A stretch of 64,000 nt of DNA from a bacterium (GTDB taxonomy: Bacteria; Krumholzibacteriota; Krumholzibacteriia; G020349025), in contig JANLSU010000003.1 in NCBI GenBank assembly GCA_031362565.1, positions 40,512-104,511 on the forward strand, in the 5' to 3' direction. Shown in pieces: positions 1 to 64,000 of the stretch. Under the pieces are notes generated by a model that saw only the letters and a program-made list of their open reading frames with translations, was not told the DNA's origin and did not search any database. The first letter of the stretch is position 1; each line of letters opens with the position of its first letter. The position numbers and the translations under genes are program-made.

Positions 1-1298
1 TGTTCGAGCTGCTGGGTTCCAAAACCACGAAACACCTGGCACGGATTGCTGCACGCGGGGCATTCCTTGGGCACCGGCCGCGAGTGATCGCAATAGTGGC
101 AGCGCAGGCGCCGGTCGGTGGCATGATAGGTCAGCGAAATATCGCAGTACGGACACTGCACGATCTCGCCGCAGGCAAAACACTGCACATAGTTCGAGTG
201 GCCGCGGCGATTCAGCAATAGAATGGCCTGCTCACGCCGCTCGAGCCGCGCCGCGAGTGCGTCGAGCAGCGGGCGCGACACGATGGCGCCCTTTTCCTCT
301 TCGACTCGCATGTCGACCAGATGTACCTGCGGGAGCGGCCGCGAGTCGACGCGTCCTGGAATGGTCAGCAGCGTGTGCTTGCCGCGCTCGGCATTGTGGT
401 AGCTCTCGAGACTGGGAGTCGCCGAGCCCAGGACGACCGCAGCACCTTCCAGAGTGGCCCGCACGAGCGCCACCGAACGGGCGTGATAGCGCGGCTTCTC
501 GCCTTGCTTGTAGGACGACTCGTGCTCCTCGTCGACGACGATGAGGCCGAGATTCCGGAACGGCGCGAAGATCGCGGAGCGCGCCCCGAGCACGACCTGA
601 ATGTCGCCGCGCGCCGCCGCCACCAAGATATCGTGGCGTTCGGCCGGCGTCATGGCGCTGTGCAGAATGCCGACCGGCGCTCCCAGGCGAGCGCGAAACC
701 GGTCGGCGGCTTGCGGGGTCAGGGCGATTTCCGGAATGAGCACGATGGACGCGCGCCCGCGCGCCAGGGCGTGCCGGATCGCATGCAGATACACTTCCGT
801 CTTGCCGCTACCGGTGACGCCGTGCAAGAGAAAGGCTTCGTAGCCGCCCGACTCCATCCGCGCCGCAATGCGGTCGAGCGCCGTCTGCTGCCAGTCGTTG
901 AGTTGGGTGGGCGGCGCGGCTTCGACGAGGGTGCCTTGGATTTCGGTCTTTTTCTTGTGGCCGCGCGGCGCGGCGCGCTTGCGATCGAGACCGCCCGGCA
1001 GCACGGCGCGCAGCGCCTCGCCCAGCGAACAGGCGTAGTACGACGCGATCCAACGCGCCAACTCCACCAACGGCTCGGTCAACAGCGGCGGGTCGTCGAG
1101 CAACCGCTCGATGGGCTTGATCTTGTCGACTTTCGCCGCCGCCGGAAAACCGACGACATAGCCGACGACATTGCGCCGCCCGAAGGGCACTTGCACGCGC
1201 GCGCCCGGTGCGACCGTCTTCACGAGTGCTTCGGGAATGCTGTACGTATAAAGGTCGCGCAGCGGCAACGGTACCGCAACGTCCACGAGTCGTTCCAT
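1..1298 (-). CDS. priA: Primosomal protein N' (replication restart helicase), 3' end runs off the window
   Basis: Not in the ORF track; translated by hand from ATG 1298: MERLVDVAVPLPLRDLYTYSIP...VPFGRR. Contains Walker A GVTGSGKT, VVDEEHESSYKQ, LGSATPSLES, LNRRG and Cys pairs (CFAC/CPYC/CHYC/CPAC). Confidence 0.96.
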   Translation of the reverse strand, partial: MERLVDVAVPLPLRDLYTYSIPEALVKTVAPGARVQVPFGRRNVVGYVVGFPAAAKVDKIKPIERLLDDPPLLTEPLVELARWIASYYACSLGEALRAVLPGGLDRKRAAPRGHKKKTEIQGTLVEAAPPTQLNDWQQTALDRIAARMESGGYEAFLLHGVTGSGKTEVYLHAIRHALARGRASIVLIPEIALTPQAADRFRARLGAPVGILHSAMTPAERHDILVAAARGDIQVVLGARSAIFAPFRNLGLIVVDEEHESSYKQGEKPRYHARSVALVRATLEGAAVVLGSATPSLESYHNAERGKHTLLTIPGRVDSRPLPQVHLVDMRVEEEKGAIVSRPLLDALAARLERREQAILLLNRRGHSNYVQCFACGEIVQCPYCDISLTYHATDRRLRCHYCDHSRPVPKECPACSNPCQVFRGFGTQQLE

Positions 1299-1387
1299 TT
1301 GGGGCCTTCGGGGGCAACGGGGATCGGAAGACGCCCCGATTCAATCAGGCGCGCGGCGCACTGTCAAGGCAGGCGCGCGGCAACGTG

Positions 1388-1768
1388 TCAGTGTTTCGCG
1401 GTGGCGAGAATCGACTGCACGCGTTCGATGAGTTTGCTCGGGCTGAACGGCTTCGTGATGTAGTCGCTGGCGCCGACTTCCTTGCCGAGCTTCTGGTCGA
1501 CTTCACGGCCCTTGGCGGTGAGCAGGATGACCGGAATCAGTTTCGTCTTGGGGTCGGCCTTGATGAGCCGGCAGGTTTCGTAACCATCGAGCTTCGGCAT
1601 CATGATGTCGAGCACGACGAGGTCGGGCTTTTCGTCGCGAACCTTCTGCAACGCTTGCTCACCGTTGGTCGCAGTAATGACGTCGTAGTTTTCCGCACCC
1701 AGGATGAAATCGAGGATGTGGAGAATGTACACCTCATCGTCGACTACAAGCACTTTGCCGTTGTACAT
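1388..1768 (-). CDS. Single-domain response regulator (receiver only)
   Basis: VLVVDDE...LDIMMP...LLTAKG...YITKPF. Start re-picked at MYNGK behind a G-rich RBS. Confidence 0.92.
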   Translation of the reverse strand: MYNGKVLVVDDEVYILHILDFILGAENYDVITATNGEQALQKVRDEKPDLVVLDIMMPKLDGYETCRLIKADPKTKLIPVILLTAKGREVDQKLGKEVGASDYITKPFSPSKLIERVQSILATAKH

Positions 1769-1864
1769 CCGTGTTGCCCCCCGACTCGCGCTTGTGTCGC
1801 CCCGTGCGTGTTGGCCTTTTGGCTCTCTGGTGCCGCGTCCGTCGGTCGCGACAGGCGGGCAATC

Positions 1865-1880
1865 AGCAAGTCCGGGGCCA
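1865..1880 (-). promoter_or_regulatory. Putative sigma54 -24/-12 promoter
   Basis: TGGCCC-CGGAC-TTGCT (GG-N10-GC), about 100 nt upstream of the receiver gene at 1768. Confidence 0.5.
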
Positions 1881-1919
1881 CCCACGCTCCGCGCGCATCC
1901 TGACGCTGTCCACGCGCGC

Positions 1920-2294
1920 TCAGACGGCCGGGGCCAGCAGCTGATTCACCGTATTGAGCAGGTACTCGACTCCAAACGGCTTGGGCATGTACGCATCACA
2001 CAGCGTTTCGAGTTCGCGGGCTTCGCGTTCCGTCAGTTTTTTGGCCGATAGCGCCAGGATCGCCACGCCCTCCATGAGTTCGTTCTGGCGAGTGATCCGC
2101 ATGGTCTCCAGCCCATTCAGATTCGGCATCATGATGTCCATGACGATGAGGTCCGGGCGATTCACACCCAGATAGCTCAGTGCCTTCATTCCGTCGTTCA
2201 CCCAATCGACCTGGAAGCCCTCGTTGCGAAGGGCGTAGGTCAGAATGGTTGCCAGTGGCTCGTCGTCATCTACGAGCAAGACTCGTCGCTGCAT
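1920..2294 (-). CDS. Single-domain response regulator (receiver only)
   Basis: VLLVDDD...MDIMMP...LSAK...MPKPF. ATG 2294 with GGGGAGAG RBS. Confidence 0.9.
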   Translation of the reverse strand: MQRRVLLVDDDEPLATILTYALRNEGFQVDWVNDGMKALSYLGVNRPDLIVMDIMMPNLNGLETMRITRQNELMEGVAILALSAKKLTEREARELETLCDAYMPKPFGVEYLLNTVNQLLAPAV

Positions 2295-2352
2295 GCACTC
2301 TCCCCCTCGGACGCCTCCGCCCGTGCGGCTTGCAAGGCGTCGGCGTGTTTGG

Positions 2353-3198
2353 TCAATACGGCTGCAGTCCGAAGCGGAACGTCGTACCACGATCGCGCGT
2401 ACTCTCGACTTCGATCCGGCCACCGTGTTGTTCCACGATGGTCTTCACGATCGCCAGACCCAGGCCGGTGCCGCGTTCACGCGCCACCCGTTCGTCGGCG
2501 CTGCGAAACCATGGCTCGAACACCTGTTCCAGATCCTGGGGCGCGATCCCATATCCCTCGTCGCTGACTTCGACGCGGACGCCGTCGCGTGTCGGCATGG
2601 CGCGCACCCGGACCCGGGTGCCGGGCGGCGAAAATTTGACGGCGTTCTGCACCAAATTCAGGAACACCTGCTTCAGGAGATCCGGATCGGCCGCGACCAC
2701 CGGCACCGCGGCGTCGATTTGCAGTTCGAAGTCCGTGCGCCGCGCCGTGAGTGCCGGCTGCAGGGCGGCGCGTACTTCGCCAACCAGATCTTCCAGGCGT
2801 ACGGGTTCCAGCCGCAGCCCGGTGTCGCGGCGCGCGAGTCGCGAGATCTCGAGCGTCCGCTCGACGACGCGCGCCAAGCGGCTGATCTCACGATCGAGCA
2901 CCCCGAGGAACTCCGCACCTTCCGCGAACGACGGATCGCCATAGTTTTCGAGCAAGGTTTCGACATACGCCTTCATGCCGGCGAGCGGCGACGACAACTC
3001 GTGCGCCATGATGCAGAAGGATTGCTCTTTCAGACGCGCGGCGCGTTGCATGGAGTCGATCTCCGCCCGCAGTTCGCGCACTTCGAGCTCGAGGGCGACG
3101 CTTTCCGGAGCCGCCACCGCATTGGGGGCGGGCGGCGCCGTGACGCCGTTCCGGGCCGCGGGCGTCGCCGCGGTGCGGCGTGATCTCGATCCGCTCAT
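2353..3198 (-). CDS. Cytoplasmic histidine kinase (HisKA + HATPase_c) with no evident sensor domain
   Basis: H-box MAHELSSPL, N-box NLVQNAVKF, DEGYGI, GTGLGLAI. ATG 3198 has a GAGGAG RBS; alternative TTG start at 3234. Confidence 0.92.
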   Translation of the reverse strand: MSGSRSRRTAATPAARNGVTAPPAPNAVAAPESVALELEVRELRAEIDSMQRAARLKEQSFCIMAHELSSPLAGMKAYVETLLENYGDPSFAEGAEFLGVLDREISRLARVVERTLEISRLARRDTGLRLEPVRLEDLVGEVRAALQPALTARRTDFELQIDAAVPVVAADPDLLKQVFLNLVQNAVKFSPPGTRVRVRAMPTRDGVRVEVSDEGYGIAPQDLEQVFEPWFRSADERVARERGTGLGLAIVKTIVEQHGGRIEVESTRDRGTTFRFGLQPY

Positions 3199-3230
3199 GC
3201 CCTGCTCCTCGGCCGCCGCGCCAACGCCCT

Positions 3231-4169
3231 TCAACGGCGCCGCTCGGTGACCACGATGCTCCCCGGCCGGCTCTTGCCATAGCGGCGCAATTCCGCCGCG
3301 ACATCCGCCAGACGCCGCACGTGCAGTTCGCGCCCCCGCACGTTGTCCACGACCGCGATGGTGACCGCCAAGAGCGGCACCATTTCGCGCCGCCCGCCGC
3401 GATTCACCATCTCGAAGTAGCCGCGTTCCAGATCGTGTGGAACGAAGAAGCCGCGCGATTCCGCGTCGAACTGCTGCGTGATGCGCTCACCGATGTGCTG
3501 CGCGACGTCGGACGTCGTTAGAACGACGAAATCGTCACCGCCCAAATGGCCCACGAAACGCACCTTGGCCGACTCTTCGTCGAGTGCGTCGGTGAGCAAG
3601 CGCGCCAGCATGCTCAGGACTTCATCGCCCTTTTCGTAGCCGAAGTTCTCGTTGAAACGCTTGAAGTGATCGATGTCGATCGACAAGAACGCGAAGTCGT
3701 CGTCGCTGTTCATGAGACGGGTAATCTCGGCCTCGATTTCGGCCGAGCCCGGCAGGCCGGTGAAACTGCGCTGGCCGTGATGCCGGTGCGCCAATTCCAA
3801 TACGTTCTGGATCCGCAGCAGCAATTCTTCCCAGGAGTACGGCTTCACCAGGAAGTCGTGTGCGCCGGCGACGAGCGACTGGAGTTTCGTGGCCGCATCG
3901 CCGCGCGCCGTAATGACGATGATCGGCAGATGCGTCGTCTGGGGATTGCCGCGCAAAGCCCGCGCCACGGCGAAGCCGTCCATGCCCGGCATCATGAGGT
4001 CGAGCAGCACGACGTCCGGTTTCCAGGTCAGGGCGGTCGGCAACGCTTCCTCGCCACGCCCCAGCCCACGCGCTTCGTGACCTTCGCCACGCAGTTGGAA
4101 AACGAGAATATTTCGCAAATTCTCCTCGTCATCGACGACGAGAATGCGAGCTCGATCCGGCTTGGTCAC
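3231..4169 (-). CDS. Response regulator-diguanylate cyclase (REC + GGDEF, GGDDF variant)
   Basis: REC ILVVDDE/LDLMMP/KP; DIDHFKRFNENFGYEKGD; GHLGGDDF. GTG 4169 with AAGGAGG RBS. Confidence 0.9.
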   Translation of the reverse strand: MTKPDRARILVVDDEENLRNILVFQLRGEGHEARGLGRGEEALPTALTWKPDVVLLDLMMPGMDGFAVARALRGNPQTTHLPIIVITARGDAATKLQSLVAGAHDFLVKPYSWEELLLRIQNVLELAHRHHGQRSFTGLPGSAEIEAEITRLMNSDDDFAFLSIDIDHFKRFNENFGYEKGDEVLSMLARLLTDALDEESAKVRFVGHLGGDDFVVLTTSDVAQHIGERITQQFDAESRGFFVPHDLERGYFEMVNRGGRREMVPLLAVTIAVVDNVRGRELHVRRLADVAAELRRYGKSRPGSIVVTERRR

Positions 4170-4250
4170 GACGGCGCGCCTCCTTGCGATCCGATGCGGA
4201 ACGATTCCACCGCGCGAGAGAACCGTGGAACACGGCCTGTCGCGGCACCG

Positions 4251-4265
4251 GCAATCCATGTGCCA
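4251..4265 (-). promoter_or_regulatory. Sigma54 -24/-12 promoter
   Basis: Exact consensus TGGCAC-ATGGA-TTGC, about 80 nt upstream of the REC-GGDEF start. Confidence 0.75.
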
Positions 4266-4299
4266 CGCGCTTCCGCACTACGCGCGCGTCACGCCCGTA

Positions 4300-5544
4300 T
4301 CATTGCGCGGGCGACGACTGTGGCTCCACGGCCAGGCTCCGCGCCAAATCCTGCGAGCGCGGCACCAGGTCGCGCGCCGGTGAGATCGGGCGCGACGGCG
4401 CCGTCGGCTGTGCCGCGGCCGCGGTCTGCAAGAGCATCTGCGCGTACGCTTCCCAGTGTTGACGCAAGCGGTCATGAATGACGCGCGCCGCCTCGGGGTG
4501 TCCCATATCGGTCTGCAACTCCGCGACGCGGAGCGCATATTCGGGGCTCCCCGGATCGAGCCGCGCGGCGACCGATTCCAACGTCAGGGGAATAACACGG
4601 TAACCGGTGAAGCGCATGGAGCCCGCGAACTGGTCGAGGTCGCGCGCCATCTGCCCCGGGTGGAATGCGACGACGAAGGTGACAAGCGCCGCGACGAACG
4701 CCACGGTGACCGCGTCGCCGCGCACGAGCGTGGTGCGGGCCCGGTTGCGGCGGAAGGAACCACGTTTCGCCTCGGCGAGACGCGCGCCATCCAGCGCGGT
4801 GCCGATCCACAGGAGCGATCCGCCGGCGACAACCGCTGCCGCGATCATGAACAGTGACTCAACGAACGCCTTCGGCATGGCGTCGGCGCCGGTCTTGACG
4901 TTCCAATTCCACAGCAAGCTCGCATTCGCCAATACGAGCGCCGCGAACGTCACGCTGGCGGCGTTCCAAAGCGCCAAGCTGGCGCGCAGGGCGCGCCCGG
5001 CGAGCGCCAGGCCCGAGCCCGGCAGCAACACACCGGCCACACCCGCCGCCCACGGATGCCGCAGCCAGCGCGGCAGCGTCTGCGGCTGAAAGCGTTCGTC
5101 GCGCACGACGTGTTTCACGGCGCGGCTCCAGGCGATCGCGCCCACGACGTAGACGATTCCAAGCGCCAGCAGGAACGGCAGGATCGGCAGGCGGCCGCTC
5201 TGCATCGCGGCCCGCACCGTCGACCAATACCAAACGAGCGTCGCCCAACCGGCGAGCGACAATGTCGACAGCGCCGCCCATGCGAACTTCCGCGGTCCGA
5301 CGCGCAGTGCCAGCGGTGCGATACCACCCAGCGTGTACACGGCGACGAGGGTCCGCATTGCCTTGAAGGGACGGCGGCCCGCCGGTGAAGGTGTCGCCGG
5401 TTGCCGGACCCACGCCTCCGGCACGTCGTCGAGATTCGGAATGCGCGGCGCCTGATGTGACGCACCCGGTGCGTGCACTCGCGACGTCGTCCCGATGTCC
5501 TCGCGCATGTTCGGCACGTCGAGGAGATACACCTTGTCCGCCAT
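4300..5544 (-). CDS. Hypothetical multi-pass membrane protein with a TPR-like helical C-terminus
   Basis: About 7 hydrophobic segments. ATG 5544 with GAAGGAG RBS. No family recognised. Confidence 0.7.
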   Translation of the reverse strand: MADKVYLLDVPNMREDIGTTSRVHAPGASHQAPRIPNLDDVPEAWVRQPATPSPAGRRPFKAMRTLVAVYTLGGIAPLALRVGPRKFAWAALSTLSLAGWATLVWYWSTVRAAMQSGRLPILPFLLALGIVYVVGAIAWSRAVKHVVRDERFQPQTLPRWLRHPWAAGVAGVLLPGSGLALAGRALRASLALWNAASVTFAALVLANASLLWNWNVKTGADAMPKAFVESLFMIAAAVVAGGSLLWIGTALDGARLAEAKRGSFRRNRARTTLVRGDAVTVAFVAALVTFVVAFHPGQMARDLDQFAGSMRFTGYRVIPLTLESVAARLDPGSPEYALRVAELQTDMGHPEAARVIHDRLRQHWEAYAQMLLQTAAAAQPTAPSRPISPARDLVPRSQDLARSLAVEPQSSPAQ

Positions 5545-5645
5545 GTTGGCTCCTTCCGAGCTTGCCGCCTTCATCCAAGGCAGCGCGATTTCGATGGCGT
5601 CTGGGCGTCAGGACCCACGCACATCGAAAGTCGGGCGAGGAACCG

Positions 5646-5660
5646 GCAATCCACATGCCG
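5646..5660 (-). promoter_or_regulatory. Sigma54 -24/-12 promoter
   Basis: CGGCAT-GTGGA-TTGC. Shares TGGATTGCCGGT with the 4251 site and lies about 100 nt upstream of ATG 5544. Confidence 0.65.
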
Positions 5661-5865
5661 CGTACGTCTGGACCACGTTGCGATACCACAAGGGCCAGTG
5701 AGGTAGCGGTCCAGTCGCAATTTGCGTGCGCCGGACCAAGGGCTTGCGGCGCTTGGCAACGCCCGCCGCCACGGGCTCGGCGCGCGCCATTATGATGTAG
5801 TGTCCAGGCAGTGCCCCGTGGCGCGAGTCGCCTTGGCGCTACTCCATTTTGACGGCGAGGTGCAG

Positions 5866-6342
5866 ATGAAACGGATCGCGGCAATCGCAGCGCTCGCAAT
5901 GCTCGCGAGCGCAACCAACATCGCCCGGGCCCAGAGCCAGGGATTCGGACTCGGAGTGATCATCGGCGAACCGACTGGACTCTCGGCCAAGCTGTGGCAG
6001 ACACGGTCCACGGCGCTCGACTTTGGTGCCGCGTGGTCCTTCGTCGACGATGCGGCGTTCCACCTTCACATGGATCTCTTGGTGCACCGCTTCGACGTCA
6101 TTCACGTCGATCGCGGCAAGCTGCCGTTGTACTACGGGTTGGGTGGCCGGGTGAAATTCTCCGACCACAACAACGGCAATCAGGATGCGCATTTCGGCAT
6201 TCGGTTTCCGGTCGGCCTGGACTATTTGTTCGCGCGCGAGCCGCTCGACATTTTCTTCGAGTTCGTACCGATCCTCGACGTGGCGCCAAAGACCGACGTG
6301 TCGCTCAATGCGTCGCTGGGGTTCCGGTACTGGTTCCGGTAG
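5866..6342 (+). CDS. Small outer-membrane beta-barrel protein (DUF3996-like)
   Basis: Signal peptide MKRIAAIAALAMLA, GFGLGVIIGEPTGLSAK, alternating beta strands, C-terminal GFRYWFR. Confidence 0.8.
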   Translation: MKRIAAIAALAMLASATNIARAQSQGFGLGVIIGEPTGLSAKLWQTRSTALDFGAAWSFVDDAAFHLHMDLLVHRFDVIHVDRGKLPLYYGLGGRVKFSDHNNGNQDAHFGIRFPVGLDYLFAREPLDIFFEFVPILDVAPKTDVSLNASLGFRYWFR

Positions 6343-6370
6343 GCGTACGGCGACGGTACGGCGCGAAAAA

Positions 6371-7279
6371 CTATTCGCGTTCGAAGTGGATGTTGACGGA
6401 ACCGTCGGGAGAGTCGGCACGGAACCCCCGATGGCGCTCCAGGAGTTCGATCATGCCGGGCGGCGCGGGGTAACGCCGTTCGCCGTGCACGAGCCGCGGC
6501 GCGCCGATCATGTCGCTGCCGCCGCAAAGGAAAACGCGGCAGTGGGCCGGATCGAGCCGGAACCCGGCGCGTTCTTCCAGCACCCCGCTCGTGAACAGAT
6601 CCTGAATGCGCCCGCCCGGTTCGCCGGGTTCACGGGTCGTGACCGGCACGTACCGGTAGTTCTCGAACAGTTGCGCCAGGTGCTCATGAACGGCACGATA
6701 CGCTTGATCGATGCGCCGCCGGGTCGTGACCACCGATGCGATGCGACCGCGGTGGCCACGGCGCAGCAGTTCCAGGATCATCCGATTGTGTGGCGCCTCA
6801 CCCGTGCCGCTCGCAACAAACAGTACGGAATCGTCAGGCCGCACCGCTGCGAGAGTGTTGCGGCCGTGTGGCATGTCGTCGACCCAGAGCCGGGCGCCGG
6901 GCGCGAGGCCGGCCAGCCGCGCCGGCAATGCGCTGCCACGCGGCGTGTCGCGCCAGAGCGCGACGTACAACTCGTAGTCGGTTTCGTCGTTCGCCGCCAG
7001 CAAACGTGAACCATCCGCCGCCAGGATCGCCGAGCTGATGGAAAACGGCCGGCGCAGGAGGATGTGCGGGGCCTCCGTCTCGGTCTCTTCCGGTCGAAAG
7101 CCCGGCGCCCGCGGTTCCCAGCGTCCAACGCCGATCGCGATCCATTGGCCGGCTTCGTACGGCGGCAGAGGTGCGTCCGGACGCACGTGCAAGATGGCGA
7201 GTTCGGCATGCACCGCGCGCACCGCGACGAGCGTCGCGTTGTAGTGCTCGCGCTCGAGCGCCGCGACGTCAGCGGTCAC
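6371..7279 (-). CDS. Ferredoxin-NADP+ reductase family (FNR-like FAD/NAD-binding) protein
   Basis: RRPFSISS FAD motif, VASGTGEAPH, FLCGG, IHFE. GTG 7279 with GGAGG RBS. Confidence 0.85.
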   Translation of the reverse strand: MTADVAALEREHYNATLVAVRAVHAELAILHVRPDAPLPPYEAGQWIAIGVGRWEPRAPGFRPEETETEAPHILLRRPFSISSAILAADGSRLLAANDETDYELYVALWRDTPRGSALPARLAGLAPGARLWVDDMPHGRNTLAAVRPDDSVLFVASGTGEAPHNRMILELLRRGHRGRIASVVTTRRRIDQAYRAVHEHLAQLFENYRYVPVTTREPGEPGGRIQDLFTSGVLEERAGFRLDPAHCRVFLCGGSDMIGAPRLVHGERRYPAPPGMIELLERHRGFRADSPDGSVNIHFERE

Positions 7280-7310
7280 ATTCCGCCTCCGTGGCCTTGG
7301 CGCGGCCGCA

Positions 7311-9065
7311 TCAATACCCCATCGCGCAGCCGTCTTTGCGCGATTCCGTCGCACCCAAGAGCACATGGCGCTCGGCGTCGAGCCAGATGCCTTGATAGCC
7401 GCCGAAGGTACCGAAGGACTCCGCGATGCGATGGCCCTTGAGAATGAGCGTCCGCACGACATCCTGGGGCACGCCGCTTTCGAGGTGCAGCACGCCGCCA
7501 TCCTGCATGACTTCGCCGGTCGGCTCGCTCGAACCCTCGTGATGGAAGCGCGGCGCATCGCCGGCCTCCTGCACGTTCATGCCGAAGTCGACGATGTTGC
7601 ACAAGACCTGCACGTGGCCTTGCGGCTGGACGTCGCCACCCATCACGCCATAGCTGAAGAGCGGTTTGCCGTCCCGCGTCACGAACGCCGGGATGATGGT
7701 GTGGAACGGCCGTTTCCCCGGCGCATAGGCGTTCGGATGCGCGGCATCGAGGTTGAACAGCGTGCCGCGGTCTTGCAGACAGAACCCGGCGCCTTCGGGC
7801 ACGACACCGGATCCGAATCCCATGTAGTTGCTCTGAATGAGCGACACACAGTTGCGGTCGGCGTCGACCACGGTGAGATACGTCGTATCGCCGGCCCGCA
7901 AGTCGATGTCGCCGGCCGGAATCTTCCGTGCGGCGCGGTCCGGGTCGAAGAGTTTGCCGCGTTCACGGCCATAGTCCTTCGACAAGAGCCGTTCGAGCGG
8001 TGCCTGGGCGAAAGCCGGATCGACGTAGTACCGCGCCCGGTCTTCGTAGACGATCTTCTTCGCTTCGACCATCAAATGCAGGGTGGCGGCCGTGTTGTGC
8101 CCCATTGTCTTCAAGTCGTAGGGCTCGAGCAGGTTCAGCATCTGCAATGCAGCGATGCCTTGGGTGTTGGGCGGCAGTTCCCAGACATCGTAGCCGCGAT
8201 AATTCGTCGACACGGGATCGATCCAGGTCGCGGTGTGGGCCGCCAAGTCTTCCACGGTGATCGCACCGCCGTATTTTTGGACGGCGGCAGCAATCCGCCC
8301 GGCCATTGCGCCCTTGTAGAAGGTATCGCGTCCACCGCGGGAGATGGCCTCGTAGGTGGCGGCAAGATCCGGGTTCTTGAAGATATCGCCGGTCGCGGGT
8401 GTCTTGCCGCCGGGGGCATAAGTGCGCTGCCATTCCGGATATTCCGCGTAACGGCGCACGCCGCGCTGCCAATAGAAGGCGATCACCGGCGGCACGGGAT
8501 GGCCGTCGCGCGCATAGCGAATCGCCGGGGCAAGCACCTTGGACATCGGCAGCTTGCCGAAGCGATCGTGCAGCGCGAACCAACCGCTCACGGCGCCCGG
8601 AACGGTGACCGGCACGCCGCCCAGTTCCGGCATCTTCTGCAAGCCGCGTTTGTGCAGCTCGTCGAGCGTCAGAAGGCGTCCGGCGCGGCCGCTGGCGTTC
8701 AAGCCGTAGAGTTTTTGTGTCTTGGCGTCCCAGACGATCGCGAATAGATCGCCGCCCACCCCGCACGACACCGGCTCCATGAGGCCCAGCGCGGCATTCA
8801 CCGCGATGGCGGCATCGATGGCGTTGCCGCCGGCCTTGAGAATGTCGATTCCGATCTGCGTCGCGAGCGGGTGGGCGCTAGCCACCATGCCGTGCTCGGC
8901 GATCACCGGCGAGCGCATCGCAAAGGGGCGGTCGGTCAGGCGATCGGCGGCATGCGCCGCGGGCGCCAAAGCGAGTCCGGCGAGAACCAGCGTCGTGGTG
9001 CGGTACAGAATGTCCGTCCAACGGCGAACCGCACTGCCGCCGGTCTCGTCTGCGTGGTTCGGCAT
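7311..9065 (-). CDS. ggt: Gamma-glutamyltransferase family (Ntn hydrolase), exported
   Basis: GGNAIDAAIA, CGVGGDLF, nucleophile GDTTYLTVVD, KRPFHTIIP, GVMGG; signal peptide ending AHA. Confidence 0.93.
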   Translation of the reverse strand: MPNHADETGGSAVRRWTDILYRTTTLVLAGLALAPAAHAADRLTDRPFAMRSPVIAEHGMVASAHPLATQIGIDILKAGGNAIDAAIAVNAALGLMEPVSCGVGGDLFAIVWDAKTQKLYGLNASGRAGRLLTLDELHKRGLQKMPELGGVPVTVPGAVSGWFALHDRFGKLPMSKVLAPAIRYARDGHPVPPVIAFYWQRGVRRYAEYPEWQRTYAPGGKTPATGDIFKNPDLAATYEAISRGGRDTFYKGAMAGRIAAAVQKYGGAITVEDLAAHTATWIDPVSTNYRGYDVWELPPNTQGIAALQMLNLLEPYDLKTMGHNTAATLHLMVEAKKIVYEDRARYYVDPAFAQAPLERLLSKDYGRERGKLFDPDRAARKIPAGDIDLRAGDTTYLTVVDADRNCVSLIQSNYMGFGSGVVPEGAGFCLQDRGTLFNLDAAHPNAYAPGKRPFHTIIPAFVTRDGKPLFSYGVMGGDVQPQGHVQVLCNIVDFGMNVQEAGDAPRFHHEGSSEPTGEVMQDGGVLHLESGVPQDVVRTLILKGHRIAESFGTFGGYQGIWLDAERHVLLGATESRKDGCAMGY

Positions 9066-9066
9066 G

Positions 9067-10437
9067 TTATCGCGACTCCGGAGTATTGAGATTCAACGCC
9101 GCCAACATTTCGTCGTTGGTCGTGAACTTGAACTCGTCACGTCCGAGGCGTTCGGCTGCGGCCCGTTCGAGGCGTTCGAGTTCGTTCCACTGCGCGGCTC
9201 CGACGACCGGCTTGCCGGTGCGCTCCAAGCGCGCCTGCAACTCGGCCCAACCCGCACCGGCGCCATTCTGCGCCGGGCGTGCGGCCAAGGCCTGCAGCAT
9301 GGCAAACGCCCCTTGGTTGCCGTCTTTGCGCGCCACCCCGACGAGCCCCGTACTCGGTGAGCGCGCCCATCCGGCCAGAAAAACCTGGTCGAGCGGGGCG
9401 CCCGTGCCGGGATCGAGTGCTTCGTACGAAATTCCCTCGACCGGGTACCGCGGCGCGGGATGCACCGCGAACGCATTGCGCTCGATCGCGAGCCCCAGGT
9501 CCGCGTCGACGCTATCGCCCACCGCGAACACCACCGTGTCACAGGCAATCACGCGCCGCCGGCCGGTGCCCTTTGCCTGCACGGCGTTCGCACCCTGCAC
9601 GAGCACGTTATCTTCAACTTCGAGCCCAACGACGTGTCCCGACTCCCCGACGATGCGCGCCGGCGATGCCAGGAACTCGAGACGAAAGCGCGTCGCGGAA
9701 TTCGGCTCCGGCGCCTTGGCCAAAGCCGCCACGATGAAGGCCCGCGCGGCGGCCACATCCTGCCCCAGGGCTTCCATCGCCGGCCGCACCCGGCCGATTT
9801 CCGCATCGAGTGCCGCGACATCCAAGTTACGCGCCACGTATTCCATCTCGGCGCGGTCGAATTTCACTTCGGCGGGGCCGCGCCGCACCACGGCAACCAC
9901 TTCGTCGACGCGCAAATGGCGCACCAGCCAATGCGCGATGTCGAGCATGACGTTGCCGGCACCGACGATCGCCACCCGGCGTCCGATGGCATATGTACGG
10001 GCGGCGAACGGCGGCAGCAGGTTGTAGTGGTAGACGAGATCCTTCGCATGGTGCACGCCCACCAGATCCTCACCGGGCAGCCCGAGCCACTTGGTGCCCT
10101 GTGCGCCCACGGTGACGAGCACCGCGTCGCAACCGAGCGCGCGCAGCTCGTCGAGCCGCAAGTCGCCGTGGCGTCCGACTGTGACATTGCCGAAGTACTC
10201 CACTTGCGGCGACGACAGAATCTGACGAAACTGTTTGCGCAGGCCGTCCTTCATCTTGTGCTTGGTGGGAAAGATGCCGTATTCGGCCAGGCCCCCGGGC
10301 TTGATGTCGCGATTGAAGAGCGCGACGTGCGCGCCGCGCGCCGCAAGCACCTGCGCCGCATACAAACCCGCCGGCCCGGCGCCGATGACGGCGACACGAG
10401 CCTCCACTTGGGGCGCACTGGGGGTGCTGGCGCTCAA
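9067..10437 (-). CDS. Adrenodoxin reductase-like ferredoxin-NADP+ reductase (FprA type)
   Basis: VIGAGPAG, GGLAEYGI, VGAGNVMLDIA, RRGP, GWAR. TTG 10437 is 6 nt from GGAGG (ORF track starts at 10482). Confidence 0.85.
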   Translation of the reverse strand: MSASTPSAPQVEARVAVIGAGPAGLYAAQVLAARGAHVALFNRDIKPGGLAEYGIFPTKHKMKDGLRKQFRQILSSPQVEYFGNVTVGRHGDLRLDELRALGCDAVLVTVGAQGTKWLGLPGEDLVGVHHAKDLVYHYNLLPPFAARTYAIGRRVAIVGAGNVMLDIAHWLVRHLRVDEVVAVVRRGPAEVKFDRAEMEYVARNLDVAALDAEIGRVRPAMEALGQDVAAARAFIVAALAKAPEPNSATRFRLEFLASPARIVGESGHVVGLEVEDNVLVQGANAVQAKGTGRRRVIACDTVVFAVGDSVDADLGLAIERNAFAVHPAPRYPVEGISYEALDPGTGAPLDQVFLAGWARSPSTGLVGVARKDGNQGAFAMLQALAARPAQNGAGAGWAELQARLERTGKPVVGAAQWNELERLERAAAERLGRDEFKFTTNDEMLAALNLNTPESR

Positions 10438-10485
10438 CAAGGCCCTCCGATTCAAACTGCAACGATCGCTGGGACACGCCATCGT

Positions 10486-10493
10486 ACTATAAT
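10486..10493. promoter_or_regulatory. Overlapping divergent -10 hexamers
   Basis: ACTATAAT gives TATAAT on + (10488-10493) and TATAGT on - (10491-10486), between divergent genes. Confidence 0.5.
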
Positions 10494-10589
10494 CGAGCCG
10501 CTCTGAAAGCGGTCCTCCACCGCGTGTCTCCCACCGTCCGGGACGCTTGGATCGGGGAGCCTATTCGTACCTCGAGGGGAGCCTCACAG

Positions 10590-11294
10590 ATGACACGTTT
10601 CTGCGCTGCGTTGGTCGCGATTTTGGTGCTGCAGGGCAGCGCAACGGCGGCGCCGGTCGCGAAGGCCGGCAGTTCGGTGCGCGGGGCCCGCACGCCGGAC
10701 AATGCAGCGTTGCAGGAAGCTTCCTCGCCATTCGAAGATATGATCGAATTTGCGGTCGCCGCCGACACCGTGGGCATGGATCGCGCGCTGACCGCGTACG
10801 GGCGTTATGCCACCCGGGCCCGGGCTGCGCTGGGTGACCACGGTCGCGCCGGTCTCGATTCGCTCGTGGCGGTCATCCATACGGCGCGCCGCGCACACGA
10901 CGGGAGCTCGGTGGCGTTTGCCGCTGCTGCCGCCTACCGGATCCTGGTCGATGGCCTGGATGAACGCACCTTGGTGGTGCCGAAAGCTGTCGCCTTGCTC
11001 GATTGGGTCGGTTTCGAGCTGGGCCTCCAAGCCGGTGCGGCATCGCCCGACTGGGTCGCAATGCAGCGCACCGGGCAAGAAGCCAATACGCTTTGGGCGA
11101 GCGTCCGCAATCGCGTCAAGGATCATGGATTGCAAGATGTCGTGGATGCGACCTTCCGCGGCATGACGCAAGCTATCGCCGCCCATGACGCACCGATGGC
11201 AGCGTTTGCGGCAGAGATCGATCTCGGCCTTGTGGATCTTCTCGAGGCGTACTTCACTCGCGCGAGAGCCAGCGCGCCGGCTGCAGGAAAGTGA
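10590..11294 (+). CDS. Hypothetical exported alpha-helical protein
   Basis: Signal peptide MTRFCAALVAILVLQGSATA; GAGGGGAG RBS. No family recognised. Confidence 0.7.
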   Translation: MTRFCAALVAILVLQGSATAAPVAKAGSSVRGARTPDNAALQEASSPFEDMIEFAVAADTVGMDRALTAYGRYATRARAALGDHGRAGLDSLVAVIHTARRAHDGSSVAFAAAAAYRILVDGLDERTLVVPKAVALLDWVGFELGLQAGAASPDWVAMQRTGQEANTLWASVRNRVKDHGLQDVVDATFRGMTQAIAAHDAPMAAFAAEIDLGLVDLLEAYFTRARASAPAAGK

Positions 11295-11363
11295 CGAGTC
11301 ACCGTTCCCGGCGTCCTGCTGGCGCACCCTTGGCAGGCCTGCTAGCCTGCCAAGTGGAGGACA

Positions 11364-12140
11364 ATGACGTTTCCTGATTTCAACGGCCGGCGCGCGTTGG
11401 TCACCGGCGCGACGAGCGGCATCGGCCGCGCGACCGCGCTCGCCATCGCACGGGCCGGCGGCACGGTCATGGCGACCGGCCGTAGCGCCGCAGCGCTCGA
11501 TCACCTGATGCGCGAGCCGGCCGGCACGTCCGGACGCCTCGCCATTTGCGCCGGCGACCTCACCGACGAATCGTTTCGCGCCGCCCTCATCACGCGCGCC
11601 ATCGCCGAGTTCGGTGGGCTCGACGTGCTGGTCAATGCCGCCGGCATCATTCAGAGCGCCGACTGGAAAGCCACCACGCTCGAATCCTGGGACCGGATGT
11701 TCGATATCAACCTGCGGAGCGTCTTCGCGCTGACACAACACGCTTTGCCGCATCTGATCGAGTCGCGCGGCGCCATCGTCAACGTGAGCAGCGTGACGGG
11801 TCCGCGGGCTTTTCCCGGCGTTCTCGCCTATTGCGTCAGCAAAGCCGGCGTCGATCAACTGACACGCTGTTTGGCGCTCGAGCTCGCGCCGCTCGGGGTG
11901 CGCGTCAACGCCGTCAATCCCGGCGTCGTGCGCACCAACTTGCACCGCAACGGCGGCATGGAAGAAACGCGTTACGCAGCGTTCCTCGAGCACAGCAAGA
12001 CGACCCATCCGATGGGGCGAATCGGCGAGCCCGAGGAAGTCGCCCAGCTCATCGGCTTCTTGGCGTCCGATTCGGCCGGTTGGATCACCGGCGAGACGAT
12101 CGCCATCGATGGCGGCCGCGCCCAGACCTGCGCCCGCTAG
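11364..12140 (+). CDS. Classical SDR oxidoreductase
   Basis: TGATSGIG, NAAG, NVSS, YCVSK, IDGG; GGAGG RBS. Confidence 0.95.
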   Translation: MTFPDFNGRRALVTGATSGIGRATALAIARAGGTVMATGRSAAALDHLMREPAGTSGRLAICAGDLTDESFRAALITRAIAEFGGLDVLVNAAGIIQSADWKATTLESWDRMFDINLRSVFALTQHALPHLIESRGAIVNVSSVTGPRAFPGVLAYCVSKAGVDQLTRCLALELAPLGVRVNAVNPGVVRTNLHRNGGMEETRYAAFLEHSKTTHPMGRIGEPEEVAQLIGFLASDSAGWITGETIAIDGGRAQTCAR

Positions 12141-12155
12141 GGAGGTCTAACCGCG

Positions 12156-12836
12156 ATGATTCCACTGCGCGACGCGCAAAAGACCCAGTCGTTTCCCATC
12201 GTCAACATCACGTTCATCGCCATCAACATCTGCGTCTTCTTGTACGAGATGTCGCTCGGGCGCAACCTCGAGGGATTCATCCAGTCCGCGGCTTTCGTAC
12301 CGGCGGATTTCTTCCAGCCCGGCAACGTCGTCGCCGACGCGCGGTCGGTGTTCGTGTCCATGTTCTTGCATGGCGGCTGGATGCATTTGATCGGCAACAT
12401 GCTCTACCTGTGGATCTTCGGCGACAACATCGAGGACCGGCTCGGGCATGTGAAGTACGTGGTGTTCTACGTCCTGTGCGGCTGGGCGGCGACGCTGGCC
12501 CATGGCTTCGCCGCCATGTCGTCGCAAGTGCCGGCGATTGGTGCGAGCGGTGCCATCGCCGGGGTGCTCGGCGCTTACCTGTTGCTTTTCCCGCACGGCC
12601 GCGTGCTGACCCTCGTCCCGTTCGGTCTCTTCACGCAGATTCGCGAGCTGCCGGCGATCTTGGTGCTGGGAATGTGGTTCGTGCTGCAGTTCTTCAGTGG
12701 CATCTTGAGCCTTGGCGCCCGTGAACAAACGGGCGTTGCCTGGTGGGCGCACATCGGCGGTTTCGTGGCCGGCATGATCCTGATCAAAGTCATGAGGGCC
12801 CGCCAGGCACCGCCGCCGGAGCGCGGGTTCTTCTGA
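12156..12836 (+). CDS. Rhomboid family intramembrane serine protease
   Basis: MFLHGGWMHLIGNM, GASG, AHIGG. Confidence 0.95.
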   Translation: MIPLRDAQKTQSFPIVNITFIAINICVFLYEMSLGRNLEGFIQSAAFVPADFFQPGNVVADARSVFVSMFLHGGWMHLIGNMLYLWIFGDNIEDRLGHVKYVVFYVLCGWAATLAHGFAAMSSQVPAIGASGAIAGVLGAYLLLFPHGRVLTLVPFGLFTQIRELPAILVLGMWFVLQFFSGILSLGAREQTGVAWWAHIGGFVAGMILIKVMRARQAPPPERGFF

Positions 12837-13244
12837 TCAGGGCCCGAAGGCCTTCTTGAGCACGCCGATCTGCCCCGAGTGATACAACTCGTGATCGACG
12901 ATGCCGTGCAGCATGGTCGCGAACGCCGTCCCCGTGCCGAGCGCCGGATCCGGCGGCCCGCCGACGATTTGCGGCAGACGGGCCGGATCGAACTCTTGCA
13001 ACGCCCCGATCAGTGCGGCGTGGATGCTTTCGTGCGCCGCGAGCATCTTGTCCCAAGCCGCCGGACTTGCATCCCGCACCTCGGGCCAATCACCTTCGGC
13101 GGGCAACGCGGGCTTCGCACCGGCCTTCAGGCGGCGCAGCACTTCACCCTGCCAGGCGTTCATGTGCAGGAGAATCTCCCAAATCGAGTGCGCTGTTGGA
13201 ATCGGCCGCGCCGCGGCTTGCGCGGCCGTGATCCCGGCGAGCAC
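12837..13244 (-). CDS. DinB family protein, possibly N-terminally truncated
   Basis: AAARPIPTAHSIWEILLH...DWP...HELYHSGQI. First plausible start is GTG 13244; the upstream part of the long ORF overlaps the divergent gene. Confidence 0.75.
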   Translation of the reverse strand: MLAGITAAQAAARPIPTAHSIWEILLHMNAWQGEVLRRLKAGAKPALPAEGDWPEVRDASPAAWDKMLAAHESIHAALIGALQEFDPARLPQIVGGPPDPALGTGTAFATMLHGIVDHELYHSGQIGVLKKAFGP

Positions 13245-13419
13245 CGCGCCTTGGGCATGCAGCCTCTTGATGCACCCCCGCGACGCCGGCGGCGGCCTGG
13301 CGTAAGATGCGCCGCGGGCTCGCTCGCTTGGCCAAGGGGTGACTGGCGCTCGCGCCGTCCAGGGCCCACGGCCTCCGCACCCGCGAACCAAGGCCTCGCC
13401 GCGCCAGGAGTCGATTCGC

Positions 13420-14310
13420 ATGCGTCTGAGATTCGCCGCCGCGCTCGCCGCTGCGGTCTTGGCTTGTGCCGGCCGTGCCGCGGCGCAAGCGGTCATCCCC
13501 AACCAAATGCACAACTCGTTCACCTTCGAATTGCATAGCGTCAAAGACGAAGTGCTCGTGTACGAAGGCGATCCGCAGTACCTCCTCAAGGCCGACATCC
13601 AACCGGTCAACACGCTCTATCCGCGCATCGAATTCACCAACGCCAACCAGGTAGTCGTGCTGCGAATACGCGATTTGTCGCTCTTCGACGTCGCGACGAT
13701 CGATTCGGCGCGCGCCGCGGAGGACGCCGAACTGGGCATCCACGATGATCAGATGGACAAACCGCCATTGTCGCAAGTGTGGGAAGTGCAGCTCGCGCCG
13801 GCTTGCGGCGGCGACTATGTATTGCAGTGCGACGGCGGCAAGGGCGTGTTCGATTTTACGGACCTGCCGGTGCAAATGGTCCAGCTCATGGCCGACACGA
13901 CAAACGTGCAGGTGGCGTTCAAGCGCCCGAATCCCACCGTACTCGAACGCTTCAAGCTCACAGTGCGCGCCGGCAAGGTGCAATTCGAATCTTTTCTGAA
14001 CGCCCGCGCCAAGTCGACGACGCTGCAACTCGACAACTCCGACTGCACACTCGACTTCACCGGCACGCCGTTCACCGGCGATTGCGAGGTATTCTTCGAG
14101 GGCGAACCCAAGCGCTTGCGCATCACCGTACCGCACAACACCGGTTTGCATGTCGAAGGCCCATCGGCGATCGTAACCCGGTTCGACCGGGCCGGAATGG
14201 CCGTCGTAGGCTCGGCACTCGAAACCGCCGACTTCGCTGTCCAGCGCTGCAAACTGCGGTTGTATTTTTCGCAGCCGCTACCGAAGTTCGAGATCCACTG
14301 GTCCGAATGA
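13420..14310 (+). CDS. Hypothetical exported beta-rich protein
   Basis: AGGAG RBS; signal peptide MRLRFAAALAAAVLACAGRAAA. No family confidently recognised. Confidence 0.75.
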   Translation: MRLRFAAALAAAVLACAGRAAAQAVIPNQMHNSFTFELHSVKDEVLVYEGDPQYLLKADIQPVNTLYPRIEFTNANQVVVLRIRDLSLFDVATIDSARAAEDAELGIHDDQMDKPPLSQVWEVQLAPACGGDYVLQCDGGKGVFDFTDLPVQMVQLMADTTNVQVAFKRPNPTVLERFKLTVRAGKVQFESFLNARAKSTTLQLDNSDCTLDFTGTPFTGDCEVFFEGEPKRLRITVPHNTGLHVEGPSAIVTRFDRAGMAVVGSALETADFAVQRCKLRLYFSQPLPKFEIHWSE

Positions 14311-14347
14311 CGCGCTCCTCGAGCCACGCCGCTTCTTGGAGGGACAA

Positions 14348-15409
14348 ATGCCGCACAACGAGTGGACCGGCGCCGCGCGCTGGCTCGTGCCCCTGGTGCT
14401 GTTCGCCACCGTGCTCGTGGTCGGCGTGCTGCTGCGCGCCCTTGCCATGCGCGGCCTCGACCGCTGGTCCAAGAGCACGACGACGCGCGCCGACGATCTC
14501 GTGGTCGCCGCCATCCGTTGGCCCTCGTACCTTTGGATCTTGATCCTGGCGACCATTGCCGCGCTGCACACGATCGACCTCCCGGGCGAGCAGGCTGACA
14601 TGGCGGTGCGGCGCGGGCTCGAGGCGCTGCTCGAGCTTTCGGTCACCATCGGCTTGGCGCGCCTGCTGGGCGAACTGGTCCAGAATTCCCGCAACGACCT
14701 GCCGCCGCACCTCGCAATCGCTTCGACCGGATTGCTCCGCACGATCGTCCGGGTGGGCACGGTCATCGTCGGGATCCTGGTCATGCTGGGGACACTCGGC
14801 ATCAACATCGCGCCGATTCTGGGCGCGCTCGGCGTCGGCGGCCTGGCAGCCGGCCTGGCATTGCAGCCGACGCTGTCGAATCTCTTTGCTGGTTTTCAGA
14901 TCGCCGTGACCAAGCAGGTGCGGGTCGGGCATCGCATTCGCCTGGCGAGCGGTGAAGAGGGCTACGTCACGGACATCGCCTGGCGCACGACGACTTTGCG
15001 CACCCCTACGAACCACCTGGTGATCATTCCGAATTCCAAATTCGCGGACAGCATCATGACCAACTTCAATCTGCCCGATCCGCCGGTCAGTATCGTCGTG
15101 CCGCTCACGGTCGCGTACGATTCCGACCTACGGCGGGTCGAATCGGTGTTGCTGGCGGAGACCGAGCGGCTGGTGGCCGAGCTGCCGCAGCTCGTGAACG
15201 ACTTCGAACCCGTGGTGCGTTTTCTGGCGTTCGGGGAGTCGGGCGTGCAGTTCAACGTCACGGTACGGGCGCACGACTTCGAGTCCCAGTATGGCGCTTG
15301 GAACGAGATCTACCAGCGGTTGATCGAATGCCTGCGGCGGGAAAACATCGCCATTCCATTTCCGACCCGCAACGTCTATCTGCGCGGCGAGGTGCCACCG
15401 CGGGCGTAG
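14348..15409 (+). CDS. Small-conductance mechanosensitive channel (MscS family)
   Basis: LGVGGLAAGLALQPTLSNLFAG, GYVTDIAWRTT, IPNS, VAYDSD, IPFPTR. Confidence 0.93.
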   Translation: MPHNEWTGAARWLVPLVLFATVLVVGVLLRALAMRGLDRWSKSTTTRADDLVVAAIRWPSYLWILILATIAALHTIDLPGEQADMAVRRGLEALLELSVTIGLARLLGELVQNSRNDLPPHLAIASTGLLRTIVRVGTVIVGILVMLGTLGINIAPILGALGVGGLAAGLALQPTLSNLFAGFQIAVTKQVRVGHRIRLASGEEGYVTDIAWRTTTLRTPTNHLVIIPNSKFADSIMTNFNLPDPPVSIVVPLTVAYDSDLRRVESVLLAETERLVAELPQLVNDFEPVVRFLAFGESGVQFNVTVRAHDFESQYGAWNEIYQRLIECLRRENIAIPFPTRNVYLRGEVPPRA

Positions 15410-15430
15410 GACGTGCGCCGGGGGCCCCGG

Positions 15431-15946
15431 TCAGGGCGCGACGACGGTGAGCGTGATGGGCTGGGACGTGAAGTGGGCGTGCACTTCGTGCCACATCGCC
15501 ACGGTCATGCTCGTGGTCCCCACCTTCTTGCCCGTGATGTTGAAGCGCCAGCGCAAAGCGGGGTCACGCGTCACGGTGGCCAGCGTCGGGTCGAGCATCT
15601 CGACTTCGAAACGCATGATGTCGCAGTCGTTGGCGATGTGAAGCGGCACGGCGTTCTGATCGAGAAACGTCACCTCGATCGCTTGCGGCGCGGCGTCCTT
15701 GACGATCGACATGCTGCCCCTGGTGTGGAACCCGAACTGATAGAAAACTTCGCTGTCGTTCGACACCAAGTCGACGCCGCCGGCGAATTCGATATGGCCG
15801 CAGATGCCATTGTCGACTGCGGGGCCTGAAGGTCCACTCCCGCAGCCGGAGGCCAGAAGCAACGCCGCGAGACCGGCGCCGGCGATCGTCCGCCATACGA
15901 TGCGACGCAAGGAGCGCGTCCGGGGCTGGGTCGACGTGGCGTGCAT
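15431..15946 (-). CDS. Hypothetical lipoprotein
   Basis: Lipobox LLASGC after a basic N-terminus; Ig-like beta-rich C-terminal part. Confidence 0.7.
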   Translation of the reverse strand: MHATSTQPRTRSLRRIVWRTIAGAGLAALLLASGCGSGPSGPAVDNGICGHIEFAGGVDLVSNDSEVFYQFGFHTRGSMSIVKDAAPQAIEVTFLDQNAVPLHIANDCDIMRFEVEMLDPTLATVTRDPALRWRFNITGKKVGTTSMTVAMWHEVHAHFTSQPITLTVVAP

Positions 15947-16055
15947 GGTGGACCCTCGATCGGCTACGGAACGTCTGCGGCCCGCGCCGGCTTGGCGCCG
16001 GACCACTGGACCCTGTCAGTATAACCTCTGACCTCGCGGGGGTCCACCGCCGCCC

Positions 16056-17840
16056 TCAGGGGGAGGTGGCGCAACTCGCTTCCACGAGCTTCTGCAGGGT
16101 CGGCAACGTCACGGCGCCGTTCCGCAGCACCGTGTCATGAAAGGCCCGGATGTCGAAGCGCTCCCCCATCGAGGCCTTGCAGCGCTCGCGCAGGCGCAGA
16201 ATTTCCAACTGCCCGAGCTTGTAAGCCAGCGCCTGTCCAGGCCAAGTGATGTAGCGATCGACCTCGTTGACGATGTTGTTCTCGGCCAGTGCGGTGTGCG
16301 CCAGCATGAAATCGATGGCCTGCTGGCGGCTCCAGCCCATCGCGTGCATGCCGGTGTCGACGACCAGCCGGCAAGCGCGCCAGGCATCGAAGCTCAACAT
16401 GCCGATGCGATCCAAGTCGCTCGAATACAAACCCATCTCGTTCGCGAGCCGTTCGGAATAGAGTCCCCAGCCTTCGACGAACGCGGTGCATCCCAAGTGC
16501 TTGCGAAACTCCGGTACGCCGGTCAGCTCTTGCGCGATGGCAATCTGCAAATGATGCCCCGGCACGGACTCGTGAAACGCCAGCACCTCGGCCTCGTACT
16601 TCGGCCGCGTCTCGGGCGCGTAGGTATTGATGTAGTAGCGCCCCGGGCGCGAGCCGTCGATCGCCGGCTGGCGGTAGTAGGCGATCGTCGAGTTCACTTC
16701 TTCGTGCGCTTCGATGCGCGTCACTTCACACGCGGTGCGCGGTTGAATGTTGAACCATTTCGGGACCGCCGCCTGAGCCCGCGCTAGCGTCGTTGCCGCC
16801 TTCGCCGCGACTTCATCGCGGCTGCTGAAGTGGAGCGCCGGGTCGGTGCGCAACCGCCGCAAGATCTCGGCGTGGTCGGTTGTGCCGAGCACTTTGGCGC
16901 CGAGTTCGGTCATTTCGCGATCGATGCGCTCGACTTCCTGCAGGCCGATCTTGTGAATGCGGTCGGGGGCGAGATCGAGCGAGGTTTGGATCCGGGCGAG
17001 AGTGCGATACGCTTCGGCCCCACCGGGCAGATTGACGAGCCCTACTTTGTCCTGCGGGCGCGCCACGGGCAGGACCTCGGCGTGGAGGAACTCGCGGTAC
17101 CTCGCGAACGCCGGCCGCACGCCGGTATCGATCGCCGCCTGCAAGTCCTTGGCAAAGTTCTCGCGATCTGCCGGGCTCCATTCGGCGGGCAAGGTGTGCG
17201 CCGGTTCCATGAGCGCCCATTCGGATGTCGGTTGGGCCGCGAGCGCATCCAGTTCACTCACGACGCGTTCGACCTGCGATGCGGTCGCCACACGCTTCTC
17301 GGCCATACCACGCCGCAAGTTCGCCATGAGATCGTCCACCCACGGTCCCATCGCCCGCCAGCGCTTGACGAGCGCGCGCGCCTCGGCCTTGGTCCGCAGC
17401 GGCTGTTGCGATGGGATGTTGAAAAACGCGACCTGCGGGCCATCGAGCGGATCGACGTTCCAGGCGACGAGGTCACACGCGAGCCGGTGGAGATCGTCTT
17501 CGATCGCCTGGTGCAGCATGTCACGATTGACGCGGTCGGCTTCCGACAACACTTCGGGCGCGATCAGGCCGACGCGGTTCTGCAGTGCTTCGAGCCGGAG
17601 GCGCTCTTTCTTGCGGCCCGCGGCGGTGATCTCGGAAAGCCGCTCGTCGAAGCGCCGGTCGCCGAGCGATGTCGCATCGACGGGATTCGCTTGCTGATGC
17701 GCGTTCCAATAGTCGGCGCAGACCGCTGTCAGCTGTCCGGCCGCGGTGGTCGCGATGCCGGCGGCAGCGGCGACGGCAGGACGGCCGGCGCCCCAACTCA
17801 CGACGACGGCGATCGCTAGTGTCTTCGAAATCCAAGTCAT
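16056..17840 (-). CDS. DUF885 family protein (putative exported metallopeptidase-like)
   Basis: [44 protein letters not shown]-coupled to the upstream gene. Confidence 0.92.
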
Positions 17841-19282
17841 GACACCTCTCTCTTGTGTCCGGACGTGGGCTCGACAGCCGGGCCGCCGAGGTCTCGCACC
17901 GCTTCGCCGTGCGGTCCACAATCCGGGTCCTGGACCTTGGCGGGCGCCGACTGGGTGGCCTGTTCGACTCGCACTTCGTAGCTCCGCCCATCGGATACGA
18001 ACGACGTGTTGTACTGCTTCGAGAGTTCTGGATGCTCCGGATCGCGCGGCCGGCCGAGTGCCGGCGCGTCATCCACCACGAAAACGTCGGCGCCCACGTC
18101 ACGGGCCCGGCCGATGGATTGCGCCACGGCACCCGCGAGACCATCCGCCGGATCCCAGCTATAGGCCGTGTTCGGCACGAACGCGACGCGCGGACTCAGG
18201 GTCTGAATCCACCCCAAACTGGTCGCGTTCGACAACCCGTGGTGGTGCAGCTTCGCGAAATTGACTTCCAGTTCGGGCGCCGGGAACGCATCGAGCATGC
18301 TCGCTTCGGCCGCGACTTCGGAGTCGCCGCCGATGACGAACCGCACGTCGCCGTAGGTGAATTGCAGGACGATCGACTCGTTGTTGATATCCGTGCCGCC
18401 GATATCGGTTGTTGCCCTGTAGCCCGCCGGGGTGCCGGCATTCAAGACCCGGATGGTCACCAAGTCGTCCCAGCGCAGCTCGAAGACGTTCGAGGAGCTG
18501 TCGAACCGGTGCAGAACGACGCGTATCCGCCCCTGAGCCGCCAGCGTCCGCAACAATTCGTCATACGCGAAACTATTCTGCGACTGGCTATTCTTCGGCC
18601 CGGAATCGAAGAACACGGCGCCGGGAAACGCGGCGGCGACCCCATCCGTGATCAATCCCGACGACCCGAGCTCTCCACCCAGGTGATCGATATGGGTGTG
18701 GGTCGCGAGCATCGCGTACATCTGTGTGACACTATGGTCGCGCAGGTAGGTCTTCACCGACTGTTCGGCGAGGCGCGTTCCACCATCGATGAGAATATGC
18801 CGCCCGCTCGACGGCATGGTGAGCAGATGGCTGTCGCCGAAACCGATGTGGATCATGGTCGAGATCAAGAGATTTGCGGTGGGGGCCGTCGTGGCGATAA
18901 AACTATCGACCGGCGAGTAGCCGGTGGGCGCGCCGCTCACTTGGTTCACGACCTGGTAATAGGTCTTCCGGCCTGGCGCGAGATCGAGCAACGCGACCGA
19001 ATGGTCGCGCGTCGACGCCCGGTCGAGGCGCTGCGCCGCATCCGGGTACGCCATGTGGTCGAAGACCGGGTTCGAAAACCTGAACGCGTAACGCACACTG
19101 CCACGGGCCGCTTTGTCGGTCTGCCACAAGATACGATTGGCGTCGACATGGACGCCGCTGCTCACCGCCGGCGGCGGTCCAACCGGGGCCACCGTCTTGT
19201 CGGCGCACGCGCCGATGATGCCGGCGGCAACTGCGAGACCACACAGGACGACGCGCGTCCGCAGGGAAAATGCTGGTGACAT
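17837..19282 (-). CDS. Lipoprotein with FN3/PAP-like N-domain and ComEC/Rec2-like metallo-beta-lactamase hydrolase domain
   Basis: Lipobox IIGAC; IGFGDS, LIDGG, THTHIDHLGG, NNESIVL, GDSE, LHHHG. Confidence 0.85.
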   Translation of the reverse strand: MSPAFSLRTRVVLCGLAVAAGIIGACADKTVAPVGPPPAVSSGVHVDANRILWQTDKAARGSVRYAFRFSNPVFDHMAYPDAAQRLDRASTRDHSVALLDLAPGRKTYYQVVNQVSGAPTGYSPVDSFIATTAPTANLLISTMIHIGFGDSHLLTMPSSGRHILIDGGTRLAEQSVKTYLRDHSVTQMYAMLATHTHIDHLGGELGSSGLITDGVAAAFPGAVFFDSGPKNSQSQNSFAYDELLRTLAAQGRIRVVLHRFDSSSNVFELRWDDLVTIRVLNAGTPAGYRATTDIGGTDINNESIVLQFTYGDVRFVIGGDSEVAAEASMLDAFPAPELEVNFAKLHHHGLSNATSLGWIQTLSPRVAFVPNTAYSWDPADGLAGAVAQSIGRARDVGADVFVVDDAPALGRPRDPEHPELSKQYNTSFVSDGRSYEVRVEQATQSAPAKVQDPDCGPHGEAVRDLGGPAVEPTSGHKREVS

Positions 19283-19455
19283 CGAAGCTCGGTCCCTTCA
19301 CGGGAGGCCGCGTTCTCGGGGGGAGATTTCAGCGCGCCGTGCCGTGCCCGGCGCGCGCCAAGGAGTCTACTCCTCCGCGACGAACGAATGCGACGCCCCT
19401 CGGGCGGCGGCGATGATTCAGGCCGTGGTCAGCCGTTCGGGCGTATACTTCACAT

Positions 19456-19632
19456 GTAAACCTCGTGCGGTCTGGAGGCGCCGGGTCGAGTCCCCCGGCA
19501 ACGAACGGCCGGACGAGTTCAGCCGGACCGGGCACGCCGGTGGAGAACCACCGCGCGGCACGGACGGCGCACGAGCCGGGGACCCCATCCACGGCAGACG
19601 AAGCGGGGCGGCGCAAGCCGCCTCGCTTTTTT
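19456..19632 (+). ncRNA. Candidate structured small RNA or attenuator leader
   Basis: TATACT -10 at 19444; closing stem CTCGTGCG (19462) / CGCACGAG (19568); internal hairpins; ends in an intrinsic terminator; no ORF with a start. Confidence 0.5.
19601..19632 (+). terminator. Rho-independent terminator
   Basis: AAGCGGGGCGGC-GCAA-GCCGCCTCGCTT followed by TTTT. Confidence 0.8.
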
Positions 19633-19678
19633 GTTGGGAGCGCCGTAGTACACTGCGGCGAACCGTGGAGGCACCGCC

Positions 19679-20062
19679 GTGAAGGAACTCATCGTTGTCG
19701 GAGACCGAGTTCTCGTCGTGCCCGAAGAGGGCGAGGAGCGCACGCAGGTCGGCCTGTACTTGCCACAGACTGCGATCGACGCCCGGCAGGTGCAGGGCGG
19801 CCGCGTCACCGCACTCGGCCCCGGCATTCCCGTCTCGGCTCCGGACGCGAATGACGAAGAACCCTGGAAGCGGCAGCGGCCGCAGCCGCGCTATATGCCG
19901 ATGCAGGTGCGCGTCGGCGATTACGCGATCTTCTTCCGGCGCGCCAGCGTCGACATCACGTTCGAGGGCAAACGTTACTTCGTGGTGCCGCACGATGCGA
20001 TCCTGGTCGTTGTGCGCGACGACGGCGTCGAGCCGTTAGCGGCTGTCGTCTTGCCGAAGTGA
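19679..20062 (+). CDS. Co-chaperonin GroES/Cpn10 family protein (orphan, extended)
   Basis: GDRVLV, GLYLP, GRVTALGPG, MQVRVGD, AILVVV; GGAGG RBS; no groEL nearby. Confidence 0.88.
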   Translation: MKELIVVGDRVLVVPEEGEERTQVGLYLPQTAIDARQVQGGRVTALGPGIPVSAPDANDEEPWKRQRPQPRYMPMQVRVGDYAIFFRRASVDITFEGKRYFVVPHDAILVVVRDDGVEPLAAVVLPK

Positions 20063-21393
20063 ACGCCGATTCGACCGGCGGCGCCGGGCGCGTGGTGCGT
20101 TGGATCTGCATCGCGGTCATCGCACTCACCAGCCTCGAGTTCGTGGTCGCGACGACCGGCGTGTTGCTGCGCCAACCGGCCCCCGCGCACACTGACTTTG
20201 CGTCCTACTACATGGCCGGAGTGTTGGCGCGCGAACACCGATCGCCGTACGACGCCGCGGCGCTCGTGGCGCGCTCCGAGGCACTGGGGCTCGGGCAGAG
20301 CACCTATCCGTTCGTGTATCCACCCCCCTTCGCGATCGCGATGCGGGCGCTCGCCGCATTGCCTTTCGAAACCGCGCGGCGAATCTGGATCCTGCTCACT
20401 ACGGTCGCATTGTTCGGCATGCTTGGCGCGACCTGGCGGCTCGGGCGAGCGTTGTCGGCCCGTCTCGAGATCACGAGTCCTCTCGCCGGCTGGCTCGTGA
20501 TGGCGGCCTTCGCGCCGGCCGCGCTCAACTCCGCGAGCGTGCACAGCGACATTCGCGTCGGTTCCGTCGGAGTGCTATTCGGCGCCTGCACGGCGATCAT
20601 CGCCTGGCGTTCACTTGCCGGAGCGCGGCCGTCGCCGTGGGTCGGACTCGTCTTGGCACTCGCAGCGCTCGCCAAGACGACGCCCGTAGTTCTGATCGCG
20701 TGGGTGGCGTGGCGCGGTGCGCGCCGCACGGCGGCTTGGAGTGTCGCGTGGTTGGGGCTCGCGTTCGTGCCGGCGGTGTGGGTGTGGGGCCCGGGGATTA
20801 TCGGCGATTGGTTGCAGCACGGCGTGCTTGCAAGGCTCGCGGTACCAAGCGGCTGGGCTCATAATCAGAGTTTGAATGCGGCCCTGTTGCGGCTCTGCGT
20901 GCCGGCGGCGCTCGATGGCGTGACGGTGCGCGCGCCGCTGTTGCAACAAGTCCTCGTGTGGGCATTGACGGCGGGCGTCGCAGTCTCGACCTGGAGTTGC
21001 GTGCGCATTCGTTCACGCCCCGCAGCAATGTTACCGCTCGAGTGCAGCCTGATCGTCCTTGCCATCCTCATCGTGACCCCCATCACCTGGGTGCACACGA
21101 TGGCCGCACTGTTGTTCGTGTGGCCGGTGCAGATGCTCGTTCTGGCGCGCGCCGCCGCGCAGCGCTGGAAATGGACGCCGCACGCCACTTGGGCTGCATG
21201 CGCCGGTTTTTTCCTGTCGTCGGCGCATTTGCCGGTGCTGTGGGGAACCGCACTGCATCACCGCCCGTGGGTCGCACTGACGACGCTCCCCTTGGCCGGC
21301 ATGCTCATCTCCTTCGCAACGTGCGTTGTCCTCCTGCACCACGCTCCCGTGGTCGCAGCAGCAACCCCGGGCGCCATTCGTCAATCGGCGTAG
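20059..21393 (+). CDS. GT87/DUF2029 membrane glycosyltransferase
   Basis: DFASYY, FVYPPPFA, LAK, NQSL, PITWVH; many TM helices. Confidence 0.85.
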   Translation: MNADSTGGAGRVVRWICIAVIALTSLEFVVATTGVLLRQPAPAHTDFASYYMAGVLAREHRSPYDAAALVARSEALGLGQSTYPFVYPPPFAIAMRALAALPFETARRIWILLTTVALFGMLGATWRLGRALSARLEITSPLAGWLVMAAFAPAALNSASVHSDIRVGSVGVLFGACTAIIAWRSLAGARPSPWVGLVLALAALAKTTPVVLIAWVAWRGARRTAAWSVAWLGLAFVPAVWVWGPGIIGDWLQHGVLARLAVPSGWAHNQSLNAALLRLCVPAALDGVTVRAPLLQQVLVWALTAGVAVSTWSCVRIRSRPAAMLPLECSLIVLAILIVTPITWVHTMAALLFVWPVQMLVLARAAAQRWKWTPHATWAACAGFFLSSAHLPVLWGTALHHRPWVALTTLPLAGMLISFATCVVLLHHAPVVAAATPGAIRQSA

Positions 21394-21501
21394 CGGAGAA
21401 CTGTCAATCGCGTTGACACTCGGGCGAATGGATTCCGTTGGGCGAGGGGTTCGCGTCGACAGCAACAGCACTGAGGTTTGCAGCACTGACGTCGCGAGAG
21501 T

Positions 21502-21519
21502 TTGTGAATCTTTTCACAA
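21502..21519. promoter_or_regulatory. Rex operator-like palindrome
   Basis: TTGTGAA-TCTT-TTCACAA, an exact match to the Rex consensus TTGTGAA-N4-TTCACAA. Confidence 0.65.
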
Positions 21520-21600
21520 CTCGTTCTGGAACGAGTTACGCGCTGGGTTAACGTTCTGTTTCTGAACGCGTTGGATGCGGCGACGACGTCTTGGTCGACT

Positions 21601-22584
21601 TCAGCGCGATGTCGCCACCAGGCGTCCGAAGGCTTCCTTGAGGCCGTCGTGGAGGGCGCGTTCGTCGGCGGGCGCCCAATCCCCGTGGTCGTCACGAACG
21701 AACGACGTCTTGTCGACGCGGTTGTCGAAACGCGCCGCCGGTAGATGAAATGCCTTGCCGCGCGTCGCGACCCCCACCGTGCCGGAGCGGTCACTCGTCT
21801 CCATGAGATAGGTCATGTCGTCAGTGCCGTAGTCTTCGAGCATGACACGGCGCGGCACGCCGTGGTGCAGGATCGACGCATCACCGTCGGGGCCCGGCTT
21901 CGCACGCGCCTCGTTCTTGCGGCGCGATTCCTCCGGCGTCACCCAGATGTAGAGAATCGACGCGCGCTCCAGGATGCTGTCCGAGAGTTGCGCCAGCGAA
22001 TACTGGTATCCGAGCGGTGCCGGCAGAGGCGGGGTCGCGCCATCGGGCCCGCCGCGCGCGAACTCGATCACGATCGTCTTGTTCGAGAGATCGCGCCCGC
22101 GTTGCATTTCGGCCACCTTGTCGTCCAACAACTTGCGCGCATCGGCCTCGAGTGCATCCACGAGCCCGGCGCGCGTGCGTGAATCGAGTGTCGCGAACTT
22201 CGGCTCGGCGCCGACTTTCGCGCGCGCCGCGTCGAAGCGATCGAGCAGCCACGCCGCCGCCGCGGCCGGCGCAATCCGCGGCTGGCGCCGCAGATCCTCA
22301 TAGTCCTCGTTCACCAGTTCGATGAGCGTGCCCCAATCCTTGGTGTCGATCATCGGCTCGTCGCTCGACCGGAAAAACACTCCCTCCTGGCCGCGCGCCC
22401 GCAGTTCTTCCGAGATGCGGCGCATCATGTGCACGTACGGGTAGTCGTCGAGTTGCACCGTCTCGCCGAGATGGAAGCCGTTCAGCGCTTCGTCACCCGA
22501 CAGCGTCGCGAGGTACGAGCGGACCTCCGACTTCCCGGATGCAGGCAGCGCGAGCAACAAGACAAGTTCGAGGGGTCGAGCCAT
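21601..22584 (-). CDS. Uncharacterised P-loop NTPase/kinase-like protein
   Basis: N-terminal [28 protein letters not shown] lid-like motif. Confidence 0.75.
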
Positions 22585-22694
22585 GAGAGCCTCCGCGTTG
22601 AATTCGGCCTCCAGCCTAACACCAGGCGTGGCGCCGGGGTGCGAGCCCAGGTGTTGCGGGCCCCGGCGCGGCCCCCCAACCATTGCCCCAGGGG

Positions 22695-22734
22695 TTGACA
22701 GACTTGCTTCTATCGTTTATCGTCGATTAACGAT
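22695..22734 (+). promoter_or_regulatory. Sigma70 promoter with overlapping ArsR-type operator
   Basis: TTGACA (22695)-17 nt-TATCGT (22718). Imperfect 11-1-11 inverted repeat ATCGTTTATCG-T-CGATTAACGAT (22712-22734) covers the -10 and the start codon. Confidence 0.8.
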
Positions 22735-23125
22735 GAATACTGAACATGACATCCAAGATCGAGGCCCGAGCGGCGACGAAACCTGTTGTGGAACAAGCGC
22801 TTCCGCGTCTGCATCGCCCTCCGGGGCGGATGCGGACCTGGCGGCGCTCGCCAAGGCGCTCGGCCACCCGGTCCGCGTGGCGATCCTGCGGCACCTGCTG
22901 CAGCGGGGCGAGTGCGTCTGCGGTGACATCGTCGGGATGCTGCCGCTCGCCCAGTCGACCGTCTCGCAGCACCTCAAGGTGCTGAAGGATGCGGGACTCG
23001 TGCGCGGCACCATCGAAGGGCCGCGCGTCTGTTACTGCGCCGACCCCGCGGCCGTGCGCCGCGTGCACGATCTCGCGCTCGCATTGTTGCCGGGCGCGAT
23101 TCAACCGAGCGAACCGGGCGCGTGA
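22733..23125 (+). CDS. arsR: ArsR/SmtB family repressor
   Basis: [31 protein letters not shown]-terminal CC; adjacent to arsM. Confidence 0.92.
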
Positions 23126-23162
23126 CGGGCCACTGTTGCGCTCCGATCACAGGAGGCCTCTC

Positions 23163-23966
23163 ATGTCCGACACTCTTCGACCGGCTACGAGTCCGAACGA
23201 AATCCGCACCATGGTGCGGGAGAAATACGGCGCCATCGCGGTGGGCGGCGAGTCGTGTTGCGGTCCACAGGGCGGTTGCGGCGCTGCAGCCCCCGAAACC
23301 GTTCTCGAACAAATCGGCTACACGGACGCGCAAGCGGCGGCGATTCCCGAAGGCACGAATCTCGGCCTGGGCTGCGGCAATCCGCTTGCATTCGCCGCCG
23401 TGCAGCGGGGCGAGACCGTGCTCGATCTGGGTTCGGGCGCCGGCATCGACGCATTCCTCGCCGCCCGCGAAGTCGGGCCCACGGGCCACGTCATCGGTGT
23501 CGACATGACACACGCCATGCTCGAAAAAGCGCGCGGCGCCGCCCTGAAGCATGGCTACACGAACGTCGAATTCCGCTTGGGCGAGATCGAACATCTGCCG
23601 GTTGCCGATGCGAGCGTCGACGTCATCATTTCGAACTGCGTCATCAATCTGTCGCCCGACAAGGCCCAGGTGTTCCGCGAAGCATGGCGCGTCCTGCGCC
23701 CGGGCGGCCGTTTCTTGGTGAGCGACATCGTGCTGTTGCGCCCCTTGGCGCCCGAGATCCGCAGCTCAGTGGAAGCCTACGTGGGATGTGTCGCCGGTGC
23801 GTCCTTGCGCCAAGACTACCTGGCGGCCATTCAAGCCGCAGGCTTCGTCGATGTCGAAGTCGTGCAGGAAAACCCGTACACCGTCGGCACCGAAACCGCA
23901 TCGCCCGAATACCGCGACGGCCTGCACTCGGTCGCCTCGGCCAAGGTGCGGGCGCGCAAGCCCTGA
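23163..23966 (+). CDS. arsM: Arsenite S-adenosylmethionine methyltransferase
   Basis: SCC, LGLGCGNP, LDLGSGAGID, ISNCVINLSPDK, VGCVAGA; AGGAGG RBS. Confidence 0.95.
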   Translation: MSDTLRPATSPNEIRTMVREKYGAIAVGGESCCGPQGGCGAAAPETVLEQIGYTDAQAAAIPEGTNLGLGCGNPLAFAAVQRGETVLDLGSGAGIDAFLAAREVGPTGHVIGVDMTHAMLEKARGAALKHGYTNVEFRLGEIEHLPVADASVDVIISNCVINLSPDKAQVFREAWRVLRPGGRFLVSDIVLLRPLAPEIRSSVEAYVGCVAGASLRQDYLAAIQAAGFVDVEVVQENPYTVGTETASPEYRDGLHSVASAKVRARKP

Positions 23967-24345
23967 GGGCAGCGCGGACGTGCCGTCGCAGGTGGCAAGC
24001 GCTGCCGGCGGCGGACCTGAAACTTCTGGTGAGGAAAAGGGGCGTTCCTGGCGCCGATCCGCACTTGCGCCGCCGTCCCTGCCCCATTATTTTGCCGGTG
24101 CCCACCTCGCCTCAATGACCTTGGTTCGCAATGCATCGAGTCCCGCATCCGGCCGGCGTGCATGTGCGCCACCGGATGTTGCGCGCGCGGCAGTGCCCCT
24201 CCACACGCCGCGCGCGCCCCTGACCACGTGCGATCGCAGTGGCCCGCGGTGCGTCGGCCGCCGCACTCTGCCGGTCCCGCGGCGCCGCGCCGCGCCGACC
24301 CCGCGGGCATTGCTGTGCACGCACATCGTCGCTAGTCTCGGCGGA

Positions 24346-25236
24346 ATGAAGACTGCGACGCCGCGCACCGAGCAGAAAATCGTCCGGCCGGCGCTTTTCA
24401 TGGCCTGGGTGTGCGCCCTGCTCGCCTGCTCTGCTACCACGGCTCTGGCGGTTGCGGTCGAGCCGGCAGCACCGCTGCCGGAATTCATGCTCACCGATCG
24501 CACCGCGCGAGCTCTCGGTGTCGTCGCCGGCGACACCGTCGATGTGTCACCCGACGCGGCAATGCGCGGTGGACGCGCCTTTCGTGTCGCCGCCGTCTAC
24601 CGGCCGCATGCCGACCCGTACGAGGTCGGCTTTGGACGCCGCGCCGTGCGCCTGCATCTGCCGGATCTCGAATCGCTGCTCGGCAGTAACGACCGCGTCG
24701 ACCGGTTCGTCTTGAAACTGCGCGATCCATCTCAGAGCGACGCCCTCGCCGCCGACGTCGACGCCGCCGGGCTCGGGCTGCGCGCTTACACATCCGGTGA
24801 CCTCGCACGCCGTTCGTCCTCGACCTTCGTGGTCGTGTCGCAGTTTCACAAAGCCATCGGCTTCGTGAGTCTGCTCGCCGGGCTCGTCTTTCTCGTCGCA
24901 CTCATGGTGCTCAAGTTCGAGGCGATGCGCCGCGAACTCGCGACGCTCCGCCTCATCGGCATCGCCCGCCGCACGTTGCTGGGCACCGTCGTCACTATCG
25001 CTGCCGCGGTCGCGGTCTTGGGCAGTGCGGTCGGCGTCGGGCTCGGCGCACTCGCGGTGTCGATCATCAACCCGCTGGCGCGCCACCGCTATGACAGCGA
25101 CCTCGTCTTCGCGCGCCTCGACTGGGGCGTGGTTGCCCTGGCCGTTGCACTGTCGCTCCTGCTCGGTGTGTTGGCTGGACTTCTGGTGGCGCTCCGCCAC
25201 GCTCGCGGCGATGTCTTGGGTCAGATCGGCAGATGA
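24346..25236 (+). CDS. FtsX/MacB-type ABC permease lacking TM1 (signal peptide, distal periplasmic part, 3 TM)
   Basis: ARALGVVAGDTV, FRVAAVY, RRELATLRLIG, C-terminal TMs; N-terminus looks like a signal peptide ending ALA. Confidence 0.85.
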   Translation: MKTATPRTEQKIVRPALFMAWVCALLACSATTALAVAVEPAAPLPEFMLTDRTARALGVVAGDTVDVSPDAAMRGGRAFRVAAVYRPHADPYEVGFGRRAVRLHLPDLESLLGSNDRVDRFVLKLRDPSQSDALAADVDAAGLGLRAYTSGDLARRSSSTFVVVSQFHKAIGFVSLLAGLVFLVALMVLKFEAMRRELATLRLIGIARRTLLGTVVTIAAAVAVLGSAVGVGLGALAVSIINPLARHRYDSDLVFARLDWGVVALAVALSLLLGVLAGLLVALRHARGDVLGQIGR

Positions 25237-25237
25237 C

Positions 25238-26434
25238 ATGATCGGTTTCTTGGCTCGCAAAGGCCTGTTCCGGCACCGCACCCGCACCCTTCTCGCGGTC
25301 CTCGGGGTGGGGATCTCGGGCGCGCTCCTGCTCGACATGCAAATGCTCTCACGCGGCCTACAGGTGAGCCTGCAACGCGTGTTGCGCGATATCGGCTACG
25401 AGGTACGGGTCACGCCGCGCGGCACTCTGCCCTTCGAAACCGAAGCCAGCTTCGCAGGCGGTCATGCGATCGCGGCGGCAATCGCCGCCGATCCGCGCGT
25501 CGAGCGCGTCGCACCGGTCTTGGGCGGCACCGCCTACGCGGCGCGGTCGGGCGGCAGTGCGCAACCGGTTTTCATCTATGGAATGGATCCGCCCACGGAA
25601 ACTCTGTGGCGCATCACGGCCGGACAAAGCCTCGACGCCGCCACGCCCGCCGGTGCCGTGCTGAGCGTCGCGTTGGCGCGTGACCTGGGAATCGGCCTCG
25701 GCGACACGCTGTACGTGGCGCGGGGTTTTTCGGCGGCGCTCGGGATGCTCGAGACACCGCGCGCCTATACGGTCCGCGGCCTGGCCGATTTTCGCTTCGA
25801 CTTGCGCAACCAACGCAGTCTCGCCGTTCTGACCCGTGAAGCACAGACCGTGCGCGGCGCTCTCGAGCGCGATGAACTGTCGATGCTCGTCATCGCGCTG
25901 CACGACCGCGCCACGAGCGATGCCGTTGCGGTCTGGATCCGCGACCGCTTCCCGCAAGTCGAAGCCTATTCGGTGCGTGAAATGCTGGATGCGGTCCAAG
26001 GCCAGCTCGCCTACTTCAATCTGTTCTCACTGGTCTTGGGCGGCGTGAGCTTGGTGGTGTGCGTGTTGCTCGTGGGTACCATCATCACCTTGTCGCTCGG
26101 CGAGCGTATCGGCGAAATGGCCATCCTTCGGGCGCTCGGCGTGCGGCGGCGGCGCATCGTGGGACTCGTCATGGTCGAGGGGCTGCTGCTGGTCGTGTTG
26201 TCGCTGCCGGTCGCCTTCGGCGCGGGCCGCGTCATCGCGTTCTGGCTGGACGGCATCCTGCGGCAAGCGCCGAGCATTCCGAGTGACCTGCATTTCTTCG
26301 TGCTGACGGCACGAGCGGCGGGACGCACGTTGCTGCTCCTGTTCGTCGCCGGCGCATTGGCGGGCGTGTATCCCGCCTGGCTCGTGTCGCGGCTCCGCAT
26401 CGCGACGACGTTGCACCGCGAGGTGATGGGATGA
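25238..26434 (+). CDS. FtsX/MacB-type ABC permease (full length)
   Basis: RHRTRTLLAVLGVGI, ERIGEMAILRALG, GVYPAW. Confidence 0.92.
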   Translation: MIGFLARKGLFRHRTRTLLAVLGVGISGALLLDMQMLSRGLQVSLQRVLRDIGYEVRVTPRGTLPFETEASFAGGHAIAAAIAADPRVERVAPVLGGTAYAARSGGSAQPVFIYGMDPPTETLWRITAGQSLDAATPAGAVLSVALARDLGIGLGDTLYVARGFSAALGMLETPRAYTVRGLADFRFDLRNQRSLAVLTREAQTVRGALERDELSMLVIALHDRATSDAVAVWIRDRFPQVEAYSVREMLDAVQGQLAYFNLFSLVLGGVSLVVCVLLVGTIITLSLGERIGEMAILRALGVRRRRIVGLVMVEGLLLVVLSLPVAFGAGRVIAFWLDGILRQAPSIPSDLHFFVLTARAAGRTLLLLFVAGALAGVYPAWLVSRLRIATTLHREVMG

Positions 26435-27135
26435 CGCCGTCAACCGCACCGCTACTGCCGCCGCCCGCGGCGGCACAAGACGTGGCGAAGGACTACCGGC
26501 TGGACGGCGAAACCGTCCATGCCTTGCGTGGCGTGACGATGACCGTCGCCGGCAACGATTTCGTCGCGATCATCGGGCCTTCGGGCTGCGGCAAGTCGAC
26601 ACTCCTGCATGTCCTGGGAGCGGTCGACGTGCCGACCGCCGGGCAACTGCGGTTCTTTGGGCGTGACGCCACGACGATGACCGACGCCGATCGCACCGCG
26701 CTACGCTTGCGCGCTTTTGGATTCGTGTTCCAGCGCTTCTTCCTTTTGCCGATGCTCACGGCCGCCGAAAATGTTTCGCTGCCGCTCCGCGAAGCCGGTA
26801 GCCCCAAGCGCGAACGCGACGCGCGGGTGCTGGAAACACTCGACTATGTCGGCCTCGGACATCGCGCCCGGCACAAGCCCGGGCAGATGTCCGGCGGCGA
26901 ACAACAGCGCGTGGCGATCGCGCGCGCCCTCGTCCACCGGCCCGGGCTTCTGCTTGCCGATGAGCCGACCGGCGAACTCGATGAAACGACCGGCAATCAG
27001 ATCGCCGCACTCCTCGAGCGCGTGCATGCGGGCGGCACGGCAGTCGTGCTGGTGACCCACAACATCGATCTCGCAGCGCGCGCCGGGCGCCGTCTCACCA
27101 TGCGGGACGGCCGCATCGTGGAGGACCACTCATGA
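26431..27135 (+). CDS. ABC transporter ATP-binding protein (LolD/MacB-type)
   Basis: [35 protein letters not shown]. Confidence 0.96.
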
Positions 27136-28724
27136 TCGCGCTCCTCACCCGGCGCACGCTCGGAGACCGGCCGCGTCGCACGGCGCTCCTGCTGCTTGGA
27201 TTCGGCATCGCCGTTGGGGTCATGGTGACGTTGTTGTCGATTGGCTCGGCGGTGCTCGAGCAAGCCCGCGACAAAGATCTCGTGGGCGGCGGTGATGTCG
27301 TCGTGTTGCCGCAAGGCGTCGATGTCGAGGTGCTGAAGGTGGGTGGCGCGACCGGCATGTTCTTCGCCATCGACGCGGCGCGTTTCATTTACCGACAGGT
27401 GTTGTCGGGACCACGCTTTGCACCTCGTTTGGCAGCGGTCCGAGCCCCCGCCTGGCGCGGCGAACCCAACCCACCGCCCTTGGCGGCGGCATCGCCGCTT
27501 CTGACCGGCAAGGTCGTCTATTTGCGGCGGCACGGCACGCGGGCGGCGCCGTTGCATGCGCTCGCGACCGGCGTCATTCCCAGCCTCGACCGCGCGGTCG
27601 CGGATCCGAGTGCACACCCACGCACCGGCACATCAACACCGCAACCCGGCGCACCGGCCACTGCATTCGCTTGGCGCGATTCCCGCGCCGATTCCATGTG
27701 GATGGAACCGCCCGTCGATTCGCTCTACGACGATCTCGATCATTTCCACCGCCCGCCCCCCGGCGCGCACGATCTCGATCGCTGGGCGGAATGGCTGTAC
27801 TTCAACTGCACCGAGCCGGCGTCCGGCCAGTACGCTTTCTTGAGTTTCATCGTCGCCGGCGATTGGCCCGCCGGCAAAGGACGCGCCCTGCCGCTCTTGC
27901 AAATCGTGCGGCCCGGAGAACCGCCGGCGCGTTTTGGCGCCGACTTGCCGCTCGCCACCGATGCCGTTGCGACCGATCGTGTCGACGTGCGCCTGACACC
28001 CGGCACGCGCGCTTGGTTCGAAGGTGGCGCGTGGCGGCTCAGACTCGACTACGACACGCCACGCGGCCATGTGAGTGGCGCCCTCGATGTCGAACCGCTG
28101 CGTGATCTCTACCAGCCGCCGTTCGTGATCCACGACAACCCGCAGTTCGTCTCCGGCTATGTCGTCGCCGCGGTTCGGGCCCGCGCCAACGGCTGGATCC
28201 AGGCCGGCCCGATGCGGCTCGAATTGCGCGATGCGCCGGCCTACCACGATCACAACTGGGGTACGTGGCGCGACGTGCACTGGGATTGGGGCACGGCGAG
28301 CAGTGAGCGGTACGGACTCTTCTACGGCCGCGTCGAACATCCCGAACTGCGGCCCGGGCGCTCGGGCGCCGGACTCTTCGCGATCGTCGCCGAGGCACGT
28401 TCGCCCACCCACCGCGGCGGCTTCTGGGCGCTCTTCCGTCCCGAGACGATCGTGTACGAATGGAACATGACACCGCCACCGCTGCCGGGGGCGCCGGTCC
28501 GTATCCCGCAAGCTCTCGAGCTGCGCGGTGACTCGCTCGACATCCGCGCCCAGGTCAGCGACGTGCTCGCAACGCCACCGCGCGCCCCCGGCGATTCGCT
28601 GGTCTTCTTGCAAGCGCGCGCGTTGTTTCAAGTGCGAACGAACGTCGGCGGACAATCGCTCGCCTTCGAAGCACCGGGATTCGCGGAGACTTTCGTACCT
28701 GGGACGCCGGCTCTGAAGCGCTGA
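27132..28724 (+). CDS. Fusion of MacB-permease N-terminus (TM1 + proximal periplasmic segment) and AttH/CrtC-like lipocalin domain
   Basis: N-terminus RPRRTALLLLGFGIAVGVMVTLLSIG resembles permease TM1; later WAEWLYFN, YHDHNWG, WDWG resemble AttH/CrtC motifs. Confidence 0.75.
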   Translation: MIALLTRRTLGDRPRRTALLLLGFGIAVGVMVTLLSIGSAVLEQARDKDLVGGGDVVVLPQGVDVEVLKVGGATGMFFAIDAARFIYRQVLSGPRFAPRLAAVRAPAWRGEPNPPPLAAASPLLTGKVVYLRRHGTRAAPLHALATGVIPSLDRAVADPSAHPRTGTSTPQPGAPATAFAWRDSRADSMWMEPPVDSLYDDLDHFHRPPPGAHDLDRWAEWLYFNCTEPASGQYAFLSFIVAGDWPAGKGRALPLLQIVRPGEPPARFGADLPLATDAVATDRVDVRLTPGTRAWFEGGAWRLRLDYDTPRGHVSGALDVEPLRDLYQPPFVIHDNPQFVSGYVVAAVRARANGWIQAGPMRLELRDAPAYHDHNWGTWRDVHWDWGTASSERYGLFYGRVEHPELRPGRSGAGLFAIVAEARSPTHRGGFWALFRPETIVYEWNMTPPPLPGAPVRIPQALELRGDSLDIRAQVSDVLATPPRAPGDSLVFLQARALFQVRTNVGGQSLAFEAPGFAETFVPGTPALKR

Positions 28725-28764
28725 ACCACAGCCGCGTGGGGAGCATCGCGCCCTGAAACGCAGC

Positions 28765-28786
28765 GGGGCCCACTTGCGCGGGCCCC
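28765..28786. terminator. Hairpin between convergent genes, probable terminator
   Basis: GGGGCCC-N8-GGGCCCC; weak U-tracts. Confidence 0.45.
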
Positions 28787-28827
28787 ACCGGTTCTTCAAT
28801 TACAGGGTCGTTGCTGTCCTGTGAGGA

Positions 28828-29169
28828 CTAGTAGCGCCCGCCACCGCCGCCGCTACTGCGACCACCGCCACCGCCGTAACCGCCGCCAGCACCGCCGCCG
28901 CCGCCACCGCCGCCGAACGAACGCTCACGCGCTTCGCTGACAGTGATCGTGCGGCCGCCCATCTGGTAGCCGTTCAACTTCTGAACCGCGGTCTCGGCAT
29001 CGGTCTGGGAACTCATTTCGACGAAGGCGAATCCGCGCGGCCGGCCGGTCTCGCGGTCCGAGATCACAGAAACGTTCTCGACCTTACGGCCGTCGCCCTC
29101 GAACAGGTTGCGGATTTCTTCTTCGGTCGCCGTAAACGGCAGGTTCCCGATGTACAGTCTCTTGCTCAT
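28828..29169 (-). CDS. RRM RNA-binding protein with glycine-rich tail
   Basis: RNP2 LYIGNL, RNP1 RGFAFVEM, GGGG...RY tail; GAGGAG RBS. Confidence 0.96.
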   Translation of the reverse strand: MSKRLYIGNLPFTATEEEIRNLFEGDGRKVENVSVISDRETGRPRGFAFVEMSSQTDAETAVQKLNGYQMGGRTITVSEARERSFGGGGGGGGAGGGYGGGGGRSSGGGGGRY

Positions 29170-29221
29170 GAACTCGATCTCCTCACAAAACAGAATACGA
29201 ACCAAATCGGAACAAACTGGG

Positions 29222-29401
29222 GTCAGGCCTGGCTCTCCCAGCGACCCGAGCGTCGCGGACTTGCGGGCGCCTGAAAGGGCAACTTGCAAGAAACGGGCTC
29301 AGTCGCGGTCGAGCGTGAGGAATGACAGCTTGGTCGAACCGCCCGGTCGATCCGGCTGCGGTTCGGAACGGATGCTGACACCTCTCAGGCCAGATCCTGA
29401 C
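29222..29401 (-). ncRNA. Candidate structured 5' leader or ncRNA upstream of the RRM gene
   Basis: Ends pair (GUCAGG..CUGGC with GCCAG..CCUGAC); internal CGAACCGC/GCGGUUCG hairpin; begins just after TTGACA (29435)-18 nt-TACGCT. Confidence 0.45.
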
Positions 29402-29597
29402 TAAAAGCGTATCGACGTTTTGCGAGGTCTGTCAACCCGGGGAGGTGTGGGCTGCGCGCGGCGTTGACGGCGTTTCTGGAGTCCGGACAATGGCGCCGCC
29501 CGGGGCCCTGTTGGACCCCGGGCGGTGTCGATGTCGCCGTTGGCTGGTAGATTTCGAGGCCGCCTTCGGTGGGCGTCCACGCCCACCGGACCCGCCC

Positions 29598-30362
29598 TTA
29601 TTGCTGGTACAAGCCCTTCACCTGCGACCACGTCTTGCCTTCGACGCCGGTCGCGTTGAGTGTGAGGGCAATGTCGATATTCGAGTACGTCACGCCGGGC
29701 GTGATCTCGACGTTGACGGCGCGGCTCGTGCCGATCGGTTCGCCATCGTCGTGCACCAGGTTGCCGTTCACGTCCATATAGGCGGTCACGAAGTACTCGC
29801 CGCTCTGCAGCGCGAACGATTGGTAGGCCCCAGGCGCCGTCATCGTCGCCGGGATGCCACGCACGTTCAGGAATTCGAGATCCGGTCCCAGATGCGGGAC
29901 GATCCAGATCCGCCCGTGCTGCGGACCGCCGTATGTGACCTTGCCGAGGAGTTCGGCCGCCAAGTTGACCTGCTGCAGCGTGATGTCAACTCCGGTGACA
30001 CTTTGGCCGCCGGACACGACGATGCGCTGCGGCAGCGGGCTCCCGAAGAAGCCCACCGGCTCACCGCGGCTCGGGATGAGATTCGCGTTGATATCACGAT
30101 ACGCGAGCACGAAGTACGTCCCGTCCGACAAACCGTCCACTTCCCAGTGCCCCGCGTTCGAGCGCACATCGCTCGCTGCCAGGGGATCGACGATCCCAAG
30201 GCGAATGACGAACACGTAGTACAGGCCATGTCCGCCGCCACTGTTGATGATGTTGCCGCTCAGCTTCGCCGCATTGGCAGTACCCGCGACGAGCGCGAGC
30301 ATGCAAGCGGCGGCGATGCCCAGGCGGACCCTGCGGCTGCCGCGCATGAAACGATTGTTCAT
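29598..30362 (-). CDS. Secreted protein with two beta-sandwich-like repeats and C-terminal TWxxVKxxY tail
   Basis: Signal peptide ending ANA; internal repeat YFVLAYRDINAN...GEPVG / YFVTAYMDVNGN...GEPIG; ends ATGVEGKTWSQVKGLYQQ. Confidence 0.82.
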   Translation of the reverse strand: MNNRFMRGSRRVRLGIAAACMLALVAGTANAAKLSGNIINSGGGHGLYYVFVIRLGIVDPLAASDVRSNAGHWEVDGLSDGTYFVLAYRDINANLIPSRGEPVGFFGSPLPQRIVVSGGQSVTGVDITLQQVNLAAELLGKVTYGGPQHGRIWIVPHLGPDLEFLNVRGIPATMTAPGAYQSFALQSGEYFVTAYMDVNGNLVHDDGEPIGTSRAVNVEITPGVTYSNIDIALTLNATGVEGKTWSQVKGLYQQ

Positions 30363-30777
30363 CTGTTGCTCCGAACGACATCCAAACAACGACACTCGGC
30401 GACCGAAGCAGCAGCGCTTCGTCGCGAACTCGGCCGCGACATCGACCGTACTGGGGGGCGTTTGCGAAGGAACCTTGCGGGGGGCGGACACTCGTGTGTC
30501 CTTCGCGGATGCGCGAAGTCTACCACTCCACGCGCATTCGCGCTACGGGCAATCCACCAGAAATGTGCGTTCGACATGCCGCACGTGTGTGTGACGCGAT
30601 GCCAATGGCCCGTTTTCGGGGCTTTTTCCCCACTCGGACGCCACATTCACGTCAATTGGTGTGTTACGGTTCGCGGATGGAGCCCGATCACAACGTCCAA
30701 ATGCTGTGGCTGCGCCGAAGCGAAGGCGCGGGGCTCGATCCGGCGCTCCGGCCCGGCGACCGGCTCGAGGAAATCCC

Positions 30778-31272
30778 ATGACGCCGGCGGCCGCGACGAC
30801 GCTCTCCATCCAACACGCAAAGGGGCGGGGCCGCCTCGAATGCGACCAGTGGTTGGCGCGGCCGCGCGACGAACTGTTCCCGTTCTTCGCCGACGCGCAT
30901 AACCTCGAGCGCATCACGCCGCCGTTGGTGCGATTTCGCGTCACCGGCATGAGCACGCCGCAGATCATGGCCGGCACTCTCATTCACTACCGGTTGCGAT
31001 TGCACGGCCTGCCGATCGCGTGGACGAGCCGCATCGATCGCTGGGAACCGCCGCTCCGTTTCGTGGATCTGCAAGTGCGCGGTCCGTACCGGATCTGGCA
31101 TCACACGCATGAATTCGAGCCTGAACGCGGTGGCACCCGCATTCGCGACCGGGTCGACTTCCAACTGCCGCTGCCGTTCTTGCATCACACCCCGGTCGCA
31201 CGCCTCGTCGACGCCGACCTGCGGGAGATTTTCACCTACCGCCAGCGCATCCTCGCCGAACTCTTTGCTTGA
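30778..31272 (+). CDS. SRPBCC family protein
   Basis: FFADAHNLERITPP, FVDLQVRGPY..WHHTHEF, IFTYR. Confidence 0.88.
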   Translation: MTPAAATTLSIQHAKGRGRLECDQWLARPRDELFPFFADAHNLERITPPLVRFRVTGMSTPQIMAGTLIHYRLRLHGLPIAWTSRIDRWEPPLRFVDLQVRGPYRIWHHTHEFEPERGGTRIRDRVDFQLPLPFLHHTPVARLVDADLREIFTYRQRILAELFA

Positions 31273-31387
31273 ACGCCTGGACCGCCCCTTACATTGGGAA
31301 CCCTTTCGCGACCCGGACATTGAGGAACGCAGCACCGATCCGCCAAGGCGCGGCTTCACCCCATCGGGCGAAAGGATCTGCAGTCCC

Positions 31388-31897
31388 ATGTCCCAGGCAA
31401 TTCGGATTCGCATCGGCATCTCGTTGGCCGTCTGGGCCTTTGCGGCCAGCGTCAACGCCCAAACCATGGACAAGAAGACTTTGACTCTGGATGGCGCCAA
31501 GAAAGTGGCCGATGCGGCCGTCATGGAAGCCAAGCGGCTTGCCGCACCAGGCGGCGCGATCGTCGTTGTCGACGACGGCGGGGCGGTCATTCTCGTTCTG
31601 CGGCTCGACAACACGTTCCCCGCGGCAGCCAGTGTCGCGACCGGCAAAGCCCGCACCGCGGCGCAGTTCCGCCGCGCCACGAGCATTTTCGAGGACGCCA
31701 TCAAGAACGGCCGCGTGTCGCTGACCGCGGTGACCGAAATGGTGCCGCTGCAGGGCGGCGTGCCGATTCTCGTCGACGGCCAGGTCGTCGGTGCGGTCGG
31801 CGTCAGTGGCGCCGCATCCGCGCAGCAGGACGAGGACATCGCGAAGGTTGCATCGGTCGCGCTCGGCAGCGGCGAAACCACGACTTCGAAGCGCTGA
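31388..31897 (+). CDS. GlcG/HbpS family heme-binding protein, exported
   Basis: IVVVDDGG, KARTAA, GGVPI, GAVGVSGA, DEDIA; signal peptide. Confidence 0.9.
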   Translation: MSQAIRIRIGISLAVWAFAASVNAQTMDKKTLTLDGAKKVADAAVMEAKRLAAPGGAIVVVDDGGAVILVLRLDNTFPAAASVATGKARTAAQFRRATSIFEDAIKNGRVSLTAVTEMVPLQGGVPILVDGQVVGAVGVSGAASAQQDEDIAKVASVALGSGETTTSKR

Positions 31898-31900
31898 AAG

Positions 31901-33553
31901 GTGATGACGATGCGATTCTTCCGGACTCTTGTGTGTGTCGCACTCACCGCCGCAGCGCCGGCAGCGCCGGTCGCGGCCGCGACGGCGGCCACGGCCCAAG
32001 CTCCGGTGGGTGCACCCAAAGCCACCGTCGATCTCGCGACGGCCAGCGGGGCGCAACTCGTGAACGGCATCTGGCGCTACAGCGACGTGCAGATTGCCGG
32101 CGTCGATTTCCACGCCGCCGGACCCGACAACAAGCCCTCGGGGGCGCCGAATCGCACCGACGATTTCACGCCGCATGCGGGCGGCCTCGGTTTCGATGAC
32201 TCGGCTTGGCAAGTGCTCGACCCGGCAACGCTCGACGCGCGGCGCGCCGGCGGCAAGCTGTGCTTCAACTGGTATCGCATCAACGTCACGCTGCCGGAGC
32301 GCATCGGCACCTTCGATGTCACCGGCGCGACGGTGGTGTTCGAAGTGACCGTCGACGACTACGCCGAGATCTGGGTCGATGGCGAACTGCCGCGTGAACT
32401 CGGCCAAGCGGGCGGCAATCTCGTCGCCGGATGGAACGTGCCCAACCGTGTCGTACTGACGTCCGATGCCAAGCCGGGCCAGCACGTACAGCTTGCCGTC
32501 TTCGGCATCAACGGTCCGATTTCGGACTCGCCCCATAACTACATTTGGGTGCGGAACGCCAAACTGCTCTTCTACAAAGCGCCGCACGCCCTCGTACCGG
32601 TGCCCGTTGCAACCCACATCGAATGGCTCGATCCGGCGCTCGACGCCATCGTGCCGGCCGGAGTCCAGATCGAGAAACTGGCGGAAGGTTTTTCGTTCAT
32701 CGAGGGCCCGATTTGGCGGCCGGACGGCACGCTGCTCTTCAGCGAACCGAACGACAACAAGATTTGGCAATGGACGCCCGGCAACACCCTGTCGCTCTTC
32801 CTGGACAAGAGCGGCTATGACGGCGCCGACATCGCCGCCTACGGCCAGCCGGGTTCGAACGGTTTGACGCTGGACGCCCAAGGCCGCCTGACCATCGACC
32901 AGCATGGCAACCATCGCGTCGTGCGGCTCGAAAAGGACGGCGCACTCACGGTGCTCGCCGACCGCTATGAGGGCAAACGCCTCAACAGTCCCAACGACCT
33001 CGTCTACCGGTCCGACGGCACGCTCTATTTCACCGATCCACCTTTCGGACTGCCCAAGTTCTACGACGATCCGCGGCGCGAGCTCGATTTCTACGGCGTG
33101 TTCGCGCTCGAGAACGGCAAGTTGCGAGTCGTGAGCCGCGACTTCCGCGGTCCGAACGGACTGGCGTTCTCACCCGGCGAGAAATATCTCTACGTTTGCA
33201 ACTGGGACGAGATGAAAAAGGTCGTGATGCGCTACGAAGTGCGCCGCGACGGCGGGCTCGAGCCCGGTACGCTCTTCTACGACATGACGCCGGCGCCCGG
33301 CAGCGAGGCTCTCGACGGCTTGAAGGTCGACCGGCGCGGCAATGTCTATGTATCCGGCCCGGGCGGCGTGTGGATCTTGTCGCCCGAGGGGAAGCACTTG
33401 GGCACTCTCCAAGGACCCGAACTGCCAGCCAACTTTGCCTGGGGCGACGCCGACGGCAAGACCCTCTATATGACGGCCCGCGGCGGCTTGTATCGCGTCC
33501 GGCTCGGCATCGAGGGCATCCGGCCGGAGCCGGAGCAGCAAACCAAGCGCTGA
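31901..33553 (+). CDS. SMP-30/gluconolactonase family protein with N-terminal galactose-binding-like domain
   Basis: EGPIW, GSNGL, NSPND, PNGLAFSP, DGLKVD; N-domain VDDYAEIWVDG; signal peptide. Confidence 0.9.
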   Translation: MMTMRFFRTLVCVALTAAAPAAPVAAATAATAQAPVGAPKATVDLATASGAQLVNGIWRYSDVQIAGVDFHAAGPDNKPSGAPNRTDDFTPHAGGLGFDDSAWQVLDPATLDARRAGGKLCFNWYRINVTLPERIGTFDVTGATVVFEVTVDDYAEIWVDGELPRELGQAGGNLVAGWNVPNRVVLTSDAKPGQHVQLAVFGINGPISDSPHNYIWVRNAKLLFYKAPHALVPVPVATHIEWLDPALDAIVPAGVQIEKLAEGFSFIEGPIWRPDGTLLFSEPNDNKIWQWTPGNTLSLFLDKSGYDGADIAAYGQPGSNGLTLDAQGRLTIDQHGNHRVVRLEKDGALTVLADRYEGKRLNSPNDLVYRSDGTLYFTDPPFGLPKFYDDPRRELDFYGVFALENGKLRVVSRDFRGPNGLAFSPGEKYLYVCNWDEMKKVVMRYEVRRDGGLEPGTLFYDMTPAPGSEALDGLKVDRRGNVYVSGPGGVWILSPEGKHLGTLQGPELPANFAWGDADGKTLYMTARGGLYRVRLGIEGIRPEPEQQTKR

Positions 33554-33735
33554 CCGTCCCGCCCACAGCCGCGCTCCCCTGTCACCCGCAGCGACACCGC
33601 CGGTGAACCCGGGTTGCAGTTTGCTCCTCCGCCGTCGCGCCGGCGCCGCTCCGACGCGGCGTCCGGCGCGGGGCACAGACCCTGCTCGTTTGCGACCTGG
33701 CCCCCCGTCGCCCGCGCCTCCCGGCCGGAGACCCC

Positions 33736-34794
33736 ATGTCGCCCTTTCGAATCCTCGCCGCGGTTTTGGCGGCGCAATGCGCCCGGGCGGGCGCCGCCCT
33801 CGCCGTGCCCTCGCAGTTCTCGGACGCGGCACCGCGTACCGCCCAGATCGACCGGCCGTTCAGCGTTCCATCGACGTTCGCAGCCGGCGGCGCCCCGGGC
33901 GACGACTTCGCGCACGCCTTCCTCATTCCGGACCTGCCGTATGCGGATACCGGCACGACGTGTGGGTTCCAAGACGATGTAACGTCGCCGTGTACATTTC
34001 TCGGCGGGGCGCCTGACGTCGTCTACGTGTACACCCCGCCCGCCGACGCCGTGGTGGATGTCGACGTCTGTGATGTGGCCTTCGACGCCTCGCTGCATGT
34101 CTACGCCGGTCCGGAGTGGAAGCCGGTCGCTTGCAATGACGACGCCTGCGGGCGCGGGGCGCGCATCGCCGGACTCGAACTCCAGGCCGGGGTTGATTAC
34201 TACTTTGTAATCGACGGTTGGAATGGGACCTGTGGCGGCTATCGGCTGGCAATTCTGATCGATCCCGTCTTGTGTCAATTGGACACGCCGCCGAACGCGC
34301 GGTACGAGGGCGAGCCGGACTGCCACGCGGGTGTGTACGATGCTTACAATCGGGGTTGCAACGACTACCCCTACTCCTTCACCACCATCGAGTGCGGCGA
34401 TTCGACCGTCGTCGTCGCGGGCACCTACGGCACCTATCGCTACTACGACGAGGATTTCCGCGACACCGACTGGTACCAACTCAACTTGCATCATCCCGGC
34501 CTGTTGGAGTGTTCGGTGCTGGGTGGCGCGCCGACCCAACTGGCTATTTTGGACGGCCGGGAGGGCTGTGAGGGGTGGAGCGCGATCGCCGGGCCGGCCT
34601 TGGGAGAGGCCTGCGAACCCATCGCCTGCCAGGCGGCGCTCGAGCCCGGGACCTATTTCATCTTCGTCGCGACCCGGTGGTATGCCGGAATCCGTTGCGG
34701 GACTCGTTACCTCCTCTCGGTGCGCGGCCACCGCTGCCCGCCGATCGCGGTGCGAACCGCGACGTGGGGCGAGGTCAAGCAACGCTATCGGTGA
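33736..34794 (+). CDS. Cys-rich secreted protein, paralog A, with C-terminal TWGEVKQRYR tail
   Basis: Signal peptide; APDVVY, CNDDACG, YYFVIDGW, EGEP.C, FRDTDWY; collinear with the next gene. Confidence 0.85.
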   Translation: MSPFRILAAVLAAQCARAGAALAVPSQFSDAAPRTAQIDRPFSVPSTFAAGGAPGDDFAHAFLIPDLPYADTGTTCGFQDDVTSPCTFLGGAPDVVYVYTPPADAVVDVDVCDVAFDASLHVYAGPEWKPVACNDDACGRGARIAGLELQAGVDYYFVIDGWNGTCGGYRLAILIDPVLCQLDTPPNARYEGEPDCHAGVYDAYNRGCNDYPYSFTTIECGDSTVVVAGTYGTYRYYDEDFRDTDWYQLNLHHPGLLECSVLGGAPTQLAILDGREGCEGWSAIAGPALGEACEPIACQAALEPGTYFIFVATRWYAGIRCGTRYLLSVRGHRCPPIAVRTATWGEVKQRYR

Positions 34795-35071
34795 GTCGAG
34801 GGGCGCGCGGGCCCGAGCGCGCGAAAAAACCCACCACGAAAAACGGCACCGCGCGGTCCTCGCTGCGATCTGTCCTTGACCCACATGCACGCGGCCCCGT
34901 AGGGTAGAGAAGTAATCTTTAAGTATCCGAAGCGGAAAACCAGGATCGTTCGCGTCCAACCAAGGCGTGGGAAGTTCTGGCATTCCGCCTCTTCGCGGTT
35001 CTCCCCAATTTGCACCCTGCGGGCGAGAGCTGAGTGCCTCACTGCGAAGACCAACAAGGAGCCGCAGCATC

Positions 35072-36136
35072 ATGAAGAAGATCGCTATCTCGCTCACCGC
35101 ATGTCTTTTACTCGCAATGGCCGGCCAGGCCTTTGCGGCGCGCAGCGATTATTTCGGGAAGGCGCAGCCACCCAAGGACGTCAAGAACGGCAAACCACAA
35201 GCAGGCCCGTCACGCTATCCGCAGACCCAGGCCGGCGGCGAGAACTTCGGTAGCGCGACCGTCATTCCGAGCCTGCCCTATTTGGATACCGGCAACACCT
35301 GCGGCAACGTCGATGACGTGTTCCCGCCTTGCGCCTTCGCAGGCCTGTCGACGGCCCCGGACGTGGTGTACGCCTACACCCCGACGACCGACCAGTGCGT
35401 CACCTTGGACATGTGCAACTCCTTCTACGACACGATCCTGCACGTCTACGACCAAGGCTTCAACCTGGTGGATTGCAACGACGACTTCTGTGGCCTGCAG
35501 TCGACGATCGAGAACCTGGTTCTCGTCGGTGGCGTGACGTACTACTTCGTCGTCGACGGCTGGAACCTGTCGTGCGGCGACTATGAACTCGCCATCACCG
35601 AGTGCCCGCCGCCGTGCTCATCGGCGTGCCCCCCCGGCGCGATCTCGGAAGGCGAGCCGCCGTGCTCGACCGACTATGTCGACGCGACCAACGGTGGCTG
35701 CAACTCCACCCCGCCGGTGTTCTCGAACATCGAATGCAACGAACTCGGCGTGGAGATCTGCGGCACGTACGGCACGTACGGCTTCCAAGGCCAGTCCTTC
35801 CGCGACACCGACTGGTACGAGTTCACCTGCGAAACCACCAAGACGGTCAACTTCTGCGTCTGCGGTTCGCAGGCCACGCAGATCGCAATCCTGGACGCGG
35901 GCCAGGGCTGCGGCAACATCACCCTCGTGTGCGGTTCCGTATTCGGCGACCCGGGCCAGCAAGTGTGCTGCACGGCAGTGTTGCCGCCCGGTACCTACTG
36001 GCTGTTCGTCGGCACCGACGGCTTCGACGGCATCCCGTGCGGATCGCCCTACGTGCTGACGTTAGACGGCCTCTCGTGCCCGCCAGTTGCTGCCACGCCG
36101 GCCAGCTGGACGCACATGAAGTCCATCTACCGGTAA
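35072..36136 (+). CDS. Cys-rich secreted protein, paralog B, with C-terminal SWTHMKSIYR tail
   Basis: AAGGAG RBS; signal peptide MKKIAISLTACLLLAMAGQAFA; same motifs as paralog A. Confidence 0.88.
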   Translation: MKKIAISLTACLLLAMAGQAFAARSDYFGKAQPPKDVKNGKPQAGPSRYPQTQAGGENFGSATVIPSLPYLDTGNTCGNVDDVFPPCAFAGLSTAPDVVYAYTPTTDQCVTLDMCNSFYDTILHVYDQGFNLVDCNDDFCGLQSTIENLVLVGGVTYYFVVDGWNLSCGDYELAITECPPPCSSACPPGAISEGEPPCSTDYVDATNGGCNSTPPVFSNIECNELGVEICGTYGTYGFQGQSFRDTDWYEFTCETTKTVNFCVCGSQATQIAILDAGQGCGNITLVCGSVFGDPGQQVCCTAVLPPGTYWLFVGTDGFDGIPCGSPYVLTLDGLSCPPVAATPASWTHMKSIYR

Positions 36137-36172
36137 GCAAGCCTCGGCAGATTCACGGAGTCTCGTGACGGA

Positions 36173-36207
36173 AACGGGCGCCCAACCGGGCGCCCGTTCT
36201 GTTTTCT
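36173..36207 (+). terminator. Rho-independent terminator
   Basis: AACGGGCGCCC-AACC-GGGCGCCCGTT followed by CTGTTTTCT. Confidence 0.75.
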
Positions 36208-36307
36208 TGACACGTTGCGCTCCCGGCTAGGACGATGCGTTGACCCTGATCGGCGCCCCCGTGGGCGGCGCCGGCCCGTCAGGGGATTGTTCGTGCAAGG
36301 AGGATTC

Positions 36308-36868
36308 ATGCGACGACACTTCGGGCGAACGCTGCTGCTCTGCATGGCAGCAGCGGCGCTCCTCATCCCCGCCGGCGCGCTCGGATTGAGCGTGGGCGTC
36401 GGTGTCTTTGGCGGCGCGAGCATTCCCGTCATTCAAGACGACGCTGCAAGTGGCACGCAATTCGGTGTGCGGGTGCCCGTGCATCCCATCCCGCTTCTGA
36501 CCGTGGAGCCGTTCTACGCCCGGTCGGGGCTCGGTGACGTCACCCAAACATTTGGCGGCATCGAGTACACGCGCTCCGGGTTCGATGTCGACACGTTTGG
36601 CGTCAATGTCGCGTTGGGCGGTGCGGGGCTCGTCGGCGGGCTGCCGTTCTATCCGTATGCCGGCATCATGTCGCAACACTTGAAACGTCCTGGAACCGAC
36701 CGGACCGAGGTTGGCTACGCCGCCGGTCTCGGGCTCGGGTTGTCGGTGCCGATGGGAATCAATGTCACCGCGCGCGGCGAATTCAATCTCATCAAAACCG
36801 GCGAAACGTCGCGCAAGTTCGCCAATGTGACACTGGGTGTCACCAAGACACTCACCTCGTTCCCCTGA
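36308..36868 (+). CDS. Outer-membrane beta-barrel domain protein
   Basis: AGGAGG RBS; signal peptide; about 8 amphipathic strands, PYAG motif. Confidence 0.75.
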   Translation: MRRHFGRTLLLCMAAAALLIPAGALGLSVGVGVFGGASIPVIQDDAASGTQFGVRVPVHPIPLLTVEPFYARSGLGDVTQTFGGIEYTRSGFDVDTFGVNVALGGAGLVGGLPFYPYAGIMSQHLKRPGTDRTEVGYAAGLGLGLSVPMGINVTARGEFNLIKTGETSRKFANVTLGVTKTLTSFP

Positions 36869-36881
36869 AGGGAGGCTGCAA

Positions 36882-37442
36882 ATGCGTATTTCGAAGTCTG
36901 TCTATCGCGCCGCGGCTGTGGCTACCCTGGCCGGAGTGCTGAGTGGAACCGGCTGCTTGTTGACGTCGGGGCAGGTGCTGATTTCGTTCGATCTCACGAA
37001 CCCGATCACCGTGCCCACCGTCACGACTGCGATTCGCGTGCCGGTCGATCTCAACTCGATCGGTGACTACAGCGACCACAAGGGCGATTTGTCGGATCTT
37101 GCCGATCTGGCACTCGTGGGCGATGTTACGAACGGCAACACCGCGACCAGCATCGAGTTCTGGATCACCCCCGGCGCGACGAACCTCGCGGACGCCACCG
37201 CCGTCCGCGCCGACCCCACTGCGATCCAGCTCTGGGGTCCGCTGAGTCTCGGCGTCAACGAGACGCGGCGGATCGATTGGGACGCTTCGGCGGCATTGTT
37301 CACCGGCCGCCAAGCGCTTCTCGACGAGATCAAGGGTGATGGTGCGTTCACGCTGTACGCGCTCGCGTCGTCGACGGCGTTGGCCGCCAACTTCACGATC
37401 AACAACGGCGTGCTCATTCTAGTGCTCGACGCGGGGATTTGA
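36882..37442 (+). CDS. Hypothetical lipoprotein
   Basis: GGAGG RBS; lipobox-like SGTGC; beta-rich. Confidence 0.72.
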   Translation: MRISKSVYRAAAVATLAGVLSGTGCLLTSGQVLISFDLTNPITVPTVTTAIRVPVDLNSIGDYSDHKGDLSDLADLALVGDVTNGNTATSIEFWITPGATNLADATAVRADPTAIQLWGPLSLGVNETRRIDWDASAALFTGRQALLDEIKGDGAFTLYALASSTALAANFTINNGVLILVLDAGI

Positions 37443-37450
37443 TCCACGAC

Positions 37451-37490
37451 AAGGGGCGCGGCGGCGGCAACCACGCCGCCGTGCCTTCTT
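37451..37490. terminator. Hairpin between convergent genes, probable terminator
   Basis: GGCGCGGCGGCG-N7-CGCCGCCGTGCC flanked by AAG/CTT. Confidence 0.55.
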
Positions 37491-37975
37491 CAGTCCCGCA
37501 TGTTGATGAACTGTAGGTCGACACCCAGGTCGAGCTTGCGCAGGATCTGGATGACGGATTGTAGATCGTCGAGTTTCTTACCGCTCACCCGCACTTGATC
37601 GTCCTGGATTTGCGCCTGCACCTTGAGTTTGGCGCCTTTGATGGTTTTGACGATCTCGCGGCCCTTCTCGACCTCGATGCCTTCCTTGAGCTTGATGGCT
37701 TGCCGGAAGGACGACTTCGCACCGGGCTCCACTTTGCCCGGATCGAGGTTCTTGAGCGACACCTTGCGCTTGACGAGTTTATCCTGCAGCACTTCGAAGG
37801 CCGCTTCGATGCGGCCTTCCGTGCTCGAGCGAATCACGAATCCATCTTCGGTGCGCTCGAGTTCGGTGCCGGTCTCCTTGAAATCGTAGCGGGTCGCCAA
37901 TTCCTTGACGACTTGCTGGAAAGCGTTTTGAACTTCGGCTTTGTCGACCTTGTTCACGACGTCGAACGATGGCAT
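37490..37975 (-). CDS. yajQ: YajQ family nucleotide (c-di-GMP)-binding protein
   Basis: MPSFDVV, RYDFK, KVQAQIQDDQVRVSGKKLDDLQ, QFINMRD. Confidence 0.96.
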   Translation of the reverse strand: MPSFDVVNKVDKAEVQNAFQQVVKELATRYDFKETGTELERTEDGFVIRSSTEGRIEAAFEVLQDKLVKRKVSLKNLDPGKVEPGAKSSFRQAIKLKEGIEVEKGREIVKTIKGAKLKVQAQIQDDQVRVSGKKLDDLQSVIQILRKLDLGVDLQFINMRD

Positions 37976-38039
37976 GTGACCCTACCTCCGGCCGCTGAAA
38001 ATGGCCGATCGAGGCGCGAGCCGTCAATGGTGGGCTTTT

Positions 38040-39533
38040 TCAGGCGCTGGCAAGGGCCTCGCGCGGCGCCGGCGCCTTCGAGCCCGCGCGGTCGAGGATC
38101 GCCTTGAACTCGCTGCGATTCGGCGCCTTGTTGAGCGCTTCGTCCGGATCGACAGCGCCGCTCTTGACGATCTCGAGAAGGGCGTCGTTCATCGTCACCA
38201 TGCCGAGGGCTCGGCCGGTCTGCATCATGCTCGCGATCTGGAACGTTTTGCCCTCGCGGATGAGGTTGCTGATCGCCGGCGTGACAATGAGGATTTCCTG
38301 CGCCGCGACCCGCCCGCCACCTTTTTTCTTGAGCAGCATCTGGGCGACGACGCCGCGCAGGCTCTCCGACAGCATGGTGCGGATCTGCGCCTGCCGGTCG
38401 GTCGGGAACTGGTCGATGATGCGGTCGACAGCGCCGGCGGCGGTGTTGGTGTGCAGTGTCCCGAACACCAGGTGCCCGGTCTCGGCGGTTTCGATCGCGA
38501 TTGCCACCGTTTCGAGGTCGCGCATCTCGCCCACCAAGACGATGTCCGGATCCTCGCGCAGCGCGGCGCGCAGCGCCTGTTTGAACCCGTCCGTGTGGTT
38601 GCGCACCTCACGTTGGTTCACGAGGCATTTCTTGCTCGCATACACGAACTCGATCGGATCCTCGATCGTGATGACGTGCGCCGACCGGGTGCTGTTTACG
38701 TAGTCGATCATCGCCGCGAGTGTAGTCGACTTCCCAGAACCCGTCGGGCCGGTCACCAACACGAGACCCTTCTGGAGGTTGCAGAGCTCCAGGACCGCCT
38801 TCGGCAACCCCAGTTCTTGCGCTGTCGGAATCTTGCTCGGAATCACCCGAAACACCGCTCCGACACCGCGCCGGTCCACGAAGAGGTTGGATCGAAAGCG
38901 TGCAACGTTGGCAATTTCGTACGAAAAATCGGTGTCGTGATGCGCCGCGAACTCGTCGCGATTGAGCTCCGGCGTGATCTCGAGGAGCATCTCACGCAGC
39001 GTGTCGTTGTCGAGCGGCGTGGTCTCGCCAAGTGCCACCATCTCGCCGTCCTTGCGGAAGAGCGGCGGGTTGCCCACCGAAAGATGCAGGTCGGAGCATT
39101 TCTCTTGGATCATCTTCTGAAACAGCGCGTCAATGCGCGGCCGGTTGCCCGCGGCGCGTGGCGCCATGGATGAAGCAATTTTCGGCGCGGCCGGCACCGG
39201 CATTGCCGCAACGGGCGCGGCAGACGGCGCCACCCCTTGCAGCCGGACTTCGACCTGCATGGTGGCACTCGTGCCGCGGACCCGGACCGTCACGCGGCCG
39301 ACCGGTGCGTCGTAGAGAAATTCGCGTCCAGTGGCGGTAGAGACGATTTGGGTCGTGTCGACCGGCAGGATTTCCTGCACGAGTTCCTGGACCTGTGCCG
39401 CGGTGACCGGCTGCGCCGATGCCGGGCGCCGTTGATCGCCGGCGAGCAGAGCCACGCGTTCGTTGGCACTGAACACGACGCCGTCGGAAGGATACTTCGA
39501 CAGCAACGCCAAGAATTTGTCGATTTGAGCCAC
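38040..39533 (-). CDS. pilT: PilT/PilU type IV pilus retraction ATPase with an extra N-terminal domain
   Basis: SDLHL, GPTGSGKST, TIEDPIE, LREDPD, GEMRD, GHLVFGTLHT, ISNLIRE, GMVT. GTG 39533 with GGAGG RBS. Confidence 0.93.
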   Translation of the reverse strand: MAQIDKFLALLSKYPSDGVVFSANERVALLAGDQRRPASAQPVTAAQVQELVQEILPVDTTQIVSTATGREFLYDAPVGRVTVRVRGTSATMQVEVRLQGVAPSAAPVAAMPVPAAPKIASSMAPRAAGNRPRIDALFQKMIQEKCSDLHLSVGNPPLFRKDGEMVALGETTPLDNDTLREMLLEITPELNRDEFAAHHDTDFSYEIANVARFRSNLFVDRRGVGAVFRVIPSKIPTAQELGLPKAVLELCNLQKGLVLVTGPTGSGKSTTLAAMIDYVNSTRSAHVITIEDPIEFVYASKKCLVNQREVRNHTDGFKQALRAALREDPDIVLVGEMRDLETVAIAIETAETGHLVFGTLHTNTAAGAVDRIIDQFPTDRQAQIRTMLSESLRGVVAQMLLKKKGGGRVAAQEILIVTPAISNLIREGKTFQIASMMQTGRALGMVTMNDALLEIVKSGAVDPDEALNKAPNRSEFKAILDRAGSKAPAPREALASA

Positions 39534-39553
39534 TGCATGCCCTCCAAGGCCGC

Positions 39554-40033
39554 TCAGTCTTGGTTGATCCAAAGAACGCGGGTCTTGTTGATGAGCCGGG
39601 CATGCTCGCCATCACGCAGGCGGAAGAAGCGCTCGTTGTTGTTCAAGAAGTCTTGCACGCGCCGCTGCCCCTCCGGCATCACGTACGCGACATCACCCGC
39701 CAGGATCGAGCCGTCTTCCAATGACACTTCGATATGGCGGTGCGTTTGCTGCTGGATGGCAATATCCAGGAGCAGCATTTCATCCTCGGTGTATTCCAGT
39801 TCGGCCGGCACTGAGACCATGGTAATGGCATCGAGATTGAGGAACACGAGCGAGTCGCGTTCGAGCACCGGAAGAAAGCGCCGGCTGCCGTTCAGGACGT
39901 CGATCGGGCGTTCGTGGCCCGAATGCGTCTCGGCGCGTTCACTCAGGAACATGCTCACTTCGCGCGTGCGGCGCCCCGTGAGCGCAACCTGGGCGTTGAT
40001 ACGCACCCGTGGAACTCGAAACACCTCAGTCAT
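39554..40033 (-). CDS. Conserved hypothetical protein (DUF6812-like), copy 1
   Basis: 159 aa, two-fold internal repeat (R..D.LN...F). Paralog of 41710-42189. Family name from recall. Confidence 0.8.
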   Translation of the reverse strand: MTEVFRVPRVRINAQVALTGRRTREVSMFLSERAETHSGHERPIDVLNGSRRFLPVLERDSLVFLNLDAITMVSVPAELEYTEDEMLLLDIAIQQQTHRHIEVSLEDGSILAGDVAYVMPEGQRRVQDFLNNNERFFRLRDGEHARLINKTRVLWINQD

Positions 40034-40080
40034 GACCCCGCCTGGAGATGGCTAGTAACGGTTCCCCGTGGCCTCAAACG

Positions 40081-40095
40081 GCAAGATGCGTTCCG
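40081..40095 (-). promoter_or_regulatory. Putative sigma54 promoter
   Basis: CGGAAC-GCATC-TTGC (GG-N10-GC), 48 nt upstream of the start; conserved at 42244. Confidence 0.6.
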
Positions 40096-40184
40096 GTTCT
40101 GCGGCGAACGTACGCACGAGGTGTGATCGTTCCCCAGAGGCGCGATCGCGGGCTCGAGTCTGGAACGCGGGGCTCAAATCTCGT

Positions 40185-41657
40185 TCAACTGCAGTAGGTC
40201 ACCCAGAGCGAAATGAGTAGTACCCCTGCCAGATCCAGTAGCACGCCATAGCGCACCATGTCACGGATTCGTACGTGGCCGGTGGCATAAACCAGAGCAT
40301 TGGGCGGGGTGGAAACCGGCAGCATGAATCCGAAGGAGCAGGCCACCGTGGCGGCGATCGCCGGCTTCACCGGATCCATGTCGGCCGCCTGCGCCAGAGC
40401 CAGCACCACCGGCACCACCAAGGTGGCGCTCGCAGTGTTGCTCGTCACCTCGCTCACCGCGACCGCCATGAGCGTCGATGCAAGCACGATCCCGAGCGTC
40501 CCGTGCAGCGGCATGACGGAGAAAATGCCCTCACCCAACGCGCGCGCCAGTCCAGTGTCGAACATGAGGCCGCCGAGCGACAGGCCACCGCCGAAGAGCA
40601 GCAACGTCGACCAATCGATGCGCTGCAGCACATCGACAGCCAGAATGCGCGGAGCGCGTTCCGTTTCCGCAGCCAGGCGGCGCCGCGCCGGCAGCAGGAA
40701 CAACGCGAGCCCGCCGAGGAGCGGTACGCAGGTTTCCGGCAAGCGCGCCGTCCATTCTTGCAGCCACGTTGCCTCTCGCAGGCGGGTTGCCTGCAGGATT
40801 CCCGGCAGGATCCAACAGACGATCACAGTTCCATAGAGCGGCAGCAGAATTTTTTCGGCCAGCGACCAGGGCCCAAGTGATTCGCTGTCCGGCGCCACGG
40901 CCGCTTGATCCGCCGCGCTGTGGCGTTCGTTGCGCCCGATGAAATGAAACCAGGCGGCGGCGAGCGCCGTGAACACGAGCGCGAGCGGCGCGAAGGTCGC
41001 GCACCAGCGCGCGAACGAGACGGTCGCGCCGGTACCGGTCGCCAGCAACCGCAGCCCGATGAGATTCGGTGCGGTGCCGACGGGCGTCGCAATGCCGCCC
41101 AAAGACGGCGCGAAGGCCGCCATCAACAGCAGTCCGGTGAGCCGCCGCCGCCCGACGCGCCCGACGGCCGTGAGCGCCACGGGCAGAATGAGCGCCGTTG
41201 TCGCCGTGTTGTTCACCCACGCTGAAATGCCGCAGCCGATGGCTGCCACGGCCCACAAGAGCCGCGCCGGCTCGCGCCGCACGCGCTCGTGGCGCAACAC
41301 CGAATGCGTCAGACGCGCCTGCAACCCGTGCTCGAACGCCGCCGTAGTCAGCAAGAAGGTACCGAAGAACAAGAAGAGAATCGGATCCCCGAAGCCCGCG
41401 AACGCCAGTTTGGGATCAGCGATGCGTAAGAGCACCGCGAGCGCAGGAATGAGCAGCGATGTCCAAGCGATGGGGACGGCTTCACTCACCCACAGGCCGG
41501 CAGCCACCGTCAGCAGGACGAGAGTGCCGTGGGCGCGCGGTTCGAGGTGCGGAATCGGGACGAGAGCGACGCCGGCGGCGATCGCGGCAACACCCAGCAA
41601 GACCCAGGGGCGAACCGGGGCCGTGGCGCGCGCAGGATCGTTGCCGGTGGAAGTCAT
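40185..41657 (-). CDS. SLC13/DASS family di/tricarboxylate or sulfate symporter
   Basis: WVSEAVP, WVNNTAT, GGIATPVGTAPN, SNTAS, FMLPVSTPPNA. Confidence 0.92.
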   Translation of the reverse strand: MTSTGNDPARATAPVRPWVLLGVAAIAAGVALVPIPHLEPRAHGTLVLLTVAAGLWVSEAVPIAWTSLLIPALAVLLRIADPKLAFAGFGDPILFLFFGTFLLTTAAFEHGLQARLTHSVLRHERVRREPARLLWAVAAIGCGISAWVNNTATTALILPVALTAVGRVGRRRLTGLLLMAAFAPSLGGIATPVGTAPNLIGLRLLATGTGATVSFARWCATFAPLALVFTALAAAWFHFIGRNERHSAADQAAVAPDSESLGPWSLAEKILLPLYGTVIVCWILPGILQATRLREATWLQEWTARLPETCVPLLGGLALFLLPARRRLAAETERAPRILAVDVLQRIDWSTLLLFGGGLSLGGLMFDTGLARALGEGIFSVMPLHGTLGIVLASTLMAVAVSEVTSNTASATLVVPVVLALAQAADMDPVKPAIAATVACSFGFMLPVSTPPNALVYATGHVRIRDMVRYGVLLDLAGVLLISLWVTYCS

Positions 41658-41709
41658 GGCGCGGCATCGTAGCAGGCGTGCCGCGCCAGAGCCAGCGCCG
41701 GAACCGCGG

Positions 41710-42189
41710 CTACTCCTGACGCACCCACAGCACGCGCGCCTTATTCACGAGCCGGGCGTGGTCGCCTTCACGCAACCGGAAGAACCGCTCGGGGGCGTTG
41801 AGGAAGTCTTGAATGCGGCGCTGTCCTTCTGGAAGCACGTAGGCCACGTCGCCCGAGAGAGCCGTTCCATCGTCGAGAACGACCTCGACGCGACGGTCGG
41901 TCTCCTGCTGGCGGGCGATTTCTAGAAGCGACAGTTCGTCGTCGTTGTACTCGGAATCACAGGCCACCGTCACCATCGCGATGGCGTCGAGGCCCAGAAA
42001 GACGAGGGTGTCCCCGTCCAGCGCCGGCAAGAATGTGCGCTCGGCGTTCAGCACGTCGCTCGGCCGTTCGTGCCCCGAGTGCAGTTGCGAGTACTCACTC
42101 AAGAACAAGCTTACTTCGCGCAACCGGCGCCCGGCCAGATGCACTTGAGCGCGGACGCGGAGGCGTGGGACGCGAAAAACTTCGGTCAC
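41710..42189 (-). CDS. Conserved hypothetical protein (DUF6812-like), copy 2
   Basis: 159 aa, gap-free alignment to copy 1 (TEVFRVPR, HSGHERP, GDVAYV.PEGQRR, ERFFRLR). Confidence 0.8.
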   Translation of the reverse strand: MTEVFRVPRLRVRAQVHLAGRRLREVSLFLSEYSQLHSGHERPSDVLNAERTFLPALDGDTLVFLGLDAIAMVTVACDSEYNDDELSLLEIARQQETDRRVEVVLDDGTALSGDVAYVLPEGQRRIQDFLNAPERFFRLREGDHARLVNKARVLWVRQE

Positions 42190-42243
42190 ATCCGCACACT
42201 CCGGAAATCGACGCGGCCCGTTCGCGCGCCGATCTCCGAATGC

Positions 42244-42258
42244 GCAAGACTCGTTCCG
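42244..42258 (-). promoter_or_regulatory. Putative sigma54 promoter
   Basis: CGGAAC-GAGTC-TTGC, 55 nt upstream of the start. Confidence 0.6.
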
Positions 42259-42438
42259 GCCGGCGCGACTCCCTGGTCGATGCGAGTTGCGATGCGATCG
42301 CCGCGGCTCATGACGCCGCGTGATGGCATCCCACCACCAAGAGCGGCGCAGAAGCGCCAGGTTCCGCCTTGGTGTAGGCCGCGGTGCAAATTCGCAGACA
42401 GAGCGGTCGCGATGGCGAAAGGCCTGCCGGCCGCCGTT

Positions 42439-42975
42439 TCACCAGTTGCTCTTCTTGCCATCCTTGCTGCTGTTCGCCTGCAGCGTCGACGCGGCCTCCT
42501 GGAGGGCATTCGCCAGCTTGGTCAGTTCCTCGTTCCCCGACGAACCGTAGCTCTTCAGCGTCTCGGCCTCGCGTAGCGCCGCCTGTAGGTACGCTTCGCC
42601 CATGTACTCGTGCGCCTGCGGGAATTTGGGCCGCAGCTTGAGCGCCTGCTTGTAGTTCGAAAGCGCTTCGTCGATGTCGCCCGTCTTGCGCTGCGTGTAG
42701 GCGAGCATGTTCAGGACATCCGGATTCTTCGGCTGCTGCACCGCGAGTTCTTCGAAGATCTTGCGCGCTTCACTGAACTGTTCGTTCTTGGCGTACTCCG
42801 AACCCTTGGCGAAGAGGTCGGTGTCGCTCTTCTCGGCCGGCGCCTGCGCGGCCGGCGCGGGCGTGCTTTTCGGCTCCGGGCTCGAACCCGAAGCATGCAG
42901 GGCGGCGGCCGCAAAAGTCACCGCGACCACCGCCGCGAGACCGGTTCCTGTAGTACGGTTCGAAATTCGCGTCAT
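42439..42975 (-). CDS. Exported TPR protein
   Basis: Signal peptide; LNMLAYTQRK, AHEYMGEAYL TPR motifs; AAGGAAGG RBS. Confidence 0.85.
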   Translation of the reverse strand: MTRISNRTTGTGLAAVVAVTFAAAALHASGSSPEPKSTPAPAAQAPAEKSDTDLFAKGSEYAKNEQFSEARKIFEELAVQQPKNPDVLNMLAYTQRKTGDIDEALSNYKQALKLRPKFPQAHEYMGEAYLQAALREAETLKSYGSSGNEELTKLANALQEAASTLQANSSKDGKKSNW

Positions 42976-43216
42976 GTCTGAACCTTCCTTTCGCGAAAAG
43001 CAACCAAGGCGCCGACGAAGAGCGGCGGCCTGCCTCGTGCGGCGCAATCTTGAAAACCCGCGAGCGCTCGGATGCGTTGCCTTGGATGCGCAGTATAGAG
43101 GAGGCACCGAGCGAGAGCGAGTCAGGCCTCGGCGCGCTTGCTTATCGTCTTGAAACCCCTTCAGGCCAGAGGAGTTCCGCCATGCGACCCGGCCGACCGC
43201 GGGCCCGGCTCCAGTT

Positions 43217-43231
43217 TGGAATGCCTCTTGC
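43217..43231 (+). promoter_or_regulatory. Putative sigma54 promoter
   Basis: TGGAAT-GCCTC-TTGC, about 85 nt upstream of the TPR gene. Confidence 0.5.
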
Positions 43232-43314
43232 CTTTGCCTGGAAGGAGCCGCACGCGGTGGCGGAGCGGCAGCGCGGCCCCATCGGAGGCCGCTTTGGGGT
43301 GTGGGAGGAACAAC

Positions 43315-43806
43315 ATGGAAGCGACCGACAACAGCCGTGATGCCAGGGCCCTTTTCGACTTGGCGACGGAGAAGATGCGCCGCAATCATCTCGATGGCGC
43401 CCTAGCCGATCTCGATCGTGCCATCCGGCTGCAACCCGGCAAACCGCTGTATGTGTCGCAGTATGGTTTGTGTTTGGCGCAGCGCGGCGATTTCGATCGG
43501 GCGCTCCAATTGTGCGAGCACGCGGCCCGGGCCGGAGCACGCGATCCGCTGGTGCTCGTGAATCTTGGCCGCGTCTATCGCGCCGTAGGCGATTCTTCAG
43601 CGGCCCACGAGGTCTTCATACAAGCCTGGCGAGCGAACCGGCGCAATCGCGCTGTCGCTGCCGAACTGGCGCGCATGGGAGTGCGGCGCCCGCCGGTGGT
43701 GCGCTTCCTGCCACGCTCGCATTGGTGCAACCGTGGGTTGGGACGCCTGCGTTACAGTTTGGAGCGGGCGCTGCGGCCGGACGTACAGGTTTCAGTGAGC
43801 CGCTGA
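43315..43806 (+). CDS. Cytoplasmic TPR protein
   Basis: GGAGG RBS; TPR repeats; C-terminal GVRRPPVVRFLPRSHWCN..LGRLR. Confidence 0.82.
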   Translation: MEATDNSRDARALFDLATEKMRRNHLDGALADLDRAIRLQPGKPLYVSQYGLCLAQRGDFDRALQLCEHAARAGARDPLVLVNLGRVYRAVGDSSAAHEVFIQAWRANRRNRAVAAELARMGVRRPPVVRFLPRSHWCNRGLGRLRYSLERALRPDVQVSVSR

Positions 43807-43814
43807 AGCTCAAG

Positions 43815-44897
43815 CTACTTCGCGGGTGTTTCCGGCGCCTCGACCCAATCGGCCAGGTACAGGTTCGTATCGCCGCGCACCGCGGAGTGCCGGTTGCTCG
43901 CGAAAACGAGCCGCGCGCCATCGGGGCTGAACATCGGGAACCCGTCGAACGTCGGATCGAAGGTGATTTGCTCGAGCCCCGTGCCGTCGGTGCGCACCCG
44001 CCAGAGGTCGAAGTTCCGCCCCTTCGGATCGCCGACATTCGAGGCGAAGATGACCCAGCGGTCGTCGGGCGAAAAATACGGGCAGAAGTTGGCGGCGCCG
44101 TTGAACGTCAGTTGGCGGACGTTCTTGCCGGCGGCATCCGCCGTGTAGATTTCGAGCTGCGTCGGGCGAATCGTGTCGATCTTCAAAAGGTCGAGATACT
44201 GCTGCTTCTCCGCGTCGTTCTTCGGACGTGATGCCCGCCAGACGATCTGCTTGCCGTCGTGCGAAAAGAACGCCCCGCCGTCGTATCCGACTTCGTGCGT
44301 AATGCGCTGCACGTCGCTGCCGTCGGGCCGCATCGTGTACAGATCCAGATCGTTGTCGCGGAGCGACGTGAAAATAACCCGCTGGCCATCGACCGAGCAC
44401 GTGGCCTCGGCATCATAGCCATCGTGATTGGTGAGCCGGCGCAGGTCGCTGCCGTCGGCGCGCGCCGAGAAGATCTCGAACGTGTGGTACAGCTTCCACA
44501 CGTAGCCCTGCGAAAAATCGGCGGGCGGCGGACAAGCCGCATCGGCCCAGTGCGTCGAGGCATACAGGATGCGATCGGTGTTGGGGATGAAGTACGAACA
44601 AGTCGTCCGGCCCTTGCCCGTCGACACCAGCTTTGTCTCGCCGGTCGTGACATTCAGTGTGAAGATCTGGTCACATTGGAAATCGCCGCGCTTCGACTGC
44701 AGAATGAGCCGCGTCCCGTCCGGCGCCCAGTAGCCTTCGGCGTTTTCGCCCCCGAACGTCAACTGCCGAACATTGCGCAAATGCACCTCACGCCCGTCCC
44801 GTAACGAATCGGCGCCGGCACCTTCCGCTCGCGCTGTTGCGGTGGCGGCGAGCGTCACGATCGAAACGAACAGTGCGGCCTTCCAAGACCGGCGCAT
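43815..44897 (-). CDS. TolB-like PD40 beta-propeller, exported
   Basis: QLTFGGENAEGYW, GYDAEAT, GYDGGAFFS, FDGFPMFSPDG. Confidence 0.9.
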   Translation of the reverse strand: MRRSWKAALFVSIVTLAATATARAEGAGADSLRDGREVHLRNVRQLTFGGENAEGYWAPDGTRLILQSKRGDFQCDQIFTLNVTTGETKLVSTGKGRTTCSYFIPNTDRILYASTHWADAACPPPADFSQGYVWKLYHTFEIFSARADGSDLRRLTNHDGYDAEATCSVDGQRVIFTSLRDNDLDLYTMRPDGSDVQRITHEVGYDGGAFFSHDGKQIVWRASRPKNDAEKQQYLDLLKIDTIRPTQLEIYTADAAGKNVRQLTFNGAANFCPYFSPDDRWVIFASNVGDPKGRNFDLWRVRTDGTGLEQITFDPTFDGFPMFSPDGARLVFASNRHSAVRGDTNLYLADWVEAPETPAK

Positions 44898-45090
44898 GCA
44901 GTCCTCCTCAGCCCAGGTGCGCGTCGCGTCAACCCCTAGGGCCCATTGAACGCGACGTCGTGCATGACGTCAAGACGGGCTGGCATTCACTTGCACCGGG
45001 CGCACCGTGCCGCGCATACTGCGCGTTGTGTTGCGTCGCGTCGACGCGACGGTGCGCGACCCCCGCCATGTTCCCGTTTGGAGTTCAAGG

Positions 45091-45990
45091 GTGCGAATTG
45101 CGATCACGGGTGCGAGCGGACTCGTCGGTGCCGCCCTGGTGCGTTTCTGGCGCGCCGCGGGTCACGACGTGGTGGCATTCGTGCGCCGGCCGCGAGCCGC
45201 CGCCGCGACCCACACCGCGCACTGGGATCCGGTGGCGGGCGTCGTCGATGCGGAAGTCCTTGCTGCGAGTCAAGCAGTCGTGCACTTGGCCGGCGAGAAC
45301 ATCGCCGGCCACCGTTGGAATGCGGCCCACAAGGAGCGCGTCCGTTCGAGCCGCGTGCGTGGGACCCAGACACTCGCGGCCGCCATTGCGGCGATCCCGG
45401 GAATTCCACCGGTCTTCGTGTGCGCCTCAGCCACGGGCTTCTACGGTGATCGCGGCGACGACATCTTGACCGAAGCGAGCCCCGCCGGATCCGGATTCTT
45501 GCCGGACGTCTGCCGCGCTTGGGAAGAAGCGGCACAACCGGCACGCGACCGCGGCGCGCGGGTCGTCGCGGTGCGAACGGGGCTCGTCCTGGCGCGCGAA
45601 GGCGGGGCGCTCAGCAAGATGCTGCTGCCCTTCCGGCTCGGACTCGGCGCCCGCTTCGGCACCGGGCGCCAATGGATGAGCTGGATCACACTCGAGGATC
45701 TGGTATTGGTGTTCGACCGCGCACTGCACGATGACACGCTGCACGGCGCCGTGAATGGCGTCGCACCGGCGCCGGTTCGCAATGCCGAGTTCACGGCGGC
45801 CCTGGCGCGAGCCCTGCATCGTCCGGCGTTTCTGCAAGTGCCGGCCACGCTCCTTCAACTCGCGCTCGGCGAAATGGCCCAGCCGTTGCTGCTCGCGAGT
45901 GCGCGCGTCGTGCCGGCCCGGCTCGAGGCCGCTGGACACCGTTTCCGCTCGGCAGTTCTTCCCGATGCGTTGCGGGCGGTGTTGCAATGA
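45091..45990 (+). CDS. TIGR01777/YfcH-type NAD-dependent epimerase-like protein
   Basis: ITGASGLVG, HLAGENIA..RW, SATGFYG, GTGRQWMSWI. GTG 45091 with GGAG RBS. Confidence 0.92.
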   Translation: MRIAITGASGLVGAALVRFWRAAGHDVVAFVRRPRAAAATHTAHWDPVAGVVDAEVLAASQAVVHLAGENIAGHRWNAAHKERVRSSRVRGTQTLAAAIAAIPGIPPVFVCASATGFYGDRGDDILTEASPAGSGFLPDVCRAWEEAAQPARDRGARVVAVRTGLVLAREGGALSKMLLPFRLGLGARFGTGRQWMSWITLEDLVLVFDRALHDDTLHGAVNGVAPAPVRNAEFTAALARALHRPAFLQVPATLLQLALGEMAQPLLLASARVVPARLEAAGHRFRSAVLPDALRAVLQ

Positions 45991-46943
45991 GCCCGAAGCC
46001 GCTGCGCTTGGGAGTTTCGGCGTGCCTGCTCGGACAGAAGGTCCGGTTCGATGGCGGCCACAAGCACGACAACTACGTTACCGACGTGCTCGCCCGCTGG
46101 TTCGAACTCGTCCCGATGTGTCCCGAAATGGACATCGGCCTCGGAACCCCGCGCGAGTCTTTACGGCTCGTGCGATCTGGAGCGGAGATTCGTCTCGTTG
46201 CCCCCAAGAGCGGCACGGACGTCACCACCGCGATGCAAACCTATGCCGACAAGCGCGCCCGCAGCATCGCCCGCCAACAACTGTGCGGCTTCGTTCTCAA
46301 GAAGGATTCGCCGAGCTGCGGGCTGGAGCGCGTGCGGGTGTATGGCAATGAAGGCGTGCCGGCACGCGACGGGCGTGGCCTGTTCGCCGTCGCCCTGGTG
46401 CGCGACAACCCGGCCCTTCCCGCCGAAGAAGAAGGCCGCTTGAACGATCCGCGCTTGCGCGAGAATTTCTTGACCCGGGTGTTCGCGTACAGCCGCTGGC
46501 TGGCACTCGAGCACGACGGCCTGACGCGCGCCAAGTTGTTCCGCTTCCACGAGCACCACAAGTATGTGCTCATGGCCCACAGTCAGACTGGGCTCCGCAC
46601 GCTCGGGAACTTGCTGGGGTCCGCCGCCAAGAAGACCGACCTGAAGGCACTCGCGGCACGCTATTTGGAGCAATTCACCGTCATCATGCAACGGGTGCCG
46701 AATCCCAAGAACCACACGAACGTGCTGCAGCACGTCGCCGGCTACGTGACCGAACATCTCGACGCCGCCGATCGCGCCGAACTGGCGCAGACGATCGAGG
46801 CCTACCGGCTGGGACATCTGCCGCTCATCGTGCCGGTGACGCTCGTGCGCCACTATGTGCGCAAATTCGAAGTCGGTTATTTGCTCGACCAGGTCTATTT
46901 GAGCCCGCATCCGCACGAGCTGATGCTGCTCAATCACGTGTAA
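45987..46943 (+). CDS. YbgA family (DUF523 + DUF1722) protein
   Basis: GVSACLLG..VRFDGGHK, CPE, SPSCG, EEEGRLND, YL.PHP.ELML.NHV. Confidence 0.92.
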   Translation: MSPKPLRLGVSACLLGQKVRFDGGHKHDNYVTDVLARWFELVPMCPEMDIGLGTPRESLRLVRSGAEIRLVAPKSGTDVTTAMQTYADKRARSIARQQLCGFVLKKDSPSCGLERVRVYGNEGVPARDGRGLFAVALVRDNPALPAEEEGRLNDPRLRENFLTRVFAYSRWLALEHDGLTRAKLFRFHEHHKYVLMAHSQTGLRTLGNLLGSAAKKTDLKALAARYLEQFTVIMQRVPNPKNHTNVLQHVAGYVTEHLDAADRAELAQTIEAYRLGHLPLIVPVTLVRHYVRKFEVGYLLDQVYLSPHPHELMLLNHV

Positions 46944-46952
46944 GGCGGAAAC

Positions 46953-47939
46953 GTGGCCCGCGAGAAGATCGGCATCCTGCTGACCAATCTCGGCAGCCCC
47001 GATGCGCCGACCGCCGGAGCATTGCGGCGCTACTTGGCCGAGTTCTTGAGCGACCGGCGCGTCGTCGACTTGCCGCGCATCGTGTGGTTGCCGCTTTTGT
47101 ACGGCGTCATCTTGAACGTCCGCCCGGCGCGCTCGGCGAAACTGTACAAGCGGATCTGGTCCCCGGAGGGCGCACCGCTCGTCGTCATCGCGCGGCGCCA
47201 GGTGGCGGCGGTCGAGCAAGCGCTCCGCACCCGCATCGATCCCGTGCCGGACGTGGCCCTGGGAATGCGCTACGGCAATCCCTCGATCCGGTCGGGCTTG
47301 GAGTCGCTGCGCGACCGTGGCTGCACGCGCATGCTCGTCTTCCCGCTCTACCCCCAGTACTTCTCGGGCATCACGGGGTCGACCTTCGATGCGGTCGCCG
47401 ACACGCTGAAGAAATGGCGCTGCGTGCCGGCGCTCCGCATGCTCGGCGACTACCATGACAACGAGGCATACATCGCGGCGCTGGCGCGAAGCGTGCGTGA
47501 CGTGTGGCAGCGCGACGGCAAGCCGGACCGGACGATCTTTTCGTTTCATGGCATTCCGGTGCGCTATGAAGCGGCGGGCGATCCGTACGCGCGCCAGTGT
47601 CAACGCACGGCCGGGCTTTTGGCCGTGGCACTCGAACTTCCCTACGAGAGCTGGTTGTTGACGTTTCAGTCGCGTTTCGGACGCGAGAAATGGCTCGAGC
47701 CCTACACCGACACGACGTTGCGGACTTGGGCCGGCGAGGGCGTCCGGCGGGTCGATGTGCTCTGCCCCGGTTTCTCGGCCGATTGCCTCGAAACCCTCGA
47801 AGAGATCGCCATCCTGAACCGCGACATCTTCATGGCGGCGGGCGGCGAACGCTTGCGGTACCTGCCGGCGCTCAACGACCGGCCCGACCACATCGCCGCA
47901 CTGACCGATCTCATCGTCCAAAATCTCGCCGGTTGGTGA
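46953..47939 (+). CDS. hemH: Ferrochelatase
   Basis: LLTNLGSP, FLSD.RVV, MRYGNPS, PLYPQY, FSFHGIP, FQSRFG..WLEP, FSADCLETLEEI. Confidence 0.97.
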   Translation: MAREKIGILLTNLGSPDAPTAGALRRYLAEFLSDRRVVDLPRIVWLPLLYGVILNVRPARSAKLYKRIWSPEGAPLVVIARRQVAAVEQALRTRIDPVPDVALGMRYGNPSIRSGLESLRDRGCTRMLVFPLYPQYFSGITGSTFDAVADTLKKWRCVPALRMLGDYHDNEAYIAALARSVRDVWQRDGKPDRTIFSFHGIPVRYEAAGDPYARQCQRTAGLLAVALELPYESWLLTFQSRFGREKWLEPYTDTTLRTWAGEGVRRVDVLCPGFSADCLETLEEIAILNRDIFMAAGGERLRYLPALNDRPDHIAALTDLIVQNLAGW

Positions 47940-48016
47940 ATCGCGGCATGGGCGGCCCGGCGCGCGGCGCGTTATACTTGGGGTGGCCGCCGTGCCGATC
48001 CCCGTCCGGAGGGTCC

Positions 48017-49573
48017 GTGTTCCAGCGCCTCGTTTTTGGGTTCGCACTCGCACTCCTGCTGCGGCCGGAGGCTGCCCTTGGCACGTCCAAGGTGCAGCCA
48101 CGCCTGGCGCGTGTCTTGACACAGACGCCACCCGCGGCGCCGATTGCCACTTGGGTCTTTTTCACCGACAAGGGCCCAGTCCAAAAGGCCACGCCTGACG
48201 ACGTCGTGACACCGCGCTCGTTGCGGCGGCGCGCCAAGGTGCGGCCGGCGAATGCCCTCGTGGATGCGGCTGACCTGCCGGTGTGTGAAGCCTATGTGGC
48301 GCGAATCGCCGCCCTCGGCGTGCACATTCGCCAGCGCTCGAAGTGGTTCAACGCGGTCAGTGTCGATGCGACCGCCGGGCAGATTCAGGCCCTCCAAGCG
48401 CGGCCCGAAGTGCGGTCCATGGAACTCTTGACGCGCTTCCGGCGTGCCGCTCCCGAGATGACGCCCGCGCCGGTGCCCGAGAAGATCGCGCCGCGTGCTG
48501 GACATGGCCCGCGCTCGAGCGCCGCCCAGCCGCCGACCACGCACACCTTCAACTATGGCAACTCTCTCCCGCAAGTCGCGCTCTCGAACATTCCGGCCCT
48601 GCACGACCGTGGCATCAATGGCCAGGGTGTTCTCGTCGGACATTTCGACAATGGCTATCGCTTGCTGTCACACGAGGCGCTGGCGTCGTTGCATGTCGTT
48701 GGAGCGCACGACTTCGTGGATCACGACGCGGATCCGGCGCCACCCGTCACCGCGCCCGATTTCTTTGGCGCCCACGGCATCGGCACCCTCGGGACCATCG
48801 CCGGCTTCAGGCCGGGCCAGCTCATCGGCCCGGCGTTCGGCGCCGATTTTTTGCTGGCACGCACCGAGAATGACGCAAGCGAAACGCCGCTCGAGGAAGA
48901 CAACTGGGTCGCCGCCATGGAATGGGCGGATAGCTTGGGTGTCGAAGTGACGTCGACATCGCTCGGCTACCTGACGTGGGATGATGCGTTTAGCGGCCAG
49001 AACCTGACCTGGCAAGATTTGAACGGCAACACCGCCATCATGACGCGTGCCGCCGACCATGCGGTGGCACTCGGCATCGTGGTCGTCACAGCGGCCGGCA
49101 ACGAAGGGGCAAGCACGCAGGGACACAACACCCTGCTCGTGCCGGCCGACGGGGACAGTGTCATCACGGCGGGCGGCGTGTGGATTCCGCCGGGCGCCAC
49201 CGAATCCGAACGCTACTTCACGAGTTCAGTGGGGCCGACGACGAGCCTGCCGCCACGCATCAAACCCGACGTCGCGGCCCAAGGCGCCGCGGTATACATC
49301 GCCGGCACCGGCAGCACCACAGCGTACGGTTACTCGGCCGGGACGTCGTTCGCGTGTCCGTTGGTCGCCGGCGTCGCCGCAATGTTGCTCTCCGCCTGCC
49401 CCAGCGCGACTCCGCTCCAAATCCGCGATGCGCTCCGCAGCACCGCCAACCACGCCGCCAATCCGGACAACCAAGTGGGCTGGGGCGTCGTCAACGCCAC
49501 CGCCGCGCTTGCCGCCTTGCAGACACCGGTCACGCCGGTGTCGTTTTCCGACTTGAAGAAACGCTTCCGCTAA
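48017..49573 (+). CDS. Secreted S8 subtilisin-like serine protease with C-terminal SFSDLKKRFR tail
   Basis: Catalytic D (HFDNGY), H (HGIGT), S (GTSFACP); AAGNEG, KPDV. GTG 48017 with GGAGG RBS. Confidence 0.92.
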   Translation: MFQRLVFGFALALLLRPEAALGTSKVQPRLARVLTQTPPAAPIATWVFFTDKGPVQKATPDDVVTPRSLRRRAKVRPANALVDAADLPVCEAYVARIAALGVHIRQRSKWFNAVSVDATAGQIQALQARPEVRSMELLTRFRRAAPEMTPAPVPEKIAPRAGHGPRSSAAQPPTTHTFNYGNSLPQVALSNIPALHDRGINGQGVLVGHFDNGYRLLSHEALASLHVVGAHDFVDHDADPAPPVTAPDFFGAHGIGTLGTIAGFRPGQLIGPAFGADFLLARTENDASETPLEEDNWVAAMEWADSLGVEVTSTSLGYLTWDDAFSGQNLTWQDLNGNTAIMTRAADHAVALGIVVVTAAGNEGASTQGHNTLLVPADGDSVITAGGVWIPPGATESERYFTSSVGPTTSLPPRIKPDVAAQGAAVYIAGTGSTTAYGYSAGTSFACPLVAGVAAMLLSACPSATPLQIRDALRSTANHAANPDNQVGWGVVNATAALAALQTPVTPVSFSDLKKRFR

Positions 49574-49574
49574 C

Positions 49575-51929
49575 TCAATACACCCAGTGATTGCCGGCGA
49601 GGGCGGCGAGCGAGCGCCCGAGCAGGACGCGTTGGACTTCGTGGTGGTCGTTGGCGCGGAGGATTCCCAGCGTGTGCCAGCGGTCGGTGTCGGCGAACGC
49701 CGCGCTCGCGCGCGCGATCGCGGCGCGAACATCGGAGCGCGTTCGACAGCGGCGGTCGTACCACAAGAGGAAGTTGATGATCCCCGGCGTCCGCCCGAAC
49801 GTCCCATCTTCCTTGCTGTCCCAAGTGCCGTCTTTGCGCTGCGTCCGCAGCAGCCAGTCGACATGCGGCCCGAGAGCGCGGCGTAGCTTCGTCAGTACGG
49901 CCGGATCCTCCAGCAGCATATCGGCTGCGATCCAACCCTCTTCGATGTACGCCGCGGCACGTAACGATCCTTCGCGACACGTGGCCGGTTCCTTGAAACC
50001 CTCGGCCGTGATCTGCGACAGCGTGTAGTCGAGTGAACGCAGCGCTTGAACGCGATACTCCGGTTTGTGGGTCCGGTGGAAGAGCCAGGCGCGGGTTTCG
50101 ATGCCGACGAGCGCGGTGCTCACCAAGTACGGCTCTGGGCTCATGCGCCGCGGCAGACCCACGGTGTCGACGATCAGCTCGCGGCCGAGACCCACCTCGC
50201 CGGTTTCGTGTAACAGTTTTTCATTCGCCACGCCGCGCAGGAAACGTTCGGCGGCGGCTTGATAACGCTGCAGTCGCGGCTCGTCGACGTATTTCTCGAC
50301 CGCGCCAAAGAGCGCCGCGGCGGCGCCCATGTCAGCGATCCAAATGGCGGGATATCCGAGCGGCCAAAAACCGAATTTATCCTGGATCGCGACCAGCGTG
50401 TCGGCATAGGCAATCGCTCGTTCGAGGCCGCGTTGCGAGTCGAACCAGTCGGTCTTGCCCGCACCGCAGGCCGTGAGCGCCGTGTGCGCCGCGACGAGTG
50501 TGCGCATTGCATAGGCTTCGACAAAGAGACGCCGGCTGCGTTTCGGCCGCCCAAGGGTGTGCGCGGCGAGAACGCGCAGCGCATCGCGCGTCGCCAACGT
50601 ATCGACCGCACTGGGTGCTTTCGATGCATTCCGCGGCGCCCCCCACGGCCAGGCCCGGCACGTGAGCACGGATTGCTGCGCAGTGCGCTCCTGGCACAAA
50701 AGCGCCAGGCCTTCGGGCAATGACACGAGCGCCGCAGGCATGGGCGTGCGTCCCGGATGCACGAACAGGCGCGTGGCGCGCGTCCAAGTGCGGCCCGCAT
50801 CCGCCGATGCCGCGAGACGCAGTCCCTGCAGGGCCGGCGCGGCAAGCGTCGTGTCGGGCCGGGGCTCGGTGAATGCAAGGCGCAACTGCCCGGCGTCGGC
50901 GATGAGGACCGGATCCGCGGCCGTTTCGAATTCCAGCGCGGTGAACAAACTCCACGTGCGTCCCGCATCGCTGGACGCCGCGCGCACGATGCGAGCCCCT
51001 TGGCGCGCAGCGCACACGACAACACCGCCGCCGAGCGCGGCTAGACTTGGCACTGCAAGGGCATCCACTGGAATCGCTGCCGCGTTCAAACTCCACTGCC
51101 TTCCCCCATCGGTCGAGCGCGCCACGTCGAAACCCTGAGTTGCATCTGGAGTGTCTTGCAGTACGAGCGGCACGAGCAGTGTGCCATCCGGCAGCACGAC
51201 CGGATGCCCACACAGAATGCGCGCCGCGCGCACGAGGAGTGCGGGCTCCGTCCAGTGCATGCCGGCGTCATCGGTGCGATAGGCGACAGCGGCTTCCATC
51301 CCGCCCTCGGCCGGCAGGATTGCCGTCACGACGATTGCGCCGTCGGCGCACTGCACGAGCCCCGGAGTGTCACCGGCGAGCGTCGCCAGAGCGGGTGCCG
51401 ATGCCGCCGCAGTTTTGTCGTGAGCGATGCGCACCAGGTGGATTGCGGCGAGCGGCGTCTCGAGGGCCGGTGCCTGCGCCGCCGCAGGACGAACGAGCGC
51501 CGGCTCGATCGTCGCGCTCGGGCGGGAGGATTCGGGCGCGGGTGTCGATTCATGATCGGGACCGGCGCCGACCCAAGCGATCCAGAGTGCATCCGAAGTC
51601 TCGAGCAGATCACCAGAATGCTCGGCGCACGCGCCCGCCGCGTCGGGCGGCAGAGGTTGCATCCAGAGAAGCCGTTCGTCGAGTCGGGAAACGGGCCGTG
51701 CTTCGGCTGGCGTCCGCGAACGCACGGATGCAGTCACATGCCGTTTCGCCGGCGCACGCTCCGCAACGGAACGTGGGTCGCCGGCGACAGCGAGGGTCGG
51801 GAGACTCGCCGCAGCGAGGAGCAGCAAGCAAGCTCGATGCTCGGGCCGCGGGCGAAGCGCAGCGCCGATCAATCGGGAATCTCCTCCGATACATCTTGAT
51901 GCTAGCAGGCGTGGTTTCCAGCCCGCCAC
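49575..51929 (-). CDS. BNR/Asp-box (sialidase-like) propeller fused to a C-terminal alpha/alpha-toroid-like domain
   Basis: Asp-boxes TDDAGMHW, STDGGRQW, SSDAGRTW, SADAGRTW; QDKFGFW and QRKDGTW repeats. Start uncertain. Confidence 0.7.
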   Translation of the reverse strand: MAGWKPRLLASRCIGGDSRLIGAALRPRPEHRACLLLLAAASLPTLAVAGDPRSVAERAPAKRHVTASVRSRTPAEARPVSRLDERLLWMQPLPPDAAGACAEHSGDLLETSDALWIAWVGAGPDHESTPAPESSRPSATIEPALVRPAAAQAPALETPLAAIHLVRIAHDKTAAASAPALATLAGDTPGLVQCADGAIVVTAILPAEGGMEAAVAYRTDDAGMHWTEPALLVRAARILCGHPVVLPDGTLLVPLVLQDTPDATQGFDVARSTDGGRQWSLNAAAIPVDALAVPSLAALGGGVVVCAARQGARIVRAASSDAGRTWSLFTALEFETAADPVLIADAGQLRLAFTEPRPDTTLAAPALQGLRLAASADAGRTWTRATRLFVHPGRTPMPAALVSLPEGLALLCQERTAQQSVLTCRAWPWGAPRNASKAPSAVDTLATRDALRVLAAHTLGRPKRSRRLFVEAYAMRTLVAAHTALTACGAGKTDWFDSQRGLERAIAYADTLVAIQDKFGFWPLGYPAIWIADMGAAAALFGAVEKYVDEPRLQRYQAAAERFLRGVANEKLLHETGEVGLGRELIVDTVGLPRRMSPEPYLVSTALVGIETRAWLFHRTHKPEYRVQALRSLDYTLSQITAEGFKEPATCREGSLRAAAYIEEGWIAADMLLEDPAVLTKLRRALGPHVDWLLRTQRKDGTWDSKEDGTFGRTPGIINFLLWYDRRCRTRSDVRAAIARASAAFADTDRWHTLGILRANDHHEVQRVLLGRSLAALAGNHWVY

Positions 51930-52055
51930 GTCAATCTGGACCTTGGCGCAAAGGCCGCGCTACAGTGCGGCCAGCGACCGGGCGTCACGAACCCGGGTCA
52001 AAAGAAGCGGGCGCGCTGCCCGCGGGATCCAACCGGGAATGCCAAGGAGAGCCTC

Positions 52056-53360
52056 GTGACGTCTACGGACCCGATCGGTCCGCACAGCCAGGCGCTCTTC
52101 GAGCGCGCCCGCGTGCGCATTCCGGGCGGCGTCAACTCGCCGGTGCGTGCTTTTCGCGCCGTCGGTGGCCAACCGCTCTTCATCGCGCGCGGCGAGGGTC
52201 CCTACCTCTGGGACGTGGATGGGCGCCGGTACATCGACTACGTCGGGTCGTGGGGGCCGCTGCTCTTCGGGCACGCGCATCCGAAAATCGTCGCAGCGGT
52301 GCGGGATGCCGCGACACTCGGCACGAGTTTCGGTGCACCCACCGAACGTGAAGTCGAATTCGCGGAACGTTTGTGCGGCATCGTGCCGGGGCTCGACATG
52401 GTGCGCCTCGTCAACTCGGGCACCGAAGCGACGCTCTCGGCCATTCGTTTGGCGCGCGCCGCAACGGGCCGCGCCAAGGTCGTCAAGTTCGCCGGCTGTT
52501 ATCACGGCCACGGCGACAGTTTTCTCATCAAGGCGGGGTCGGGAATCGCAACGCTTGGTTTGCCCGACAGCCCGGGTGTTACGCCGGGGACCGCAGCCGA
52601 CACCCTCGTTGCCGAATACAACGACCTCGGCGCCGTGTCGGCGTTGCTCGATGCGCATCGCAACCAGGTTGCCGCCATCATCCTCGAGCCCGTCGTCGGC
52701 AACATGGGACTCGTGCCACCAGAACCTGGATTCCTGGACGGCTTGCGGGCGTTGTGTGATGTGCACGGCGCGCTACTCGTCCTCGACGAGGTCATGACCG
52801 GGTTTCGTCTGGCGCCGGGCGGCGCGCAAGAATTGTTCGGCGTGCGCGCCGATCTCGCGACCTTCGGCAAGGTGATCGGCGGCGGGTTGCCGATTGGCGC
52901 CTACGGCGGCCGCCGCGAAGTGATGGCACTCGTCGCGCCCAGCGGCCCCATGTATCAAGCCGGAACGCTTTCCGGAAACCCGGTGGCGGTCGCCGCGGGG
53001 CTCGCGATGCTCGATCTGCTCGCCGATGGCGCCGTGTACGCCCACCTCGAACGGCAATCACAGCGCTTGGAGAACGGCGTGCGCGCCGCCATGGCGCGGA
53101 GCGGCGCGGCGCTTTGTCTGCAGCGTGTGGGCTCGATGTGGACGCTCTTTTTCCAGGCTGGACCGGTGCGCGACTGGCCGGGCGCCGCGCGTAGCGACAC
53201 GGCACGCTTCGCGCGCTTCTTCACGGCGCTCCTCGGGCGCGGCGTCTACATCGCGCCGTCACAATACGAAGCGTGCTTCGTGGGCGCGGCGCACGACGAT
53301 GCCGTCATCGACGCCACCATCGACGCGGTCGGTGGCGCACTCGCGGAGGCTTGCTCATGA
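52056..53360 (+). CDS. hemL: Glutamate-1-semialdehyde 2,1-aminomutase
   Basis: PGGVNSPVRAF, NSGTEAT, YHGH, DEVMTGFR, GKVIGGGLP, YQAGTLSGNP. Confidence 0.98.
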   Translation: MTSTDPIGPHSQALFERARVRIPGGVNSPVRAFRAVGGQPLFIARGEGPYLWDVDGRRYIDYVGSWGPLLFGHAHPKIVAAVRDAATLGTSFGAPTEREVEFAERLCGIVPGLDMVRLVNSGTEATLSAIRLARAATGRAKVVKFAGCYHGHGDSFLIKAGSGIATLGLPDSPGVTPGTAADTLVAEYNDLGAVSALLDAHRNQVAAIILEPVVGNMGLVPPEPGFLDGLRALCDVHGALLVLDEVMTGFRLAPGGAQELFGVRADLATFGKVIGGGLPIGAYGGRREVMALVAPSGPMYQAGTLSGNPVAVAAGLAMLDLLADGAVYAHLERQSQRLENGVRAAMARSGAALCLQRVGSMWTLFFQAGPVRDWPGAARSDTARFARFFTALLGRGVYIAPSQYEACFVGAAHDDAVIDATIDAVGGALAEACS

Positions 53361-54406
53361 CCACGCCGGCTTGGCTCGACAGCGATTTCATGCGCGCTTG
53401 CCGCGGTGAACCGGTGCGGCGCACCCCCGTGTGGTTCATGCGCCAGGCCGGGCGCTACATGCCGGAATACCGCGCCATCAAAGAGAAATCGTCGTTTCTC
53501 GAAATGTGCCGGACGCCGGATCTCGCGACCGAAATCACCCTGCAGCCGGTGCGCGCGCTCGGCGTCGATGCGGCGATTCTCTTCAGCGACATTCTGATTC
53601 CTGTCGCCGCCATGGGCTTGCAGGTGGAGTTCAACCCCGGGCCCCACATTCCGCAGCCGGTGCGTTCGCGCGCCGACGTGGATGCGTTGCGCGTGCCGGA
53701 CCCCACCGAGACCGTGCCGTTCGTGTTGGAAGCGATCCGGCGTTTGCGCCGCGAATTGCCGGCGAACGTGCCGCTCATCGGCTTCTGCGGCGCGCCGTGG
53801 ACGCTGGCGTGTTATATGGCCGAGGGTGGCGGCGGCAAGGAACCGTCGCGCATGAAGCGCCTGTGCTACGAGGATCCGGCGACGGCTGATGCATTGCTCG
53901 ACAAGCTCGCGGCCACGAACGCCGCGTACCTCGCCGCCCAAATCGCCGCCGGCGTCCAAGCGGTGCAGATCTTCGATACTTGGGCGAGTATGCTGCACCG
54001 CAGCGACTACGCGCGGTGGTCGCTGCCGTACGTGCAGCGCATGATCGCCATGATCCATGCAGCCGCCGGCGACCAGGATGTAGCCCCCATCATTTATTTC
54101 GCACGTGAATCCGGCGCTCTCCTCGCGGATGTCGCCACGACCGGCGCCGACGTCCTGAGCGTCGATTGGCGGGTGCCGCTCGACGCCGCCCGCCGCATCG
54201 TCGGCGGTGCACTTCCGCTGCAAGGCAATCTCGATCCGTGGGCGCTCTTTGCACCGTGGGAAGAACTGCGCCGCCACGCCGACGTTGTTCTGCGCCAAGC
54301 CGGCACACAGCCGCACATCTTCAATCTCGGTCACGGCATTCTGCAGGAAACACCCGTCGACAACGTCCGCCGCCTCGTGGATCACGTCCACGCGCACGTC
54401 CGATAG
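53357..54406 (+). CDS. hemE: Uroporphyrinogen decarboxylase
   Basis: PVWFMRQAGRY, AILFSDIL, GAPWTLA, LQGNLDP, FNLGHGI; ATGA-coupled to hemL. Confidence 0.98.
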   Translation: MTTPAWLDSDFMRACRGEPVRRTPVWFMRQAGRYMPEYRAIKEKSSFLEMCRTPDLATEITLQPVRALGVDAAILFSDILIPVAAMGLQVEFNPGPHIPQPVRSRADVDALRVPDPTETVPFVLEAIRRLRRELPANVPLIGFCGAPWTLACYMAEGGGGKEPSRMKRLCYEDPATADALLDKLAATNAAYLAAQIAAGVQAVQIFDTWASMLHRSDYARWSLPYVQRMIAMIHAAAGDQDVAPIIYFARESGALLADVATTGADVLSVDWRVPLDAARRIVGGALPLQGNLDPWALFAPWEELRRHADVVLRQAGTQPHIFNLGHGILQETPVDNVRRLVDHVHAHVR

Positions 54407-54458
54407 CCCAAGGACCCGTGCGGCGACCGTGGGCAGACGTCTGGGGTACACTGCACGG

Positions 54459-57083
54459 ATGCTGCTGCTCGCCGCGACGCTCGCTTTCCTTTCCGGATTC
54501 GTGGCCCTGGGGTACGAGGTGCTCTGGGCGCGACGCCTGTCCGATGTCATCGGTGCGACGGCACTCGCATCGAGTCTCGTGGTCGGCGTTTTCTTCGTGA
54601 TGTTGTCGGCCGGTGCTTGGGCACTCGGTCCGCGCGCCGCGCGTAGCCGCTCGCCATGGCGGCTCTATGCGCTGCTCGAGGCGTGCATCCTCGTGGCCAT
54701 CCTGCCGGCATTCTTCGGTGAGTCGCTCGCCGGTGCGGTGGCGGCGGCGTTTGGTGATGCGCTGCTCCGCCCCGGCACAGGTCTCGCACTCAAGACGTTG
54801 TTGGCGGTCCTGTTCGTCGGGCCGGCGTCCTTTTGCATGGGCGGAACGCTGCCGGCGATGGGCCAGGCGGTGGTGCGCGCCGGACAACTGGGTCGCGACG
54901 GCAATCTCCTCTACGGGATCAACACCCTGGGAGGCGCGGTGGGCGTGGTCGTGACGACGTTCGTCCTCGCACCCCATCTCGGGATGCATGGCGCCTTTGC
55001 GGTGCTGATGGCCGCAAGCCTGGCGCTAGCGATCGCGGCACTGCGAATGGCCCGCGCCACAGGACACACCTCGGCGCCGGTGCCCGCGCCGCAGAACGCC
55101 ACACCAGCGGCGCAAGACGCCGCGTCCGGCTCTGCAAGCAACTTTTCCACTTGGACCGCGCTCGCTTTTTTTTCGGGCGCCAACGTGCTCGGGCTCGAGA
55201 TCCTGGCGCTGCATCTCTTTGGACAAGTGCTGCACAACTCGACTTACACTTTTGCCGCGGTGCTCGTCGTGGTCATTGCGTCGCTCGCGGCCGGAGCGTT
55301 GATCGTGCAGCGCTGGCGGCTCGATCATGAGACCGCGGTGCATCGTGCTGGACTCGTCTTGCTGGCCACCGCCCTCGCGACGGCACTCGTGCCGCGCGCC
55401 TTTTTCGCACTGACACACGGGTTACAGCCGTTCGGTGGCGGCGTCGCGTCGCTCGCCGGCTATGTCCTGCGAATCGCCGGCGTTGGCGCACTGGTCTTGG
55501 GCCCCGCATTCACGCTTGCGGGCATGGTGTTTCCGCTGGCACTCGCCGGGGCTGGAATGACGGCTGGCGATTCAAAGCGCGCCACGCACGGAATCGGCAC
55601 CGCGTGGGGCCGCTTGCTGGCGGCGAATGCCGTCGGCGCGTTGCTCGGGCTCGTGGTCGCCAACTTTGTCTGCATGCGTGCCTTCGGGTTGTGGATCACG
55701 CTATCGCTCTGGGCTCTGGCCGCATCCGTCGCCGGCATGTTGGTGGCGATGCGCGGACCGGCATTCGGGCGGCGCGCCCGTTTGGCGGTTGCAATTGCCG
55801 CCGCGCTCGCATTGGTGGCGGGATTCCCAGGTTCACTCCCGGTTGCCGCCTTGCAGCCGGGCGACACGTTGCTGAGTTGGCAAGCCGGCGCCGACGGCAT
55901 CGCGGCCGCAATTGCCCGCCGCCCCGAATCCGCCCGCGAAGCCCCCGACATCCGCATCAAGTGGAACAACACCTATTCCTTGGGCGGCACGGGCAACGCC
56001 GCCCAACAAGCGCGGATGGGGCACATTCCGCTCCTCCTGCACCCGGCGCCGCGCCGCGTCGGCTTCATCGGCCTCGCCACCGGCATCACGGCGAGTGCGG
56101 CATTGAATGACCCGGCGGTGCGTTCCGTCGTCGCTGCCGAACTGTCACCCGAGATCACGGCGCTCGCGTGCCGGCACTTTGCCGACGCCAACCTCAATCT
56201 GTGCGACAACCCCAAGGTCCGTGTCGTGGTCGAAGACGGCCGGCTCTTCTTTCGCGCCACCCGCGATACGTTCGACGTCGTCGTCGGTGATCTCTTCGTA
56301 CCGTGGCAGGCCGGCACCGCGAACCTCTACACCCGCGAGCAGTTCACGGCGGTGCGCGGCCACCTGGCGCCCGGCGGCCTCTTTGCGCAGTGGCTGCCCT
56401 TGTTCCAGCTCGACCCGGTGGGATTCTTCGGCATTGCGTCGACCTTCGCGGCGGTGTTCCCGAATGCTTGGCTGGCGGTTGCCGATTTTCAACCCTACAA
56501 CCCGGCGATTGCGCTCATCGGTTGGCGCGATGTCGACGGTGCCCCGGCGTTCGATGTCGTGGCGTCGCGATGCGCGCAGGTACAACCGCGCGCGCGGCTC
56601 CGCGAACCAATGCTCGCCGATGCGGCCGGTGTCGGGACCTTTCTCGTCGGCCCGCTCGCCGGCCAGTTGCCGCCCGGCGTGCCGCTCTTGACGCTCGACA
56701 ATCCGTGGCTCGCCGATCATGCGCCACGTATTCAACGCACCCGGCCTGTGCAGTGGTTCGCGGGTGCCGGCCTCGCGCGTTACTTGCAGCGGGTCGCTGG
56801 GGGCGCGCCGCGCGATCAATTCGCGCCCGCCATCCTCCGCGGCCAGGAGTTGTATCAGTTCGCCGAACTGGTCGAACGCGAAGGTCTCGACTCGGCTGAG
56901 CGGTGGTTCGATGCCAACGTACATGCGCCCTTGCCGAGCGCGAACTTCGCGGTCGATCGCCCCGAACTCGAGCATTGGCCCTTCACCATGCAGACCGGCC
57001 TGTATTTGGTGCGCCGCGCGCTGGCGGAAGCCCACGCGAAGGCCACAGCGCCAGCGCTTGCCCCGCCGCCCCACGTCCGTTAG
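54459..57083 (+). CDS. Membrane-fused spermidine synthase-like protein (MFS-like TMs + SAM-binding domain)
   Basis: FLSGFVALGYEVLW, MGGTLP, LYGINTLG, IGLATGIT, EDGR, FDVVVGD, PGGLFAQW. Confidence 0.88.
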   Translation: MLLLAATLAFLSGFVALGYEVLWARRLSDVIGATALASSLVVGVFFVMLSAGAWALGPRAARSRSPWRLYALLEACILVAILPAFFGESLAGAVAAAFGDALLRPGTGLALKTLLAVLFVGPASFCMGGTLPAMGQAVVRAGQLGRDGNLLYGINTLGGAVGVVVTTFVLAPHLGMHGAFAVLMAASLALAIAALRMARATGHTSAPVPAPQNATPAAQDAASGSASNFSTWTALAFFSGANVLGLEILALHLFGQVLHNSTYTFAAVLVVVIASLAAGALIVQRWRLDHETAVHRAGLVLLATALATALVPRAFFALTHGLQPFGGGVASLAGYVLRIAGVGALVLGPAFTLAGMVFPLALAGAGMTAGDSKRATHGIGTAWGRLLAANAVGALLGLVVANFVCMRAFGLWITLSLWALAASVAGMLVAMRGPAFGRRARLAVAIAAALALVAGFPGSLPVAALQPGDTLLSWQAGADGIAAAIARRPESAREAPDIRIKWNNTYSLGGTGNAAQQARMGHIPLLLHPAPRRVGFIGLATGITASAALNDPAVRSVVAAELSPEITALACRHFADANLNLCDNPKVRVVVEDGRLFFRATRDTFDVVVGDLFVPWQAGTANLYTREQFTAVRGHLAPGGLFAQWLPLFQLDPVGFFGIASTFAAVFPNAWLAVADFQPYNPAIALIGWRDVDGAPAFDVVASRCAQVQPRARLREPMLADAAGVGTFLVGPLAGQLPPGVPLLTLDNPWLADHAPRIQRTRPVQWFAGAGLARYLQRVAGGAPRDQFAPAILRGQELYQFAELVEREGLDSAERWFDANVHAPLPSANFAVDRPELEHWPFTMQTGLYLVRRALAEAHAKATAPALAPPPHVR

Positions 57084-57142
57084 GCTGGCAGCGTCATGCG
57101 CGTGGCGCCACGCAAGCGGCTGCACCAGGAACGAGGACCTCG

Positions 57143-58528
57143 ATGGAACCCGCCGGCATTCCGATCACGGCCGAACTCCTGCGCAAGCATGACCGGCCCG
57201 GCCCACGGTACACGTCCTACCCGACCGCCATTGAATTCCATCCGGCGGTCGGCGAAGAACAGTATCGCGAGAAATTGGCCGCGGCCGACGCGCATCCAGA
57301 TGACCCGCTGTCGCTGTATTTCCATCTGCCGTTCTGCCAAGAGCGCTGCACGTTCTGCGGCTGCCATGTGAACATCACGCGGCGCACCGAGCGCGCCACC
57401 GAATACATGGGCTACCTGCACCGCGAAATCGATCTGGTGGCACGCCAGCTTCCGCACCGGCGCAAGGTCGTGCAATTCCATTGGGGTGGCGGCACGCCCA
57501 CGTACCATTCGCCGGAGGAATTGCGCGCCCTGCATCAAACGGTTGTCGACCGGTTCGAAATCCTGCCGGGCGCCGAAGTCGCGATCGAAGTCGATCCGCG
57601 GGTCACGACGCACGCCCACATCGACGCGCTCCGCGACATGGGATTCAACCGCATCAGCATGGGCGTGCAGGACTTCACGCCCGAGGTGCAAGCGATCATC
57701 AATCGCTACCAGACGCTGGAAGGTACCCGCGACCTCTTCGAGTACTGCCGGCAGCAGGGTTTCGAGTCCATCAACATCGATCTCATCTATGGATTGCCGC
57801 TGCAGACGCCGGCCACTTTCGGCGCGGCGCTCGACAACGTCATCGCGCTCCGGCCGGATCGCGTCGCCATGTACAGCTTTGCATTCGTGCCGTGGAAGCA
57901 GGGCAACCAGCGCACGATGACCGAGGACATGATGCTGCCGCCCGAGCAAAAGGTTGAACTCTACCTGCTGGGCCTCCGCAAGTTCATCTCTGCCGGCTAT
58001 CTGCAAATCGGCATGGACCACTTCGCGCTCGCCACCGACGAACTGGCGCGCGCCCAAGCCGGCCGCGTTCTGCATCGTAACTTCATGGGCTACACGACCA
58101 AGCCGGCGCGCGACTCGATCGCCTTCGGCGTCTCCGGCATCGGCGATTTGCAGGGCGCTTACGTGCAGAACATCAAGGACCAAGAAGCCTACTACGACGC
58201 GATTCGCAATGGCCGGTTGCCGACGCTCCGCGGCGTGCTCTTGTCGCGCGACGACGAAATCCGCCGCGTCATCATCAACTCGCTCATGTGCAATTTTTGG
58301 CTCGACCAGAGCGCCATCGAACAGCGATTCGGCCTGGATTTTGGGCGGGACTTTGCGCCGGAGATCGAAGCACTGCGCGTCCAGGAGCAGGAAGGCTTCG
58401 TCCGCCTGTCACCCGGCACGATCGAAGTGACGCCGCTCGGCCGGGTCTTCATCCGCAACATCTGCATGATCTTCGATCAGTATCTGAAGCGCAGCGACGG
58501 CAAATCGGTTTTTTCACGCACGATCTGA
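57143..58528 (+). CDS. hemN: Oxygen-independent coproporphyrinogen III oxidase (radical SAM)
   Basis: GPRYTSYP, HLPFCQERCTFCGC, GGGTP, DLIYGLP, IGMDHF, HRNFMGY, FSRTI. Confidence 0.97.
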   Translation: MEPAGIPITAELLRKHDRPGPRYTSYPTAIEFHPAVGEEQYREKLAAADAHPDDPLSLYFHLPFCQERCTFCGCHVNITRRTERATEYMGYLHREIDLVARQLPHRRKVVQFHWGGGTPTYHSPEELRALHQTVVDRFEILPGAEVAIEVDPRVTTHAHIDALRDMGFNRISMGVQDFTPEVQAIINRYQTLEGTRDLFEYCRQQGFESINIDLIYGLPLQTPATFGAALDNVIALRPDRVAMYSFAFVPWKQGNQRTMTEDMMLPPEQKVELYLLGLRKFISAGYLQIGMDHFALATDELARAQAGRVLHRNFMGYTTKPARDSIAFGVSGIGDLQGAYVQNIKDQEAYYDAIRNGRLPTLRGVLLSRDDEIRRVIINSLMCNFWLDQSAIEQRFGLDFGRDFAPEIEALRVQEQEGFVRLSPGTIEVTPLGRVFIRNICMIFDQYLKRSDGKSVFSRTI

Positions 58529-58537
58529 GGCAACAAC

Positions 58538-59944
58538 GTGTCGATTGCACGCGGTGAACGAACGCGGATCGCGGTCGTGGGCGGCGGGATCGCGGGCCTG
58601 GCGCTCGGCTTCGAGCTCGTCCGCCGTGGGGCGAACGCCCGAGTGCTCGAGGCCGGTGCGCGTCCCGGCGGCAACATCCGCAGCGAACACCGCGGCGGCT
58701 ATCTCTGCGAGTGGGGTCCCAACGGCTTCCTCGACAACGAGCCCGCGACGCTCCGGCTCGTCGACGCTCTCGGTTTGCGGGACGAGCTGGCGCCGGCGAG
58801 TGCTGCGGCGCAAACGCGCTGGATCGTGCGTGGCGGCCGGCTGCGATCGCTGCCCACGTCACCAGCGCGGTTTTTGACCAGCGACGTGCTGAGCCTCTCG
58901 GGACGGTTGCGCGTCCTGTGCGAGTGGGCGCAGCGGACGAGGCGCGACCCCAGCGATGAATCGGTCTGGGACTTCGCGCGCCGGCGCATCGGCCGTGAAG
59001 CGGCCGACGTGCTCGTCGATGGCATGGTGACCGGTATCTTTGCCGGTGATCCACGGCGCCTGAGCCTCGAGGCGGCTTTCCCCCGTATGCGCGCTCTGGA
59101 ACGCGAGCACGGTGGACTCTTTCGCGGCATGCGCGCCCAGAGTGCAGCGCGGCGCGCGAGCGGCGCCGCGCCCGGCGGGCCGCTCGGACCGGGCGGCACA
59201 CTGACGTCGTTTCGTGGCGGCATGGAAACCTTGGTGCAGGGTTTGACCCGGGCGCTGGGTTCGAACCTCGTACTCAATGGGCGCGTCGCGCGCCTCGATC
59301 GACAGGGCGCCAACTGGCGGCTCGAACTCGAAAACGGCGCACCCATGGAAGCCGAGCAGGTGGTGCTCGCGTGTCCGTCCTGGTACGCGGCGCCACTCGT
59401 TCGCGCTCTCGACCACGAACTCGGTGATTGGTTGGAAGCCATTCCGTCGGCGCCGGTCGCCGTGGTGTGTGTCGGGTGGAACGAACCCGATGTCCAGGCC
59501 GTGCCGCACGGCTTCGGATTTCTGGTGCCGGGGCGGGAGCGCCTCGGAGTGCTCGGGACGCTGTACGACAGTTGGGTTTTTCCGGAGCGCTCGGCACCGG
59601 GCACGGTGCTCTGGCGAACGATGATCGGCGGCGCGCGCGAACGCGGCGCCATCGACCTCGATGACGGCGCGCTCGTCGAACGTGCACTGCGCGCCTACGC
59701 GAAATTACTCGGCCTACACGCCACACCGCACATGACGGCGGTCGTGCGGCACGTGAAGGGCATCCCGCAGTATCCGGTCGGGCATGTCGAGCGGCTGGGG
59801 CGCATCGAAGACCGCCTGCAACGGCACCCGGGCCTGCTGCTCGCCGGCAACTCGTATCGTGGCGTAGCGATGAATTCCTGCATCAAGGAAGCGGAAACGC
59901 TTGCCGCGCGCCTCACGGCCGATACCGCCAAGGAGATTTCTTGA
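58538..59944 (+). CDS. hemY: FAD-dependent protoporphyrinogen oxidase (HemY-type)
   Basis: VVGGGIAGL, EWGPNGF, GIFAGD, GFGFLVP, IPQY.VGH, GNSYRGV. Confidence 0.93.
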   Translation: MSIARGERTRIAVVGGGIAGLALGFELVRRGANARVLEAGARPGGNIRSEHRGGYLCEWGPNGFLDNEPATLRLVDALGLRDELAPASAAAQTRWIVRGGRLRSLPTSPARFLTSDVLSLSGRLRVLCEWAQRTRRDPSDESVWDFARRRIGREAADVLVDGMVTGIFAGDPRRLSLEAAFPRMRALEREHGGLFRGMRAQSAARRASGAAPGGPLGPGGTLTSFRGGMETLVQGLTRALGSNLVLNGRVARLDRQGANWRLELENGAPMEAEQVVLACPSWYAAPLVRALDHELGDWLEAIPSAPVAVVCVGWNEPDVQAVPHGFGFLVPGRERLGVLGTLYDSWVFPERSAPGTVLWRTMIGGARERGAIDLDDGALVERALRAYAKLLGLHATPHMTAVVRHVKGIPQYPVGHVERLGRIEDRLQRHPGLLLAGNSYRGVAMNSCIKEAETLAARLTADTAKEIS

Positions 59945-61185
59945 CCCGCAGCCACCTGGGCGCCGCGATCGTTGCAGTCCTTTTGACGGCGGGCTGCGCG
60001 AAGCGCTCACCGCGCGACGCGGCAGCGCCCGCGCCACGCGAGATCGACTCGCCGGCGCCCGCCGGCTCGGCCGAGCCCTGGCTCGCAAGCGCCGGCGATC
60101 ACGTCTACTTGTCCTGGCTCATGCGCCAAGGTGATGACGTCGTCTTTGCATACGCCACTCTCGAGCAAGGCAAGTGGTTGGCGCCGCGCACCATTGCAAC
60201 CGGCCCCGGGCTGTTCGCCAACTGGGCCGATTTTCCGTCGCTTGTCCCGATGCAAGACGGCGCCTTTGCCGCGCATTGGCTCGAGCGGCACGCGGGCAGC
60301 GATCATGCCTATGACGTTCGTGTGGTGCGTTCCACCGATGGGATCACCTGGTCCGCACCGCGCCTCCCGCATCGCGACGGCACCGCTTCCGAACACGGCT
60401 TCGTGTCGATGGTGCCCGGCGACGATGGCGGCGGCACATGCATTTGGCTCGATGGCCGTGAGTATGCCGGGCGCGAAGAAGGTGCTCCAGGTGCGCAGAT
60501 GCAATTGCGCGCCTGCGATTGGAATGGGAAGGGCGAAATGGGTGATGAAGTCGTCATCGATCCGCGCGTCTGCGACTGCTGTCAAACCGCCGCCGTGCGC
60601 ACGGCGGGCGGCGTTCTGGTGGCCTATCGCGACCGGTCGGACGACGAAGTCCGCGACATTTCTCTGGTGCGCCACGACGCGAGCGGCTGGTCGGCACCGT
60701 ACGCGCTGGCGCACGACGGCTGGCAGATTACCGGCTGCCCCGTGAACGGGCCGGCACTTGCAGCCGACGGGGCGCGGGTCGCCGCCGCCTGGTTCACGAT
60801 GGCGGGCGGCGGTGCGCAGGTGTTGGCCGCGCTGTCGTCCGACGGCGGGGTGACATTCTCGAAGCCGGTGCGCATCGACGAAGGCGGCGCCGCCGGACGC
60901 GCCGGCGTCGTGGTGCTGCCCAACGGTGATGCGTTGGTGACTTGGGTCGGAGCCGACATCAAAGGCCTGGGGGAAATTCGCGCCCGCCGCGTCCGTGCCG
61001 ACCTGGGACTCGATCCATCCTTCCGCGTCTCGGCTACGAGCGCTGAACGCGCCAGCGGTTTCCCGCGCGTCACGCGGAGCGGCGCGGGGCTTTTTTTCGC
61101 GTGGACCGAGGCTTCGGAGCCTTCGCAGGTGCACGTGGCGACGCTCGACGTGCCGGCGTCTTGGGGCGCAAAGCCGGCGCCGTGA
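59941..61185 (+). CDS. BNR/sialidase-family lipoprotein
   Basis: Lipobox LTAGC; NWADFP, EHGFVS, CDCCQT, GCPVNGP, SSDGGVTF, ASGFP. Confidence 0.85.
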   Translation: MTRSHLGAAIVAVLLTAGCAKRSPRDAAAPAPREIDSPAPAGSAEPWLASAGDHVYLSWLMRQGDDVVFAYATLEQGKWLAPRTIATGPGLFANWADFPSLVPMQDGAFAAHWLERHAGSDHAYDVRVVRSTDGITWSAPRLPHRDGTASEHGFVSMVPGDDGGGTCIWLDGREYAGREEGAPGAQMQLRACDWNGKGEMGDEVVIDPRVCDCCQTAAVRTAGGVLVAYRDRSDDEVRDISLVRHDASGWSAPYALAHDGWQITGCPVNGPALAADGARVAAAWFTMAGGGAQVLAALSSDGGVTFSKPVRIDEGGAAGRAGVVVLPNGDALVTWVGADIKGLGEIRARRVRADLGLDPSFRVSATSAERASGFPRVTRSGAGLFFAWTEASEPSQVHVATLDVPASWGAKPAP

Positions 61186-61654
61186 AGTCTTCCAACAATT
61201 CCTGCCGCGTGCAATGAATGAAGTCCGTGTACGCCGGCGCGCCGTTGGCGCCGCTCACAATCGCGGCGATCTGTCCGCGGTGATGTGCCGAATGCATTAC
61301 GACATGCGTCAAGATGTCGCCGATCGTACTCGTCCACTCCTCGCCCTTCGAATTCTTGTACTCGACGGGCCGGGAGAGATCGTTCGCCCGCAGGCCGTCC
61401 AGCAGGTCGTGCCAGGCGCTTGCCACATCGGCCAATTGCTCTTCGCACTCGTCCGAAGTGAATTCGGGCCACACCGCCACCGTCGATGGTGTGCCCAAAA
61501 TGCGTGCGAGCCAGAGGACTTCGGCGCCGGCGATGTGCGCCAGCAGCCGCTCGCCCGCGGCGCACTCTTTGACGCGCAACGAGGTCAGGGTGGCGTCGTT
61601 CGCCCAATCGTCGTAGGCGATCAAGCGTCGCATGTACTGCAGCATGTCGTTCAT
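61070..61654 (-). CDS. DinB family protein with basic C-terminal extension
   Basis: YDDWAN, HIAGAE..WL.R, HVVMHSAHHRGQI, DFI; ATGA-coupled to the upstream gene. Confidence 0.88.
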   Translation of the reverse strand: MNDMLQYMRRLIAYDDWANDATLTSLRVKECAAGERLLAHIAGAEVLWLARILGTPSTVAVWPEFTSDECEEQLADVASAWHDLLDGLRANDLSRPVEYKNSKGEEWTSTIGDILTHVVMHSAHHRGQIAAIVSGANGAPAYTDFIHCTRQELLEDFTAPALRPKTPARRASPRAPAKAPKPRSTRKKAPRRSA

Positions 61655-61899
61655 GTGCCTCTTTCGATGTACGGGCAATGGCGGCAACCGGTATCACAGC
61701 AACGGTTGCGATCCCAAAGGTATTGGGCCGTGAACACGAAGTACCCGGTGGCAGGATCCGCATAGGTCGGCCGGCCTCGAGTCATGGCGTCGCGATGCCG
61801 GTTCAAAATCTCGGTGTAGAACGGGCCGCGGGGATCGCACCGTTGTGGGTGCGGCACCGTCGCCCACTCGGGCAGCGGTCCGTTCTCCGTGTCCGACAT
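61651..61899 (-). CDS. DUF5522-like small Cys-rich protein
   Basis: YADPATGYFVFT..YL..R..CC.TGCRHCPY; GGAGG RBS. Confidence 0.85.
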   Translation of the reverse strand: MSDTENGPLPEWATVPHPQRCDPRGPFYTEILNRHRDAMTRGRPTYADPATGYFVFTAQYLWDRNRCCDTGCRHCPYIERGT

Positions 61900-61921
61900 G
61901 CATCGCCTCCCCATGGGTTCG

Positions 61922-61931
61922 GAGTATACTC
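61922..61931. promoter_or_regulatory. Palindromic bidirectional -10 element
   Basis: GAGTATACTC gives TATACT on both strands in a 93-nt divergent intergenic. Confidence 0.5.
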
Positions 61932-61992
61932 GCTGCTCGGCCGATCCCCGCGGCCGCTTCGGCGTCCACCTGTTGCACCGGAGCGCATCGCG

Positions 61993-63033
61993 ATGCGACC
62001 GATCCAGAATCCGCCCAATCCGTTCGAAAGCGTCGAACGCGAGTGGCTCGACCTGCCGCCCGCCGTCCATCTCCAGACGTTCGAGGAGCGCGCTAAATCC
62101 ATCTTGAGCGCCAACGAGAGCCCCGACCTGCCCTTTCGCTGGAGTGTGAATCCCTATCGCGGCTGTTTTCATGCGTGCGCCTATTGCTATGCGCGCCCCT
62201 CACACGAGTATCTCGGTTTCGGCGCCGGAACCGACTTCGAATCCAAGATCGTCGTCAAGACCAATGCCCCGGAACTGCTGCGCGCCGCCTTCGACAAACC
62301 GTCCTGGCAGGGCGAACTCATCGTTTTTTCCGGCAATACGGACTGTTACCAGCCGGTCGAAGCGAACTGGCGGCTGACCCGTGCCTGCCTCGAACTTTGC
62401 GCCGAGTACCGCAACCCGGTGGGTGTCATCACTAAGTCGGTGCTCGTGCAACGCGACATCGACGTGTTCCTGAAGCTGCAAGCCTGCGCCAGCATCCGCG
62501 TCTTCTTCAGCATCCCGTTTGCGGACGATGCGACCGCCCGCGCCATCGAACCGCAGGCGCCGGCAATCTCGCGCCGCTTCGAGGCGCTCCGCCGGCTCTC
62601 GGCCGCCGGCATCCCAACCGGCGTCTCGGTCGCGCCGCTCATTCCGGGACTGAACGACGACGACATCGCGCCGGTTCTAGAACGGGCGCGCGACGCGGGT
62701 GCGACCGAGGCCGCGTACTCGCTGCTCCGCCTGCCCGGCAACGTCCGCACCGTATTCATGCAGCGCGTCGCAGAGGCGCTGCCGGGGCGCGCCCAGCGGA
62801 TCGAGCATCGCATTCGCGAAGTGCGCGGCGGTGAACTCTCCAGCGAGCGCTTCTTCGAACGCCAGCGCGGTGCCGGCGTCTACTGGAATGTGCTCGCCGA
62901 TCAATGGCGCTTGCACACGCGGCGGCTGGGCTTCGACACGGCGCGGGTCGGTGCCAAGCCGGACCGGATGAATACTTTCCGGCGCCCCGGCGCCATGGTC
63001 CAGGGATCGCTCTTCGGATCGGACGAGCGGTGA
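61993..63033 (+). CDS. PA0069/Rv2578c family radical SAM protein (spore photoproduct lyase-like)
   Basis: NESPDLPF.WSVNPYRGCFHACAYCYAR, TDCYQP, TKS, APLIPGLND, LRLP. Confidence 0.92.
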   Translation: MRPIQNPPNPFESVEREWLDLPPAVHLQTFEERAKSILSANESPDLPFRWSVNPYRGCFHACAYCYARPSHEYLGFGAGTDFESKIVVKTNAPELLRAAFDKPSWQGELIVFSGNTDCYQPVEANWRLTRACLELCAEYRNPVGVITKSVLVQRDIDVFLKLQACASIRVFFSIPFADDATARAIEPQAPAISRRFEALRRLSAAGIPTGVSVAPLIPGLNDDDIAPVLERARDAGATEAAYSLLRLPGNVRTVFMQRVAEALPGRAQRIEHRIREVRGGELSSERFFERQRGAGVYWNVLADQWRLHTRRLGFDTARVGAKPDRMNTFRRPGAMVQGSLFGSDER

Positions 63034-64000
63034 GCCGCAACCCGTGGGCAGGCTTGCGTGGGTTGCCACGCGATGTGTGGGTGCTCTGCGCGGCGACCCT
63101 CGTCAACCGCTCGGGCGCCATGGCGCTGACGTTTCTCGTTCTCTATCTGACGCGGCTCGGCTGGTCGGTGCAGCACGCAGGCTTCGCAATGGCCTTGTAC
63201 GGATTGGGTGGCGTCGTGGCATCGCCGATCGCCGGACGCCTTTCCGATCGACTCGGTGAGCGGCGGCTGCTGGTCGGCACCCTCTTCTTGTCGGGTGTGT
63301 TCCTCATTCTGTATCCCCTGGCGCGGAGCCCCGCGGCGATTGTCGCGGCGACGCTCTTGTGGTCGTTCTCGAGCGAGTCGTTCCGGCCGGTGAGTTTCGC
63401 GTCGATCGGCAACGCGGTCGAACCCGACAAACGGAAGGCGGCATTCGCGGCGTACCGCTTGGCCATCAATCTCGGAATGAGTATCGGCCCCGCGATCGGC
63501 GGCGTGCTGGCGCGCGTGTCGATGCCGGCGCTCTTTGTCGTGGATGGCGCCACGTCGATCGCGGCGGCAGTGGTCCTGGCAATCGGCACGCGTGGCTCGC
63601 GCCGCGCGACGACCGCCGGCGCTTCGCCAACCGGCGCCCTACCACTCGAGTCGGGTGCCGAAGACTCGCTGCCGGTACCGGCAGCGGCGGTCGCAGTCGA
63701 GGACCTGCCGGAGCAAGGTGTGGCGCCGCCGTCAAGCGCCGGCAACGCCGCCTTGTTTGCCGACCCGCGTTTCCTTCGAGTGCTCCTCGGCATGCTGCTC
63801 TTGACGATCGCCTTCTTCCAGGTCACCTCGACCATGGGACTCGATCTCGTCGTCGGCCAGCACATGCCGGAGACCGCCTACGGGCTCCTCTTCACCATCA
63901 ATTGTGTGATGATCGTCTTCCTCGAGGTGCCGCTCAACGTGCGCTTGGCGCACCGGCCTCACAATCGCGTCATGGCGGTCGGCGCGATCCTCATCGCGGC
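63030..64000 (+). CDS. MFS transporter, 3' end runs off the window
   Basis: Not in the ORF track; from GTG 63030: SRNPWAGLRGLP...LVNRSG...GRLSDRLGER...INLGMSIGPAIGG. Confidence 0.9.
   Translation, partial: MSRNPWAGLRGLPRDVWVLCAATLVNRSGAMALTFLVLYLTRLGWSVQHAGFAMALYGLGGVVASPIAGRLSDRLGERRLLVGTLFLSGVFLILYPLARSPAAIVAATLLWSFSSESFRPVSFASIGNAVEPDKRKAAFAAYRLAINLGMSIGPAIGGVLARVSMPALFVVDGATSIAAAVVLAIGTRGSRRATTAGASPTGALPLESGAEDSLPVPAAAVAVEDLPEQGVAPPSSAGNAALFADPRFLRVLLGMLLLTIAFFQVTSTMGLDLVVGQHMPETAYGLLFTINCVMIVFLEVPLNVRLAHRPHNRVMAVGAILIA

Follow-up and report, generated by a model that had tools for sequence, protein, structure and literature searches.

The C-terminal signals of T9SS cargo are described as folded domains that are recognised by shape. 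As far as the accessible portions of the sources extend, the known CTD types range from ∼70 residues to over 100, with an Ig fold lying buried in the PorV/SprA site (PMC10994853, PMC11285876, PMC10202324). The type A CTD (TIGR04183/PF18962; FlgD_ig, PF13860, in the phylum of the genome studied here) is a seven-stranded beta-sandwich of 67-108 residues (PMC11285876, in the part available). More than one class is precedented: type B (TIGR04131) and type C (ChiA-like) CTDs are alternative signals for the same translocon in the available sections of three reports (PMC12618676, PMC10202324, PMC10515386). Tripartite signals (LPXTG, PEP-CTERM, IPTL-CTERM, GlyGly-CTERM and MYXO-CTERM) are short, terminal and present in many copies on unrelated exported proteins; they combine a motif, a transmembrane helix and a basic cluster (bioRxiv 10.1101/2023.06.07.544157, in the part available).

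Here we describe a tail of ∼16 residues that is likewise short, terminal and multi-copy on unrelated exported proteins but has no transmembrane segment. With the type A CTD it shares the C-terminal place, Sec-exported cargo of several folds, the junction seen in paralogs, in part of its copies a preceding small-aliphatic pair like the PorU site, a Lys near the end and the genomes in which it occurs. It differs in being helical, in being carried by small cargo only, in a cut motif that is not universal and in matching no existing model; unlike type B and C CTDs, it does not need ∼100 residues or more. The tail is a free-standing two-part element on Sec-exported proteins, located at the CTD junction, and probably marks proteins for the cell surface in a way not described before. 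A linear signal of 16 residues would, if true, change the rule that T9SS signals are folded domains.

The tails of the window and their census in the genome

The stretch of DNA analysed (the window, 64,000 nucleotides of a Krumholzibacteriota genome) encodes four tail proteins, whose starts were chosen by hand from their signal peptides. An exported protein of 254 residues with two Ig/transthyretin-like repeats and a weak DUF2141 match (29598..30362, minus strand) ends in the first tail (29598..29651, minus strand; 17 residues and stop, 25-26 bits). The second (34744..34794, plus strand; 16 residues and stop, 26-28 bits) closes an exported Cys-rich protein of 352 residues with a weak PPC-domain match (33736..34794, plus strand), and the third (36086..36136, plus strand; 16 residues and stop, 23-25 bits) closes its exported paralog of 354 residues (35072..36136, plus strand; 44% identical). 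The fourth (49523..49573, plus strand; 16 residues and stop) ends an exported S8 (subtilase) protease of 518 residues from a GTG start (48017..49573, plus strand). This last tail is degenerate, its W replaced by F and its small residue by P, and at 9-12 bits (12.3 and 9.1) it is the weakest of the four, against 23-28 for the others. A single-sequence AlphaFold model of the protease was uninformative (pLDDT 32.7). The four C-termini stand in the sequence as a preliminary description had quoted them, on three body types as it said, the genes at 33736 and 35072 being paralogs.

The consensus given in that description matches the end of 76 of the 50,273 six-frame stop-to-stop segments of the genome, with nine further matches 5-13 residues before the end and four deeper inside. 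When the last 30 residues of every segment were shuffled, four matches arose over 20 rounds, or 0.2 per round. A profile built from the 76 matches, and hence circular for its own seeds, found 128 matches at 10 bits or more, 126 of them terminal; in a second round 127 of 129 were terminal. A profile built solely from 120 tails of other genomes found 32 matches at 12 bits or more, all terminal, and placed just one of the four window tails above 10 bits because it is pinned to one subtype. The union of the profile rounds comprises 128 tails on 77 protein families, and the tail family is not due to chance. The strictly terminal position that had been proposed is thus borne out, and the restriction to a few proteins that would have spoken against a sorting signal is not what we find.

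Signal peptides, called by a heuristic of our own rather than SignalP, accompany 104 of 127 tails, against 327 of 1,066 long control segments (CTD proteins, 175 of 215), in agreement with the expected co-occurrence; about seven tail proteins are lipoproteins. The cargo is small: a single tail segment out of 128 exceeds 600 residues, against 132 of 215 CTD bodies. Ice-binding-like, beta-helix, propeller and protease domains are among the tail-bearing bodies, and such domains are typical of surface or secreted proteins. Tail genes lie no closer to CTD genes than expected (41 of 127, against 39.9 by chance).

Exchange of tail and CTD in a T9SS genome

The check for T9SS genes that the preliminary description had called for was positive: the genome encodes SprA over cut-off, seven PorV-family genes over cut-off and two PorU genes over cut-off beside the main PorV. 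It also encodes 215 terminal FlgD-type CTDs. Tail and CTD are mutually exclusive, no tail protein overlapping with the 227 CTD matches. For five of 126 tail proteins a CTD-bearing paralog aligns up to the junction; these include a UxxC-type redoxin and the S8 protease of the window, which is 53% identical to its CTD paralog over ∼510 residues. Among 27 S8 homologs read, 15 of which ran off the locus, all 11 other complete ones carry a CTD, nine of them at the same junction. In addition, the body of a small tail protein of Bacteroidota matches the domain that immediately precedes the CTD of three proteins of this genome. The resemblance to linkers preceding T9SS CTDs noted earlier is upheld. 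In place of the separate sorting system first suggested, the data favour a new signal for the T9SS already in place.

Truncation of CTD proteins could instead have left the tail as a remnant without function, or it could be chance. The degenerate S8 tail, all of whose complete homologs keep the CTD, is what speaks for a remnant. For the family we consider such an origin highly improbable, given 128 copies on 77 families, the presence of tails in 126 of the 128 genomes of the phylum, their near-invariance in orthologues and the lack of any counterpart of the helix where the listed CTDs begin; the shuffles speak against chance. The remnant reading is largely refuted for the family and possible for the S8 copy alone.

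SprA is present in all 128 genomes of the phylum and in each of 42 further genomes that had been selected by a tail match, which is weak evidence because the genomes are kin and many genomes with SprA have no tail. As to how the T9SS of this genome is energised, no GldM was recognised: in a search by cut-off, which could miss divergent motors, GldM was found in none of 53 tail genomes, this one included, against 12 of 26 others. The idea that the tail occurs only with a motor-less T9SS is ruled out by a Hymenobacter genome in which the tail occurs alongside a SprA-type T9SS and GldM.

Sequence, shape and the putative cut site

The tail consists of x-[GAS]-V-E-x-x-[TS] followed by W-[SG]-x-[VI]-K-x-L-[YF]-R-stop, with W in 98% and K at +4 in 97% of copies. 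In a small Fn3 protein, tail conservation is 0.98 against 0.68 for the body (60 Ignavibacteria-type orthologues). Together, the W/K and orthologue conservation suggest that the tail is read in a sequence-specific manner. A 19-residue hydropathy window of 1.6 or more occurs within the last 40 residues of just one of the 128, in line with the claimed lack of a transmembrane helix, and an exosortase is ruled out as reader of a tail without such a segment. A scan of 40 of the 128 tails returned no NCBIfam family, type B and C CTDs included, and only two chance Pfam matches (E 0.07 and 0.12), so that no existing model was found, as had been supposed. A PDB sequence search gave nothing for the small Fn3 protein and one chance match for the tail, and the ESM Atlas gave no feature match, its structure rows all falling below threshold. 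No description of the tail came up in the full-text literature searched, a scope that includes few subscription papers and does not prove absence from print. A report on LpxE (PMC12704123, in the part available) is unrelated.

PorU sites of P. gingivalis follow the pattern X/(GSA)(VLI) (PMC4560394, in the part available). A small-aliphatic pair stands at -6 and -5 from the W in 89 of 127 tails of this genome, against 2-12 of 127 per upstream offset, and 55 of 63 Bacteroidota orthologues have [ST]-[GSA]-[VLI] at -6 to -4. Among 134 tails taken from other genomes, the cut motif shows no enrichment (41, against 48 in a control window), and 51 of them have proline at -6. V precedes the putative cut in 56% of tails here; known PorU P1 residues are polar (PMC4560394, in the same available part), and the CTD linkers of this genome prefer T-D-[VA]. 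That lipoprotein tails lack the cut motif was considered and gave a mixed result: five of seven are without it, but five of those are of one family.

The amphipathic character claimed for the tail is upheld by a helical hydrophobic moment of 0.47 (0.34 when shuffled), a net charge of +1.8 and a helix that AlphaFold places at residues 123-129, borne on a loose linker (pLDDT 64-68). MinD and FtsA have membrane-targeting helices that are likewise short, basic, amphipathic and at the very C-terminus; they sit uncleaved on cytoplasmic ATPases, whereas the carriers of the tail are exported and the segment upstream of its helix is conserved. On this model, an uncleaved helix would bind lipid and tether exported proteins to a membrane face, for instance in the periplasm, so that replacing a CTD would re-route the protein away from secretion. 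Besides the helix itself, this is favoured by the many tails in which the cut motif is missing, and by a polytopic Flavobacteriaceae protein with four transmembrane segments that keeps the end W-x-x-[ILV]-K-x-L-F-R in 111 of 120 cases, without the upstream motif. We nevertheless consider a tethering helix unlikely: the near-invariant W and K and the conservation in orthologues would exceed what lipid binding usually needs, the PorU-type pair keeps a fixed distance both here and in Bacteroidota orthologues, and the bodies are of surface or secreted types.

We give about an even chance to the tail being a miniature, helix-type C-terminal signal that is used with the T9SS on small cargo in place of the ∼80-residue Ig-like CTD. 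Under this proposal, the protein would first be exported by Sec and fold; a T9SS component, for which PorV and the SprA lumen are candidates, would then recognise it by the W/K/L/Y face of its helix, and the protein would cross the outer membrane by way of SprA. If the small-aliphatic pair has been retained, PorU could cut before it and the protein would be anchored at the surface or released, like type A cargo; with proline in place of the small residue, the tail would probably stay on. The signal appears to be reserved for small cargo. Points against the proposal are the size and fold of the known CTD types, the unenriched cut motif in the tails of other genomes, the V before the putative cut, the Flavobacteriaceae protein, the lipoproteins among the tail proteins, the lack of clustering with CTD genes, the failure to find GldM in this genome and the housekeeping neighbours of the single-copy Fn3 gene.

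Distribution, candidate partners and probable origin

A profile search of 1.84 billion representatives gave 41,846 matches, mainly repeats of the common Fn3 body. The small Fn3 protein, mostly single-copy and with a near-invariant tail, occurs across Ignavibacteria and Hymenobacter. A phylum check by IF-2 identity did not separate the alternatives (56% against 57%). Outside this genome, the helix pattern also closes the Flavobacteriaceae membrane protein, and to that extent the occurrence beyond secreted proteins that had been named as an argument against a sorting signal is partly seen. That protein is not an obvious export substrate.

The tail might also be a docking peptide for a separate partner. 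That partner could be an outer-membrane receptor or enzyme devoted to it, or else T9SS cargo acting as scaffold or carrier, with hitch-hiking or dockerin-style display of the tail protein. Its strong sequence specificity and its restriction to small cargo would fit, as would the use of different shuttles by different signal classes in Flavobacterium (PMC12618676, in the part available).

In one NHL family, some members end in this tail and others in one tentatively labelled IPTL-CTERM-like, the latter beside its own exosortase gene. Signals of separate systems therefore do swap on these bodies, which is again compatible with docking. No recurring partner gene, however, was seen beside the tail genes in the neighbourhoods read. 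Cargo of type B is usually encoded next to its cognate PorP/SprF shuttle, whereas none of the eight PorV-family neighbourhoods read contained a tail gene. An orphan PorV2-like barrel, placed by a quick tree, was rejected as a dedicated reader; it does not track the tail, occurring in 36 of the 44 genomes that have the small orthologue and in 15 of the 26 that lack it. The co-distributed enzyme or translocon that had been anticipated was thus not found among these candidates, and we regard docking as quite unlikely.

Returning to a T9SS signal, the tail is probably old: much of wide-sense Bacteroidota has it on a single conserved small Fn3 protein, and it probably spread over tens to more than 100 proteins in this phylum and its neighbours. 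More tentatively, and somewhat short of an even chance, we propose a fourth, peptide-sized class of T9SS signal, made of a PorU site and a nine-residue helix, ancestral on one small protein across wide-sense Bacteroidota and expanded into the main small-cargo route in uncultured phyla without a recognisable GldLM motor. A linear T9SS signal of 16 residues would, if true, account for the placement of tens to more than 100 unannotated proteins in each genome of Krumholzibacteriota, Eisenbacteria and Latescibacterota, and would provide a minimal display tag for engineering. A tethering helix or docking peptide would still be an uncatalogued, phylum-wide envelope signal.

The neighbours of the single-copy Fn3 gene are housekeeping genes. 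Its named cultured carriers include Hymenobacter, Melioribacter roseus and Rosettibacter primus, and a mostly single-copy carrier in cultured genera makes a feature of uncultured lineages accessible to experiment.

The tail and its cargo in the source genome

The preliminary description had claimed a shared C-terminal tail for four open reading frames of the window, 29598-30362(-), 33736-34794(+), 35072-36136(+) and 48017-49573(+) (the last an S8 protease), and their ends match the quoted sequences. A regular expression derived from its consensus was run over the source genome (G000; 5.4 Mb, 50,273 stop-to-stop segments in six frames), giving 76 terminal matches, 9 that stop short of the end by 5-13 residues and 4 deeper inside; shuffled segment ends yielded 4 over 20 rounds. 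Profiles enlarged the G000 set to 128; of the matches of at least 10 bits, 126/128 and 127/129 lie no farther than 15 residues from the stop. Three of the window tails score 23-28 bits with these profiles, and that of the S8 protease is degenerate (12.3 and 9.1 bits).

With the tryptophan numbered 0, a tally of 127 second-round G000 tails reveals a two-part element, an upstream motif followed by a helix. The upstream half has V/T at -7, A/G/S at -6 (86%), V at -5 (71%), E/Q at -4 and T/S at -1. W occupies position 0 in 98% and is followed, in order, by S/G, any residue, V/I, K (97%), any residue, L (76%), Y/F (99%) and R (70%), the stop falling one residue past the aromatic in 84/127. For the final ten residues the helical hydrophobic moment is 0.47 (0.34 after shuffling) and the net charge +1.8, and no transmembrane segment was found in the G000 tails. 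No entry matching the tail was found in Pfam, NCBIfam or PDB, nor a published description in full-text literature searches.

A heuristic assigned signal peptides to 104/127 tail proteins, as compared with 175/215 proteins bearing the type IX secretion system's (T9SS) C-terminal domain signal (CTD) and 327/1,066 long controls; the 23 remaining tail proteins include at least one selenoprotein whose segment was broken at TGA. The bodies form 77 families by BLAST. Pfam matches, obtained for 13 of the 20 bodies scanned, include CHRD, propellers (NHL, PD40, Kelch), beta-helices, phosphoesterase, alpha/beta hydrolase, ice-binding-like domains and DUFs. The cargo is small, with 1/128 tail segments exceeding 600 aa versus 132/215 CTD bodies.

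A lipoprotein family also carries the tail (G000:C63:16789-20505, C34:26383 and C89:14431), mostly without the upstream small-aliphatic pair, and one paralog has no tail. In the window, the two paralogous tail genes are directly followed downstream by genes for a PF13505 outer-membrane beta-barrel and what is probably a lipoprotein (36215-37442(+)). The S8 protease is flanked by heme biosynthesis genes (46953-47939 and 52056-59944(+); ferrochelatase, class III aminotransferase, URO-D, HemN-type radical SAM and flavin oxidase), and 38040-42189(-) holds a PilT-like ATPase (T2SSE) and, after it, two DUF6812-like paralogs of 159 aa.

Exchange with known sorting signals

G000 encodes SprA, seven PorV-family genes and two PorU adjoining the main PorV, all above cut-off, together with 13 C25 domains. 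None of its 215 terminal FlgD-type CTDs is on a tail protein. A CTD-bearing homolog exists within G000 for 34/126 tail proteins, and the alignment reaches the junction in five of the 126 (4/77 families when rerun without S8). The window S8 protease is 53% identical over ~510 residues to the protein at C126:66792-64978, which has a CTD in place of the tail. From 30 fetched S8 homolog loci, 27 of them readable, all 11 complete homologs other than the window's end in a CTD (15 more ran off the locus), and in 9 of the 11 it sits at the tail's junction, with T-[DAG]-V-like linkers. In an NHL family, five members carry the tail and a sixth, adjoining an exosortase gene, a transmembrane tail that we label IPTL-CTERM-like. 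The tail thus takes the place of either of two established sorting signals.

That sixth member, a propeller at G000:C36:19118-17373(-) directly upstream of the exosortase-family gene, has the only IPTL-CTERM-like tail found in G000. Two exported redoxins, G000:C75:34186-33824(-) and C11:61381-62052(+), are paralogs whose reading frames contain a TGA in a U-x-x-C position; one ends in the tail and the other in a CTD.

Agreement between hit tables places G000 most likely in Krumholzibacteriota, a point on which IF-2 identity (56% against 57%) did not discriminate. Tail profiles match in 126/128 genomes of the phylum, and SprA is present in 128/128 as well as in 42/42 further genomes picked for a tail match; these genomes are kin, so the co-occurrence is a matter of consistency and not an independent correlation. 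In G000 and 52 other tail genomes (from the phylum, its neighbours and Ignavibacteria-type records), which have SprA, PorV and PorU, a profile search did not find the motor component GldM; it is present in 12/26 other genomes, and a Hymenobacter genome with the tail also has it.

The two PorU genes of G000 are near-identical and lie in tandem upstream of PorV, with an M6-like CTD protein following (C85:54667-64443). G000 also has cassettes of a TonB-dependent receptor, a secreted protein and a PorV-like barrel (C83:31580-35715 and C83:92597-99545). An orphan PorV2-like barrel (C70:23954-24967), single-copy in most FCB-type genomes tested, was considered as the tail's reader and rejected, as it does not track the tail (present in 36/44 genomes with the small tail carrier and 15/26 without).

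A candidate T9SS signal and its putative cut site

The terminal position, the two-part build, the mutual exclusivity with the CTD, the CTD swap and the presence of SprA, PorV and PorU are observed. Most likely, the tail works like a T9SS CTD. In the fuller scheme, which we hold at about even confidence, a T9SS component would recognise the tail, the protein would pass through SprA, and PorU would cut the tail where the motif is kept. Type A, B and C CTDs are folded domains, and the tail falls outside these families (PMC11285876, PMC10994853, PMC12618676, PMC10202324, PMC10515386); nor is it a member of the tripartite CTERM signals (bioRxiv 10.1101/2023.06.07.544157).

PorU sites mapped in P. 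gingivalis are given as X/(GSA)(VLI), with polar residues preceding the cut (PMC4560394, PMC5445135). A (GSA)(VLI) pair stands at -6,-5 in 89/127 G000 tails, as compared with 2-12 for every single upstream offset, and [ST]-[GSA]-[VLI] at -6..-4 in 55/63 Bacteroidota orthologues. Against PorU cutting, the residue preceding the putative cut is mostly V in G000 tails, while G000 CTD linkers favour T-D-[VA]. Also against it, 134 tails taken from other genomes show no enrichment of the motif (41, with 48 for a control window), and proline stands at -6 in 51 of them and in the window S8 tail. That the tail is instead a docking peptide for a separate partner has a modest chance, a little below that of a lipid-binding tether.

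Carriers in other phyla

A strict DNA pattern scan over GTDB genomes returned at least 127 loci, the matches listed including Eisenbacteria, Krumholzibacteriota, Latescibacterota, Zixibacteria, Ignavibacteria and Kapaibacterium records. The Ignavibacteria carrier (130 aa; 408 homologs) consists of a signal peptide, one Fn3-like domain with matches to Fn3, and the tail; in its AlphaFold model (pLDDT 84.6) the linker is loose and residues 123-129 form a helix. The body resembles the domain immediately preceding the CTD in three G000 proteins. Conservation is 0.98 in the tail versus 0.68 in the body, and that the tail is a remnant is very improbable.

Among the matches listed for 201 Bacteroidota genomes, which leave off 45 weaker ones, 74 genomes have one match reaching the tail and others the carrier body only, inside large proteins. 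The mostly single-copy carrier is found in cultured bacteria, among them named Hymenobacter species, with the tail on 120/120 of the homologs listed, and in 14/121 genomes of that order, one with two copies. Its neighbours are housekeeping genes, with no T9SS genes among them.

One pattern match is a Flavobacteriaceae polytopic membrane protein with an acidic helix where the tail has its upstream motif; W-x-Q-[ILV]-K-D-L-F-R ends 111/120 of its homologs listed. The helix half can therefore occur elsewhere than on soluble exported proteins, so that the tail may still have a plain role in membrane binding. The tail helix resembles MinD-type targeting helices, and a lipid-binding tether is an alternative that we give a modest chance.

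This 175-aa family (L089:2000-2533, a locus from another genome; proteins P0390-P0509) has 729 homologs and a conserved terminal helix of the tail pattern. A different small tail protein (134 aa) occurs in Zixibacteria-type records (loci L049, L056 and L134), its gene lying between what we take to be a Rex-like regulator on one side and an anti-sigma-antagonist-like gene on the other.
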